32,000 nucleotides of DNA, taken from positions 33,157-65,156 of the forward strand of contig NZ_JBHUMM010000023.1 of the NCBI RefSeq assembly GCF_042685085.1, given 5' to 3'. Made by a program: the position numbers and the translations under genes. The notes below the pieces were generated by a model. It made no database searches and was not told where the DNA came from. It saw only the letters and a program-made list of their open reading frames with translations. The DNA comes from Marinicrinis sediminis (GTDB taxonomy: Bacteria > Bacillota > Bacilli > Paenibacillales > KCTC-33676). Below are positions 1 through 32,000 of this stretch, piece by piece (position 1 is the first letter of the stretch; the number at the start of each line of letters is the position of its first letter).

Positions 1-1111
1 GCGGAACAAACGGGAAGAAGGATGTCCGGCCAATAATCGCCAGCATCGCTGGAACAAGTGTAATACTGGCGATCATCATAATGAGGATCGACAGACTGAA
101 CGGAATCGCGAAACGGTTCAGACCGCCATAATCAGCAAGCAACAGTGCCAGTAATGAAATCACGACCGTAAAGCCGCTCATGGCAATCGCGCCCGTTGAT
201 CCGGTTACGGCCTGGAATAATGCTTTTGTCTTGCTGGATTCGACCATCAGGAGCTGTCTGAAACGGGCAATCAGGAAGAGACAGTAGTCGGTACCGGCTC
301 CAAAAAGCAGCACCGTCATGATGGACAGCCCTTGTGAATCGACCACAATCCATTCCTCACGCGCCATCCATCCCAGCAGCGGACTGATCACCCCATAGGC
401 AAACCCGACGGCCACGAGCGGGATGAGAGCCAAAATAGGTGATCGATAGATGAGCAACAAGAACACCAGTACGAGAATGACCGTGGCAATTAGCAGGGAA
501 ACATCGGCGTCACTGAACAATCCAGTCGCATCAATCTGGATGCCGACAGGGCCGGTGATGCGTGCACTCAATTCCTCACTGCTGTCCACATCAGCCGCAA
601 ATAAATCTGCATTTGTAATCTGATCCACTCTCTCTTGGAATTGATCCATACTTTCCTTCAGTTGATCTACATCGGCTTCCTTGTTGAAGAAAATGGGCAG
701 CACGAAGGTCGAGCCATCCTCTGACAACTGACCTTTTACTGCGGGCAGCGGCAGTTCATGAAGCGGGACGATAAGAGACTGATTCGGAAGTGGCTCCTGC
801 GTAAATGCAGCAGTTAACTGCTGTACAATCTGAACATCTCCATCGGTCATCCCCTTCTCCCGATGAAGCACAATTAACGCCGGTACGCCCGATTCACTCG
901 GAAATTCCTGCTTGGCGATCTGTTCTGCCTGAACCGACGGCAGAGAATCAGCCAGATTTTGCGCATTTTCATTCGTCTGACTGTTTCCTTGCGGAAAAAC
1001 AGCATTCAGTATGACCACCAATGAAATCCAGATCCCTAACGTGATCCAGCGGCTGTAGGTGCCGCCTACTAACTTGGCTAAGCCTTTTTTCTCTGAAACT
1101 TGCTGATCCAT
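1..1111 (-). CDS. MMPL-family (RND-superfamily) membrane transporter, N-terminal ~370 codons; the 3' end runs off the window
   Basis: Absent from the ORF track because no stop lies in the window. My own translation of the minus strand from the ATG at 1111-1109 (SD GGAAAAGGAGC just upstream) is stop-free to position 2. It reads MDQQVSEKKGLAKLVGGTYSRWITLGIWISLVVILNAV...GPVGIQIDATGLF...LVFLLLIYRSPILALIPLVAVGFAYGV...LLFGAGTDYCLFLIARFRQ...LVPAMLAIIGRTSFFPFVP. It shows a signal-anchor TM, a large external loop, then a TM bundle with the GxGxDYxxFxxxR motif typical of MMPL/YdfJ-type exporters. Confidence 0.75.
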   Translation of the reverse strand, partial: MDQQVSEKKGLAKLVGGTYSRWITLGIWISLVVILNAVFPQGNSQTNENAQNLADSLPSVQAEQIAKQEFPSESGVPALIVLHREKGMTDGDVQIVQQLTAAFTQEPLPNQSLIVPLHELPLPAVKGQLSEDGSTFVLPIFFNKEADVDQLKESMDQFQERVDQITNADLFAADVDSSEELSARITGPVGIQIDATGLFSDADVSLLIATVILVLVFLLLIYRSPILALIPLVAVGFAYGVISPLLGWMAREEWIVVDSQGLSIMTVLLFGAGTDYCLFLIARFRQLLMVESSKTKALFQAVTGSTGAIAMSGFTVVISLLALLLADYGGLNRFAIPFSLSILIMMIASITLVPAMLAIIGRTSFFPFVP

Positions 1112-1150
1112 GATATCGCTCCTTTTCCCATCCATTCGTCATGCTTTCAT

Positions 1151-1178
1151 TTTCAATATCGATCATTCAGGCTATAAT
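1151..1178 (+). promoter_or_regulatory. candidate sigma-A promoter for the TetR gene (-35 TTTCAA, 16-nt spacer, -10 TATAAT)
   Basis: There is a perfect TATAAT at 1173-1178 in the divergent intergenic region, but the -35 at 1151-1156 is weak. No clear palindromic operator was found. Confidence 0.25.
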
Positions 1179-1244
1179 ACAAACAGAAGTCAAACTAATT
1201 ATATATACCGGAAGGTTAATTTTCAAGAGGGAAAGGAAGAGGTG

Positions 1245-1865
1245 ATGGTTATGCAGCAGGAATCCAGGCGTTCGCCAGGGAGACCCAAAAAAAATCCGCA
1301 ACTGGATCAGCAGACCAGCCTGCTCATATTGCGTACGGCTGCCGCATCTTTTATGGAGTTCGGCTATGAGAAGGTTTCCCTTGATCACATTGCCAAGCAG
1401 TGTGGTGTGACCAAGGCGACCGTGTATTACTATTACGCCAACAAGGCCAATCTGTTTACGGAGTCCGTCGTCACCATGTTCCGTAATATTACGCAACACG
1501 TCACGCGGTATCTCACCCAACCCAAGCCATTGAAAGAAAGATTGCTGGATATTGCCGCTGTGCAGATGGGGAATGAATATGGAGAGTTTGAGACGTTGAT
1601 GAAGGAAGCATCCTCGCATCTCAGCGCGGAACAAATTGAGCGAATTCGACAGGGAGAAGTCAGTGTCCATCATGTGATGATAGAAGGATTTCAGGAAGGA
1701 ATCAAGACTGGGGATCTGGCCGACTATGACCCCATGCTGCTTTCCCTTGCCTTTGCCTCCATGCTCATGATGGGAAATCGGGAGCTGATGATGCAACAGT
1801 ATGATAATCATCAAGATGCCGCACAGGCCATTGTGGAGCTGTTCTGGAACGGGGCTGGCAAGTAG
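1245..1865 (+). CDS. TetR/AcrR-family transcriptional regulator
   Basis: Part of ORF 1110..1865. The N-terminal HTH GRPKKN...LRTAAASFMEFGYEKVSLDHIAKQCGVTKATVYYYYANKANLF is the classical TetR_N signature. I moved the start to the ATG at 1245 (MVMQQESRRSPGRPKK), which follows GAGGGAAAGGAAGAGGTG. The first 45 codons of the track ORF overlap the divergent MMPL start and look non-coding. Confidence 0.85.
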   Translation: MVMQQESRRSPGRPKKNPQLDQQTSLLILRTAAASFMEFGYEKVSLDHIAKQCGVTKATVYYYYANKANLFTESVVTMFRNITQHVTRYLTQPKPLKERLLDIAAVQMGNEYGEFETLMKEASSHLSAEQIERIRQGEVSVHHVMIEGFQEGIKTGDLADYDPMLLSLAFASMLMMGNRELMMQQYDNHQDAAQAIVELFWNGAGK

Positions 1866-2111
1866 AGGATAAGAGTATGGATTATTTGGTAGGGGGTTTA
1901 TCAATGAGGTTCTTTCTTTTCATCTTCACAACGGCATTAGTTGTTTCTGTCGTATTGTTCTAACTTCTTGGATCTCTATTTTCTATAGAAGACGATCTAG
2001 GTATGATCCATCTTTTTGGCATGATCATCATCCAAAATGCTTTCATTATTGGGCTGGTCAGCAACATCAAAATGAAAGCACGCTAAATATCCTTACCAAA
2101 ATATCTTTACC

Positions 2112-2152
2112 AAAAAAAAGAGAAGCTCCGTCTCCATCGGACATCGCTTCTC
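2112..2152 (-). terminator. rho-independent terminator of argH
   Basis: The minus strand reads GAGAAGCGATGTCCGATGGAGACGGAGCTTCTC followed by TTTTTTTT. This is a GC-rich hairpin plus U-tract 15 nt after the argH stop. Confidence 0.6.
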
Positions 2153-2166
2153 TTCACCAGTTCGTC

Positions 2167-3585
2167 TTATCGCTGGTCGTGCTCTCCTTTTTCTGCGACC
2201 CACTGCTTGGTGCCTTCCAGTTGGTCTTGTGCACGCTCTATGGCTTTTGCCACCTGTGGCTTGGCCGTTCCCCCGTAGACATTGCGTGCGTTGACCACTT
2301 GCTCCGGCTGAAGCACGGCATAAATGTCATCCTCAAACAATTTGGAGAACTGCTTGAATTCATCCAGGTTCAAATCAAGCAAATACTTTTGCTGCTGAAT
2401 GCAGTACAGCACCGTTTTGCCAATCACTTCGTGCGCTTGTCGGAATGGCAATCCCTTGTTCACGAGATAATCAGCGATGTCTGTTGCATTGGAGAAGTCC
2501 TGATTAACGGCCTGTCTCATGCGCTCTCCGTTGACTTTCATGGTAGAGATCATAGGCGCAAACAGTTGCAAGGCGCCCTGCAACGTTTTGACCGTATCAA
2601 ACATACCTTCCTTGTCTTCCTGCATATCCTTGTTGTACGCAAGCGGCAAGGATTTCAGCAAGGTCAGCAAGCCAATCAGATGGCCATAGACTCTCCCCGT
2701 CTTCCCGCGAACGAGCTCCGGCACGTCCGGGTTTTTCTTCTGGGGCATGATGCTGCTGCCTGTACAGAAGGCATCATCCAGTTCGACGAAATTGAATTCG
2801 GTGCTGGACCACATAATCAATTCCTCACTCAATCTGGACAGATGCATCATGATCAAGGAAGCGGCAGAGAGAAATTCCACGATAAAATCGCGATCACTGA
2901 CGGCATCCAGACTATTCTCATAGACCTCGTCAAACCCGAGCTGCTCTGCGACAAAATGGCGATCGATCGGGAAGGTAGTACCAGCCAGTGCTCCCGCTCC
3001 AAGCGGCAATCGGTTAATCCGTTTCACACTGTCTTGCAGCCGTTCAATGTCACGCTGAAACATAGAGACATAGGCCATCATATGATGGGCAAACGAGATC
3101 GGCTGAGCCCGTTGCAAATGCGTATAGCCCGGCAAGATGGTATCCAGGTGCGTCCTGGCCTGCTGAAGCAGCGCTTCCTGCAGCTTGGTCAGCATATCTA
3201 CGAACTCGACAGTCCGACGGCGCAAATACAGGTGCATATCCGTCGCTACCTGATCATTGCGGCTGCGGCCGGTATGCAGCTTGCCTCCAACTGAACCGAC
3301 TTCCTCAATCAGCATGCGTTCAATATTCATGTGAATGTCTTCGTCACCGACCGAATATTCCACTTCACCCCGGCGAAGTTTACCCAGCACTTTATGCAGA
3401 CCTTCCTTGATGGTCTCCACATCTTCTTCCGGGATAATGCCACATTTCCCCAGCATGGTCACGTGTGCGAGGCTGCCTTGTACATCTTCCTCCGCCAACT
3501 CCTGATCAAAACCGATCGATGCGGTATATTCCTCTACTAACTGGTTGGTTTGCTTCGTAAAGCGTCCTCCCCACAATTTTGACAC
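2167..3585 (-). CDS. argH: argininosuccinate lyase
   Basis: The 472-aa ORF begins [27 protein letters not shown] and contains GTTFPIDR and [12 protein letters not shown] (the fumarate-lyase signature). It has a GTG start with GAAGGAG 8 nt upstream. Confidence 0.95.
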
Positions 3586-3621
3586 GTTGCTTGCTCCTTC
3601 CTTACCTCTATCTGATTTCGC

Positions 3622-4851
3622 TTATTTCCCCTGAACGCCCGCAGATACTTTCAGACGCAGCGCATTCAATTGAATAAAGCCTGTTGCATCGTCCTGATTG
3701 TAAGCCTGGCTCGGGTCTGCTTCCATCGTTGCGATATCCGGATTGTACAAGCTAACCGGACTCTTCACGCCCGCCGTCATGATGTTTCCTTTGTACAGCT
3801 TCACCCGAACGGTGCCAGTGACGTTTTTCTGGCTCTCGGTCACCAGTGCCTGCAAGCAGAGACGCTCCGGTGCAAACCAGAAGCCATTGTACACCAGTGT
3901 GCTGTAGCGCGTAATCAGGGAATCACGCAGATTCATCACTTCGCGATCCATGGTCAGGGATTCCATCACCCGATGTGCATGGAACAATACTGTTCCCCCT
4001 GGGGTTTCGTATACGCCTCTGCTCTTCATACCAACAAAGCGATTCTCTACCATATCAATCCGGCCAATGCCGTGCTTGCCGCCCAGCTCATTCAGTGCTT
4101 CCATCACCTGCAGCGGATTCAATCGCTCCCCGTTAATAGAGACACAGTCCCCCTGCTCAAATGCGAGCTCGACATACTCGGCTTGATCCGGTGCCTCTTC
4201 GGGCGATACACTCAGCACGTACATATCCTGATTGGATGCAGCTGTCGCATCAAACCATGGATCCTCAAGTGCACCGCTCTCAAAGCTGATATGCAGCAAA
4301 TTGCGATCCATAGAGTAGGATTTGGCAGCTGTAGCCGTCACATCAATGCCATGCTGCTGTGCATAGGCGATCATCTCCGCACGTCCAGGGAATTGATCAC
4401 GGAATTGCGCATTGCGCCAAGGGGCAATGACTTCAATGTCCGGAGCCAGAGCTGCCACGCCGAGCTCAAATCGAACCTGATCGTTGCCTTTTCCGGTTGC
4501 CCCGTGTGCAATCGCGGTCGCCCCTTCCTTGCGGGCAATCTCCACCATGCGTTTGGCGATAAGTGGTCTGGCAATGCTCGTTCCAAGCAAATATTGCCCT
4601 TCATACATCGCACCCGCCTGAAACATCGGATATATGAAGTCGGCTGCAAATTCTTCTCTCAAGTCATCAATGTACACCTTGGACGCTCCTGTTTTCAGCG
4701 CTTTCTCCTCAAGTCCGTCCAATTCTTCCTTCTGCCCGATATCTGCGGTGAAAGCGATCACTTCTGCGTCATACGTTTCCTTTAACCAGGCTAATATAAC
4801 CGAAGTGTCCAATCCACCGGAATAAGCCAATACGATTTTTTGCTTTGCCAA
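3622..4851 (-). CDS. argG: argininosuccinate synthase
   Basis: The ORF carries [16 protein letters not shown] (the N-type ATP-PPase motif) and [13 protein letters not shown]. The track start at 4878 is probably too long. The TTG at 4851 ([13 protein letters not shown]) sits about 8 nt after AGAAAGGGTG, and the GTG at 4860 is the alternative. Confidence 0.93.
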
Positions 4852-4992
4852 TACAAACACCCTTTCTCCTCTATGCAAACGAGATTTTATTTCCTCTCAT
4901 CCCTACTGGCCTGCATCCCAATATTCCCTTTATTACTCATATTTCCTCTAAGACTGTATGCTGTATGTTCCCTGCAAGCCTTTCGAAGTGGC

Positions 4993-5985
4993 TTATCCCA
5001 TCAATGCAGCCAAGATCGCTTTCTGCGCATGAAGACGATTTTCGGCCTGATCATAAATGACACTGTTGTCGCCATCAATCACACCTTCGCTCACTTCTTC
5101 TCCACGGTGAGCAGGCAGACAGTGCATAAACAGATAATCTGGCTTGGCCAGTTCCGTTAATGATTCATCCACCTGAAAGTCGGCAAACGCCTTTTCCCGA
5201 GCTGCTTGCTCTTCTTCAAATCCCATGCTCGCCCATACATCGGTATAAATGACATCGGCATCCGCAACGGCTTCCTTGGGATTATGGGTGAGGGTAACCT
5301 TGCCGCCATTGAGCGCAGCATGTTCAATGGACAGCTCCGTCACTTCCTGATCGGGCTCATAGCCTTCTGGCGTGGCCACTGCAATGTGCATGCCGAGTTT
5401 GGCTGCACCCATCATCAGGGAATGAGCCATATTGTTCCCATCGCCAATATATGCGATTTTAAGTCCTTTTAGCGGTCCCTTCTTCTCCTGGATCGTCTGG
5501 TAGTCAGCCAACGCCTGACACGGGTGAGACAAGTCCGTCAGGCCATTGATGACCGGAATGGTCGCCGCACGTGCGATATCAATGACGTTCTTGTGGCCAA
5601 AGGTACGAATCATGATGCCGTCCAAATAGCGGGACATGACTTGACCGGTATCCCAGATGGGTTCCCCGCGACCGATTTGCAAATCATTGCGGCTCAAGAA
5701 CAGGGCGTGACCGCCAAGCTGGTACATGCCGACCTCAAAGGACACCCGTGTCCGGGTAGAGGATTTTTCAAATATCATTCCGAGCGTCTTCCCTTTCAGC
5801 GGATGATATACCTCTCCTGCTTCTTGCTTCGCTTTCAGTTCGATCGCAAAATCGATCAGGTATTGAATTTCCTCCGGTGTATAGTCGACCAGCGCAAGAA
5901 GATCTCTTCCTTTCAGCTGCGCTGCTATTTCCGGATGGAAGGTAACGGTACTCGTTTGTGGCATTTCAGTCATCGGTATGATCAT
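4993..5985 (-). CDS. argF: ornithine carbamoyltransferase
   Basis: The 330-aa ORF has FEKSSTRTRVSFE (carbamoyl-phosphate binding STRTR), HPCQALAD and HCLPAHRGEE. The start is uncertain (5985, 5973 or 5964). Confidence 0.93.
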   Translation of the reverse strand: MIIPMTEMPQTSTVTFHPEIAAQLKGRDLLALVDYTPEEIQYLIDFAIELKAKQEAGEVYHPLKGKTLGMIFEKSSTRTRVSFEVGMYQLGGHALFLSRNDLQIGRGEPIWDTGQVMSRYLDGIMIRTFGHKNVIDIARAATIPVINGLTDLSHPCQALADYQTIQEKKGPLKGLKIAYIGDGNNMAHSLMMGAAKLGMHIAVATPEGYEPDQEVTELSIEHAALNGGKVTLTHNPKEAVADADVIYTDVWASMGFEEEQAAREKAFADFQVDESLTELAKPDYLFMHCLPAHRGEEVSEGVIDGDNSVIYDQAENRLHAQKAILAALMG

Positions 5986-6008
5986 ACTCCCTTCTTCTGA
6001 TTATGGAT

Positions 6009-7190
6009 CTATTTTTCCGTTCCCAGTACCTGTTCCAGAATGGTCATTGCTTCATCCAGCTCTGTCTCGGTCACGAGGAAGTTCGGCAACAAACGCAATA
6101 CATTCGGTCCGGCCTGCACGACGAGCAGCCCCTTTTCTCTGGCCTGCTGGATATAGTCGGCCACGGCATGATCAAATTGAATCCCGATCAGCAATCCCTT
6201 TCCGCGAATCTCAAGGACATCCTTACGTCCGCCATACCGTTCCTGCAATCTGGAAAGCAGACGACTGCCCAAGTCCGCAACGCGATCGATCAACTGCTGC
6301 TGATCCATCGTTTCCAGTACAGCAAGACCGACGGAGGACGCGATCGGGGTGCCGCCAAACGTTGTGGCATGACTGCCAGGGCCGAATGCTTCTGCCAGAT
6401 GGGCCTTTCCAAGCATGGCACCAATCGGGAAGCCGTTTCCGAGCCCTTTGGCTACGGTGACGATATCCGGCTCGATGCCGTAATGCTGATAGGCGAACCA
6501 TTTGCCCGTTCTGCCAATCCCTGTCTGGATCTCATCGACGATCATCAATATTCCGTGTTCACGGCACAATTCGGCTACGCCTTGTACGAAAGAGGGCTCT
6601 GCCGGATTCACACCACCTTCTCCCTGTACCATTTCAAGCATGATGGCACAGGTACGGTCGCTGATTTTGGACGCCAATGCATCCAGATCATTATACGGTG
6701 AGTATACAAAGCCAGCCGGAAGAGGGTGGAAGCCATCTTTTACTTTATCCTGACCGGTTGCCGTCAGTGTGGCGAGCGTACGACCATGAAAAGACTGTTC
6801 GAAGGTCACAATTTCGTTTCGCCCTGTTTGAAGCACGTTTTGATGATATTTGCGTGCCAGTTTGATTGCCGCTTCATTGGCTTCAGCCCCACTATTGCAG
6901 AAAAAGACTCGGTCCGCATCACTGATTTCGATGAGCTTCTGTGCAAGCTTTTCCTGTTGTGGAACCTGATACAGGTTGGACACATGCCACAGTTGGTCGA
7001 CTTGCTCATGCAAGGCGGCCTTTACGGCCGGGTGACAATGCCCGAGGTTGGTCACGGCCAGGCCACTCACAAAATCCAGATAAGCCTTCCCCTGTTCATC
7101 CCACAATCGGCTGCCCTCTCCCTTCACAAACGCCACCGGTGTCCGTGCATAGGTAGGAAACAGGACTTGCTGCTTCGTCGTCTCTGTCAT
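6009..7190 (-). CDS. argD: acetylornithine aminotransferase (class-III PLP)
   Basis: The 393-aa ORF has FFCNSGAEANEAAIKLARK, LMIVDEIQTGIGRTGKWFAYQH and DIVTVAKGLGNGFPIGA (PLP lysine). The SD AAGGGGAG lies upstream. Confidence 0.93.
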   Translation of the reverse strand: MTETTKQQVLFPTYARTPVAFVKGEGSRLWDEQGKAYLDFVSGLAVTNLGHCHPAVKAALHEQVDQLWHVSNLYQVPQQEKLAQKLIEISDADRVFFCNSGAEANEAAIKLARKYHQNVLQTGRNEIVTFEQSFHGRTLATLTATGQDKVKDGFHPLPAGFVYSPYNDLDALASKISDRTCAIMLEMVQGEGGVNPAEPSFVQGVAELCREHGILMIVDEIQTGIGRTGKWFAYQHYGIEPDIVTVAKGLGNGFPIGAMLGKAHLAEAFGPGSHATTFGGTPIASSVGLAVLETMDQQQLIDRVADLGSRLLSRLQERYGGRKDVLEIRGKGLLIGIQFDHAVADYIQQAREKGLLVVQAGPNVLRLLPNFLVTETELDEAMTILEQVLGTEK

Positions 7191-7241
7191 CTCGATCTCA
7201 CTCCCCTTGATTCATGGTATCTATCGTTTACCGTTTGTTGC

Positions 7242-8033
7242 TTATCCCTTGCGAATGGCGGTGCCTTTCGCCCGGCCTTTCAGTACGTCGGTCATGGCGC
7301 CAGCTTCCTTGCCGCTAATAATGACCACTTCCGATACGCCGCCTTCAAGGCTCTTCAGTGCAGCACGCACCTTTGGAATCATGCCGCCATAGATCTCGCC
7401 ACTATCGATCATCGTTTCAATTTCCTGTTCGGTAACGGTTTGCTGGATCACTTTTTCGCCGTTTATAGTCTTCATAATACCGGGGACATCGGTGACGACA
7501 ATCATCCGTTCCACCCCAATGGAGGAGGCGACTGCGCCCGCTGCCGTATCTGCATTGATGTTGTATCGCTGACCAGCCTGATCAATGCCCAACGGAGCAA
7601 TCACCGGTATGAAGCCCATTTGTGTGAGCCCATGGATGATGTCTCCCCTCACGCGGGTGACTTCACCGACAAAACCAATTTCATGTGCATTGGCGACGGG
7701 TGCAGCTTCAATCAATGCGCCGTCAATTCCGCTAATGCCGAGCGATTGCGCGCCTGTCTGATTGATTTTTCGGACGATTTGCTTATTAATCTGACCGGAT
7801 AACACCATCTCCACCACGTCGAGGACGTCTTCGCTGGTTTTACGCAATCCTTGAACAAACTCCGTTTCAATTTGCAATTTTTCCAGAATGCGGGAAATGG
7901 CGGGTCCTCCGCCATGTACAATGACCGGCATCATCTGTTCTGCCTGCAGTTGCCTGAGCTCCTCGAAAAATGATTCCGGCAGCTCTGCCACGGTGCTGCC
8001 CCCGCATTTCATTACAAAATGATGCATTTCCAT
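7242..8033 (-). CDS. argB: acetylglutamate kinase
   Basis: The 263-aa ORF has VMKCGGS, VIVHGGGPAISR and NINADTAAGAVA, which are amino-acid kinase family motifs. Confidence 0.93.
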   Translation of the reverse strand: MEMHHFVMKCGGSTVAELPESFFEELRQLQAEQMMPVIVHGGGPAISRILEKLQIETEFVQGLRKTSEDVLDVVEMVLSGQINKQIVRKINQTGAQSLGISGIDGALIEAAPVANAHEIGFVGEVTRVRGDIIHGLTQMGFIPVIAPLGIDQAGQRYNINADTAAGAVASSIGVERMIVVTDVPGIMKTINGEKVIQQTVTEQEIETMIDSGEIYGGMIPKVRAALKSLEGGVSEVVIISGKEAGAMTDVLKGRAKGTAIRKG

Positions 8034-8199
8034 ACTTACCGTGCTCCCTTGCTATATCGATCTTGCTATTGCGTCATGTTTATTCCTGCTATTCCTTAAT
8101 GACTCTCATTTGACTGTGATTCGCTCGTTGGTCGATGCTCTGTATGGCTAAATGAAGATTCCGTCATGTTATGCCTTCGAATGCTTTCGTACGCCTTCG

Positions 8200-9426
8200 T
8201 CAAGTGCGATATGCTGCATTGATCCGCACGTACTCATACGTCAGGTCACAGCCCCATGCCTTGGAGGCGTACTCGCCATCATGCAGATCCACTTCAATCG
8301 TGACGGTATCTGCTGTTTTCAAATATTCCGTCGCGGCCTCGTCATCAAAGGGTACGGGCCTGGATTTTTCCAGTACGCTAAATTCACCCAGTCGTATATC
8401 GACTTGTTCGGTAGCGACGACGACACCGGCTCGCCCGACACAGGCAATGATCCGCCCCCAGTTGGCATCTGCACCAAACAAAGCTGTTTTCACGAGACTG
8501 GAGCCCATGATGGTCTTGGCAATCGCTCTGGCTGCCTCCGTACTCGGTGCGCCGCTGACAGTCACCTCTACCAGTTTGGTAGCTCCCTCGCCATCTCTAG
8601 CAATCGCTTTGGCCAGTACTTCGGCCACATAGGCAAAAGCCTGCTTGAAGGCCAGCCAATCCGGATGATGCTCATGAAGTGGAAGATGCTCAGCCTGACC
8701 GCTTGCCATGGCTAAAACCATATCATTTGTACTCGTGTCTCCGTCTACGGTGATCATGTTGAATGTCGCATCTGTCATTTCCTTTAGCAAGGCGTGAAGC
8801 CCCGGCTCAGAGATGACGGCATCAGTCGTGATAAAGCCAAGCATGGTCGCCATATTAGGATGGATCATACCCGACCCCTTGGCTACACCGGTAATCATCA
8901 CCGGTTGTCCGTCGATCGTCACGATCACCGAAGCGGTTTTCTTCACGAGATCTGTCGTGAGAATGGATTGGCAAAAATCTTCTCCCCCGTCGCGATTCAG
9001 CACTGCCGGCAATCGCTCGATGCCGGACATGACTTTCTCCATCGGCATCAGTTCCCCGATTACGCCTGTGGAGCTGACAGCCACCTGCTGAGCTGAAATT
9101 TGCAGGGCCTCGGCAAAAGACTCTCGCATTTTGCGGGCATCGTCCAATCCTTGCTTGCCTGTACAGGCATTCGCATTCCCGCTGTTGACAATGACCGCTC
9201 TCAGTCCTTCGCCTGCAGAGAGACTGTCACGGGTCACGGTTAAGGGAGCTGCCTGAAACAAGTTGGTCGTATACACAGCCGCTGAGACTGCCGGGACCTC
9301 ACACACGATCGCACCCAGGTCATGACGCTCCGTTTTCTTTAAACCACAGTGCAATCCGCCAGCCAAAAAACCTTTCGGCAAGCGAAGCGGCTCCTCTGGC
9401 AACACCTGATACTTCTCCGTTTCCAT
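8200..9426 (-). CDS. argJ: bifunctional ornithine acetyltransferase / N-acetylglutamate synthase
   Basis: The ORF carries PKGFLAGGLHCGLKK...NSGNANACTG and the autoprocessing site HPNMATMLGFITTDA. The track start at 9483 overlaps argC. The ATG at 9426 (METEKYQVLPEEPLRLPKGF) follows AGAAAGGTGA by 8 nt and matches the usual ArgJ N-terminal length. Confidence 0.92.
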   Translation of the reverse strand: METEKYQVLPEEPLRLPKGFLAGGLHCGLKKTERHDLGAIVCEVPAVSAAVYTTNLFQAAPLTVTRDSLSAGEGLRAVIVNSGNANACTGKQGLDDARKMRESFAEALQISAQQVAVSSTGVIGELMPMEKVMSGIERLPAVLNRDGGEDFCQSILTTDLVKKTASVIVTIDGQPVMITGVAKGSGMIHPNMATMLGFITTDAVISEPGLHALLKEMTDATFNMITVDGDTSTNDMVLAMASGQAEHLPLHEHHPDWLAFKQAFAYVAEVLAKAIARDGEGATKLVEVTVSGAPSTEAARAIAKTIMGSSLVKTALFGADANWGRIIACVGRAGVVVATEQVDIRLGEFSVLEKSRPVPFDDEAATEYLKTADTVTIEVDLHDGEYASKAWGCDLTYEYVRINAAYRT

Positions 9427-9457
9427 TGCTTCATTCACCTTTCTCTTCTCCATGAAA

Positions 9458-10507
9458 TTAAGGATATACAGGAGTAAAATCAAGGCCCAGACTCTCGTCC
9501 CAGCCCATCATCAGATTCAGGTTCTGGACGGCCTGACCTGCTGCACCCTTCACGACATTGTCAATGACGGACAGAATGGTGACCCGATTCGTCCGCTCAT
9601 CCACTGCAAATCCGATATCACAATAGTTGGAACCCCATACTTCCTTTGTAGCCGGCCAGTTCCCCTCCGGGCGAATCCGCACAAATGGCTTCCCTTCATA
9701 AAACGACTGATAATAGTCGATAAAATCGGACACTGAACGCTTTTCCTGCAGCTGTGCATACATCGTACACAAGATGCCTCTGGTCATCGGAACCAGATGA
9801 GTGGTAAAGGTGGTCGTGATGGTCTGGCCCATCTGGTCAGACAGCACCTGTTCGATCTCCGGGATGTGCTGATGCTGATTGACTTTATATGGTTTGAAAT
9901 TTTCGTTGATTTCGGCGTAATGGACATTCAGTCCCAACTTGCGTCCCGCACCGGATACACCGCTTTTGGCATCTATAATAATGGAATGCGGATCGATCCA
10001 GTCCGCCTTTAGAGCCGGAATGAGTCCAAGCAGTGCCGCTGTCGGGTAACAGCCGGGGTTGGAAATCAGCTTGCGGTCGCGTACTTGCTCTCCGTATATT
10101 TCCGCCAAACCGTACACAGCCTGCTCCAATATAGCCGCAGGTGCAGCCTCGTGCTTATACCATTGCTCATAAGTCGCCGCATCCTTAATACGCAAATCAC
10201 CGGACAAATCAATGACTGTTAATCCCGCCTCCACCAGCTGGGGTACGAGCTTGGTGCTCACGCCTGATGGTGTTGCTGTGAATACGATATCGCATTTCTG
10301 TTGTATCAATGGAATATCCACCGGATCAAGCTCATCGACTAGCAAATGCTGCAAATGCGGAAAGCCTTCTGTAATCGGCGTTCCTGCATTGGACGATGAG
10401 ATGACCGAGGTGATCTCTACATATGGATGTCTAAGCAGCAGTCTTAGCAGTTCTACGCCTCCATAACCGGTAGACCCTACCACCGCTGCACGTAATTTTG
10501 AAGTCAT
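9458..10507 (-). CDS. argC: N-acetyl-gamma-glutamyl-phosphate reductase
   Basis: The ORF has VVGSTGYGGVELLRLL (Rossmann) and NPGCYPTA (catalytic Cys). The start was moved to the ATG at 10507 (MTSKLRAAVVG) behind GGAAGAGGGGAAC. The 21 extra track codons lie over the promoter. Confidence 0.93.
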   Translation of the reverse strand: MTSKLRAAVVGSTGYGGVELLRLLLRHPYVEITSVISSSNAGTPITEGFPHLQHLLVDELDPVDIPLIQQKCDIVFTATPSGVSTKLVPQLVEAGLTVIDLSGDLRIKDAATYEQWYKHEAAPAAILEQAVYGLAEIYGEQVRDRKLISNPGCYPTAALLGLIPALKADWIDPHSIIIDAKSGVSGAGRKLGLNVHYAEINENFKPYKVNQHQHIPEIEQVLSDQMGQTITTTFTTHLVPMTRGILCTMYAQLQEKRSVSDFIDYYQSFYEGKPFVRIRPEGNWPATKEVWGSNYCDIGFAVDERTNRVTILSVIDNVVKGAAGQAVQNLNLMMGWDESLGLDFTPVYP

Positions 10508-10541
10508 AACCGTTCCCCTCTTCCCATGCATAATATGTATA

Positions 10542-10570
10542 ATTATACTTACCTCAGTATAATAATTCAA
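10542..10570 (-). promoter_or_regulatory. sigma-A promoter of the arg cluster (-35 TTGAAT, 17-nt spacer, -10 TATAAT)
   Basis: The minus strand reads TTGAAT-TATTATACTGAGGTAAG-TATAAT, about 35 nt upstream of the argC ATG. Both hexamers are near-consensus with the ideal 17-nt spacing. Confidence 0.55.
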
Positions 10571-10571
10571 T
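10554..10571 (-). promoter_or_regulatory. candidate ArgR/AhrC operator (ARG box) overlapping the -35
   Basis: The minus-strand 18-mer ATTGAATTATTATACTGA matches 15 of 18 positions of the ARG-box consensus TNTGAATWWWWATTCANW, as I recall it. It lies in a very AT-rich promoter. Confidence 0.3.
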
Positions 10572-10587
10572 TGGTATTTTCACGTTT

Positions 10588-11457
10588 TTAATGGACGGCC
10601 TTAAAGCCCTCTCCCAGCACTTCTGTCGTGTCACTCAAGATAATAAAAGCATGGGGATCGACCGATTTCACCAGGGCTTTCAGCTTGCTCACTTCGGTCT
10701 GACTGACCACCACCATCAACACTTCACGCTTCGTTCCTGTGTATCCGCCATGCGCCGTCAATCGGGTCAGCCCACGGTCCAGATCCTCGAGCACCACTTT
10801 TTGAATATCGGTTTGCAGATCCGAGATAATGAACGCGACCTTGGAATAGGACAGGCCCATCTGTACGACATCGATGGTTTTGCTCGTGACAAACAAGCCG
10901 ATTAAGGCATAAAGCGCCTTTTCCGGTGAGAATACAAATCCGGCGGTAAGAATGACGAGACCGTCCAGGATGGCAATCGCCAGCCCAAGGCTGAGCCCTG
11001 TATATTTATGTATAATTTGAGCAGCCAGATCAAGTCCGCCCGTTGAGGCTCTGCCGCGAAACACAATGCCCAAGCCAATGCCGATGCATATCCCCCCATA
11101 AAGGGAAGCCAGCAAGGGATCATGAGTCGGCGTCTCCCACTCACGTGTCAGCAGGACAAACAAGGGAAGGATCACGGAACCCACTGCTGTCTTCACTCCA
11201 AAACGGCGACCCAGCAACAGCAAACCTGCCACGAACAAAGGGATATTGATCGCCCATTGTACAACCGCAGGCTCCCAATTGAAATAGCTCCGAAGGATGA
11301 TGGAAATGCCCGCCACACCACCAGAAGCAATTTCGTTGGGATTCAGAAACACATTGAAGCTGATCGCAATAATCGCTGCTCCTGAAATCAGGTACACATA
11401 TTCAAGTAACAGACGCCATTTGGAATTCAGTGCAAGTGTGGCCGTCATTCTTCTCAT
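10588..11457 (-). CDS. YitT-family membrane protein (UPF0750) with C-terminal DUF2179 domain
   Basis: The 289-aa ORF has five or six hydrophobic helices (ISGAAIIAISFNVFLNPNEIASGGVAGISIIL...). The soluble C-terminal end reads GGYTGTKREVLMVVVSQTEVSKLKALVKSVDPHAFIILSDTTEVLGEGF. The SD AGAGGGAG lies upstream. Confidence 0.85.
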   Translation of the reverse strand: MRRMTATLALNSKWRLLLEYVYLISGAAIIAISFNVFLNPNEIASGGVAGISIILRSYFNWEPAVVQWAINIPLFVAGLLLLGRRFGVKTAVGSVILPLFVLLTREWETPTHDPLLASLYGGICIGIGLGIVFRGRASTGGLDLAAQIIHKYTGLSLGLAIAILDGLVILTAGFVFSPEKALYALIGLFVTSKTIDVVQMGLSYSKVAFIISDLQTDIQKVVLEDLDRGLTRLTAHGGYTGTKREVLMVVVSQTEVSKLKALVKSVDPHAFIILSDTTEVLGEGFKAVH

Positions 11458-11511
11458 GGTATAACTCCCTCTATCATTGTATTTCCATATCGAACTGCCG
11501 CATTCCTGTCT

Positions 11512-11548
11512 GAAAAATAAACATCCTACACATCATGTGTAGGATGTT
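11512..11548 (-). terminator. rho-independent terminator of secA-prfB
   Basis: A 13-bp perfect stem AACATCCTACACA / TGTGTAGGATGTT with a 3-nt loop is followed on the minus strand by TATTTTTC. It lies 17 nt after the prfB stop. Confidence 0.65.
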
Positions 11549-11564
11549 CTGCTCCGGAAGCAAT

Positions 11565-12675
11565 CTATTCACGGATGATCATTTTTCGCAAATAGGCATC
11601 AATAAACGTGTCCAGATCGCCATCCATTACGGCATCCACATTGCCCGTCTCTACCTGGGTACGATGATCCTTGACCATGCTGTATGGATGGAAGACGTAG
11701 GATCGAATCTGACTGCCCCAAGCGATATCCGATTGCTCTCCCCGAATGGCTGCCAGTTCTTGCTTTTGTTCCTCGATCTTTCTTTCATACAGTTTGGAAC
11801 GCAGCATTTTCATCGCGCGTTCACGATTTTGTATCTGTGAGCGTTCAGACTGGCAAGTTACGACGACATTGGTCGGCAGATGGGTAATCCGCACAGCCGA
11901 ATCGGTCGTATTGATATGCTGGCCGCCTGCTCCACTCGCCCGGTAGGTATCGATTTTCAAATCTTCGGTTCGAATCTCGATATCCCCGATTTCATCATCA
12001 ATTTCCGGCACCACATCGCACGAAACGAAGGAGGTATGCCTTCTGCCAGAGGAGTCGAACGGGGAGATGCGTACCAAGCGATGCACGCCTTTCTCTGCTT
12101 TCAGATAGCCATAAGCATTGTAGCCCTTAATCAGCAGCGTTACACTCTTCACACCCGCTTCATCACCAGGCAAATAGTTGAGGACTTCTACTTTGAACTG
12201 CTTGTCTTCGGCCCAGCGGCGGTACATCCGCAGCAGCATTTCTGCCCAATCCTGAGATTCCGTCCCCCCCGCACCCGGATGCAGCTCCAAGATGGCATTG
12301 GTTTTATCATAAGGTTCACTGAGCAGCAACTGAAGCTCATACTTCTCCAGTCGTTCGGTCAGTGCCGGCACGCCATCTATCACTTCTTGGGCGGCGTCTG
12401 TATCCTGTTCTTCCTGTGCCAGTTCCATCATCATCTGCAAGTCTTCATAGCTGTCAAACAGCTGCTGAAACTGTTGGACCACTTCTTTGACGGCATTTGC
12501 TTCCGAGATGACTTTTTGCGCTGACTCGTTGTCATTCCAGAAATCCGGATCACTCATCTTGATTTCGAAGTTCTCGATTTGCTCAAGCTTGAGATCTAAG
12601 TCAAAGAGACCCCCTAAGCTGCTCTAATCGATCCCCAAGCTCACGCATTTCCTGCTTCACTTCTGCTTCAAACAT
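11565..12675 (-). CDS. prfB: peptide chain release factor 2, requiring a programmed +1 frameshift (join 12675..12604 and 12602..11565)
   Basis: The track shows only the downstream frame (from MSDPDFWND), with SPF (RISPFDS) and GGQ ([11 protein letters not shown]) motifs. Upstream, the ATG at 12675 opens [24 protein letters not shown] and stops at the TGA at 12603-12601. Shifting +1 at CTT-TGA-C continues as [21 protein letters not shown]. Confidence 0.95.
12600..12615 (-). other. RF2 autoregulatory +1 frameshift site: internal SD AGGGGG, 3-nt spacer, CTT TGA C
   Basis: The minus strand reads AGGGGG TCT CTT TGA C. This is the same architecture as the textbook prfB recoding site (SD-like element, slippery CUU, UGA followed by C). 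Confidence 0.85.
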
Positions 12676-12696
12676 GTGGCTCACCTCTTCATTGAT

Positions 12697-15207
12697 TTAC
12701 GCTCTGCCGCAGCATTGCTTGTATTTCTTGCCGCTTCCGCATACACACGGGTCATTGCGACCGATCTGCTGTTCGCGTCTGACCGGTTTTTTCGGCGCCG
12801 GCTCTTCCTTCGGATTGACAGCCTGACCTTCTGCCACAGCTTCACGCTTTACATTCTGTTCAACGACAGATTTAAAGATATATCGAGTGACTTCCTCTTG
12901 TACGGTTCCAATCATTTGCTCGAACATTTCAAAACCTTCGAACTGGTATTCTCTCAGCGGATCGGTATTGCCGTACGCCCGCAGATGAATCCCTTGACGC
13001 AGCTGGTCCATCGCGTCGATGTGATCCATCCATTTGCTGTCTACGGCGCGCAGGGTAACCACTTTCTCGAATTCACGCATCATCTCCGCGCCCATGGCTT
13101 CTTCACGCTCTGCATACTGGGTTTCTACCAATTCGGTAAAGTATTCGATGATTTCCTCTTTTTCTTTGCCTTTCAGATCAGCCGTTTTTACCTGATGATC
13201 TTCGTTCAGGAATGTGGCGTTTGCATAGTCTACCACGGCATCCAGATCCCATTCCTCAGGGATCACATCGTCGGCACAGTGAGCTTCGACAATTCGGCTG
13301 ACGACAGGGGTAACCATGCCCCAGACGACATCGCGAATGTTCTCGGACTCCAGCACTTCCTTGCGCTGTTTGTATATAATCATGCGCTGCTGGTTCATGA
13401 CATCATCATATTGTAGTACAATTTTACGAACGTCAAAGTTGTTGCCCTCTACCCGCTTCTGGGCAGATTCAATGGCTTTGCTGACCAGTCTGCTCTCAAT
13501 CGGCTGATCCTCTTCAAAGCCCAGTCGTTCCATTACATTCATAATATTGTCTGAACCGAATCTGCGCATCAGTTCATCTTCAAGGGAAATGAAGAATTGG
13601 GTAGAACCCGGATCTCCCTGACGGCCTGCACGTCCGCGCAACTGGTTATCAATACGGCGACTCTCATGACGCTCCGTACCAATAATATGCAGTCCGCCAA
13701 GGTCATGTACACCTTCACCCAGCATAATATCGGTTCCCCGGCCTGCCATGTTCGTCGCAATGGTGACGGCCCCTGCCTGACCTGCCTGGGCCACGATTGC
13801 GGCTTCTTCCGCATGGAACTTGGCATTGAGCACCTGATGAGAAATCCCTTTTTTCTTCAGCATCTGAGCGATCAGTTCGGATTTTTCAATGGATACGGTA
13901 CCCACCAGAACCGGCTGCCGTTTGGCATGGCGCTCGGAAATTTCTTCTACGACCATTTTATATTTACTGCGTTCGTTTTTATATACGGCATCTGCCAGAT
14001 CCTGACGAATCATCGGACGATTGGTCGGAATGATGATGACAGTCAGGCCATAAATTTTATGGAATTCTTCTTCCTCTGTTTTCGCTGTACCAGTCATGCC
14101 CGACAGCTTTTGGTACATACGGAAATAGTTCTGGAACGTAATAGTCGCCAAGGTCATGCTTTCATTCTGAATCTTAATCTGTTCCTTGGCTTCAATGGCT
14201 TGATGCAACCCATCGCTATAGCGACGACCTGTCATCAGGCGACCGGTAAATTCATCAACAATGACCACTTGATCTTCCTGCACGACATAATCCACATCGC
14301 GCCTCATGATGACATGAGCCTTCAGTGCCTGGGTAATGTGATGATTGAGGGTCACATGCTGATGATCAAACAGATTTTCAATGCCAAACGCTTTCTCTGC
14401 TTTTTCGACACCTTCCTCCGTGAGCGTCACATTCTTGATCTTCTCGTCGGTGTTGTAGTCGGTGCCCCCTTGCAGTGTGCGTACGAAGCGATCAGCAGCC
14501 ACATAAAGCTGGGTGGACTTTGCCGCCTGTCCCGAAATAATGAGTGGTGTTCTTGCCTCATCAATGAGAATGGAATCCACTTCATCAATGACGGCATAGG
14601 AAAGCGGGCGCTGTACCATTTGCTCTTTGTACAGCACCATATTGTCTCTCAAATAGTCAAAACCGAATTCATTGTTCGTCCCGTACGTAATGTCACAAGC
14701 ATATGCCTGCTTCTTCTGTTCGTGGGAAAGGCTGTTCAGGTTGCATCCTACCGTCATGCCCAGGAATTCATAGACCTGGGACATCTGCTCGCTCTGTGTG
14801 GAGGACAAGTAGTCATTGACCGTGATAACATGCACGCCGTTGCCAGCGAGCGCATTCAAATAGGCCGGCAAGGTCGCCACGAGGGTCTTCCCTTCCCCGG
14901 TTCGCATCTCGGCAATTTTCCCTTCGTGCAACACCATTCCACCGATCAGCTGCACATCAAAATGACGCATGCCGAGGGTGCGTTTAGAGGCTTCACGAAC
15001 GGTTGCAAAGGCTTCTTCTAGCAGATCGTCCAGGCTCTCGCCCTTCTCCAATCGGGATTTGTATTCATTTGTCTTGCCCTGAAGCTCTTCATCGCTGAGC
15101 TTTTGCATGTCCGGCTCAAGCTCATTGATTCGCTCCACTCTTTTGTATAAACGCTTTAGTTCGCGTTCATTTTGATCACCAAATATTTTCTTCACTAATC
15201 CAAGCAT
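12697..15207 (-). CDS. secA: preprotein translocase ATPase SecA
   Basis: The ORF begins [19 protein letters not shown] and has [10 protein letters not shown] (Walker A), [19 protein letters not shown] and the C-terminal zinc motif [14 protein letters not shown]. The start was moved to the ATG at 15207 behind GAAAGGGGA. The stop lies 21 nt before the prfB ATG. Confidence 0.97.
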
Positions 15208-15275
15208 GGGTTGTCCCCTTTCAGCGTTCTTGCCGCAGCATATCCCTGTGTGTTCGATACACATACTTAGTTAGA

Positions 15276-15304
15276 ATATTAACAGTTTGAACCAGTTGAT
15301 TCAA
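15276..15304 (-). promoter_or_regulatory. candidate sigma-A promoter for secA-prfB (-35 TTGAAT, 17 nt, -10 TAATAT)
   Basis: The minus strand reads TTGAAT-CAACTGGTTCAAACTGT-TAATAT. It lies between the hpf terminator and the secA start. Confidence 0.4.
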
Positions 15305-15342
15305 CAGCTTATATTTTGGAAGATTAGAGTAGGTCTACGTAG

Positions 15343-15373
15343 AAAAGCTTCACTCCCTCGGAGTGAAGCTTTT
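15343..15373 (-). terminator. terminator hairpin after hpf
   Basis: A 13-bp stem AAAAGCTTCACTC / GAGTGAAGCTTTT lies 14 nt after the hpf stop. The U-tract is short and partly inside the stem, so read-through into secA is possible. Confidence 0.5.
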
Positions 15374-15386
15374 CATCAGCGCTCAT

Positions 15387-15956
15387 TTATTTAGCAGGTT
15401 CGATAACCCCGTACTTTCCATCGTTACGTTTATAAACGACGTTCACTTCACTCGTATCCATGTTGGAGAATACGAAAAAGTTATGTCCAATCATGTTCAT
15501 CTGCAGAATCGCTTCTTCTATGTCCATCGGTTTCAAGTCGAAGCGTTTGGTTCGAACGAGTTCGAAATCTTCTTCTGCGTCCGGCTCATGAGGGGCAACA
15601 GCCGTATTGCCGATCTGCTCATAATTTTCCTTGAACAGGCTCTTCATTCCGCCTTGCTGACGAACTTTGCGATTCACTTTCGTTTTATGTTTGCGAATTT
15701 GTCTTTCCAGTTTGTCGACCACCAGATCGATGGAAGCATACATATCTTGACCTTTTTCCTCTGCACGAAGCAGTACACCTGTAAGCGGAATGGTCACTTC
15801 AACAATTTGTACATCTTTGATCACGCTTAAGGTGACATGTACATCGGAAGTAGGGGGAGCATCGAAATATCTTTCGAGTTTGCTCAGCTTTTTCTCTACA
15901 TATTCTTTCAAAGCTGCTGTTACTTCAATCTGATTACCGCGAATATGAAATCTCAT
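15387..15956 (-). CDS. hpf: ribosome hibernation-promoting factor, long form (YvyD/HPF)
   Basis: The ORF begins MRFHIRGNQIEVTAALKEYVEKKLSKLERYF (sigma-54-modulation/RaiA fold). It has the C-terminal dimerisation domain IVRTKRFDLKPMDIEEAILQMNMIGHNFFVFSN. The ATG at 15956 lies 8 nt after AAAGGAGG. Confidence 0.93.
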   Translation of the reverse strand: MRFHIRGNQIEVTAALKEYVEKKLSKLERYFDAPPTSDVHVTLSVIKDVQIVEVTIPLTGVLLRAEEKGQDMYASIDLVVDKLERQIRKHKTKVNRKVRQQGGMKSLFKENYEQIGNTAVAPHEPDAEEDFELVRTKRFDLKPMDIEEAILQMNMIGHNFFVFSNMDTSEVNVVYKRNDGKYGVIEPAK

Positions 15957-15982
15957 GTGCAACTCCTCCTTTACTTGGCTCT

Positions 15983-16012
15983 ATTGTATCATAGTCGAAT
16001 AGGCGACTTCAA
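15983..16012 (-). promoter_or_regulatory. candidate sigma-A promoter for hpf with extended -10 (TTGAAG, 18 nt, TGaTACAAT)
   Basis: The minus strand reads TTGAAG-TCGCCTATTCGACTATGA-TACAAT, about 25 nt upstream of the hpf SD. Confidence 0.4.
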
Positions 16013-16261
16013 AAAATCTTTACGATTTTTTTGAGGTTTCTGTCCCTTTTCGTCCATTGTGTTACACTGCTCCCAACTGTGAATAAAATCATAGCTTGCA
16101 GCCTGGGACGTCTACCTCGATTCGTTTACTCTATTCATTTATATGAGAGACATATAGAGCCTCTATCCTCATACACAGGTTGGATGGGTTTGAATCTGCG
16201 CTTCCGAACTTTCCCTCATCTATATGGCACTCAATTATATAGCATTCAATCTGACTCATTT

Positions 16262-16290
16262 AAAAAAATCCCTGCCTGTGGCAGGGACTA
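16262..16290 (-). terminator. rho-independent terminator of the Kelch gene
   Basis: An 8-bp GC stem TCCCTGCC / GGCAGGGA with a 3-nt loop is followed on the minus strand by TTTTTTT. It begins 11 nt after the stop. Confidence 0.65.
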
Positions 16291-16298
16291 ATTTTTGA

Positions 16299-17726
16299 TT
16301 ATACAAATGTATACTCATTGATTTCAAAAAACATCATTTTGTCAAAAATAATATAGTCTGTTCTACTTATAAAGGGACCGATATTGCTGGTTTTTTGAAT
16401 TTTGTAATAAGGTAATCCAATACCTGCATCCCGATTGCTATACCAGTCAAGGAACTGATTCACTTCAGTCATGGAAAGATCATATTCCTTTTCTAGACCA
16501 TTTTGCATTGTAATGACCAATATTGCCCGATTGTCATAATTAGGCGTAGCTGAGACTTCATTTGAATAGGTGCTCTCTACTTGATCAATGGCTGTAACGA
16601 CATAATAATACGTTGTGCCATTGGTGAGATTTGCATCTGTATACGTGGTGCCAGCTAATGAGGTAGCAACGGTTGTGTATGGTCCTCCGGATGTCGTGCT
16701 TCGTTTTACATTGTAACCTATCGCATCTGTTACCGCTTCCCAATTCAACACTACCTGCTGATTGCCGGCATTTGCTGTCAGATTAAGAGGAGCGTCCGGT
16801 TGAGCTACATAAGCATCCACCCGATCCAAAACATCTGCCCCATAACCACCGAATGTAATAATCTCATTATTCATTACAGCGGTTCCAAAACCTCTTTTTG
16901 CAATCGGCAAGTTTCCAAAGTTGGTCCAACTGTTGCTAGCGGGATTATAGCTTTCAATGGAAGTTAGATTACTGCCATTGTAACCACCGAGCACCAGAAT
17001 TTGTTGATTATAAATGACTGCACTCATATTGCTTCGACTTGTAGATAAGCTTGATTTGGTTGTCCAAGTATTTGTGGCAGGATCATACATCTCCATGGTA
17101 TTTACATAAGAACTTAAAGCCTTCCCACCCATTACATATATTTTTCCTGATAACACAACCGAATCCATATTTTCTCTAGGTGTTAGCATATTGCTCGCTG
17201 TGCTCCATGTGTCATTCTGAGGATCATAGATTTCAACAACATCTTGATATGTTTGCCCGTTTCCACCACCGATCACATATATTTTATTATTCAGCATAAC
17301 TGCACTAGCTAAATATCTAGCTACTGTCATAGGAGTTAAAGTTGTCCATGTATTTGTGACCGGGTTATATTTTTCAACGGTGTTTAGGGGGACTTGAGGG
17401 GATACATTCGATGTTCCTCCAAAAACATAAATCTCTCCATTATAAACTGCAGTGTCTGCTTGCCACCTGGAAGTAGGCGCATCTGCTTTTTGTGTCCAAG
17501 TTTTCAAATTCACATCAAATTCATACACACTATTCAAAACATTTGTGCCATCATATCCCCCAATCACATAAACTTTATCACCGACACTGGCATAAGCGAA
17601 GTTTGTCGTCTTTTTCGGTAATTCTGTGAATGTAGTCCAAACATTACTTCCCGATGCTGAAGATATAAGACTGAATAATAACAGCAAGCTAAACAAAAAT
17701 GGAATGATCACTTTTCTTTTTTTCAT
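16299..17726 (-). CDS. secreted Kelch-repeat beta-propeller protein with fibronectin type III domain and an unassigned ~85-aa C-terminal domain
   Basis: The signal peptide is MKKRKVIIPFLFSLLLLFSLISSASG. Six Kelch blades follow (KVYVIGGYDG, EIYVFGGTSN, KIYVIGGGNG, KIYVMGGKAL, QILVLGGYNG, EIITFGGYGA, each followed by a W). The Fn3 domain reads PLNLTANAGNQQVVLNWEAVTDAIGYNVKRS...YYYVVTAID. The ATG at 17726 lies 9 nt after GGAG. Confidence 0.8.
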   Translation of the reverse strand: MKKRKVIIPFLFSLLLLFSLISSASGSNVWTTFTELPKKTTNFAYASVGDKVYVIGGYDGTNVLNSVYEFDVNLKTWTQKADAPTSRWQADTAVYNGEIYVFGGTSNVSPQVPLNTVEKYNPVTNTWTTLTPMTVARYLASAVMLNNKIYVIGGGNGQTYQDVVEIYDPQNDTWSTASNMLTPRENMDSVVLSGKIYVMGGKALSSYVNTMEMYDPATNTWTTKSSLSTSRSNMSAVIYNQQILVLGGYNGSNLTSIESYNPASNSWTNFGNLPIAKRGFGTAVMNNEIITFGGYGADVLDRVDAYVAQPDAPLNLTANAGNQQVVLNWEAVTDAIGYNVKRSTTSGGPYTTVATSLAGTTYTDANLTNGTTYYYVVTAIDQVESTYSNEVSATPNYDNRAILVITMQNGLEKEYDLSMTEVNQFLDWYSNRDAGIGLPYYKIQKTSNIGPFISRTDYIIFDKMMFFEINEYTFV

Positions 17727-17910
17727 GTATACATCTCCTGTCAAATTTTAATCGAGTACTGGAATGAATGAGGCCGAAACTATCACTTCTTTCGGTAGTG
17801 AAAAAACCGTCGAGCATGTTTTTCATGAAGATTATGTATTTCCTTATGAACGAGTTCATTCCACCTCCTATTTCAGTATTGTGAACATAAATGTAGGGGA
17901 CAACGTCTAA

Positions 17911-17939
17911 ATAGTAAGGCAATGGTTTGGTTTTTTCAA
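17911..17939 (-). promoter_or_regulatory. candidate promoter of the Kelch gene (-35 TTGAAA, 17 nt, -10 TACTAT)
   Basis: The minus strand reads TTGAAA-AAACCAAACCATTGCCT-TACTAT. This would give a leader of about 175 nt. Confidence 0.3.
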
Positions 17940-17966
17940 GAAATTCCTTCCTTTAGTAAAGTCCAG

Positions 17967-18017
17967 AAATAAAATAAGGCTTCCCTCCTTGTCATAGCAA
18001 TGACAAGAAAGGAAGCC
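17967..18017 (-). terminator. rho-independent terminator of the cold-shock gene
   Basis: An 18-bp stem GGCTTCCTTTCTTGTCAT / ATGACAAGGAGGGAAGCC (two G-U pairs, 4-nt loop) is followed by TTATTTTATTT on the minus strand. Confidence 0.65.
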
Positions 18018-18080
18018 TGTTGGGCTAATCGTTCAAAATGAAACCATCTATATCGGTACCTCTCATTTAGAGGATGATGA

Positions 18081-18278
18081 TTACAATTTTATTACGTTAG
18101 CAGCTTGAGGTCCGCGAGCGCCTTCAACGATGTCGAATTCGACTTCTTGACCTTCTTCTAATGTTTTGAAACCTTCAGATTGGATTGCGGAAAAATGAAC
18201 AAAAACGTCTCCGCCTTCTTCTGTTTCGATGAAACCGTAACCTTTTTCTGCGTTAAACCATTTCACTTTACCTTGCAT
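18081..18278 (-). CDS. cold-shock protein (CspA/CspB/CspD family, 65 aa)
   Basis: The sequence is [65 protein letters not shown]. It has the RNP1 (KGYGFI) and RNP2 (VFVHF) motifs. The track start at 18326 is over-extended. Confidence 0.95.
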
Positions 18279-18332
18279 GTAATACATTCCCTTCGTCTTC
18301 AAATACGTGAGTTTTGGGTATCCCACAATTTG

Positions 18333-18361
18333 AATATATCATTGGTCCTGTTTGATGTCAA
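18333..18361 (-). promoter_or_regulatory. sigma-A promoter of the csp gene (consensus -35 TTGACA, 17 nt, extended -10 TGaTATATT)
   Basis: The minus strand reads TTGACA-TCAAACAGGACCAATGA-TATATT, leaving a 5' UTR of about 50 nt. Confidence 0.55.
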
Positions 18362-18449
18362 TGTCCTTTCCACGCCGATCAAGCCCAAAATTATCTGAAA
18401 ATTCGACTATTTACATCTTCTTCTCAAAATGAAAGCTTGTTTTCATTGG

Positions 18450-18546
18450 TTATGCACAGATTTATCCACATTATCCACAGGTAGTTGCATCGGATTTGCA
18501 CACAATGCGGGGGTCAGTTGTCCACATCAGGTTAACTTTATCCACA
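18450..18546 (+). promoter_or_regulatory. cluster of five co-oriented DnaA boxes
   Basis: The boxes are TTATGCACA (18450-18458), TTATCCACA (18462-18470), TTATCCACA (18471-18479, directly abutting), TTGTCCACA (18518-18526) and TTATCCACA (18538-18546). Four fit TTATNCACA exactly and one has a single mismatch. Confidence 0.7.
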
Positions 18547-18576
18547 AAAAAAGACCCCTCTGTAGATAAAGGGGTC
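18546..18576 (-). terminator. rho-independent terminator ending the glycan operon
   Basis: The stem GACCCCT / AGGGGTC with a 10-nt loop is followed by TTTTTTT on the minus strand. It lies 4 nt after the aminotransferase stop. Confidence 0.7.
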
Positions 18577-18580
18577 ATGT

Positions 18581-19777
18581 CTACTTGTGATACACGAACG
18601 CTACTTTTTTAACGGCTTCAATGACATCATTTACATCCTCAGCTGTCATACCCGGGAAGATTGGAAGGGTCAGAGCGTGCTGATACCACTCTTCCGCTAC
18701 TGGACACAGTCCCCTTGCATAACCGAGTTGCTCGTAATAAGGATGCCAATACACTGGAATATAATGGACATGTACACCGATATTTTCTGCTCGCAACGCC
18801 TCGAAAAATTCTCTCCTGGAAGCTCGGAATGCCTCCGGATTCAATTGCAATGAATACAAGTGCCATGCCGATTCTGTTTCCGTCAACTGCTTGGGCACAA
18901 TGAGTCCGTCTATCTGTTCAAATGCAGTCGTATAAGCCTCGGCGATAGCTCTGCGTTGCTGAGTGAAACTGAACAGCTTTCTGAGCTGCGAGCGGCCGAG
19001 AGAAGCTTGGATATCGGTCATCCGATAATTGTAGCCCAGTTCCTGCATTTCATAGTACCAGGCACCTTCCCGGTCTATCACAGTTGCATCGCGAACGATA
19101 CCGTGAGAGCGAAAGCTTCTCAGCTGTGAAGCCACGCTTTCATCGTGAGTCGTAATCACACCGCCCTCTCCAGCGGTCACTGGCTTGACAGGATGGAAGC
19201 TGAACATCGCCATGTTGGAAGATGACCCAATTGGTTGCCCCTGATGAGACGCTCCCAAAGCATGTGCAGCATCCTCAATCAACTGCAATCCATATCTGTT
19301 TGTCAGAGCACGCAAGGCTGTGAGGTCACAGGGCTGCCCCGTAAAGTGTACCGCCATAATCGCTTTTGTGCGAGATGTAATAGCCTGCTCAACGCTAGAC
19401 GGGTCCAGATTATAGGTTTGTGGATCAATATCTGCGAATACCGGTCGGCCTCCACAATAAAGGACACAATTCGAACTGGCTGCAAAGGTAATGGGACTCG
19501 TAATGACTTCATCACCCTCTGTGATCCCCGCAACATGGCATGCGGCATGCAGCGCAGCCGTGCCGTTCGCAAAAGCGATGGCATCGCCAGCTCCCACTTC
19601 CTCGGCGACTGCTTGTTCAAATGCTTCAATTGCAGGTCCTTGTGTGAGATAGGGACTGCGCAATGTATCTACCACATGTGCGATGTCCTCCTCATCCAGC
19701 CATTGGCGTCCATATGGAAGCATGGTGCTTCGTATCGGGACACCGCCATGAATCGCCAGCGTGTTCAGATTTGTCAT
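18581..19777 (-). CDS. pseC: DegT/DnrJ/EryC1/StrS-family PLP aminotransferase, PseC-like (UDP-4-keto-6-deoxy-HexNAc 4-aminotransferase)
   Basis: The ORF has LPYGRQWLDEEDIAHVVDTLRSPYLTQGPAIEAFEQAV, FANGTAALHAA and FSFHPVKPVTAGEGG (PLP lysine). The ATG at 19777 (MTNLNTL) lies 9 nt after AGAGGA. The GTG at 19822 and the internal MLPYGRQ are alternative starts. Confidence 0.8.
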   Translation of the reverse strand: MTNLNTLAIHGGVPIRSTMLPYGRQWLDEEDIAHVVDTLRSPYLTQGPAIEAFEQAVAEEVGAGDAIAFANGTAALHAACHVAGITEGDEVITSPITFAASSNCVLYCGGRPVFADIDPQTYNLDPSSVEQAITSRTKAIMAVHFTGQPCDLTALRALTNRYGLQLIEDAAHALGASHQGQPIGSSSNMAMFSFHPVKPVTAGEGGVITTHDESVASQLRSFRSHGIVRDATVIDREGAWYYEMQELGYNYRMTDIQASLGRSQLRKLFSFTQQRRAIAEAYTTAFEQIDGLIVPKQLTETESAWHLYSLQLNPEAFRASRREFFEALRAENIGVHVHYIPVYWHPYYEQLGYARGLCPVAEEWYQHALTLPIFPGMTAEDVNDVIEAVKKVAFVYHK

Positions 19778-19814
19778 GACCAGACATCCTCTCTGTGATC
19801 CGTTCATTCCTGTT

Positions 19815-20762
19815 TCACGCACGGGTGAAACGTCTGATCCATTCTTCGGTTCTGCGAATCCCTTCGGTTAGAGGGGTTGTCGCTTCCCACCCCAGCAATT
19901 GCTTCGCTTTCTCCGGATTACAGAGCAGCTTCTGGATCTCGCTCTGTGGATGAATATGAGGAACATGCTTAATCTCGGAATGATCCTGTGCGATCAGTTG
20001 AGCGAGTTCGTTAATGGCTATGTCCTGTCCCGTTCCTGCATGTACGACCTGCCCATTTACGCGATCCGAGTATCCCGCTGAGACAACAAAGTCGGCGCAA
20101 TCTTCGACATAGAGCAGATCACGGGTCTGAGTGCCATCTCCATATATTTGTATGTCTGCACCTAACAGCTTCTGATGAACGAAAATAGAGACTACGCCAC
20201 CCTCACCGCTTGTCTTCTGATAAGGTCCATACGTATTAAAAGGTCTTACGACGACTGCAGGTAGGCCGTACGCATGAAAATAGGACAAAGTCATGCTTTC
20301 AGCGGCAATCTTGGCACCTGCGTATGGCGAAGCAGGCTTTACCGGATGTGCTTCTGTAAGGCCAGAAGCCTCGGTACAACGTTCATATACCATACAGGTA
20401 CTCATTAGAACCATTTTGGTATGATGCTTTCTACAGGCTTCCAGCACGCAGAACGTTCCGACTGTATCATTCTGAAACGTGGTCTTTGGGTCATCAATCG
20501 AATCCTGTACGTTAATCGAAGCACCTAAATGGTAGCAAATTTCAAATGAATGTTTCGCAAACAGCTCATCAATCAAAGCCTGATTTTTGATATCCCCGAT
20601 TACAACAGATTGAAGGAACGGATCTGAGCGGAATTCCTCCAAGTTTTTTTCACTGCCATTCGATAAATCATCGATGACAGATACTGCATGTCCGTCTTCC
20701 AGGAGTTTCTTCACGACCCATCTGCCGATAAAACCGGCTCCACCTGTCACTAATACACGCAT
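19815..20762 (-). CDS. NAD-dependent epimerase/dehydratase (extended SDR, GalE/RmlB-like)
   Basis: The ORF has MRVLVTGGAGFIGRWVVKKLL (GxxGxxG), a YAGAK catalytic YxxxK and YGDGTQTRDLLYVEDCA. The ATG at 20762 lies 6 nt after GGAAAGGGGA. Confidence 0.85.
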   Translation of the reverse strand: MRVLVTGGAGFIGRWVVKKLLEDGHAVSVIDDLSNGSEKNLEEFRSDPFLQSVVIGDIKNQALIDELFAKHSFEICYHLGASINVQDSIDDPKTTFQNDTVGTFCVLEACRKHHTKMVLMSTCMVYERCTEASGLTEAHPVKPASPYAGAKIAAESMTLSYFHAYGLPAVVVRPFNTYGPYQKTSGEGGVVSIFVHQKLLGADIQIYGDGTQTRDLLYVEDCADFVVSAGYSDRVNGQVVHAGTGQDIAINELAQLIAQDHSEIKHVPHIHPQSEIQKLLCNPEKAKQLLGWEATTPLTEGIRRTEEWIRRFTRA

Positions 20763-20814
20763 AGACAATCCCCTTTCCTGGTAATCAGTATAACGCGTCC
20801 GAAAGGCCTGTGCA

Positions 20815-21618
20815 CTAGAACGCTTTTACTAGCGGAGGTTGCTGGACAGGCAATTCGCCATCTAAAAATCGATCTACCATATCATTTTGAAAGGTGTTGT
20901 AGATCACTCGCAAATGTTGCGGGTGCCAATCGGCAGAGGTAAAAAGCTTGCCAGCCGATTTCTGTGGGATCGCAGATATCACATGTCCCGATCTGATTCG
21001 TTGCACAATTTCAATCAAATCCGCTACGACCTGGACCACGGCACGACATGCCACATCATGAATCCCGTCCCCGTACCTCAGATCCGGAACGGAATGATGA
21101 ATGATATCTCCCCCATCCAGCTTGTGGGTCAACTGATGGATCGTCATTCCTGCCCAGTTGGGTTTCAGGAAGTAGAATGGCCAAAACAGCGTCGTATTGC
21201 CCCTGTACCACGGAGATAATCCGCCATGAATATTCCATGAAATCGGGGGGAGCTTTGCCAGCAAGGGAGCGTGAAGCATATGTACGCCATAAGTAAGTAC
21301 CATGTCGGGTTGCTGCTCCGTCACCCAGTTTTGAACGGCTTCCGTATTGAGTGTTTCAGGACGACAGCGAAAAACTGACAGAGCATGCCCTTCTTCGTCA
21401 ATGGATGGATCGGGAAACCAGGCCTTTTCTGTTTCTTCTCGCTCCTGAAAATGACGGATAAAATTTTGACGATCCTGCTCATGTAAATCATTTGGCGGCT
21501 GTGGAAGCATCGCCTCTCTTTCTTCCACTAACAGCGCATGCAGCAAACCGGCAGAAATCAGCTGATTGGCCACATATCGGTGACGAGGATGGGAACCTGT
21601 CATCAAAAGTACCTTCAT
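20815..21618 (-). CDS. formyltransferase-family protein (Fmt/PurN-like N-terminal domain)
   Basis: The 267-aa ORF has DMVLTYGVHMLHAPLL...WNIHGGLSPWYRGNTTLFWP...HQLTHKLDGGDII. This corresponds to the N..H..(S/G)L(L/S)P.YRG...D catalytic layout of N10-formyl-THF transferases. Its ATGA overlaps the stop of the upstream gene. Confidence 0.7.
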   Translation of the reverse strand: MKVLLMTGSHPRHRYVANQLISAGLLHALLVEEREAMLPQPPNDLHEQDRQNFIRHFQEREETEKAWFPDPSIDEEGHALSVFRCRPETLNTEAVQNWVTEQQPDMVLTYGVHMLHAPLLAKLPPISWNIHGGLSPWYRGNTTLFWPFYFLKPNWAGMTIHQLTHKLDGGDIIHHSVPDLRYGDGIHDVACRAVVQVVADLIEIVQRIRSGHVISAIPQKSAGKLFTSADWHPQHLRVIYNTFQNDMVDRFLDGELPVQQPPLVKAF

Positions 21619-23021
21619 ATCTCAAATGGCTCCATTCGATTGGAATAGGGGCCTTTTAACAGACCCTTCTCGATCAGCAAGTGGATAACCGGTTGCAGAT
21701 CATAGATGTTACCATGACTCTGGCACTTTTCAGCTATTTCCTGCAGGTTATGCTGTCCGTCCGCATAATTCAATATCGTCAATATACGATTTAGCTGCTT
21801 TCTTCCATCTACCAATTGATTGTTGGATTGCCTCAGTATTCCGTTTTGGTTCATATCCGGATACAAGCCATAACGGTCCAGCTTCACCTCGCCATAAGGA
21901 GATTGATTGACGTAATAACCATCCAGTTCCAGTCCCAGAAGAAGGTGCTCTATTTCGTCCGCACTCTTCACTAATGCGTCCATTGTCATTACTTCCTTCG
22001 TGTCTGCGGAGCTATGATATTCCGGAAAACTTGCATGCAGCATACGTGAAATTTGCCCTACTGGCAAGTTGAAACCAGGAGAGTTATATTGCCTTTCGTC
22101 AGATCCATAGTTTGGCGTAAACGGTCTCGTTCGATTTGGGGAGGCTTCAGAGGCAAACAAATGATGCCAGAGCAGGTCAAGTGGGGAATGACCCTGACGA
22201 GACTGCTTATAGCTTAATGGCTCTTGTCCGCCCAAACAGGTCAGGATCATTCCGGCATGCATCCTTGCTTTTAAACCTTTTCCAAACTGATGCAGATAGG
22301 CAATAGAGCCGATCGTCTCAGGTGCGAAAACAAATCGATACGTAAATCTCCGCTTTTGCCATCTGGACAGGCGTTGATACAGCATGGCCGCCGTAATAGG
22401 GCCGCTCAGTTCATTATTTGCCATGGATGGATGGCAAAGATAGGAGCTGATCAGAATTTCTTCCTCGCACTCCCCAGGAAGGATTGCATGTGCATAATTC
22501 ATTTCACCTTCCACGAGCTCACTATCGATATGGGCATGATAACGTCCTGGTTTTAATTGATCATAGATGTCCTGTGTAAGACAAAATCCCCATCTCTCTT
22601 TGTAATAAGACGTGACATAGGGGATAGAATTCGGAAGGACAGGGTTTGTATACAGATGGGATTTTAATTCATCCAAAGTAAAATATCCATCTACCGGAAT
22701 GCTATAGTTCAAAACATGCAGATTATGAGTGTCAAAGTCTGCAATGACTCGTCCTTGCGGATCGGTCAGAGTGGCTGATCGAATGCGCCATTCTTTCGGA
22801 ACCTCCCAGTCAAATAGACGGGTCCCGCTCGCAACCGAAAAATGCTCCAGTGGCATCCATTCCGATAAAATGTCCAGGGACTGTCTTAATCCAGGGCCCG
22901 TAATACTCCTGCAAATGGGGAAGAGACGATCAAATAATTGCTCGATCTGCCACCGTTCCTGCTGCTTGTGGGAAGACGAAGTCAGGTCAATTCGATCTTG
23001 TTCTATAGATGGCCTTTGCAT
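21615..23021 (-). CDS. aminopeptidase-like (M28-fold) domain protein of the DUF2172/DUF4910 type with a C-terminal winged-helix-like tail
   Basis: The 468-aa ORF has LFPICRSITGPGLRQSLDIL, WEVPKEW, SSYLCHPSMANNELSGP and FVFAPETIGSIAYL. This pattern is as I recall it for the COG4310 'polysaccharide biosynthesis protein with aminopeptidase-like domain' family. Confidence 0.65.
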   Translation of the reverse strand: MQRPSIEQDRIDLTSSSHKQQERWQIEQLFDRLFPICRSITGPGLRQSLDILSEWMPLEHFSVASGTRLFDWEVPKEWRIRSATLTDPQGRVIADFDTHNLHVLNYSIPVDGYFTLDELKSHLYTNPVLPNSIPYVTSYYKERWGFCLTQDIYDQLKPGRYHAHIDSELVEGEMNYAHAILPGECEEEILISSYLCHPSMANNELSGPITAAMLYQRLSRWQKRRFTYRFVFAPETIGSIAYLHQFGKGLKARMHAGMILTCLGGQEPLSYKQSRQGHSPLDLLWHHLFASEASPNRTRPFTPNYGSDERQYNSPGFNLPVGQISRMLHASFPEYHSSADTKEVMTMDALVKSADEIEHLLLGLELDGYYVNQSPYGEVKLDRYGLYPDMNQNGILRQSNNQLVDGRKQLNRILTILNYADGQHNLQEIAEKCQSHGNIYDLQPVIHLLIEKGLLKGPYSNRMEPFEI

Positions 23022-23066
23022 GGTCTACCCCCATTTCATTAACTTGATATCTGGTAAGCTGAAAAC

Positions 23067-24125
23067 TCAGGTGTCAAATAAATCCCACGATACTGGTGTG
23101 CCTTTCGATAAACGCTTAGGTACTCGTCTGCCCAGTAGCTCTTCCATATATTTTGGAGCCAGACCCGCTCCCGGGCGGATGGCTCTCACGTGATCCTTGC
23201 TCAGTATTTCACCGGCTTCAATGTCTTGCACGATATATAAGGACCTGCGATGCTTAAGGGCATTCTGCTCCGCTTCAGTAGGCCCGTAATAAATATTTCC
23301 CTTGCTCTGCCATGCTCGCTTCGTCTCCTGAACAAGCGCGCTCATCTCCGAAGGCTCCATGGAAAACTCGGCATCTACCCCGCCATCAGCACGAGAAAGG
23401 GTGAAGTGCTTCTCAATGACGGTGGCACCCAGCATCACACTGCCGACTGCCGTACCGATGCCCATTGTATGGTCAGACAATCCCACCTGACATTGAAAGA
23501 GTGCTTTCATATGAGGGAGGGTCATCAAATTCGAATGTTCAGGTGATGCCGGATAGGTGCTCGTACATTTCAGCAATACAAATTGGGTACAGCCCTGTTC
23601 ACGCAGTGCCCGGACCGTTTCGTCCAGTTCCGCTACTGTCGCCATGCCGGTTGAAACAATAACTGGCTTTCCGGTTTGTGCCACTTTGCGGATTAAAGGC
23701 AAGTCTGTATTCTCGAACGAGGCAATTTTATAGCATGGCACATCAAGGGATTCCAGGAAATCGACCGCGGTATCATCAAATGGGGTACTAAAAGGCACGA
23801 TTCCCAGCTCTAGACACCGATTGAAAATGGGCTCATGCCACTCCCAAGGCGTGTACGCTCTCTGGTACAGATTGTACAGCGATTCACCTTTCCACAAATT
23901 CTGAGGATCCTCAATAAAAAAATCACCCTCATTGATATCCAATGTCATAGTGTCGGCTGTATAGGTCTGGAGCTTCAATGCGTGTACACCAGCAGCGGCT
24001 GCAGCCTCCACGATTTTCAGTGCCCGCTCCAATGAATGGTTGTGATTGCCCGACATTTCTGCAATAATAAACGGCTCATGGCTCTCGCCCACTTTATGGT
24101 CACCAATGGTTATGGTACGATTCAT
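23067..24125 (-). CDS. pseI: pseudaminic acid synthase (NeuB family with C-terminal SAF domain)
   Basis: The ORF has PFIIAEMSGNHNHSLERALKIVEAAAAAGVHALKLQTYTADTMTL, LWKGESLYNLYQRAYTPWEWH, YKIASFE, LLKCTSTYPA, GLSDHT and IEKHFTL. It is collinear with Campylobacter PseI as I recall it. Confidence 0.88.
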   Translation of the reverse strand: MNRTITIGDHKVGESHEPFIIAEMSGNHNHSLERALKIVEAAAAAGVHALKLQTYTADTMTLDINEGDFFIEDPQNLWKGESLYNLYQRAYTPWEWHEPIFNRCLELGIVPFSTPFDDTAVDFLESLDVPCYKIASFENTDLPLIRKVAQTGKPVIVSTGMATVAELDETVRALREQGCTQFVLLKCTSTYPASPEHSNLMTLPHMKALFQCQVGLSDHTMGIGTAVGSVMLGATVIEKHFTLSRADGGVDAEFSMEPSEMSALVQETKRAWQSKGNIYYGPTEAEQNALKHRRSLYIVQDIEAGEILSKDHVRAIRPGAGLAPKYMEELLGRRVPKRLSKGTPVSWDLFDT

Positions 24126-25219
24126 GGCTCCAACCCTCCGCTCAATATTTCTGTCACTTTATTCTGAGTACGTACGTGGTTACTATCCATCATATCCATA
24201 CCCTTGTTCCGCATGTCCTCTCTCAACTCTCGATCCGTCATCAATCGATGCAGAGATGCAGTCACATCTTCAGAAGTCACAGACGCATGCCATCCCAGAG
24301 AGTGGATACCCCCCTGCTTCGCTGCAGCTTGTACGGATTCCACTTGATTGTCGGCCGTTACGGTAATCAGCGAAGGGAGTCCAAGATAACAGCGTTCCCA
24401 CATCGCCACTCCTCCTGCGCCCAATGCCAGATGAGAGCTTGCCATGAAACGAGCCAATTGATTCGTTTGACAGATGTAGCTGGTGTTTAGCATCAATTTG
24501 CATCTGGTTTCGATCGTGCCTCTTGCTGGATTAGACGTCCCTGTCACCACTTGAACATGGAGCCGTGGTTGATCCTGGGCGACTTTCTCCACCGCATCCA
24601 GTGCTTTCATGGTTTCTCCAGTTGGATCACTGCCTCCGTAAAACACCAGCAAACGAAACGCATCTGAATCTGATCGCGTGACATCATGAAGTTTCAATTC
24701 TTTTCTCGCTTCGAAAAATTCCTTCCTTAATAACACAAAGCCGGGGCCCAGCAACTGCATACAATGTTCAGGTACAAGTGCCTGGTAACGGTGATCGGCA
24801 TTCTGATGCAAGTTCTGATCCAAAAGCAAGTCACAATCATGCTTCCGGTTAGCCAGATCATCGATTACCATGATTTTTTTCGTGAACTTTCGCATCTCAA
24901 GTTCCCATACGATATCCAGCTGATAATGATCCACGACCAACCAGTCCCATTGATTGAAGCTGTCCGGCCTCCGTCTTTCCTGCATCAGGCGAGCGGTATG
25001 GACTGCATCAGATAGTGGATCAGAGACGGCTGGCATACTGGCGACTTCAAAGCCTTGTGATTCGAGCCAATCCATCATATGACCTGGCACACGCTGACAA
25101 ATAAATAGCACCCTGGCCTCCGGCATTTTGCGAAGCACATCTTGTGCAAGTGCAGCACATCGCATCACATGTCCTGAACCTATATTTACAGAAGCATCCG
25201 TACGTATAGCCATCTGCAT
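24122..25219 (-). CDS. pseG: PseG-like UDP-2,4-diacetamido-2,4,6-trideoxy-hexose hydrolase (GT-B fold, SpsG-like)
   Basis: The ORF begins MQMAIRTDASVNIGSGHVMRCAALAQ (hallmark RxDxxxxIGxGHxMRC) and has a later GGSDPTG motif. The ATG at 25219 is 1 nt after the upstream stop, and the 3' ATGA overlaps pseI. Confidence 0.75.
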   Translation of the reverse strand: MQMAIRTDASVNIGSGHVMRCAALAQDVLRKMPEARVLFICQRVPGHMMDWLESQGFEVASMPAVSDPLSDAVHTARLMQERRRPDSFNQWDWLVVDHYQLDIVWELEMRKFTKKIMVIDDLANRKHDCDLLLDQNLHQNADHRYQALVPEHCMQLLGPGFVLLRKEFFEARKELKLHDVTRSDSDAFRLLVFYGGSDPTGETMKALDAVEKVAQDQPRLHVQVVTGTSNPARGTIETRCKLMLNTSYICQTNQLARFMASSHLALGAGGVAMWERCYLGLPSLITVTADNQVESVQAAAKQGGIHSLGWHASVTSEDVTASLHRLMTDRELREDMRNKGMDMMDSNHVRTQNKVTEILSGGLEP

Positions 25220-25220
25220 G

Positions 25221-25955
25221 TCAACAGACCGGCTTTTGCTGAATATGGGCATTCAAGCGAGCGACCTCAGGATGTTCCAGCAAATATTGTACAATCTGAG
25301 CAGAAGGAACTTGAACAATATCCGGAATATGTTGAGCCAACGTCTGGCACAATTGATAATCTTCCACGGTATCGACGGTCATTCTCAGATGAGGATGATG
25401 AAGAACGTCCGGCACATGCACGTATGCGAGTTTGAACTGCTCTGGATGCTCATAGGCATAGTAGGTGACGTGTTCACGATGACGGGCTTCCGTCCCCCGT
25501 TCATGTACGGCGAGCAATGCCGAATAACGCATCACTTCCACAGCCAACCCTCGGGGCAGATCGCGATCAAGTGAGATGAGATCCGCGTCTGTATGTGCGA
25601 GTACGCCCATCATTTTGTTGGCTAGCTGAACATCAAGAAATGGACAATCTGCGGTTACCCGTATCACCCAATTTGGTTGATACAACTCCGCACACGCCGC
25701 ATATCTGGACAACACGTCTTCTTCCGAGCCACGAAAACAGGCCACCTGATTCATCTGGCACCACGACGATATCGCATCATCGGCAGGCAATACAGAAGTG
25801 GCCAAGATAACTGCGTCCCCATTTATTTGTCTGCATCGCTGAACCACATGGTCAAGGATGCTGGTTTGACCAAGGGACTTTAGTACTTTGCCCGGCAATC
25901 TTGAAGAGCCCATTCTGGCTTGTATAATAATCAACTTATCTACGCTCTTTTCCAT
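25221..25955 (-). CDS. nonulosonate cytidylyltransferase, SpsF/PseF-like (CTP_transf_3 family)
   Basis: The ORF begins MEKSVDKLIIIQARMGSSRLPGKVLKSLG (P-loop-like RxGSxRLPGK) and contains RVTADCP. The ATG at 25955 lies behind GGAGAAAGGGTGAGGG. The track start at 26021 overlaps the LuxC-like gene. Confidence 0.8.
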   Translation of the reverse strand: MEKSVDKLIIIQARMGSSRLPGKVLKSLGQTSILDHVVQRCRQINGDAVILATSVLPADDAISSWCQMNQVACFRGSEEDVLSRYAACAELYQPNWVIRVTADCPFLDVQLANKMMGVLAHTDADLISLDRDLPRGLAVEVMRYSALLAVHERGTEARHREHVTYYAYEHPEQFKLAYVHVPDVLHHPHLRMTVDTVEDYQLCQTLAQHIPDIVQVPSAQIVQYLLEHPEVARLNAHIQQKPVC

Positions 25956-25965
25956 AAGCAAGCCC

Positions 25966-27237
25966 TCACCCTTTCTCCACTGTGATCCAGCGAACAAATC
26001 GGTCCAGTACCAGCATGCCATCCCATGGCAATTGATAATGATGGGCTTTGCCGACGGGTACGATCCGACTCACTCCTTGAAAACGGACACTGTCCAGCAA
26101 TCGCAGCATATCCTCTTCCTCCAGTTTGTGAGAAATTGTCTGTATGGAAGGAGGCAGAACGTGTCCAATTTCACTCATGTCCTTACTGGGATATACATGT
26201 AAAATATGCAAGCCCTCACCTGTTAGCGGCTCTAACCGGTCGTGGAAATGCAACGTCCATTCCGCTCCTTCGGAGACAAGCAACCGCTCCCCCTTCAGCC
26301 ATGCTCGCGTCCGATAATGAACCACCTTCATCGTTTCCCCGGCATCGAAAGGCTGGGACACATGGCTGCGTAACGGTTTCTGTAAGGCTTCAGCCAGTCG
26401 CCCCCCAGCATCCAGAGAAACTTGTTTGTCTCCTTTTACAATCAAGGCATGCGGAGACGAGCACGCCAACTGATTAAATAACAGCATATCTTGAGCAATC
26501 CTAGTCCAGTCTGCTGTATCCATTTGTGCAGGATCGATTACCGCACAGCTGTATTTGGGTCCGAATATCAATGTTTCACTCTCTGGCTTTCCCGGCAGAG
26601 AGGATACAGCATGCACAGCTTCCCTGCCTCCCCAAGCTACACGCACGTCGCATTGAGCGGCTACCTGTTGATTCCATATCGTATCCTTTCCAGGATAGGA
26701 GACGACCATAACAGACTCTGACATGACTTGTCCGGCTTGTCCGCACTTCGAAAGCTCAGCAAGAAAAGGGCTGATATAATCGATTTGTCTGCTGCTTAAT
26801 TTCACAATCGAGTGATTTTTCGTGAGTATTGCCTGGATAACAGAGATAAGACTTAACAGAGGGACATTTCCAGCCATCCAGTGACCGATCATGCCTCTGG
26901 GAACGGCGGTAACGCTCATCCCCGTCAAGTCCACCACCTGATCAAGCACCTGCTCGTGACGCAGACCTCGTTTCAAGAAACTTCGCAAAGAATCCGGGTG
27001 GATAAAGGTTAATAAATAGGCCAGGCCCACATGGCGAAGTTGACGATGGACGGGATGTTTGGGAGATGCCAAGCGCTGATAAAGCGTGTAGAAAGCTTCG
27101 ACCATGTCGTTGAACTTCAGGTGCCGCACTTGACGCGGTTGCTGTCCAAAATGCTGAAGCCGCTGCTTGAATTCCTCATCGGACAGGGGTTGTTCCTGCT
27201 GCGTTCGCCCCTCTATAAAATGAATGGCATTTACCAT
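25966..27237 (-). CDS. LuxC-family acyl-CoA/acyl-protein reductase (aldehyde-forming)
   Basis: The 423-aa ORF has GHWMAGNVPLLSLISVIQAILTKN and FNQLACSSPHALIV (the position of the acylated Cys in LuxC). It overlaps the upstream gene at ATGGTAA. Confidence 0.78.
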   Translation of the reverse strand: MVNAIHFIEGRTQQEQPLSDEEFKQRLQHFGQQPRQVRHLKFNDMVEAFYTLYQRLASPKHPVHRQLRHVGLAYLLTFIHPDSLRSFLKRGLRHEQVLDQVVDLTGMSVTAVPRGMIGHWMAGNVPLLSLISVIQAILTKNHSIVKLSSRQIDYISPFLAELSKCGQAGQVMSESVMVVSYPGKDTIWNQQVAAQCDVRVAWGGREAVHAVSSLPGKPESETLIFGPKYSCAVIDPAQMDTADWTRIAQDMLLFNQLACSSPHALIVKGDKQVSLDAGGRLAEALQKPLRSHVSQPFDAGETMKVVHYRTRAWLKGERLLVSEGAEWTLHFHDRLEPLTGEGLHILHVYPSKDMSEIGHVLPPSIQTISHKLEEEDMLRLLDSVRFQGVSRIVPVGKAHHYQLPWDGMLVLDRFVRWITVEKG

Positions 27238-28046
27238 CCCAGCGTCACCCCTTCCACGGTTTCAAACGGCCATACAGGTGGAGGTTCCCATGCTTCAGCC
27301 TGTTTGGACAGCGGCTTATACAAGGGAGTCCACATCTCGGTTTGTGCCGGATTCTTTTCTGTCATTTTTCCACTGATTCCCTCACGGGTTCTGGCCATAT
27401 AATGAAAGGTCTTCTCATTGAGCTGCACTGCTTCTGCCATGAAATCTTCAACGGGAGAAAGCAGCCATTGACTCTCTGTGAACCAATAGTGCCTTTCCTG
27501 GCCTTTCATATAATGATATCTTCTTGGAGAAGCGAGGAACCGCCAAGCTTCATAAATAGAAGGATAGTCTGAGTTTGAACAGGAGGTTTGCTGGTCCGCC
27601 AGGCTTGGAGATAGGCTTAGCCTCTCCTCTCCTCTGGCATTTCCGTTCGTTTGTGCCGCCTGATAAGTTCCGAAAGGCTGCCATCCCAGTAATCGCTTCA
27701 CTGGTCCCATTTTGTTATTTGCAAACGCCATTACGGCATCCAGTTTGGCTTCATCTCGTGCCCAATGCAAAGCGTGCTCCAACATGTCAGCTATAAATGG
27801 AAGGGTCGTCCTTTCCGGATGAAAGATCCCGTCCACAGCGAAGGCTACCCTTGCTTTCGGCTTGAAAGGCATTTCAATCATGGCATAGTGAGCATAGAGG
27901 ACCCCTTCTTCTTCGGCCACCCAGCTCATTTGGACCGGCGCCTGTTTCTTCCATTGAAACAAGGATGGATCAAACTGAAGTCCCCGTGCCTCATATAAGG
28001 TCCGAACTCCCTCTATATCATTTGGCATGTAGCTTCGTATCTGCAC
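27231..28046 (-). CDS. hypothetical protein, N-terminal half GNAT-like acyltransferase fold
   Basis: The 271-aa ORF has a GTG start 7 nt after GGAGGAG, located inside the 3' end of the LuxE-like gene (29-nt overlap). Residues 1-130 (IRSYMPNDIEGVRTLY...WVAEEEGVLYAHYAMIEMPF...FAVDGIFHPE...AFANNKMGPVKRLLGW) show GNAT-like beta/alpha spacing, but I see no clean Q/RxxGxG/A motif. I cannot assign the C-terminal half. Confidence 0.5.
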   Translation of the reverse strand: MQIRSYMPNDIEGVRTLYEARGLQFDPSLFQWKKQAPVQMSWVAEEEGVLYAHYAMIEMPFKPKARVAFAVDGIFHPERTTLPFIADMLEHALHWARDEAKLDAVMAFANNKMGPVKRLLGWQPFGTYQAAQTNGNARGEERLSLSPSLADQQTSCSNSDYPSIYEAWRFLASPRRYHYMKGQERHYWFTESQWLLSPVEDFMAEAVQLNEKTFHYMARTREGISGKMTEKNPAQTEMWTPLYKPLSKQAEAWEPPPVWPFETVEGVTLGW

Positions 28047-29154
28047 CCATTATCTCCTCCGCATACACATCCCCGCATCCGCGTGCCTCAGCCTTTGGCG
28101 CCCGGCCTTTAAATCGGAATGCTTTTCCCTTCCTTCCACATGGGCACTCATCGGTCCCCACCCATTCCCCGAGATCATCGGTCAGTACCGAAAAGTTAGG
28201 GGAAGAAAGCGGCAGCAACGAAATGAGCTGAATGAGTCCCGTTTCCCCGACTGGCAATGGTTTCAATGTGTGAGGGGCCCTGATGATGACATCAGCAAAG
28301 TAAGGAACATGTTTATTTCCTGCTGAACAATCCGGATACACGACGCCCGTTTGTTCTACTAATCCATAGAAATCAATGACCTGAGAAGGTTCAATGCCCC
28401 AAAACTGAGAGATTTGCTGGTTAAATGTTTCTTTGTGCACACGCATATGCTCCAGGCGTTTCCAGCCTCCGCTATGAATCAGAAACGTTTGGGAATCAAA
28501 GCCCTTCTGCGCCTCATACAATGTCATCAACTGCTCATGGGCCTGATGAAGCAGATAGGTAAATCCATAGGCGATGAATTGTCCCGCTTCTCTGGCTGCT
28601 TGCAGAGCCTGCTCGAATCGCTCTGGATTGAGTCTCAGCTCACCGTGTATGTCATCCATAACAAAATGAAATTCCGATGCATAACCCATTAAGGACATGA
28701 TCGCAGCTCCTCGAGCGGACATTACCTGCTTGCCACGTGCAGTTTGCATGGTATCAAAGATAATATAAGGTCTGCGTTCCACGCCTATATGATCATTCCA
28801 AATGGCCTGCAACGATTGACGTTGTCTGGCAGAGGTTCTCTCATCGATGAAAACCTGTGAGGGAACACCTGAGGAAGTGCTGCTGGACTGTACCGTCTTC
28901 ATTTTCACATCTTTATTCGCAGCGGTTTTTAATTCAAATTCCTTAAAGATGGATGTCGGCAGAAAAGGAAGGTCCGTCAATGCTGCATATTGTCCGTCTC
29001 GGGCCTGAGCCTCTACCAAATGACGGTACGGTTTGCAATGCTGGACATGCCACTGAAGCAAATGCCGAAATTCCTTCAACAGATAGGTTTCTTTCTCGGC
29101 CTGTTCCATTTCGTAAGGCCTGACTTGTTCCATCAAGCAATCATGTATAGACAT
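28018..29154 (-). CDS. LuxE-family acyl-protein synthetase (adenylate-forming)
   Basis: The ORF is collinear with Photorhabdus/Vibrio LuxE as I recall it. Shared stretches are LLKEFRHLLQWHVQHCKPYRHL, LPFLPTSIFKEF, SSSTSSGVPSQV, LIHSGGWKRL, HVPYFADVIIRAPHTLKPLPVGETGLIQLISL and SVLTDDLG. TAAATG junction to the upstream Fe-ADH-like gene. Confidence 0.85.
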   Translation of the reverse strand: MSIHDCLMEQVRPYEMEQAEKETYLLKEFRHLLQWHVQHCKPYRHLVEAQARDGQYAALTDLPFLPTSIFKEFELKTAANKDVKMKTVQSSSTSSGVPSQVFIDERTSARQRQSLQAIWNDHIGVERRPYIIFDTMQTARGKQVMSARGAAIMSLMGYASEFHFVMDDIHGELRLNPERFEQALQAAREAGQFIAYGFTYLLHQAHEQLMTLYEAQKGFDSQTFLIHSGGWKRLEHMRVHKETFNQQISQFWGIEPSQVIDFYGLVEQTGVVYPDCSAGNKHVPYFADVIIRAPHTLKPLPVGETGLIQLISLLPLSSPNFSVLTDDLGEWVGTDECPCGRKGKAFRFKGRAPKAEARGCGDVYAEEIMGADTKLHAK

Positions 29155-30255
29155 TTATATCTGATCCTCTCCGGTAAACCACCATGTCTGCAGCCATGTG
29201 TCTAGCTCTTGTCTGGATATGTACGCAGCATTTGTACGGAAGCATGGGTCCAATTGAATACGCTTGAGCATCTCCTCGCGATTCATTTGCATCTGATCAA
29301 CAGGCCGAAAGGTTCCGACTGTCTGCTTGGTTTTTTCCTCCAGCCAGGCTATCCCCTCTATGGCATCCTCAAATCCACACGCCTGCCAAATGGAATGAAA
29401 TTTCTCCTCCGCCTTCGTCATATGAAAGCGTGTCACGCTTGCGATGATTCGACCACATGCTTCTCCATGCCATTGCTTTCGATGTTCAACCTGATGCGCA
29501 AGGGCATGAATCAATCCCGCAGAAGCCACACTTTGCGCCTTTCCAGCCAGCACACTATTCCACTGTAAGTCCGAACTTGCCGATTGCTTACTTTCCGGAG
29601 CAGGTTCCAATCTTGTGCTGGTCAGTTTATCCACGTGTTCTTTGCAATTTCTGATAGCATCCAGTGACAATCGCTTGCTGGCCGGCGTAGCCAGAGGAGA
29701 CACATAGGACTCCAGTGCATGGGTGAATACATCCCATATCCCGTTCCACAATACCCGATCAGGAGCAGTTGCCACGATCTGCTCATCGAGCAGCACTTCA
29801 TTTGGCAGTAAAGAAGCATGATGCAGCGGAACTTTTTGACCATCAATGGTCAGTACAGCCGTCTCACTGACTTCGCTGCCGCTTCCTGCCGTACTTGGAA
29901 TGGCGGTTAACCGATACGGATGACTTTCATTATATGTGATCCATTTTCGCTTCCTTAACTGCGCCTTGCCCGCTTCATCCAAACGACCCAGTCTAACGGC
30001 CAGCTTGGCTAAATCAAGCACCTTGCCGCCGCCAAATGCTATGATCCATTTGCTTCGATTCTGGTACACCCATTCCTGAAGGGCTACCAAGGTGTCCCAA
30101 TCTGCAGAATCAACAAGAAAACAGGATCGTTTAGCTAATACTGGATATTGATGCTGTAAGGAAGGCGAGGTAATCCATATCGCTTCTTCTACTCTCATCA
30201 TTTCCACCACGACGTCTTTCACCTGGCGGATACGAGGCCATTGAATCATCGACAT
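29155..30255 (-). CDS. iron-containing (group III) alcohol dehydrogenase / DHQS-like oxidoreductase
   Basis: The ORF has WIIAFGGGKVLDLAKLAV (GGGSxxDxAK-type NAD site), PSTAGSGSEVS, DVFTHALESY and LIHALAHQVEH...HGEA (metal His cluster). The ATG at 30255 lies 9 nt after GGAGAGGAG and 4 nt after the ligase stop. The track start at 30369 is over-extended. Confidence 0.75.
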   Translation of the reverse strand: MSMIQWPRIRQVKDVVVEMMRVEEAIWITSPSLQHQYPVLAKRSCFLVDSADWDTLVALQEWVYQNRSKWIIAFGGGKVLDLAKLAVRLGRLDEAGKAQLRKRKWITYNESHPYRLTAIPSTAGSGSEVSETAVLTIDGQKVPLHHASLLPNEVLLDEQIVATAPDRVLWNGIWDVFTHALESYVSPLATPASKRLSLDAIRNCKEHVDKLTSTRLEPAPESKQSASSDLQWNSVLAGKAQSVASAGLIHALAHQVEHRKQWHGEACGRIIASVTRFHMTKAEEKFHSIWQACGFEDAIEGIAWLEEKTKQTVGTFRPVDQMQMNREEMLKRIQLDPCFRTNAAYISRQELDTWLQTWWFTGEDQI

Positions 30256-30259
30256 TTCT

Positions 30260-31720
30260 TTATTCTCCTCTCCATCGACTTCGAGCTTCGAGGCGTTTCG
30301 GTTTACCGCTGTCGGTAAGGGGGATGGCATCCCATGCTTGTATGGTTTTCGGAATTTTATATATTTCAAGCTGCTGTTTACAGTGTTTTTTCATTTCTAC
30401 TTCCAGCTTTGCTGTCCAGATTACGCCCTCTTTTAGGACAACTGCGGATACGACTTTCTCGTGTGTCATGTTGTCCGGGACAGCAAATACAATGCACGCC
30501 TGAATAAGAGGATGCATAAGCAGGACTTTCTCTACTTCCGCGGGTGCCACTTTTAAGCCATCTACGTTTATTTGCTCTTTCAATCTGCCGCTCACGTACA
30601 AGAAACCGTCTTCATCCATCCATCCAATATCCCCTGTCGCAAACCAACCATCTGAGAGAAAGCTGTCTGCATGATTCAGGTAGCCCATCATGAGATTGCG
30701 TCCGTTCACCTGTATTTCAGAGGTTGTCGCATCCAGTCGAACGGCAACTCCCTCGGGTGCCTGGCCTGCGCTCGACAGCTTGTCAGGAAAATCCCTGTAG
30801 GAGATATAGGTGGTTCGGCTCGCCTCTGTCAGACCGTAGTACATATAGATCCGGGTATGAGGCAATACCTCCAACAGCTCCTGTACAACTTCTTCCTCGA
30901 TCGGCGCGGTATTAATGATGATGTAGGACAAATGACGGCAGGTTTCTATAAATTCCTGTTTATACATAGACAGCAGCACTTTAATCAAGGCTGGTGTTGC
31001 AGGCATACCTGTGGCCCGCATGTTTTTAATCCGTTGAAGCATATGCGAGATATGTTGGGCAGATTCGTGGAGTATGATCTGCGCACCGAGCAACACATAG
31101 CTGTGAATGTGACCTAATCCAAACGAATGGGTCAGCCTTAACACGGTCAATTCCCGATCATCTCTGTTCATGCCAGACCACTCAATGATTCTCTCAGCTG
31201 TGAACAGGATGGAAGAATGGGAAAGCATCACCCCTTTAGGAGCTCCGGTTGTGCCACTGGTATACATAATTAGAGCGGGGTGATTCTGGTTGTCTCCCTC
31301 CTGAGTTGATGCATCTTCATCCCATGAAATATCCCTGTATACTTTATTGGAAGGAAAAACAGCTGTGGAGACTGCTGAATCTTCAACAAGTTGCTTTCTT
31401 GCGCTGTGCAAAATCAATTTGGGCTGCGCATCTGCCACGATTTGCACCAAAACGCGTGGTCGGCAATCGAGATCTACTGGAATCACGGTAAGACCTAAAC
31501 ACCAGCTTGCAAAATACGCAAGGAGATACTCCAACTCATTTCCAAAACATAACACTACCCTGTCTCCGCGTGACAAGCTAAATGTCTGTTTCAGATAGGT
31601 CGCTGCACGCCGCACTTCATCGCTGAACTGCCCATAGCTGATGTCTTCTCCCTCAAGCGCAATGAAAGGGGCATCCGGCTGATTCTGTGCCTGTTCCACC
31701 AGCTTGTGCCAAATGGTCAT
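30260..31720 (-). CDS. ANL-superfamily adenylate-forming ligase (acyl/aminoacyl-carrier-protein ligase type)
   Basis: The 486-aa ORF has IMYTSGTTGAPKGVMLSH (A3), YYGLTE (A5), WFATGDIG (A7), GRLKEQINVDGLKVAPAEVE (A8) and PLTDSGKPKR (A10 Lys). Its start overlaps the ACP stop (TAATG). Confidence 0.9.
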   Translation of the reverse strand: MTIWHKLVEQAQNQPDAPFIALEGEDISYGQFSDEVRRAATYLKQTFSLSRGDRVVLCFGNELEYLLAYFASWCLGLTVIPVDLDCRPRVLVQIVADAQPKLILHSARKQLVEDSAVSTAVFPSNKVYRDISWDEDASTQEGDNQNHPALIMYTSGTTGAPKGVMLSHSSILFTAERIIEWSGMNRDDRELTVLRLTHSFGLGHIHSYVLLGAQIILHESAQHISHMLQRIKNMRATGMPATPALIKVLLSMYKQEFIETCRHLSYIIINTAPIEEEVVQELLEVLPHTRIYMYYGLTEASRTTYISYRDFPDKLSSAGQAPEGVAVRLDATTSEIQVNGRNLMMGYLNHADSFLSDGWFATGDIGWMDEDGFLYVSGRLKEQINVDGLKVAPAEVEKVLLMHPLIQACIVFAVPDNMTHEKVVSAVVLKEGVIWTAKLEVEMKKHCKQQLEIYKIPKTIQAWDAIPLTDSGKPKRLEARSRWRGE

Positions 31721-31968
31721 TAGATCTCCACACCTTTGGAGCGTAGGTACGCTTTGATATCCCCAATAGTGTGTATGCGAGTCACTTCTTCTACACTCAT
31801 ATGATGATGAAAGGTCTGATGAAGTGCAACCGCCATGGAAACGGTGGCCAGACTATCCCAACCTTCAATTTCCTCGGGACCATTGTCGTCCTTGTATTCT
31901 TCTTCTTCCATTAGAAATATATCCATTAAAAGCTGCTTAAGCTGTTCATCGGCTGTCAACTTGTCCAT
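31720..31968 (-). CDS. acyl carrier protein (stand-alone, DltC-like size)
   Basis: The 82-aa ORF has IEGWDSLATVSMAVAL, the DSL phosphopantetheine-attachment serine at the start of helix 2. The SD AGGAGGAAAGG lies 5 nt upstream. Confidence 0.85.
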   Translation of the reverse strand: MDKLTADEQLKQLLMDIFLMEEEEYKDDNGPEEIEGWDSLATVSMAVALHQTFHHHMSVEEVTRIHTIGDIKAYLRSKGVEI

Positions 31969-32000
31969 TTATTCCTTTCCTCCTGTAAGACCATATGGTT
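31969..32000 (-). CDS. 3' end of a further upstream gene of the operon (only ~10 codons visible)
   Basis: One minus-strand frame is open from the window edge (...PYGLTGGKE) and ends at the TAA at 31971-31969, immediately abutting the ACP ATG (TAAATG). This is the same coupling style as the rest of the operon. It is too short to identify. Confidence 0.25.
   Translation of the reverse strand, partial: PYGLTGGKE

Follow-up and report, generated by a model that had tools for sequence, protein, structure and literature searches.

Between the end of a glycan operon and a cold-shock protein gene (csp), the DNA of Marinicrinis sediminis considered here, a stretch of 32,000 nucleotides referred to as the window, carries a dense array of DnaA boxes, raising the question of whether DnaA assembles at a site outside the replication origin and, if it does, whether it restrains initiation there, regulates the neighbouring genes, or both. 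Extra-origin DnaA-box clusters (DBCs) are among the few known brakes on initiation in bacteria without SeqA and Hda and the means through which DnaA exerts its role as a transcription factor; experimental maps of them come almost exclusively from B. subtilis. A preliminary description of the window had listed five same-strand boxes between positions 18450 and 18546, three of them perfect copies of TTATCCACA and two of these directly abutting, and both the sequence and a pattern search show this to be exact (Table 1), the abutting pair being boxes 2 and 3. While the five plus-strand boxes were listed correctly, a sixth, one-mismatch box on the minus strand was omitted; it is probably incidental. 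Boxes 1 to 3 form a triplet arranged head-to-tail, with starts 9 and 12 bp apart and the outer boxes separated by 21 bp, or two helical turns, and the distal boxes 4 and 5 share the orientation of the triplet.

Table 1. Features of the csp control region and the flanking genes, in window coordinates.
Feature	Position	Strand	Remarks
DegT aminotransferase gene	18581-19822	-	last gene of the glycan operon before the boxes
Intrinsic terminator of the DegT / nonulosonic-acid glycan operon	18553-18576	-	9-bp stem, T-run
Sixth, weak box TTATCTACA	18561-18569	-	1 mismatch; in loop and stem of the upstream terminator
DnaA box 5 TTATCCACA	18538-18546	+	perfect; lineage-specific; abuts T-tract of the upstream terminator
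DnaA box 4 TTGTCCACA	18518-18526	+	1 mismatch; lineage-specific
DnaA box 3 TTATCCACA	18471-18479	+	perfect; abuts box 2; distal end of the conserved triplet
DnaA box 2 TTATCCACA	18462-18470	+	perfect; middle of the conserved triplet; pattern search and alignment
DnaA box 1 TTATGCACA	18450-18458	+	promoter-proximal end of the conserved triplet; 3 bp to box 2; pattern search
Palindrome AATGAAAGCTTGTTTTCATT	18428-18447	.	2 bp from box 1; conserved in one subclade
CodY-like box AATTATCTGAAAATT	18389-18403	.	1 mismatch to AATTTTCWGAAAATT; csp -35 lies 27 nt downstream
csp promoter	18333-18361	-	-35 TTGACA 18356-18361; 17-bp spacer; TG-extended -10 TATATT 18333-18338
csp, cold-shock protein gene	18081-18278	-	65 aa, CSD domain
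csp terminator	17977-18018	-	19-bp stem
hpf, long ribosome hibernation promoting factor gene	15387-15956	-	2.5 kb from the cluster

The order on the minus strand is glycan operon, terminator, boxes, SigA-type promoter, csp, terminator, a Kelch/fn3 gene and hpf, followed past hpf by secA, prfB, a yitT-family gene and the arg operon. The upstream operon is of the nonulosonic-acid or flagellin-glycan type and encodes NeuB, a cytidylyltransferase, LuxC/LuxE, a DUF4910 protein, a formyltransferase, an epimerase and the DegT aminotransferase. Genes for a LuxC-type acyl-CoA reductase, a LuxE-type acyl-protein synthetase, an Fe-ADH-like protein and an AMP-binding ligase (25966-31720, minus strand) look like an unusual fatty-acyl module within this NeuB/cytidylyltransferase operon, an apparent flagellin-glycosylation island. 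Upstream, the csp regulatory region ends at the terminator of the glycan operon; the csp promoter, kept in all aligned relatives, is the only promoter-like site across the 300-bp intergenic region; the opposite strand has no gene there. The cluster had been placed between this terminator and the csp promoter with the -35 about 90 bp away, which agrees with the 88 bp measured from the -35 to the nearest box. An Rfam search of the whole window recovered no family, including the raiA RNA and any csp leader. A 46-aa open reading frame spanning the boxes (18429-18569, plus strand) was dismissed, the sequence 5' of the triplet not being conserved. The Kelch-repeat/fn3 gene between csp and hpf (16299-17744, minus strand) has 37-40% GC in a region of ~50% GC and looks horizontally acquired. 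In most relatives csp is located a few hundred bp from hpf; in the window hpf is further from the cluster because csp and the low-GC Kelch gene are interposed. An isolated one-mismatch box, TTATTCACA (16078-16086, minus strand), occurs ~116 bp upstream of the hpf start.

The score A of Ishikawa 2007, in which the summed affinities of four successive boxes are divided by their mean spacing, selects at A>0.3 exactly the eight regions that are stably bound by DnaA in vivo in B. subtilis, where the clusters score between 0.36 and 1.64 (PMC2533591). The two best quartets in the window reach 0.75 (18462-18546) and 0.72 (18450-18526), with a maximum of 0.03 in the rest of the window, on a threshold that was calibrated in B. 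subtilis alone. Across ~1 Mb of related Paenibacillaceae loci, A>0.3 is almost confined to this position and one other recurrent position, and the score is therefore specific in the Paenibacillaceae too. Fifteen boxes with at most one mismatch are found in the window, against 8.0 ± 2.7 in shuffled sequences, and its three perfect boxes all fall inside the cluster, within 85 bp. When the window was simulated 500 times with a first-order Markov model, perfect boxes averaged 0.3 per window against the three observed, and the maximum was two boxes per 100 bp against the observed five. The reading of the cluster as a chance or compositional artefact, which could appeal to the commonness of one-mismatch boxes (eight expected per window), retains virtually no probability and is already refuted, in line with the preliminary description, as none of the 500 simulations reaches even three boxes per 100 bp, no other site in the window comes closer than a 25th of the A value, and conservation singles out the box positions.

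Nor is the cluster a replication origin. It had been described as distinct from the canonical origin, with no dnaA, dnaN or rpmH nearby, and the absence of these genes extends to the full 32 kb, where Pfam annotation of all large open reading frames revealed none of these genes and no rep gene. GC skew is negative in 30 of the 32 1-kb bins, the cumulative skew drops almost monotonically, and the assigned genes flanking the cluster, over 15 kb in each direction, are all encoded on the minus strand; with no change in skew or gene orientation around the site, there is therefore no origin-type switch in the window. DnaA-trios do not form a run of four or more on either strand next to the boxes, an AT-rich unwinding element is absent (A+T does not exceed 73% in any 30 bp), and a search of the window for parS found no site. 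A cryptic, secondary or relic origin, for example an ancestral oriC half or an integrated replicon, has one point in its favour, the density of consensus DnaA boxes in a single orientation, against which stand all of these absences and the conserved chromosomal intergenic position of the cluster in many species, and this reading is extremely improbable. Two complete cluster-bearing Paenibacillus records place the start of the locus 102 kb into 7.96 Mb and 128 kb into 8.10 Mb, and hpf is found at ~190 kb in the 2.75 Mb of C. tetani and at ~170 kb in the 1.98 Mb of T. celere, all in record coordinates, which need not begin at dnaA; the positions in two further complete Paenibacillus records do not fit a record start at dnaA.

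Conservation was assessed in 80 loci, almost all from Paenibacillaceae, collected by an hpf search with one genome per species, among which the best species representative has an hpf only 75% identical to that of the window, so that the relatives compared are no closer. The triplet is located at the matching place upstream of csp or hpf in 24 of the 80 species, and its core, read on the csp-sense strand and corresponding to boxes 3, 2 and 1 of the window, is always TGTGGAyAA-TGTGsATAA-nnn-TGTKnATAA, with box 1 kept as TGTKNATAA in all 24 aligned loci. Identity between species is 89% over the 27 box columns, 30% over the 40 columns on the 5' side and 59% on the 3' side. The columns of the triplet that vary are the 3-bp spacer and two positions of the boxes, the fifth (the N of TTATNCACA) and the third (A/G). 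The alignable regulatory region starts exactly at the triplet, the alignment ending at box 3. Selection for DnaA binding would be expected to leave just such a signature. A check suggested earlier was whether the boxes, and not their flanks, are conserved, and it holds for the triplet (18450-18479; 89% vs 30%) and fails for boxes 4 and 5, which are not conserved among these relatives (hpf at most 75% identical) and are lineage-specific. By manual count, 12 of the 24 relatives have extra boxes of their own 5' of the triplet, in varied positions and orientations.

The cluster stays with csp despite a changing upstream neighbour, which is fliD-fliS-fliT in most species and flagellin, DegT, glycosyltransferase or KAS III genes in others. 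Chengkuizengella axinellae has no csp at the locus, and the triplet, palindrome and CodY-like box are located directly upstream of hpf. The hpf products of the cluster-positive species are 64-99% identical, and these species group together beside Bacillaceae outgroups in a neighbour-joining tree built from the single gene hpf; Cohnella and core Paenibacillus lack the cluster at this locus. The triplet and the -35 are 88 bp apart in the window and 116-119 bp apart in most relatives, with extremes of 59 and 187 bp. In several relatives (L039, at 11532-11580, and also L007, L013, L022 and L030) a second DnaA-box cluster, with A up to 2.4, closely follows the yitT-family gene at a distance of ~5.5 kb beyond hpf; it is absent from the window, where yitT (end 10588) abuts argC (start 10570).

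DBCs are taken here as at least four closely packed boxes with no more than one mismatch to TTATNCACA and A>0.3. With A = 0.75, a location outside oriC without adjoining dnaA or unwinding machinery, and boxes conserved in the 24 Paenibacillaceae species, the array has the sequence properties of DBCs and lacks those of an origin, and is therefore assigned to the already known DBC class. The boxes are furthermore located inside the regulatory region of a single nearby promoter, as in DnaA-regulated promoters. The earlier assignment to the kind represented by B. subtilis DBCs and datA thus stands on every point that can be judged from sequence. The array is probably a genuine extra-origin DnaA-box cluster in the csp-hpf regulatory region and a high-affinity site of DnaA assembly, and its sequence points strongly to DnaA binding.

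That the boxes are bound mainly by another factor, such as Spo0A or a regulator that also recognises the adjacent palindrome, appears very improbable. Such a reading could draw on the overlap of 0A boxes with DnaA boxes at the B. subtilis oriC, on a perfect TGTCGAA ~13 bp downstream of the triplet in one subclade and on the conserved palindrome 2 bp from box 1 in the subclade of the window. However, invariance in the triplet coincides exactly with the fixed positions of the DnaA box, whose degenerate fifth position is the one that varies, the neighbouring elements change between subclades while the boxes stay, and the window itself has no 0A box at the cluster. The palindrome is kept in relatives L001, L002, L028, L033, L036, L041 and L079, and its place is taken in other subclades by the Spo0A-box-like TGTCGAA motif and a CCGC...GCGG hairpin.

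A CodY-like box accompanies the cluster, occurring in 22 of the 24 cluster-positive loci and in three of the 52 cluster-negative loci, and is located ~22 nt upstream of the -35 in the relatives and 27 nt upstream in the window. In S. aureus, hpf is transcribed from a CodY-activated SigA promoter with a CodY box upstream of the -35 (Basu 2018, PMC6256015), and a CodY box is stated to have been found upstream of yvyD in B. subtilis (PMC6256015).

The earlier description had linked the cluster to csp. While the cluster does adjoin the csp promoter in the window, the partner conserved across the Bacillota is hpf more than csp. Metagenome contigs were scanned for the triplet pattern, giving at least 120 contigs, a sample selected by the pattern itself. 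In 17 of the 120 contigs listed an hpf homologue starts 149-390 bp downstream of the triplet, and well under one such adjacency would be expected by chance because hpf is one gene among a few thousand. The products of these hpf genes are 44-54% identical to that of the window and represent at least nine lineages at 70% hpf identity, with a median pairwise identity of ~50% and contig GC contents of 32-59%. The contigs that could be assigned belong to Lachnospiraceae, Anaerotignum lactatifermentans and Acetivibrionales/Clostridiaceae, one of them falling in the Caloramator group, and all but one of the 17 have the module inverted with respect to hpf. A box-independent sample was formed by six named Clostridia-type species picked by hpf similarity alone. 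The cluster is present upstream of hpf in four of these, with a degenerate middle box in Thermobrachium celere, Caloramator quimbayensis and Clostridium cylindrosporum and one mismatch in each of the three boxes in Caloranaerobacter ferrireducens, and is absent at hpf in C. tetani and Clostridium sp. MSJ-4.

The raiA non-coding RNA (RF03072) is located between comFC and hpf in the Clostridiaceae (L130 4690-4891, L205 1809-2017, L207 789-990, L208 673-882, L201 2101-2309 and L203 2049-2258). The order in the cluster-bearing members is comFC, raiA RNA, DnaA boxes and hpf, and C. tetani and Clostridium sp. MSJ-4 carry the RNA without the cluster. Further positions of the triplet among the metagenome contigs listed are between NlpC/P60 and V-ATPase subunit D genes (~27 contigs, many from the human gut), beside DUF1294/PolC/GlyRS genes (10 low-GC contigs), beside a thioredoxin-reductase-like gene (seven), downstream of tsaD/gcp (six) and beside dnaA (one). 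The gcp cluster is a DBC position already known as conserved (PMC2533591), while the NlpC/P60-V-ATPase and DUF1294/PolC/GlyRS triplets (L082, L086, L107, L111 and ~20 further loci) are candidate lineage-specific DnaA clusters.

A literature search found no link of DnaA boxes to a hibernation factor, nor to Paenibacillus and csp; the titles and abstracts on yvyD and DnaA show no link, and a replication-arrest study that was checked mentions neither hpf nor csp. Of the 269 regions of B. subtilis bound by DnaA in vitro (tables of Smith & Grossman 2015), none is at yvyD, fliT or secA. The position of the cluster is new, together with an association with hpf, and with csp, across the Bacillota that is apparently ancient and, in the literature searched, undescribed.

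With regard to function, DnaA-ATP would bind the perfect boxes and oligomerise cooperatively along the head-to-tail array, as at the B. subtilis DBCs. Because neither an unwinding element nor DnaA-trios are adjacent, no melting and no helicase loading would follow, and the bound complex would be non-productive for replication. The complex would lie 88 bp upstream of the -35 of a strong SigA-type promoter with a CodY-like box, the only promoter in the intergenic region, and could therefore alter the transcription of csp and, in the ancestral arrangement, of hpf; such modulation would follow the level or nucleotide state of DnaA, i.e. the replication status. A bound cluster would also withdraw DnaA from the pool available to oriC. 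Transcription control and titration may both apply, as in B. subtilis, where most DBCs regulate a neighbouring gene and DBCs also restrain initiation. The direct target in the window would be csp only, because a strong terminator and the inserted gene separate the cluster from hpf, and the link to hpf is here historical rather than direct.

For transcription control speak the persistent adjacency to one gene pair despite rearrangements, the co-occurrence with the CodY-like element and the precedent of the DBCs, while titration is favoured by the occurrence of the cluster in either orientation, its variable distance, the turnover of extra boxes and the several lineages without it. The absence of the cluster from C. 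tetani, Clostridium sp. MSJ-4, Cohnella and core Paenibacillus means that it is dispensable. A strict promoter architecture with fixed distance and helical face was set aside, given the 59-187 bp spread and the inverted module in the Clostridia. This inversion, seen in nearly all of the Clostridia, speaks against a classical, helical-face-dependent activator and agrees with a function indifferent to orientation, of which titration is an example.

A pure DnaA sink of the datA kind would buffer or inactivate DnaA, with the position at csp and hpf an inherited accident without transcriptional effect. Deletion of six DBCs in B. subtilis leads to early initiation, which is partly complemented by a single DBC moved to the terminus region (PMC3245932), and the free turnover of boxes around the core, the placement in either orientation relative to hpf and the widely varying promoter distance are what a mere DnaA-binding site would be expected to display. 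Any intergenic region would, however, serve a sink, yet the same gene pair is adjoined from Paenibacillaceae to Lachnospiraceae and Clostridiaceae, and this adjacency persists although the module has been inverted, csp inserted and the upstream neighbour exchanged. The near-perfect co-occurrence with the CodY-like element and the regulation of a neighbouring gene by most B. subtilis DBCs likewise stand against an exclusive sink, which appears unlikely. A genuine DnaA assembly site in the csp-hpf regulatory region remains the preferred reading, and beyond it the cluster may tentatively be considered the Paenibacillaceae form of an ancient Bacillota cis-element through which DnaA directly controls hpf and, here, csp, coupling readiness for initiation to ribosome shutdown and preservation, a possible though doubtful role. 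Were this the case, the link between DnaA and hpf would have been overlooked because the site is absent in B. subtilis, and the Clostridiaceae locus, with its boxes between the raiA RNA and hpf, would integrate DnaA, CodY and raiA-RNA inputs. If DnaA acts on csp or hpf, the capacity for translation and the preservation of ribosomes would respond directly to replication status, a link between the machineries of replication and translation.

Among known systems, the oriC of the Bacillota shares the box consensus and the tandem head-to-tail arrangement, but the cluster lacks the dnaA/dnaN genes, DnaA-trios, AT-rich unwinding element and skew switch. The E. coli loci DARS1 and DARS2 have a core of three DnaA boxes outside oriC, in which oppositely oriented boxes are needed to promote the release of ADP. 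A three-box core outside oriC is likewise found here, but with all three boxes in the same direction. E. coli datA acts through IHF-dependent stimulation of DnaA-ATP hydrolysis, and IHF is not known from the Bacillota. In contrast to datA, the cluster has no recognisable IHF site, and there is no sequence homology between the two; the likeness lies in the approximately five high-affinity DnaA boxes outside oriC, which at datA lower the initiation potential (PMC3245932). The hpf promoter of S. aureus resembles the csp promoter in its TTGACA-N17-TGNTATAAT-type sequence and in the CodY box shortly upstream of the -35, at 15 nt there and 27 nt here, but in the window csp is driven and hpf lies further downstream, and no DnaA boxes have been reported at the S. 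aureus promoter (PMC6256015).

The DnaA-regulated promoters of B. subtilis (dnaA, sda, ywlC, yydA, vpr and trmE) also have boxes clustered within or upstream of the promoter; those upstream of the sda promoter activate transcription, and the boxes of the sda, ywlC, yydA and gcp clusters are conserved in related species. The putative targets here, csp and ancestrally hpf, differ in that neither belongs to the known DnaA regulon. With the DBCs of B. subtilis the cluster shares an intergenic array of at least four packed boxes, several of them perfect TTATCCACA, an A value (0.75) that falls within their span of 0.36-1.64, a location beside a promoter and the lack of association with unwinding, and some metagenome contigs have a triplet of identical layout downstream of tsaD/gcp. 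It differs from them in position, since it follows fliT or the glycan operon and precedes csp-hpf, where B. subtilis has no DnaA site. The locus thus adds to the B. subtilis DBCs a cluster position missing from that species, with a core that appears to be under selection across much of the Paenibacillaceae and recurs beside the ribosome hibernation gene in distant Clostridia, and the stereotyped box-box-3 bp-box arrangement of this core is a pattern that can be used in practice to search uncultured Bacillota for DnaA clusters.

Follow-up and report, generated by a model that had tools for sequence, protein, structure and literature searches.

The window analysed here is a stretch of 32,000 nucleotides, and its proteins include exact matches to the marine species Marinicrinis sediminis (Paenibacillaceae), e.g. 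a PseI annotated there as pseudaminic acid synthase. From position 18581 to 32000 its minus strand carries 13 complete open reading frames together with the 3' end of another, the 14th, so that the operon of at least 13 genes proposed from the letters alone holds. Every feature given below lies on this strand, and genes are numbered g1 to g14 from the downstream end. The last of these is represented by ten codons and a TAA (31969..32000, frame ...PYGLTGGKE); the stop at 31969-31971 stands directly 5' of the start codon of g13, which bears out the earlier remark that an open frame continues past the right edge. In relatives this position is taken by PseH genes with variable C-termini, which the tail of g14 does not recognisably resemble. 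The region is the promoter-distal part of a longer operon.

We re-derived the junctions, choosing start codons by ribosome-binding site, homolog length and N-terminal alignment. The acyl carrier protein (ACP) gene follows g14 without a gap (TAA, then ATG at once) and overlaps the ligase gene by 1 nt (TAATG). Next come a gap of 4 nt to the iron-type alcohol dehydrogenase gene (ATG 30255), no gap before luxE, a 29-nt overlap of luxE with a gene for a GNAT-fold protein, and a 7-nt overlap of the latter with luxC (ATGGTAA). The GTG start of the GNAT gene at 28046 is confirmed by its product, whose MQIRSY aligns with the MKIRSY of homolog N-termini. The gaps are 10 nt between luxC and the cytidylyltransferase gene and 1 nt between the latter and pseG; pseG and pseI overlap in ATGA, 45 nt separate pseI from the DUF4910 gene, and the DUF4910 and formyltransferase-like genes overlap in ATGA. 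Pal follows after 52 nt, or 46 nt if TTG 20768 is its start, and pseC after 7 nt or with an overlap of 8 nt. Overlaps and short gaps are thus the rule, as had been said, and only the upper limit of 46 nt probably has to be raised to 52, a trivial difference.

An intrinsic terminator closes the operon at 18546..18576. It has a nine-pair stem, GACCCCTTT...AGAGGGGTC (GACCCCT...AGGGGTC), followed by TTTTTTT, and it is the only convincing one, in keeping with the single terminator reported before. Other terminator-like matches within the operon have short stems, are located in coding regions and are not followed by a clean T-run; the total of 18 is in line with shuffled sequence (13.8 +/- 3.9), and the 24 promoter-like matches are fewer than the shuffle mean of 27.9.

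Core enzymes of pseudaminic acid (Pse) synthesis were recognised first by the sequence-only reading, and its three central assignments all exceed the cut-offs of their NCBIfam equivalogs. PseC, UDP-4-amino-4,6-dideoxy-N-acetyl-beta-L-altrosamine transaminase (g1, 18581..19807, about 408 aa), scores 487 bits with TIGR03588 (cut-off 423) and falls below the cut-off of the LegC family model (255 vs 420). PseI (g5, 23067..24125, 352 aa) scores 487 bits with TIGR03586 (cut-off 340). PseG, UDP-2,4-diacetamido-2,4,6-trideoxy-beta-L-altropyranose hydrolase (g6, 24122..25219, 365 aa from ATG 25219), scores 269 bits with TIGR03590 (cut-off 154). The best matches of the synthase and hydrolase are not of the NeuB/NeuC kind: the rival NeuB model gives PseI 294 bits, under its own cut-off of 400. 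The cytidylyltransferase (g7, 25221..25955, 244 aa from ATG 25955) was named correctly as to its domain (CTP_transf_3, SpsF type, 102 bits; top PDB match 6oew, 'cytidylyltransferase'); it has no match to the PseF equivalog model and just weak KdsB-type matches. Its gene is always directly 5' of pseG in the three loci compared (L050, L051 and L055, 51-56% identity), and we presume that it encodes the CMP-nonulosonate synthetase.

A fifth core gene had been counted among eight or more tailoring or unknown genes. The short-chain dehydrogenase (SDR) gene beside pseC (g2, 19815..20762, 315 aa from ATG 20762) is, by sequence comparison, an ortholog of Bacillus thuringiensis Pal: residues 3-313 match PDB 6bwl ('Pal') with E=7e-136 and 455.7 bits, the runner-up having 167 bits. 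Pal is the second SDR of the Bacillus-type route, in which Pen and Pal together yield UDP-4-keto-6-deoxy-L-AltNAc (PMC5109656, PMC7439481). Hence the operon belongs to the Pen/Pal route. No PseB/Pen, PseH, Maf or flagellin gene is found within the window. The rest of the supposed tailoring genes fall into two recurrent modules.

The first module is a cassette of six genes (g13-g8). The ACP (31720..31968, 82 aa) has the DSL phosphopantetheine serine motif (GWDSLATV) and 22.9 bits with Pfam PP-binding (cut-off 20.8); it matches NCBIfam ACP models below cut-off only and shares 59-74% identity with its positional counterparts of L050, L051 and L055. A class I adenylate-forming ligase (30260..31720, 486 aa; AMP-binding 206 bits, AMP-binding_C, motif YTSGTTGAPKG) presumably loads a carboxylic acid onto it. 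The nearest relatives of the ligase have 51-53% identity and come from Paenibacillus vini, P. forsythiae, P. sp. MSJ-34 and a single metagenome; each of them sits in the same cassette. The iron-type alcohol dehydrogenase (29155..30255, 366 aa from ATG 30255; Pfam Fe-ADH 59 bits, ADH_Fe_C 54 bits) is under every NCBIfam equivalog cut-off, is 40% identical to its syntenic counterparts (L050, L051) and 26-30% identical to the dehydrogenases of the L056 and L057 cassettes, and is missing from the L055 cassette.

Two further members belong to the LuxE and LuxC families. The LuxE-type acyl-protein synthetase (28018..29154, 378 aa) scores 209 bits with Pfam LuxE and matches PDB 7xc6_E with E=1e-19; the LuxC-type acyl-thioester reductase (25966..27237, 423 aa) scores 202 bits with Pfam LuxC and matches 7xc6_A with E=9e-21. 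The C-terminal cysteine of the former (ARGCG) aligns with a cysteine in the tail of 7xc6_E, and that of NQLACSSP in the latter with the DQQAC cysteine of 7xc6_A; in LuxE and LuxC these cysteines are the acylation sites. A role of this LuxE as a luminescence enzyme was rejected (86 bits against an equivalog cut-off of 550), and the luminescence LuxC model gives 96 against 750.

Between these two lies a gene for a divergent GNAT-fold acyltransferase (27231..28046, 271 aa). Searches with the protein itself gave no match in Pfam, NCBIfam or PDB sequences, and its family is rare, with only 16 relatives among 1.84 billion representatives; eight of the 16 match Acetyltransf_9. Identity to syntenic homologs is 34-37% by BLASTP and 36-42% in a MAFFT alignment. 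In Foldseek the AlphaFold model (pLDDT 80.9, pTM 0.81) finds Eis-like tandem GNATs as top matches, and its N-terminal half resembles FeeM, an N-acyl amino-acid synthase. Presumably the protein is an acyl-ACP-dependent N-acyltransferase. Proteins of the cassette are 34-74% identical across Paenibacillus loci and the metagenome locus L055. Its ACP-ligase-FeADH-LuxE-LuxC set also occurs in glycan loci beside other acyltransferases (hexapeptide in L057, FemAB-like in L056, PseH-like in L060), and in L054 the trio ACP-ligase-GNAT forms a minimal version.

The second module is a pair (g4-g3). Its first gene (21615..23021) encodes a metallopeptidase-like protein of 468 aa belonging to the CA_C2195 family (Pfam DUF4910 279, DUF2172 118 and HTH_47 45 bits; PDB 3k9t 309 bits), which gene neighbourhood ties to modified-sugar, NeuB and Maf loci (PMC4000134). 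The other encodes a formyltransferase-like protein (20815..21618, 267 aa) with 35.5 bits for Formyl_trans_N (cut-off 26.1), the motifs NIHGGLSPWYRG and LDGGDI, and weak PDB matches to the formyltransferase domain of ArnA and to 6ci2 chains deposited as 'formyltransferase PseJ'. In all nine metagenomic loci that have a DUF4910 protein at least 53% identical to this one and enough downstream sequence, a formyltransferase-like gene follows directly 3', always among Pse genes. Formyltransferase-like proteins of 265-268 aa are also listed as DUF4910 gene neighbours in four distant phyla.

What might such an operon make? We think it likely that it is the promoter-distal part of a flagellin-glycosylation island and makes CMP-activated pseudaminic acid with non-acetyl N-substituents. 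Family membership supports each step of the core route. Pen, encoded outside the window, and Pal would make UDP-4-keto-6-deoxy-L-AltNAc from UDP-GlcNAc, PseC would aminate C4, PseG would remove UDP after N-acylation, PseI would condense the product with PEP, and g7 would make the CMP-sugar. In the six-gene cassette, the ligase may put a small, probably dicarboxylic, acid on the ACP, LuxE and LuxC may turn its carboxyl group into an aldehyde, the dehydrogenase may convert this to an alcohol, and the embedded GNAT may move the resulting hydroxyacyl group from ACP to a sugar amino group. More tentatively, the formyltransferase-like enzyme could formylate an amino group with the DUF4910 protein as a helper, possibly an amidase or transacylase. 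We predict that the N-substituent is a short hydroxyacyl (tetronate-like) and/or formyl group and not a lipid. The earlier suggestion of a non-standard Pse derivative is a reasonable inference.

If the ACP, ligase, LuxE and LuxC instead yield a long-chain fatty aldehyde, alcohol or acyl group, the result would be a lipidated ('liposugar') flagellin glycan; or they may modify another sugar of the chain and leave plain Pse5Ac7Ac. LuxC and LuxE are indeed homologous to the luminescence fatty-acid reductase, the top NCBIfam match of the ligase is a 'long-chain-fatty-acid-CoA ligase' subfamily, and lipid incorporation has been proposed for the islands of Aeromonas and Enterobacteriaceae (PMC7874193, PMC4875605). 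However, the long-chain equivalog score (272 vs 476) is, like the two luminescence scores, far under its cut-off, genes for LuxD, luciferase or fatty-acid-synthase elongation are missing, and the cassette includes an iron-type alcohol dehydrogenase and a soluble GNAT. Moreover, a lipid would weigh more than the masses reported for Aeromonas (376 Da, 102 Da) allow, and the only cassette of this domain set with a known product, in Vibrio cholerae O1, gives a C4 dihydroxy acid. We therefore regard this alternative as unlikely. A canonical PseH stands alongside the cassette in Paenibacillus and Aeromonas loci, a point in its favour, and the cassette's acyl group may accordingly sit on N7, on N5 once this is de-acetylated, on a hydroxyl or on a further sugar of the chain.

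Returning to pseudaminic acid with short N-substituents, its target is best judged from synteny. The P. forsythiae island reads FliT-Maf-Pen-...-PseH-ACP-ligase-FeADH-LuxE-GNAT-LuxC-CT-PseG-MT-PseI-Pal-PseC-GT2-Csp-Hpf-SecA (Pen: PDB 6bwc, 374 bits; PseH: TIGR03585, 104 vs cut-off 93). The 3' flank in our window reads PseC-terminator-Csp-(Kelch)-Hpf-SecA-PrfB, so that both share the anchor of a cold-shock gene (Csp), Hpf and SecA. The same block is followed in P. vini by the flagellin lysine methylase FliB (289 bits vs cut-off 85), right after PseC, then a cold-shock gene and Hpf; in L055 it ends with PseC-Csp. An origin of the glycan in this operon and its use on a spore-surface layer, an S-layer protein or another cell-envelope polymer is improbable, though related sps genes make the spore-crust nonulosonate of B. 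subtilis (PMC7439481), the window has neither Maf nor flagellin gene, and upstream in P. vini lie numerous GT2/TPR, WbsX and pyruvyl-transferase genes with no Maf within 10 kb. Against it stand FliT and Maf at the other end of the P. forsythiae island, which shares the chromosomal slot, the FliB adjoining the P. vini block, and the same cassette in islands of Aeromonas that are proven to serve flagellin glycosylation. Because of FliT-Maf with the shared anchor and of FliB, flagellin is clearly favoured over the spore glycan, the two targets having been left side by side before. Most likely the pseudaminic acid product coats the flagellum, and a Maf encoded upstream would, from synteny, transfer it to flagellin.

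That the sugar is legionaminic acid or another stereoisomer is very improbable: the names of the models do not fully fix stereochemistry, since SpsC, SpsG and SpsE of B. subtilis (PseC/PseG/PseI-like) produce legionaminic acid (PMC7439481), and g7 is SpsF-like, but PseC, PseI and PseG are above the Pse cut-offs with the LegC-family and NeuB models below theirs, no NeuC/LegG-type 2-epimerase is present, and in B. thuringiensis the pathway of the Pal ortholog has been shown to lead to CMP-Pse (cited in PMC7439481 and PMC5109656).

Similar cassettes are known elsewhere. VC0248-VC0252 of V. cholerae O1, assigned to synthesis of the tetronate N-acyl group, resemble the M. sediminis cassette in domain set and order, a likeness taken from published annotation. 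The logic suggested here for the cassette is that proposed for 3-deoxy-L-glycero-tetronate (2,4-dihydroxybutanoyl) on the perosamine of that organism. In the flagellin glycosylation islands of Aeromonas and enterobacteria, uncharacterised 'fatty-acid' genes match the cassette in domain set and order. Aeromonas group II islands have pseH-ACP-FabG-ligase-luxE-luxC together with a 376.14-Da Pse derivative (PMC7874193). This mass is what one obtains on exchanging one acetyl of Pse5Ac7Ac for C4H6O3 (calculated 376.148), a coincidence of composition that other formulas fit too, e.g. with an O-methyl-glyceroyl group. Since Aeromonas has a FabG-type reductase where M. sediminis has the iron-type dehydrogenase, and L055 lacks the latter, the acyl product may vary by lineage. 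The operon is a further example of an already known type of gene island.

The sequence-only reading had described a translationally coupled operon of at least 13 genes on one strand. The operon at 18581-32000 indeed lies entirely on the minus strand, with 13 complete ORFs and, at its upstream edge, the final ten codons of a 14th. To choose start codons, we looked at ribosome-binding sites and at how long the syntenic homologs are and how they begin. With these starts the junctions are, as had been claimed, overlaps (TAATG, a 29-nt overlap, ATGGTAA and ATGA twice) or small gaps (0, 0, 1, 4, 7 and 10 nt, with larger ones of 45 and 52 nt); only the upper limit of 46 nt has to give way, the largest gap probably being 52 nt. 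That of 29 nt is genuine: the start at GTG 28046 yields MQIRSY..., which aligns with MKIRSY... of the Paenibacillus homologs. The single terminator that had been seen at 18576-18546 stands as well, with a nine-pair G+C-rich stem followed by seven T. Promoter-like and terminator-like matches within the operon were not above shuffle expectation in number. A promoter-like match (9/12) in the gap between the formyltransferase-like gene and pal (20814-20787) was rejected as indistinguishable from chance. Rfam and tRNA scans of the whole window gave no match.

Three of the core assignments are borne out by NCBIfam equivalog models. The PseC-like aminotransferase scores 487.4 bits against TIGR03588 (cut-off 423.5), the PseI synthase 487.1 bits against TIGR03586 (cut-off 340.25) and the PseG-like hydrolase 269.1 bits against TIGR03590 (cut-off 153.55). 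The proviso that the synthase might belong instead to a NeuB-type pathway is not borne out, since the NeuB_NnaB model reaches 294.3 bits, under its own cut-off of 399.65. A legionaminic acid pathway of the kind used by the Bacillus subtilis sps genes for the spore crust does not fit either: the LegC-family model gives the aminotransferase 255.5 bits, below its threshold of 420, while the PseC model passes, and the genomic context appears to be flagellar and housekeeping. The remaining genes had been put down to tailoring or unknown functions. This has to be amended for the SDR next to PseC, which is a core enzyme, Pal, the second SDR and 5,6-ene reductase/5-epimerase. It matches B. thuringiensis Pal (PDB 6bwl) over its full length with 455.7 bits (E=7e-136), and the next-best structure match has 167 bits. 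According to two reports, Pen and Pal jointly take the role of PseB in B. thuringiensis (PMC7439481, PMC5109656).

Four of the seven enzymes of the pathway (PseC, PseI, PseG and Pal) are thus in hand. No Pen or PseB first dehydratase was found within the window, and no window protein matched TIGR03585, the PseH model; the sole GNAT belongs to a different, rare family. Relatives have both genes in the part of the island that would lie beyond the right edge of the window, PseH just upstream of the ACP. The ten-residue tail of the 14th ORF shows no recognisable similarity to the PseH C-termini of these relatives. The cytidylyltransferase matches CTP_transf_3 with 102 bits and has no PseF-equivalog match. 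This SpsF-type enzyme has a conserved place immediately before PseG in four loci; we infer that it serves as the CMP-Pse synthetase. The operon most likely belongs to the Bacillales islands for flagellin glycosylation of pseudaminic acid (Pse) type, with the Pen/Pal route, and in its core it works as they do.

Its closest relatives were found through the ligase, which has homologs of 51-53% identity in Paenibacillus vini, P. forsythiae, P. sp. MSJ-34 and one JGI metagenome, all in loci colinear with the window. A scan of genome contigs with the same protein returned only AMP-ligases of at most 30% identity in unrelated contexts, and a B. pseudomycoides match (37% identity) was set aside as a paralog in an NRPS cluster. 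The island of P. forsythiae begins after FliT and runs through a Maf nonulosonate transferase (Maf_flag10_N and MptE-like), Pen, methyltransferase and GT2 genes and PseH to ACP, ligase, Fe-ADH, LuxE, a GNAT-like protein, LuxC, cytidylyltransferase, PseG, a methyltransferase, PseI, Pal, PseC and a GT2, after which come cold-shock protein, Hpf and SecA. Its PseH passes TIGR03585. Its Pen scores 373.9 bits to 6bwc and 337.7 to the PseB model, below the cut-off of 407.75. In the window, PseC is followed by the terminator, the cold-shock protein, a seemingly inserted Kelch gene, Hpf, SecA and PrfB. The shared downstream order Csp-Hpf-SecA means that both islands occupy the same chromosomal slot. 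The same cold-shock gene comes after the Pse genes in P. forsythiae, in P. vini and in the metagenomic locus L055, which makes it a stable boundary marker of the island.

What, then, might the sugar be attached to? Flagellin and a spore glycan had both been offered as targets. The second is disfavoured. Flagellin is favoured by synteny from other species, namely the slot in P. forsythiae and, in P. vini, a FliB flagellin lysine-N-methylase directly after PseC (L139 17409-18641; 289 bits, cut-off 85). No Maf transferase is present in the window itself. As an aside, P. vini flagellin may be both glycosylated and lysine-methylated.

Several features of the surrounding DNA deserve a brief mention. 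Five proteins encoded in the region are identical to annotated proteins of Marinicrinis sediminis (Paenibacillaceae), the only entries under which these exact sequences are catalogued. On the minus strand the window holds argH, argG, argF, argD, argB, argJ and argC, a YitT-like membrane protein, prfB, secA, hpf, a Kelch/FN3 protein, the cold-shock gene and the terminator, and then the Pse operon. The arginine biosynthesis set (2167-10570 minus; argC, argJ, argB, argD, argF, then argG, argH) is complete, in a single orientation, and housekeeping. Upstream of the prfB ORF (11565-12557), at 12600-12625 minus, AGGGGGTCTCTTTGAC is a classical RF2 programmed +1 frameshift site, composed of a Shine-Dalgarno-like AGGGGG and then CUU UGA C; because of this site the listed ORF begins at an internal Met. 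The cold-shock gene (18081-18277 minus) has a near-consensus promoter at 18361-18333 (TTGACA-17-TATATT, extended TG) and a terminator with a 19-pair hairpin at 18018-17977. Between it and hpf, in a low-GC stretch (15000-18000, 37-43% against about 50% in the flanks), lies a gene (16299-17744 minus) for a 481-aa secreted protein with five Kelch repeats and an FN3 domain, matching Pfam NANM (N-acetylneuraminate epimerase) with 84 bits (cut-off 45). It looks like an insertion, since its slot is empty in P. forsythiae and taken by a Methyltransf_21 gene in P. vini. A link of this protein to nonulosonate binding or mutarotation is possible.

Two groups of genes in the operon go beyond the core pathway. 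The first to consider is the pair at 23021-20815. Its upstream member (468 aa) is a full-length representative of the CA_C2195 family (DUF4910, DUF2172 and HTH_47), with 309 bits to 3k9t. This family has been linked to modified-sugar loci with NeuB-type synthases, SpsF, Maf and an ACP, and the authors of the structure suggested that it may be an amidase or transacylase (PMC4000134). An ATGA overlap couples the gene to that for a 267-aa formyltransferase-like protein, which scores 35.5 bits against Formyl_trans_N (cut-off 26.1). The latter protein also weakly matches the formyltransferase domain of ArnA, as well as PDB chains whose deposited name is "formyltransferase PseJ"; PseJ formylates a sugar of a Pse pathway.

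Scanning metagenomes with the DUF4910 protein, we obtained 80 loci. Wherever identity was at least 53% and enough downstream sequence was available, the formyltransferase-like gene lay directly downstream (9/9 loci); all nine of these loci contain Pse-pathway genes, and four contain ligase, LuxE and LuxC. Among more distant loci (41-47% identity) the pair is kept in only 4 of 46; within the family, it is a feature of one subclade. Formyltransferase-like proteins of 265-268 aa also occur among DUF4910 neighbours in four distant phyla (PMC4000134 supplement). Together with the constant pairing in the close loci, these neighbour lists argue that the pair is a real module. The simplest prediction is a formylated nitrogen on Pse.

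The second group is an acyl cassette (31968-25966) of six genes: an ACP with a DSL serine motif, a class I adenylating ligase, Fe-ADH, LuxE, a 271-aa protein and LuxC. The match of LuxC and LuxE to the complex 7xc6 of the same two proteins includes both acylation-site cysteines, which are aligned in NQLACSSP of LuxC and in ARGCG near the C-terminus of LuxE. The likeness might suggest a luminescence fatty-acid reductase. The cassette is not one: LuxC reaches 95.6 bits against a luminescence equivalog cut-off of 750 (about 8-fold below) and LuxE 86.2 against 550 (about 6-fold below), and no ORF in the window corresponds to LuxD or LuxAB.

The 271-aa protein has no family match by itself, and a word-indexed homolog search returned only the query. 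An exhaustive search of 1.84 billion representative proteins found 16 relatives at E<=1e-3, and half of the family members match Acetyltransf_9. The AlphaFold model (pLDDT 80.9) is similar to Eis-like tandem GNATs and, in its N-terminal half, to FeeM, an N-acyl amino-acid synthase that draws its acyl group from acyl-ACP. Within the family (the window's protein, 27231-28046, and P0127-P0141), D10, L17, W32 and W168 are invariant, and close members also have an invariant C-terminal EGVTLGW.

The set of ACP, ligase, Fe-ADH, LuxE and LuxC occurs in other surface-glycan loci, each with a different acyltransferase: a hexapeptide protein in L057, a FemAB-like protein in L056 and a PseH-like GNAT in L060. 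L055 is without Fe-ADH. That the acyltransferase varies while the set recurs points to a logic in which an acyl group is built on a carrier protein and then put on an amino sugar. PseH accompanies the cassette in relatives, and the acyl group may therefore go to N7, to N5 after de-acetylation, to a hydroxyl or to another sugar of the chain. Two of the compared loci have features of their own. In a Zixibacteria MAG (L054 9756-12554) there is a minimal trio of ACP, ligase and a 365-aa Acetyltransf_9-like protein, the ligase being 40% identical to that of the window, within a Wzx/Wzy polysaccharide locus that also encodes a DegT aminotransferase. Such a trio suggests that an ACP-ligase-GNAT core can work without LuxE and LuxC. 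In L060 (metagenome contig ERZ1673779 NODE-2), whose order is ligase, LuxE, LuxC, PseH-like GNAT, cytidylyltransferase, DUF4910, formyltransferase, PseG, PseI, PseC, a DUF2920 protein follows PseC (11458-12570). DUF2920 proteins also occur in the Campylobacter flagellin glycosylation locus.

Which acyl group could such a cassette make? In Aeromonas group II and enterobacterial islands, ACP, FabG, AMP-ligase, LuxE and LuxC were proposed by the authors to be fatty-acid or lipid genes (PMC7874193, PMC4875605). The gene immediately before them in Aeromonas is pseH (PMC7874193). The only system that we found with the domain set of our cassette and a known product is that of Vibrio cholerae O1. In the work of Morona et al. 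in 1995, VC0248 is reported to be the ACP and malate the proposed tetronate precursor. Three later reports assign VC0248-VC0252 to 3-deoxy-L-glycero-tetronate, the N-acyl group of perosamine, with VC0249 as ATP-binding ligase, VC0250 as iron alcohol dehydrogenase and VC0252 as acetyltransferase (PMC3441752, PMC9915646, PMC9201469). By analogy, we propose that the Marinicrinis cassette would convert a small dicarboxylate, by reduction of one of its carboxyl groups to an alcohol, into a hydroxyacyl group, which would then be transferred to a nitrogen of Pse. The Pse derivative of Aeromonas AH-3 has a mass of 376.14 Da, and its glycan ends in an unexplained 102-Da unit (PMC7874193). By arithmetic, Pse5Ac7Ac (316.127) minus acetyl (42.011) plus C4H6O3 (102.032) gives 376.148 Da, which is compatible with a tetronate-like group as a match of composition only, one that other formulas fit too. 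The 825-aa LuxE-LuxC fusion of Vibrio was absent among the 65 matches of our LuxC search. A full-text literature search for tetronic together with pseudaminic found no paper, and a 2026 paper on Clostridium Pse makes no mention of the cassette, formyl groups or DUF4910.

These suggestions can be joined into one speculative picture, which we offer although we think it rather unlikely to be right as a whole. The "fatty-acid" genes would be a portable tetronate-like module, spread over flagellin islands from Proteobacteria to Paenibacillaceae, rather than lipid genes. A carrier-bound dicarboxylate such as malate would be reduced by LuxE/LuxC and the alcohol dehydrogenase, and a dedicated acyltransferase (here the GNAT with some 16 known representatives) would put the product on a nonulosonate nitrogen. 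DUF4910 would be the long-sought de-N-acetylase or a transacylase. Together with the formyltransferase-like protein, this would, in M. sediminis, yield Pse with a formyl and a 2,4-dihydroxybutanoyl group, for which the residue mass is predicted to be 362.13 Da. In the literature searched, such a sugar is not described for Gram-positive flagellin.

Pse flagellin glycosylation islands are well known, including in Bacillales, and the operon as such is unsurprising. Nothing in it is categorically new: every module recurs elsewhere, and the metagenomic loci L060 and L063 combine nearly all of them. Its value lies in being compact and tightly coupled and in joining two recurrent, biochemically uncharacterised tailoring modules. 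The V. cholerae tetronate parallel offers a concrete, testable alternative to the "fatty acid synthesis" label of the ACP/ligase/LuxE/LuxC cassette. Two hypotheses can now be tested, namely that the cassette makes a short hydroxyacyl group and not a lipid, and that DUF4910 and the formyltransferase are a functional unit. DUF4910 has had a crystal structure since 2009 without a function, and its strict pairing with a formyltransferase-like gene in Pse clusters narrows the search. Knowing these activities would make it easier to read nonulosonate structures from genomes and to produce modified Pse donors enzymatically; the compact coupled arrangement would suit heterologous reconstitution.

It remains to set the operon beside the systems that it resembles. 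With the seven-enzyme CMP-Pse pathway of B. thuringiensis (Pen, Pal, aminotransferase, acetyltransferase, hydrolase, synthase and cytidylyltransferase) it has PseC, PseG, PseI and the Pal ortholog in common. Geobacillus type IV islands have pal near the 3' end, as here, where it is found beside PseC at that end, and pen at the 5' end, as in the P. forsythiae relative. Compared with both, the window has eight extra interleaved genes, made up of the DUF4910/formyltransferase pair and the six genes of the cassette; neither PseH nor Pen is seen inside it, and its cytidylyltransferase is not a PseF-equivalog match.

The acyl cassette has, by published annotation, the same domain set as wbeK-O/rfbK-O of V. 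cholerae O1 (VC0248-VC0252), with carrier protein, ligase, Fe-ADH, LuxE and LuxC and an acyltransferase in nearly the same order, and in both cases the genes lie in a surface-glycan locus beside an amino-sugar pathway. In V. cholerae, however, a single 825-aa protein combines LuxE and LuxC, and GDP-perosamine receives the acyl group, whereas the window has two separate genes flanking that of the rare GNAT, with a Pse precursor as the presumed acceptor. The likeness is one of domain content and order, and in its domain logic the cassette may work like the tetronate genes. In Aeromonas group II and Enterobacteriaceae the cassette likewise sits among pse genes, directly downstream of pseH and before glycosyltransferases, and Aeromonas flagellin carries a 376-Da Pse derivative. 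These proteobacterial islands differ in having a FabG-type SDR in place of Fe-ADH, no embedded GNAT, and PseB rather than Pen/Pal; no DUF4910/formyltransferase pair has been described in them. The LuxCDE system of luminous bacteria shares the LuxC and LuxE folds and the aligned cysteines with the window, which, unlike it, has no LuxD or luciferase and places these proteins in glycan biosynthesis. Finally, CA_C2195 of Clostridium acetobutylicum (PDB 3k9t) has the same three-domain architecture as the DUF4910 protein of the window and is surrounded by genes of the same sort (for a NeuB-type synthase, an SpsF-type nucleotidyltransferase, Maf, an ACP and acetyltransferases); the window's gene differs in being translationally coupled to one for a 267-aa formyltransferase-like protein.

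Follow-up and report, generated by a model that had tools for sequence, protein, structure and literature searches.

The six genes at positions 25966-31968 of the window (the whole 32,000-nucleotide stretch of Marinicrinis sediminis (Paenibacillaceae) DNA analysed here) probably make a small hydroxy-acid destined for attachment to a nine-carbon surface sugar. They belong to a pseudaminic acid (Pse) operon in what is probably a flagellin glycosylation island. By analogy, there is about an even chance that the window carries the Paenibacillaceae version of the 'tetronate-type' acyl cassette of Vibrio cholerae O1. The acyl group proposed below is suggested by this analogy and by one mass coincidence.

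Six coupled genes had been reported in this region by a first-pass annotation, and they are present at the coordinates stated there. All six, encoding an acyl carrier protein (ACP), an ANL (adenylate-forming) ligase, an iron-type alcohol dehydrogenase (Fe-ADH), a LuxE homologue, the protein named here P5 and a LuxC homologue, were found on the minus strand, as were the other features of the window listed with coordinates below. They share one terminator-free block with the genes for a cytidylyltransferase, PseG, PseI, a short-chain dehydrogenase/reductase (SDR) and PseC. The coupling of the genes from ACP through PseI is real, with successive junctions of -1, +4, 0, -29, -7, +10, +1 and -4 nt. 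No strong terminator was found inside positions 18581-31968, and the 13-gene block is closed by an intrinsic terminator (18553..18576; 9-bp stem with 5 G-C pairs, then a T7 run) that starts, at 18576, 5 nt past the PseC stop codon. The order ACP-ANL-FeADH-LuxE-P5-LuxC-cytidylyltransferase-PseG-PseI-SDR-PseC is kept in Paenibacillus vini, P. sp. MSJ-34, P. mellifer and a Bacillales MAG.

The ACP gene (31720..31968) encodes a stand-alone protein of 82 aa with Ser39 in the motif WDSL. It scored 22.9 bits against PF00550 (PP-binding; cut-off 20.8), its matches to the NCBIfam ACP models were all under cut-off, and homologues with 73-74% identity occupy the same position in loci L001-L004. The ligase (486 aa; 30260..31720) matched AMP-binding (206 bits) and AMP-binding_C (60 bits), and its core motifs TSGTTGAPKG, YGLTE, TGD, GRLKE and SGKPKR were located. 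It reached no NCBIfam equivalog cut-off; the top NCBIfam match was a long-chain fatty-acid-CoA ligase subfamily (272 bits, cut-off 476), the score against TIGR01733 was 173 bits (cut-off 317), and among its closest relatives of known structure are an NRPS A-domain, oxalate-CoA ligase and MenE. The Fe-ADH (366 aa; 29155..30255), of group III, matched Fe-ADH (59 bits) and ADH_Fe_C (54 bits) and contains the motifs GGGKVLD, WDVFTHALE and HALAHQVEH...WHGE. Although its open reading frame (29155-30369) extends to a TTG at 30369, the start is most likely the ATG at 30255, because of the junction and of the lengths of the homologues (359-361 aa in relatives).

The LuxE-family acyl-protein synthetase (378 aa; 28018..29154) scored 209 bits against PF04443 (LuxE), and the LuxC-family acyl-thioester reductase (423 aa; 25966..27237) 202 bits against PF05893 (LuxC). 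In alignments, Cys360 of the former (RGCGD) and Cys259 of the latter (LACSSP) fall on the acylated cysteines of Photobacterium LuxE (7xc6_E; 74 bits) and LuxC (7xc6_A; 78 bits). Scores against the true-LuxE and true-LuxC equivalogs were 86 bits (cut-off 550) and 96 bits (cut-off 750), and profile searches detected neither luciferase nor LuxD-type families among the large ORFs of the window.

P5 (271 aa, GTG start; 27231..28046) appears to be a divergent two-lobed GNAT-fold acyltransferase and is the new element of this locus, a tiny unannotated GNAT family lying between LuxE and LuxC. P5 itself had no match in Pfam, NCBIfam or PDB sequences. Its family comprises 16 cluster representatives among 1.84 billion proteins, with a conserved C-terminal VEGVTLGW; half of the members (8/16) matched Acetyltransf_9. 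The AlphaFold model (mean pLDDT 75, and >90 over residues 1-133) has Eis-like GNATs, FeeM (N-acyl amino acid synthase) and SpeG as Foldseek neighbours in the PDB. The profile matches of the family members and the structural neighbours of the model support the GNAT nature of P5. These searches bear out what the first-pass annotation had proposed, namely a carrier protein with a DSL serine, an adenylating ligase with intact motifs, a group III iron alcohol dehydrogenase, a LuxE homologue, a LuxC homologue with an ACSSP cysteine, a divergent GNAT-like protein and no luxA, luxB or luxD.

Its claim that the cassette is wired into a nonulosonate operon also stands; PseG (24122..25219; TIGR03590, 269 bits, cut-off 153.55), PseI (23067..24125; TIGR03586, 487 bits, cut-off 340; NeuB and SAF domains) and PseC (18581..19777; TIGR03588, 487 bits, cut-off 423.5) pass the NCBIfam equivalog cut-offs. 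The adjoining cytidylyltransferase, pseG and pseI genes that it had listed are all present, the first of them identified at Pfam level only: this PseF-like CTP_transf_3 protein (25221..25955) scored 102 bits against PF02348, gave no match to the PseF equivalog and has counterparts with 50-58% identity at the equivalent place in L001-L004. PseB is replaced by an RmlB/LegB-like SDR sugar 4,6-dehydratase/epimerase (19815..20768; 67-68% identical homologues in L001-L004). A PseB-like assignment was rejected for this protein, which scored 206 bits against GDP_Man_Dehyd and only 58 against Polysacc_synt_2; it scored 177 bits against LegB (cut-off 475) and 176 against RmlB (cut-off 365). Two accessory genes overlapping by 4 nt encode an aminopeptidase-like protein (21615..23021; DUF4910, DUF2172 and HTH_47 with 279, 118 and 45 bits), whose only homologue among the relatives is in L004, and a formyltransferase-like protein of 267 aa (20815..21618; Formyl_trans_N, 35.5 bits), for which matches to NCBIfam formyltransferase models were under their cut-offs. 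PseH is absent from the window, which extends 32 nt beyond the start of the ACP gene. Relatives retain a PseH of equivalog grade (118 bits, cut-off 93), and in L002-L004, L026 and L066 its gene lies beside that for the ACP.

The neighbourhoods of 82 LuxE loci were sampled. The cassette is widespread (ANL, LuxC and ACP all accompany LuxE in 63 of the 82 loci) and only sometimes lies beside NeuB/PseI (PseI at 6/82). A third reductase, either Fe-ADH or a KR-type SDR, is frequent, and at 56 loci Fe-ADH is missing within 3 kb. Fusions occur (LuxE-LuxC in Vibrio, FeADH-LuxE in the archaeal MAG locus L030). One acyltransferase of variable family accompanies the cassette: the LbH protein WbeO in Vibrio, P5 in the window, Acetyltransf_6 in a gammaproteobacterial group, and a PseH-like protein in Bowmanella and L066. 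P5 is absent from 77 of the 82 loci, and it sits between LuxE and LuxC in all eight contexts seen, including one (L079) whose 12.8 kb of available sequence shows no pse genes. Independent associations of the cassette with amino-sugar genes are seen in Vibrio, Aeromonas, Bowmanella, Noviherbaspirillum, Planctomycetota and Acidobacteriota. Glycan modification is not an inherent function of the core cassette, because about 30 Clostridium loci carry it with no sugar genes; their neighbours are a sigma-54 activator, an HpaB-family (AbfD-like) enzyme and a CoA-transferase, and neither Fe-ADH nor KR is adjacent.

We infer every catalytic step of the mechanism that follows. The substrate would be a short dicarboxylic acid, with L-malate and succinate as the leading candidates, and a different adenylating enzyme would activate each of its two carboxylates. 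LuxE would adenylate one of them and form a thioester on Cys360, from which the acyl group would pass to Cys259 of LuxC for NAD(P)H reduction to the aldehyde, and Fe-ADH would convert the aldehyde into a primary alcohol. The ANL ligase would activate the other carboxylate and load it on Ser39 of the ACP, and either branch may come first. The resulting ω-hydroxyacyl-ACP (2,4-dihydroxybutanoyl or 4-hydroxybutanoyl) would be the donor for an amide made by a GNAT, with P5 as the cassette's own candidate and the PseH adjoining the ACP gene in relatives as the alternative. The 4-amino sugar made by PseC is the likely acceptor; the 4-amino group of this product, UDP-4-amino-4,6-dideoxy-L-AltNAc, would be the most economical choice and would become N7 of pseudaminic acid, although another glycan amine may be used. 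Completion and activation of the sugar would then fall to PseG, PseI and the cytidylyltransferase. Since relatives keep an equivalog-grade PseH, N7 may simply be acetylated, which would leave the acceptor of P5 undefined. The sequence from carboxylate through adenylate, thioester and aldehyde to alcohol, as originally proposed, fits the enzyme set.

Other chemistries have to be weighed. The authors of the Aeromonas and Enterobacteriaceae studies suggested that a medium- or long-chain fatty acid is channelled as in the Lux fatty acid reductase, and that the aldehyde, alcohol or acyl group produced gives a 'liposugar' on the flagellin glycan (PMC7874193; PMC4875605). We consider this very unlikely: the LuxE and LuxC Pfam families and the top ligase match agree with it, but both Lux-type proteins fall far under the true Lux equivalog cut-offs and are much nearer to V. 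cholerae WbeN, whose pathway yields a C4 hydroxy-acid, and a monocarboxylic fatty acid leaves the second adenylating enzyme and the alcohol dehydrogenase unaccounted for. Moreover, a fatty acyl group is incompatible with the Aeromonas Pse derivative, because this is just 60 Da above Pse5Ac7Ac. It is also improbable that the substrate is aspartate, glutamate or an N-acyl derivative, with LuxE, LuxC and Fe-ADH turning the side-chain carboxylate into the alcohol of a homoserine-like product. P5 would then acetylate the alpha-amine of the carrier-bound intermediate and not form the final amide, the final transfer being left to PseH or another enzyme. The locked position of P5 between LuxE and LuxC, even without pse genes, is more easily explained by a step intrinsic to the pathway than by a final transfer that depends on context, and the PseH genes next to ACP and the NRPS amino-acid adenylation domain among the ligase's best solved relatives point the same way; against this, the acid made by the V. 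cholerae module is not an amino acid and no GNAT is required there, P5 is missing from most sampled loci, and the TIGR01733 score is well under cut-off. That the pathway is meant to stop at the LuxC aldehyde, which would undergo reductive amination, form an acetal or condense with the sugar, while Fe-ADH acts oxidatively or only as a safety valve, would suit the many loci without an Fe-ADH within 3 kb, as well as the Clostridium loci. It is nevertheless highly improbable, as Fe-ADH is translationally coupled between ligase and LuxE both here and in V. cholerae and is fused to LuxE in L030, PseC is the sole aminotransferase found in the island by profile search, the V. cholerae product bears an alcohol and no aldehyde-derived group, and mutation of wbeM abolishes O1-dependent phage infection (PMC9915646).

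The Clostridium loci would agree with a cassette that makes a free small molecule with no connection to the nonulosonate and whose place in the operon is incidental; we regard this as scarcely likely, given that the genes are translationally coupled with no terminator between them, which points to one unit, that the arrangement is kept across five Paenibacillaceae/Bacillales genomes and that independent association with amino-sugar genes is seen in several groups. A further reading, compatible with the proposed chemistry and unlikely but with an appreciable probability, takes the decorated nonulosonate to a spore-surface, S-layer or cell-wall glycan instead of flagellin. Flagellin and Maf genes were found neither in the window nor, over a distance of 10 kb, in L001-L004, and the sps genes of Bacillus make a spore-crust nonulosonate through a similar DegT/NeuB/CTP_transf_3/PseG-like set. 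On the other hand, the island is the direct upstream neighbour of csp-hpf-secA-prfB, a position occupied by late flagellar genes in Bacillus subtilis, and in relatives PseC is followed by a FliB_C gene (flagellin lysine methylase-type), with TPR-containing GT2 genes lying upstream. It is this synteny with hpf-secA, together with the FliB_C gene, that suggests the link with flagellin.

The V. cholerae O1 wbe locus was recovered as L089 (two O1-rfb primer sites 192 bp apart; RfbT, 683 bits). Its order is ANL, Fe-ADH, LuxE::LuxC fusion and hexapeptide acyltransferase, so that WbeL-WbeM-WbeN matches the order in the window, where LuxE and LuxC are instead separate genes with P5 between them; the V. 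cholerae acyltransferase is the LbH protein WbeO. The two halves of WbeN align with two proteins of the window, its N-terminal half with LuxE at 36% identity over 365 aa (221 bits, E 2e-69) and its C-terminal half with LuxC at 31% over 371 aa (184 bits, E 1e-55). LuxE and LuxC of the window are thus far nearer to WbeN than to the bioluminescence proteins (74-78 bits). The counterparts of the ligase and Fe-ADH are WbeL (28.5% identity over 452 aa to the WbeL fragment) and WbeM (29% over 215 aa), but with 160 and 88 bits, against 156 and 79 bits for generic family members, these are no closer than generic members. The link to V. cholerae is specific only for LuxE and LuxC.

The O1 antigen consists of perosamine with its amino groups acylated with tetronate (PMC3441752), and wbeK-L-M-N-O have been assigned to this 2,4-dihydroxybutanoyl amide (PMC12208996; PMC3441752; PMC9915646). 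Mutants in wbeL, wbeM and wbeN lose the O1 antigen or sensitivity to O1-dependent phage (PMC3441752; PMC9915646). ACP, AMP-ligase, LuxE and LuxC genes lie among pse genes in 98 Aeromonas strains (PMC7874193) and in more than 70 enterobacterial strains (PMC4875605). Hence, while the enzymes, the missing luciferase, the operon wiring and the chemical logic of the first-pass annotation hold, its 'undescribed sugar-tailoring pathway' is not supported, because the same gene set is assigned to the acid side-chain of cholera O1 and was already described from glycosylation islands of flagellin. Its statement that no biochemical role is defined agrees with the literature searched, in which no reconstitution of the cassette was found. 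In Aeromonas AH-3 the cassette (ACP, FabG, ligase, LuxE and LuxC), which carries FabG where that of the window carries Fe-ADH, adjoins pseH (PMC7874193), and a Pse derivative of 376.14 Da and a glycan with an unexplained 102 Da moiety were reported. If C4H6O3 (102.032 Da) takes the place of one acetyl in Pse5Ac7Ac (316.127 Da), the computed mass is 376.148 Da, and the Aeromonas masses would therefore fit a Pse with a C4 hydroxyacyl group instead of one acetyl.

The six consecutive genes described in the first-pass annotation were confirmed on the minus strand of the window, with families assigned by Pfam, catalytic cysteines aligned and the block coupled with pse genes. In the direction of transcription they encode a carrier protein (ACP, 31720-31968; PP-binding 22.9 bits, with Ser39 in a WDSL motif), an ANL ligase (30260-31720; AMP-binding 206 bits, AMP-binding_C 60 bits), an iron alcohol dehydrogenase (Fe-ADH, 29155-30255; 59 and 54 bits), a LuxE homologue (28018-29154), a protein of 271 aa without a family hit, named P5 (27231-28046), and a LuxC homologue (25966-27237). 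The profile scores (Pfam, 209 bits for LuxE and 202 bits for LuxC) bear out these last assignments. The same strand continues with genes for a CTP_transf_3 cytidylyltransferase (25221-25955, 102 bits), PseG (24122-25219; TIGR03590, 269 bits, cut-off 153.55), PseI (23067-24125; TIGR03586, 487 bits, cut-off 340), an aminopeptidase-like DUF4910/DUF2172/HTH_47 protein (21615-23021, Pfam), a formyltransferase-like protein (20815-21618, Pfam), an RmlB/LegB-like SDR (19815-20768, Pfam and NCBIfam) and PseC (18581-19777; TIGR03588, 487 bits, cut-off 423.5). PseC, PseG and PseI pass the NCBIfam equivalog cut-offs. From the ACP gene through PseI the junctions measure -1, +4, 0, -29, -7, +10, +1 and -4 nt, and the sole convincing minus-strand terminator (18576-18553) lies immediately 3' of PseC. 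These short junctions and the single terminator indicate that the six cassette genes stand at the promoter-proximal end, as far as the window reaches, of an operon-like block of 13 genes.

The block is followed at its 3' side by a cold-shock gene, a low-GC Kelch/fn3 gene, hpf, secA, prfB, a gene for a YitT-family membrane protein and arginine biosynthesis genes. No RNA family was detected across the window by Rfam at the gathering threshold. The prfB gene (minus strand, start at about 12606, ORF 11565-12557) has the canonical programmed +1 frameshift site of RF2, where AGGGGG precedes TCT CTT TGA C and the +1 frame carries the rest of the long ORF. The Kelch/fn3 gene (16299-17744, minus strand) encodes a 481-aa protein with an N-terminal signal-like segment, five Kelch repeats and an fn3 domain, which gave sub-threshold matches to N-acetylneuraminate epimerase (NanM) models. 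This gene sits in a low-GC stretch (about 15000-19000; GC 0.37-0.43 vs about 0.50 elsewhere).

In alignments with the Photobacterium LuxE and LuxC chains of known structure (7xc6_E and 7xc6_A), Cys360 of LuxE (RGCGD) and Cys259 of LuxC (LACSSP) coincide with the cysteines of these chains; the overall scores were 74 and 78 bits, respectively. Against the equivalog models for true Lux proteins, LuxE reached 86 bits (NF052244, cut-off 550) and LuxC 96 bits (NF052251, cut-off 750). By sequence, both proteins stand far from the true Lux orthologues; they probably keep the Lux relay, in which an adenylate is passed to one cysteine thioester, then to a second one, and is released as an aldehyde. The ANL core motifs are intact in the ligase, as are the glycine-rich and Asp/His motifs in the ADH. 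The closest solved structures to the ligase are an NRPS A-domain, an oxalate-CoA ligase, a feruloyl-CoA synthetase and MenE; its NCBIfam matches are all under the cut-off, and the solved relatives do not discriminate its substrate either. No luxA, luxB or luxD is encoded in the window, where every large ORF fits another family, in agreement with the absence of luciferase genes noted at first pass. The enzyme logic proposed there (carboxylate to adenylate, thioester, aldehyde and finally alcohol) is also sound.

Four relatives share the gene order ACP-ANL-FeADH-LuxE-P5-LuxC-cytidylyltransferase-PseG-PseI-SDR-PseC with the window, namely Paenibacillus vini (L001), Paenibacillus sp. MSJ-34 (L002), P. 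mellifer (L003) and a Bacillales MAG (L004). In two of these four, the block is followed by cold-shock, hpf and secA genes. Upstream of the ACP gene these relatives encode an equivalog-grade PseH (TIGR03585, 118 bits vs a cut-off of 93), which adjoins the ACP gene in L002-L004 and lies three genes off in L001; farther upstream lie genes for TPR-containing GT2 proteins and for further glycosyltransferases. A gene with a FliB_C domain was found 3' of PseC in L001 and L002. In Bacillus subtilis, late flagellar genes precede hpf-secA-prfB. On the basis of the hpf-secA synteny and of the FliB_C and TPR-GT2 genes of the relatives, the window block most likely belongs to a flagellin glycosylation island. 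No flagellin was detected by tblastn in the window or in the flanks of L001-L004 (using a B. subtilis flagellin query); a match was obtained only at the edge of another locus, L072, where a TPR-GT41 gene also adjoins the cassette. The slot held by the FliB_C gene in the relatives, next to the nonulosonate operon, is occupied in the window by the Kelch/fn3 gene.

A closely similar module, WbeK-L-M-N-O (RfbKLMNO), is assigned to the 3-deoxy-L-glycero-tetronate (2,4-dihydroxybutanoyl) amide side-chain of perosamine in V. cholerae O1 and was reportedly proposed from sequence in 1995. The wbe locus used for comparison (L089) was recovered from a metagenome collection by a search with an O1-rfb PCR primer. 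Both primer sites were found 192 bp apart, an RfbT gene scored 683 bits, and two ORFs measured precisely 1125 and 2478 nt. This locus encodes an ANL ligase (WbeL, cut at the locus start), an Fe-ADH (WbeM), a LuxE(1-375)::LuxC(423-818) fusion (WbeN) and a hexapeptide acyltransferase (WbeO; Hexapep, 45 bits). The window order ACP-ANL-FeADH-LuxE-(P5)-LuxC agrees with it, WbeK lying outside L089. The window LuxE shares 36% identity with WbeN over 365 residues (221 bits) and the window LuxC 31% over 371 residues (184 bits), scores about three times those obtained against the bioluminescence proteins. The LuxE C-terminal motif AE(A/V)RGCGDV and the LuxC motif (L/F)AC(S/A)SPH are common to the window proteins and WbeN. 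The ligase (28.5% identity to WbeL, 160 bits vs 156 bits for a generic solved family member) and the Fe-ADH (29% identity to WbeM, 88 bits vs 79 bits) are, on these scores, homologous to WbeL and WbeM but no closer to them than to generic family members. In V. cholerae, the O1 antigen consists of perosamine with tetronate as its N-acyl group and depends on wbeL (PMC3441752), mutation of wbeM or wbeN confers resistance to O1-dependent phages (PMC9915646), and WbeK is a carrier protein (PMC12208996).

Cassettes of this kind have also been described in flagellin glycosylation islands. In the group II islands of Aeromonas (98 strains), the cassette comes directly after pseH and comprises genes for an ACP, a 3-oxoacyl-ACP reductase and an AMP-dependent synthetase together with luxE and luxC, for which the authors suggest a liposugar (PMC7874193). 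In enterobacterial flagellin islands, more than 70 strains carry genes for Acp, LuxE, LuxC, CaiC and FabG (PMC4875605). The Shewanella sfmABCDE genes, considered as a further instance, were discarded, since the paper gives PseI-like, FabG-like, methyltransferase and ATP-grasp proteins. A literature search did not retrieve any biochemical study of the O1, Aeromonas or enterobacterial cassettes. The association was therefore already documented, and the view of the first-pass annotation that this is an undescribed pathway was not supported, which lowers the claim to novelty. What is new here is a Gram-positive version in which the LuxE and LuxC genes are split and a private GNAT, P5, is present.

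The distribution of the cassette was surveyed by scanning two conserved LuxE peptides against one genome per species (GTDB), which gave at least 585 loci, each in a species-level genome, with close LuxE relatives. The neighbourhoods of 82 loci (the best 80 of the at least 585, plus L001 and L002) were searched with the window proteins. An ANL ligase was found within 5 kb of LuxE in 79 of the 82 and LuxC within 3 kb in 76; an ACP was near LuxE in 66, and all three were jointly present in 63. Fe-ADH lay within 3 kb in 26 loci, and a DegT-type sugar aminotransferase was near LuxE in 19, PseI in six and P5 in five. These counts define a core cassette of four genes (ACP, ligase, LuxE and LuxC), usually accompanied by a third reductase. 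FabG-type genes are present in L026 (Bowmanella), L066 and L083 (a gammaproteobacterial MAG).

The settings of the cassette are diverse. Pse islands were seen in the Paenibacillaceae loci, in L026 and in L066, the last two with a PseH-like gene directly 5' of the cassette. A polysaccharide-type setting, with Wzy_C, Bac_transf, NTP_transferase, PIG-L and a FemAB-like Acetyltransf_6, occurs in Gammaproteobacteria and Acidobacteriota, and in Noviherbaspirillum the cassette lies in a dTDP-amino-sugar cluster linked to flagellin. About 30 Clostridium loci have ACP-ANL-LuxE-LuxC without sugar genes, which indicates that the cassette is a general carboxylate-reducing unit and is not glycan-specific. 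In these loci (L025, L027-L029, L031-L037 and L042-L047 among them) the cassette is followed by genes for a sigma-54 enhancer-binding protein, an HpaB-family enzyme, an acetyl-CoA hydrolase/transferase-family protein and a NifU-like protein. The HpaB family includes 4-hydroxybutyryl-CoA dehydratase, and this context suggests that the unit may serve catabolism or fermentation there, perhaps with C4 hydroxy-acids. Besides the LuxE-LuxC fusion of Vibrio, an Fe-ADH-LuxE fusion was found in a Promethearchaeota MAG (L030), which links the ADH functionally to LuxE. There, a single ORF of 734 aa (8870-11074, plus strand), flanked by the ligase and LuxC genes, spans the Fe-ADH and LuxE matches. The cassette is also present in a second Asgard archaeal MAG, of Heimdallarchaeota (L041).

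Two loci showed additional genes. In Bowmanella denitrificans (L026, 12306-15816, plus strand), three genes directly 3' of LuxC of the Pse-linked cassette encode a cytidylyltransferase::PEP mutase fusion (401 bits), a phosphonopyruvate decarboxylase (447 bits) and a PsrA-like Fe-ADH. This trio resembles a 2-hydroxyethylphosphonate-type set and suggests phosphonate decoration of the same glycan; its Fe-ADH, which tblastn had made look like a cassette member, belongs to this adjoining phosphonate set instead. In L083 (identical to L018; 6221-18881), an enlarged cassette inside a Wzy/Bac_transf polysaccharide cluster combines Acetyltransf_6, Fe-ADH, ANL, LuxE, LuxC, ACP and a KR-type SDR with a second ANL ligase, an Orn/DAP decarboxylase, a PIG-L deacetylase and a conserved 370-aa protein, which is without a Pfam match and was found in at least 15 loci.

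P5 itself gave no Pfam or NCBIfam match at E<=0.01 and no match to PDB sequences even at E=10, and a word-index search of 5.8 billion proteins returned P5 alone. Sequences 100% identical to P5 and to the window LuxE are recorded for Marinicrinis sediminis (Paenibacillaceae). An exhaustive search of 1.84 billion cluster representatives yielded 16 relatives, 8 of which match Acetyltransf_9. The AlphaFold model obtained from the alignment of these relatives has pLDDT >90 over residues 1-133 and is weak in the C-terminal half (pLDDT <50 at 136-161, 192-211 and 223-235). More than 400 GNATs in the PDB were structural neighbours of the model at E<=1e-3. Eis-like two-domain acetyltransferases (PDB 3n7z, 2i00 and 4my3) align with it over about 300 columns (TMq 0.54-0.57), a length that suggests a two-lobed architecture for the modelled protein. 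The second-best structural match was FeeM, an N-acyl amino acid synthase (PDB 2g0b, 20-22% identity), which the Foldseek E-values do not separate from ordinary acetyltransferases. The canonical R/Q-x-x-G-x-G/A loop for CoA phosphate was not evident after strand 4 of P5, where the residues are HPERTT. Structure and transitive homology, through the AlphaFold/PDB neighbours and the Acetyltransf_9 relatives, thus show that the label "GNAT-like" was right.

Genes of the P5 family were seen in eight places (the window, L001-L004, L079, L084 and L085), each time between LuxE and LuxC. In L079, from an Elusimicrobia MAG, P5 is present without pse genes in the 12.8 kb covered. The C-terminal octet of P5, VEGVTLGW (27231-27254, minus strand), is near-invariant in the close family and looks like a docking motif, and the 130 residues before it are poorly conserved and poorly modelled. 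In the window, the P5 stop overlaps the LuxC start by 7 nt.

On the acceptor side, the only dehydratase of the island is the RmlB/LegB-like SDR (GDP_Man_Dehyd 206 bits, LegB model 177 bits), which scored only 58 bits with the PseB-type Polysacc_synt_2; a PseB-type inverting dehydratase was not found at the window locus. This SDR is conserved in L001-L004 at 67-68% identity. PseH was not found in the window, which extends 32 nt 5' of the ACP gene, and these 32 nt do not bear on whether a PseH gene precedes it. In the established Pse pathway the 4-amino group of the PseC product becomes N7 of pseudaminic acid. The DUF4910/DUF2172/HTH_47 and formyltransferase-like genes (20815-23021, minus strand), which overlap by 4 nt between PseI and the SDR gene, were found among the relatives in L004 only (61% and 57% identity). 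This pair might de-N-acetylate and N-formylate the sugar, freeing or occupying one of its two amines, and so it bears on where the acyl group of the cassette goes.

The presence of two adenylating enzymes, two serial reductases, one carrier and one acyltransferase points to a dicarboxylic acid as the simplest substrate that needs all of them. The first carboxylate would be adenylated by LuxE, bound as a thioester to Cys360, transferred to Cys259 of LuxC and reduced to the aldehyde, which the Fe-ADH would turn into a primary alcohol. The second carboxylate would be activated by the ANL ligase and held on the ACP, from which it would be donated to form an amide. In this way malate would give a 2,4-dihydroxybutanoyl group, the one known from V. 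cholerae, and succinate a 4-hydroxybutanoyl group; the acceptor would be the 4-amino sugar from PseC, of the same class as the Vibrio acceptor. We infer all of these catalytic steps, the gene content, order, coupling, residues, homology to WbeN and association with amino sugars being direct observations, and the identity of the acyl group is proposed by analogy. Published work on Aeromonas AH-3, which has the cassette, gives a Pse derivative of 376.14 Da and a glycan with an unexplained 102 Da unit. Pse5Ac7Ac with one acetyl swapped for C4H6O3 (102.032 Da) has a computed mass of 376.148 Da. This match fits the dihydroxybutanoyl reading, an interpretation of ours rather than a published assignment, and may be a coincidence.

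The place of P5 in such a scheme can be read in two ways. Every version of the cassette comes with a single acyltransferase, but its family varies: Vibrio has an LbH protein, the Proteobacteria with pse genes a PseH-like one, another group a FemAB-like one and the window P5. This pattern argues for P5 as the final transferase. Alternatively, P5 would fit an intrinsic step, e.g. N-acylation of an amino-acid-derived intermediate, as it stays between LuxE and LuxC even where no pse genes are visible; moreover, the Paenibacillaceae keep a canonical-looking PseH, so that N7 may simply be acetylated. We tentatively propose, as a whole that is rather doubtful, that the cassette is a general machine converting C4-dicarboxylates into ω-hydroxyacyl-ACP, that its product is Pse5Ac7(2,4-dihydroxybutanoyl) of 376.148 Da, identical to the AH-3 species, and that P5 represents a new, carrier-using GNAT subfamily. 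Such a machine would handle two carboxylates with its two adenylating enzymes in bacteria and some archaea, and LbH, PseH-like, FemAB-like or P5 acyltransferases would couple the donor to amino sugars; the 102 Da moiety of AH-3 might be explained too. P5 would then receive its acyl group from the carrier protein rather than from CoA and act physically with LuxE and LuxC.

Nonulosonic acids displayed on flagella and surface polymers are antigens that influence motility, recognition by phages and interaction with the host. N-acyl groups account for most of their diversity, and the enzymes that make the unusual ones are, to our knowledge, largely unknown. O1 is the main protective antigen of cholera and a phage receptor. 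The locus studied here shows that the O1-type cassette is a mobile building block, and its compact, split-gene Gram-positive version should be a simpler target for expression and reconstitution than the Vibrio fusion protein. Successful reconstitution would explain what thousands of proteins annotated as 'LuxE/PaaK-like' or 'acyl-CoA reductase' outside lux operons do, would test the mass prediction for Aeromonas flagellin and could expose a natural enzymatic route to 2,4-dihydroxybutyrate or 4-hydroxybutyrate thioesters. The practical value of the compact operon lies in clear and cheap tests of the chemistry of the O1 tetronate and of the 376 Da sugar of Aeromonas.

Compared with known systems, LuxE and LuxC of the window share folds, families and both acyl-carrying cysteines with the Lux fatty acid reductase (LuxC-LuxE-LuxD). 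Unlike the bioluminescence lux operons, the window cassette lies in a glycan locus, lacks luxA, luxB and luxD, and adds an ACP, a second adenylating enzyme, an ADH and a GNAT. The islands of Aeromonas and Enterobacteriaceae have the cassette among pse genes with a PseH-type GNAT beside the ACP gene, an arrangement also found in L026, L066 and L002-L004. Judged from their published descriptions, they have a FabG-type SDR instead of the Fe-ADH and are without P5, whereas no SDR was found within the window cassette, where the Fe-ADH occupies that place; they are Gram-negative, polar-flagellum systems, in contrast to the Gram-positive one described here. In V. cholerae O1, whose tetronate pathway has a genetic and bioinformatic basis, the same enzyme set in the same order, plus one acyltransferase, lies inside an amino-sugar cluster. 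The acceptor is a nucleotide-linked 4-amino-4,6-dideoxyhexose, and the PseC product, the candidate acceptor here, is of the same class. LuxE and LuxC are fused in Vibrio (WbeN, 825 aa, the Pfam domains being joined by a linker of about 47 residues) and separate in the window, with P5 between them. The Vibrio acyltransferase is of the hexapeptide (LbH) type, whereas no LbH protein is encoded in the window and the cassette acyltransferase there is a GNAT. Finally, the sugar is GDP-perosamine for the O antigen in Vibrio and pseudaminic acid, probably on a glycoprotein, in the window.
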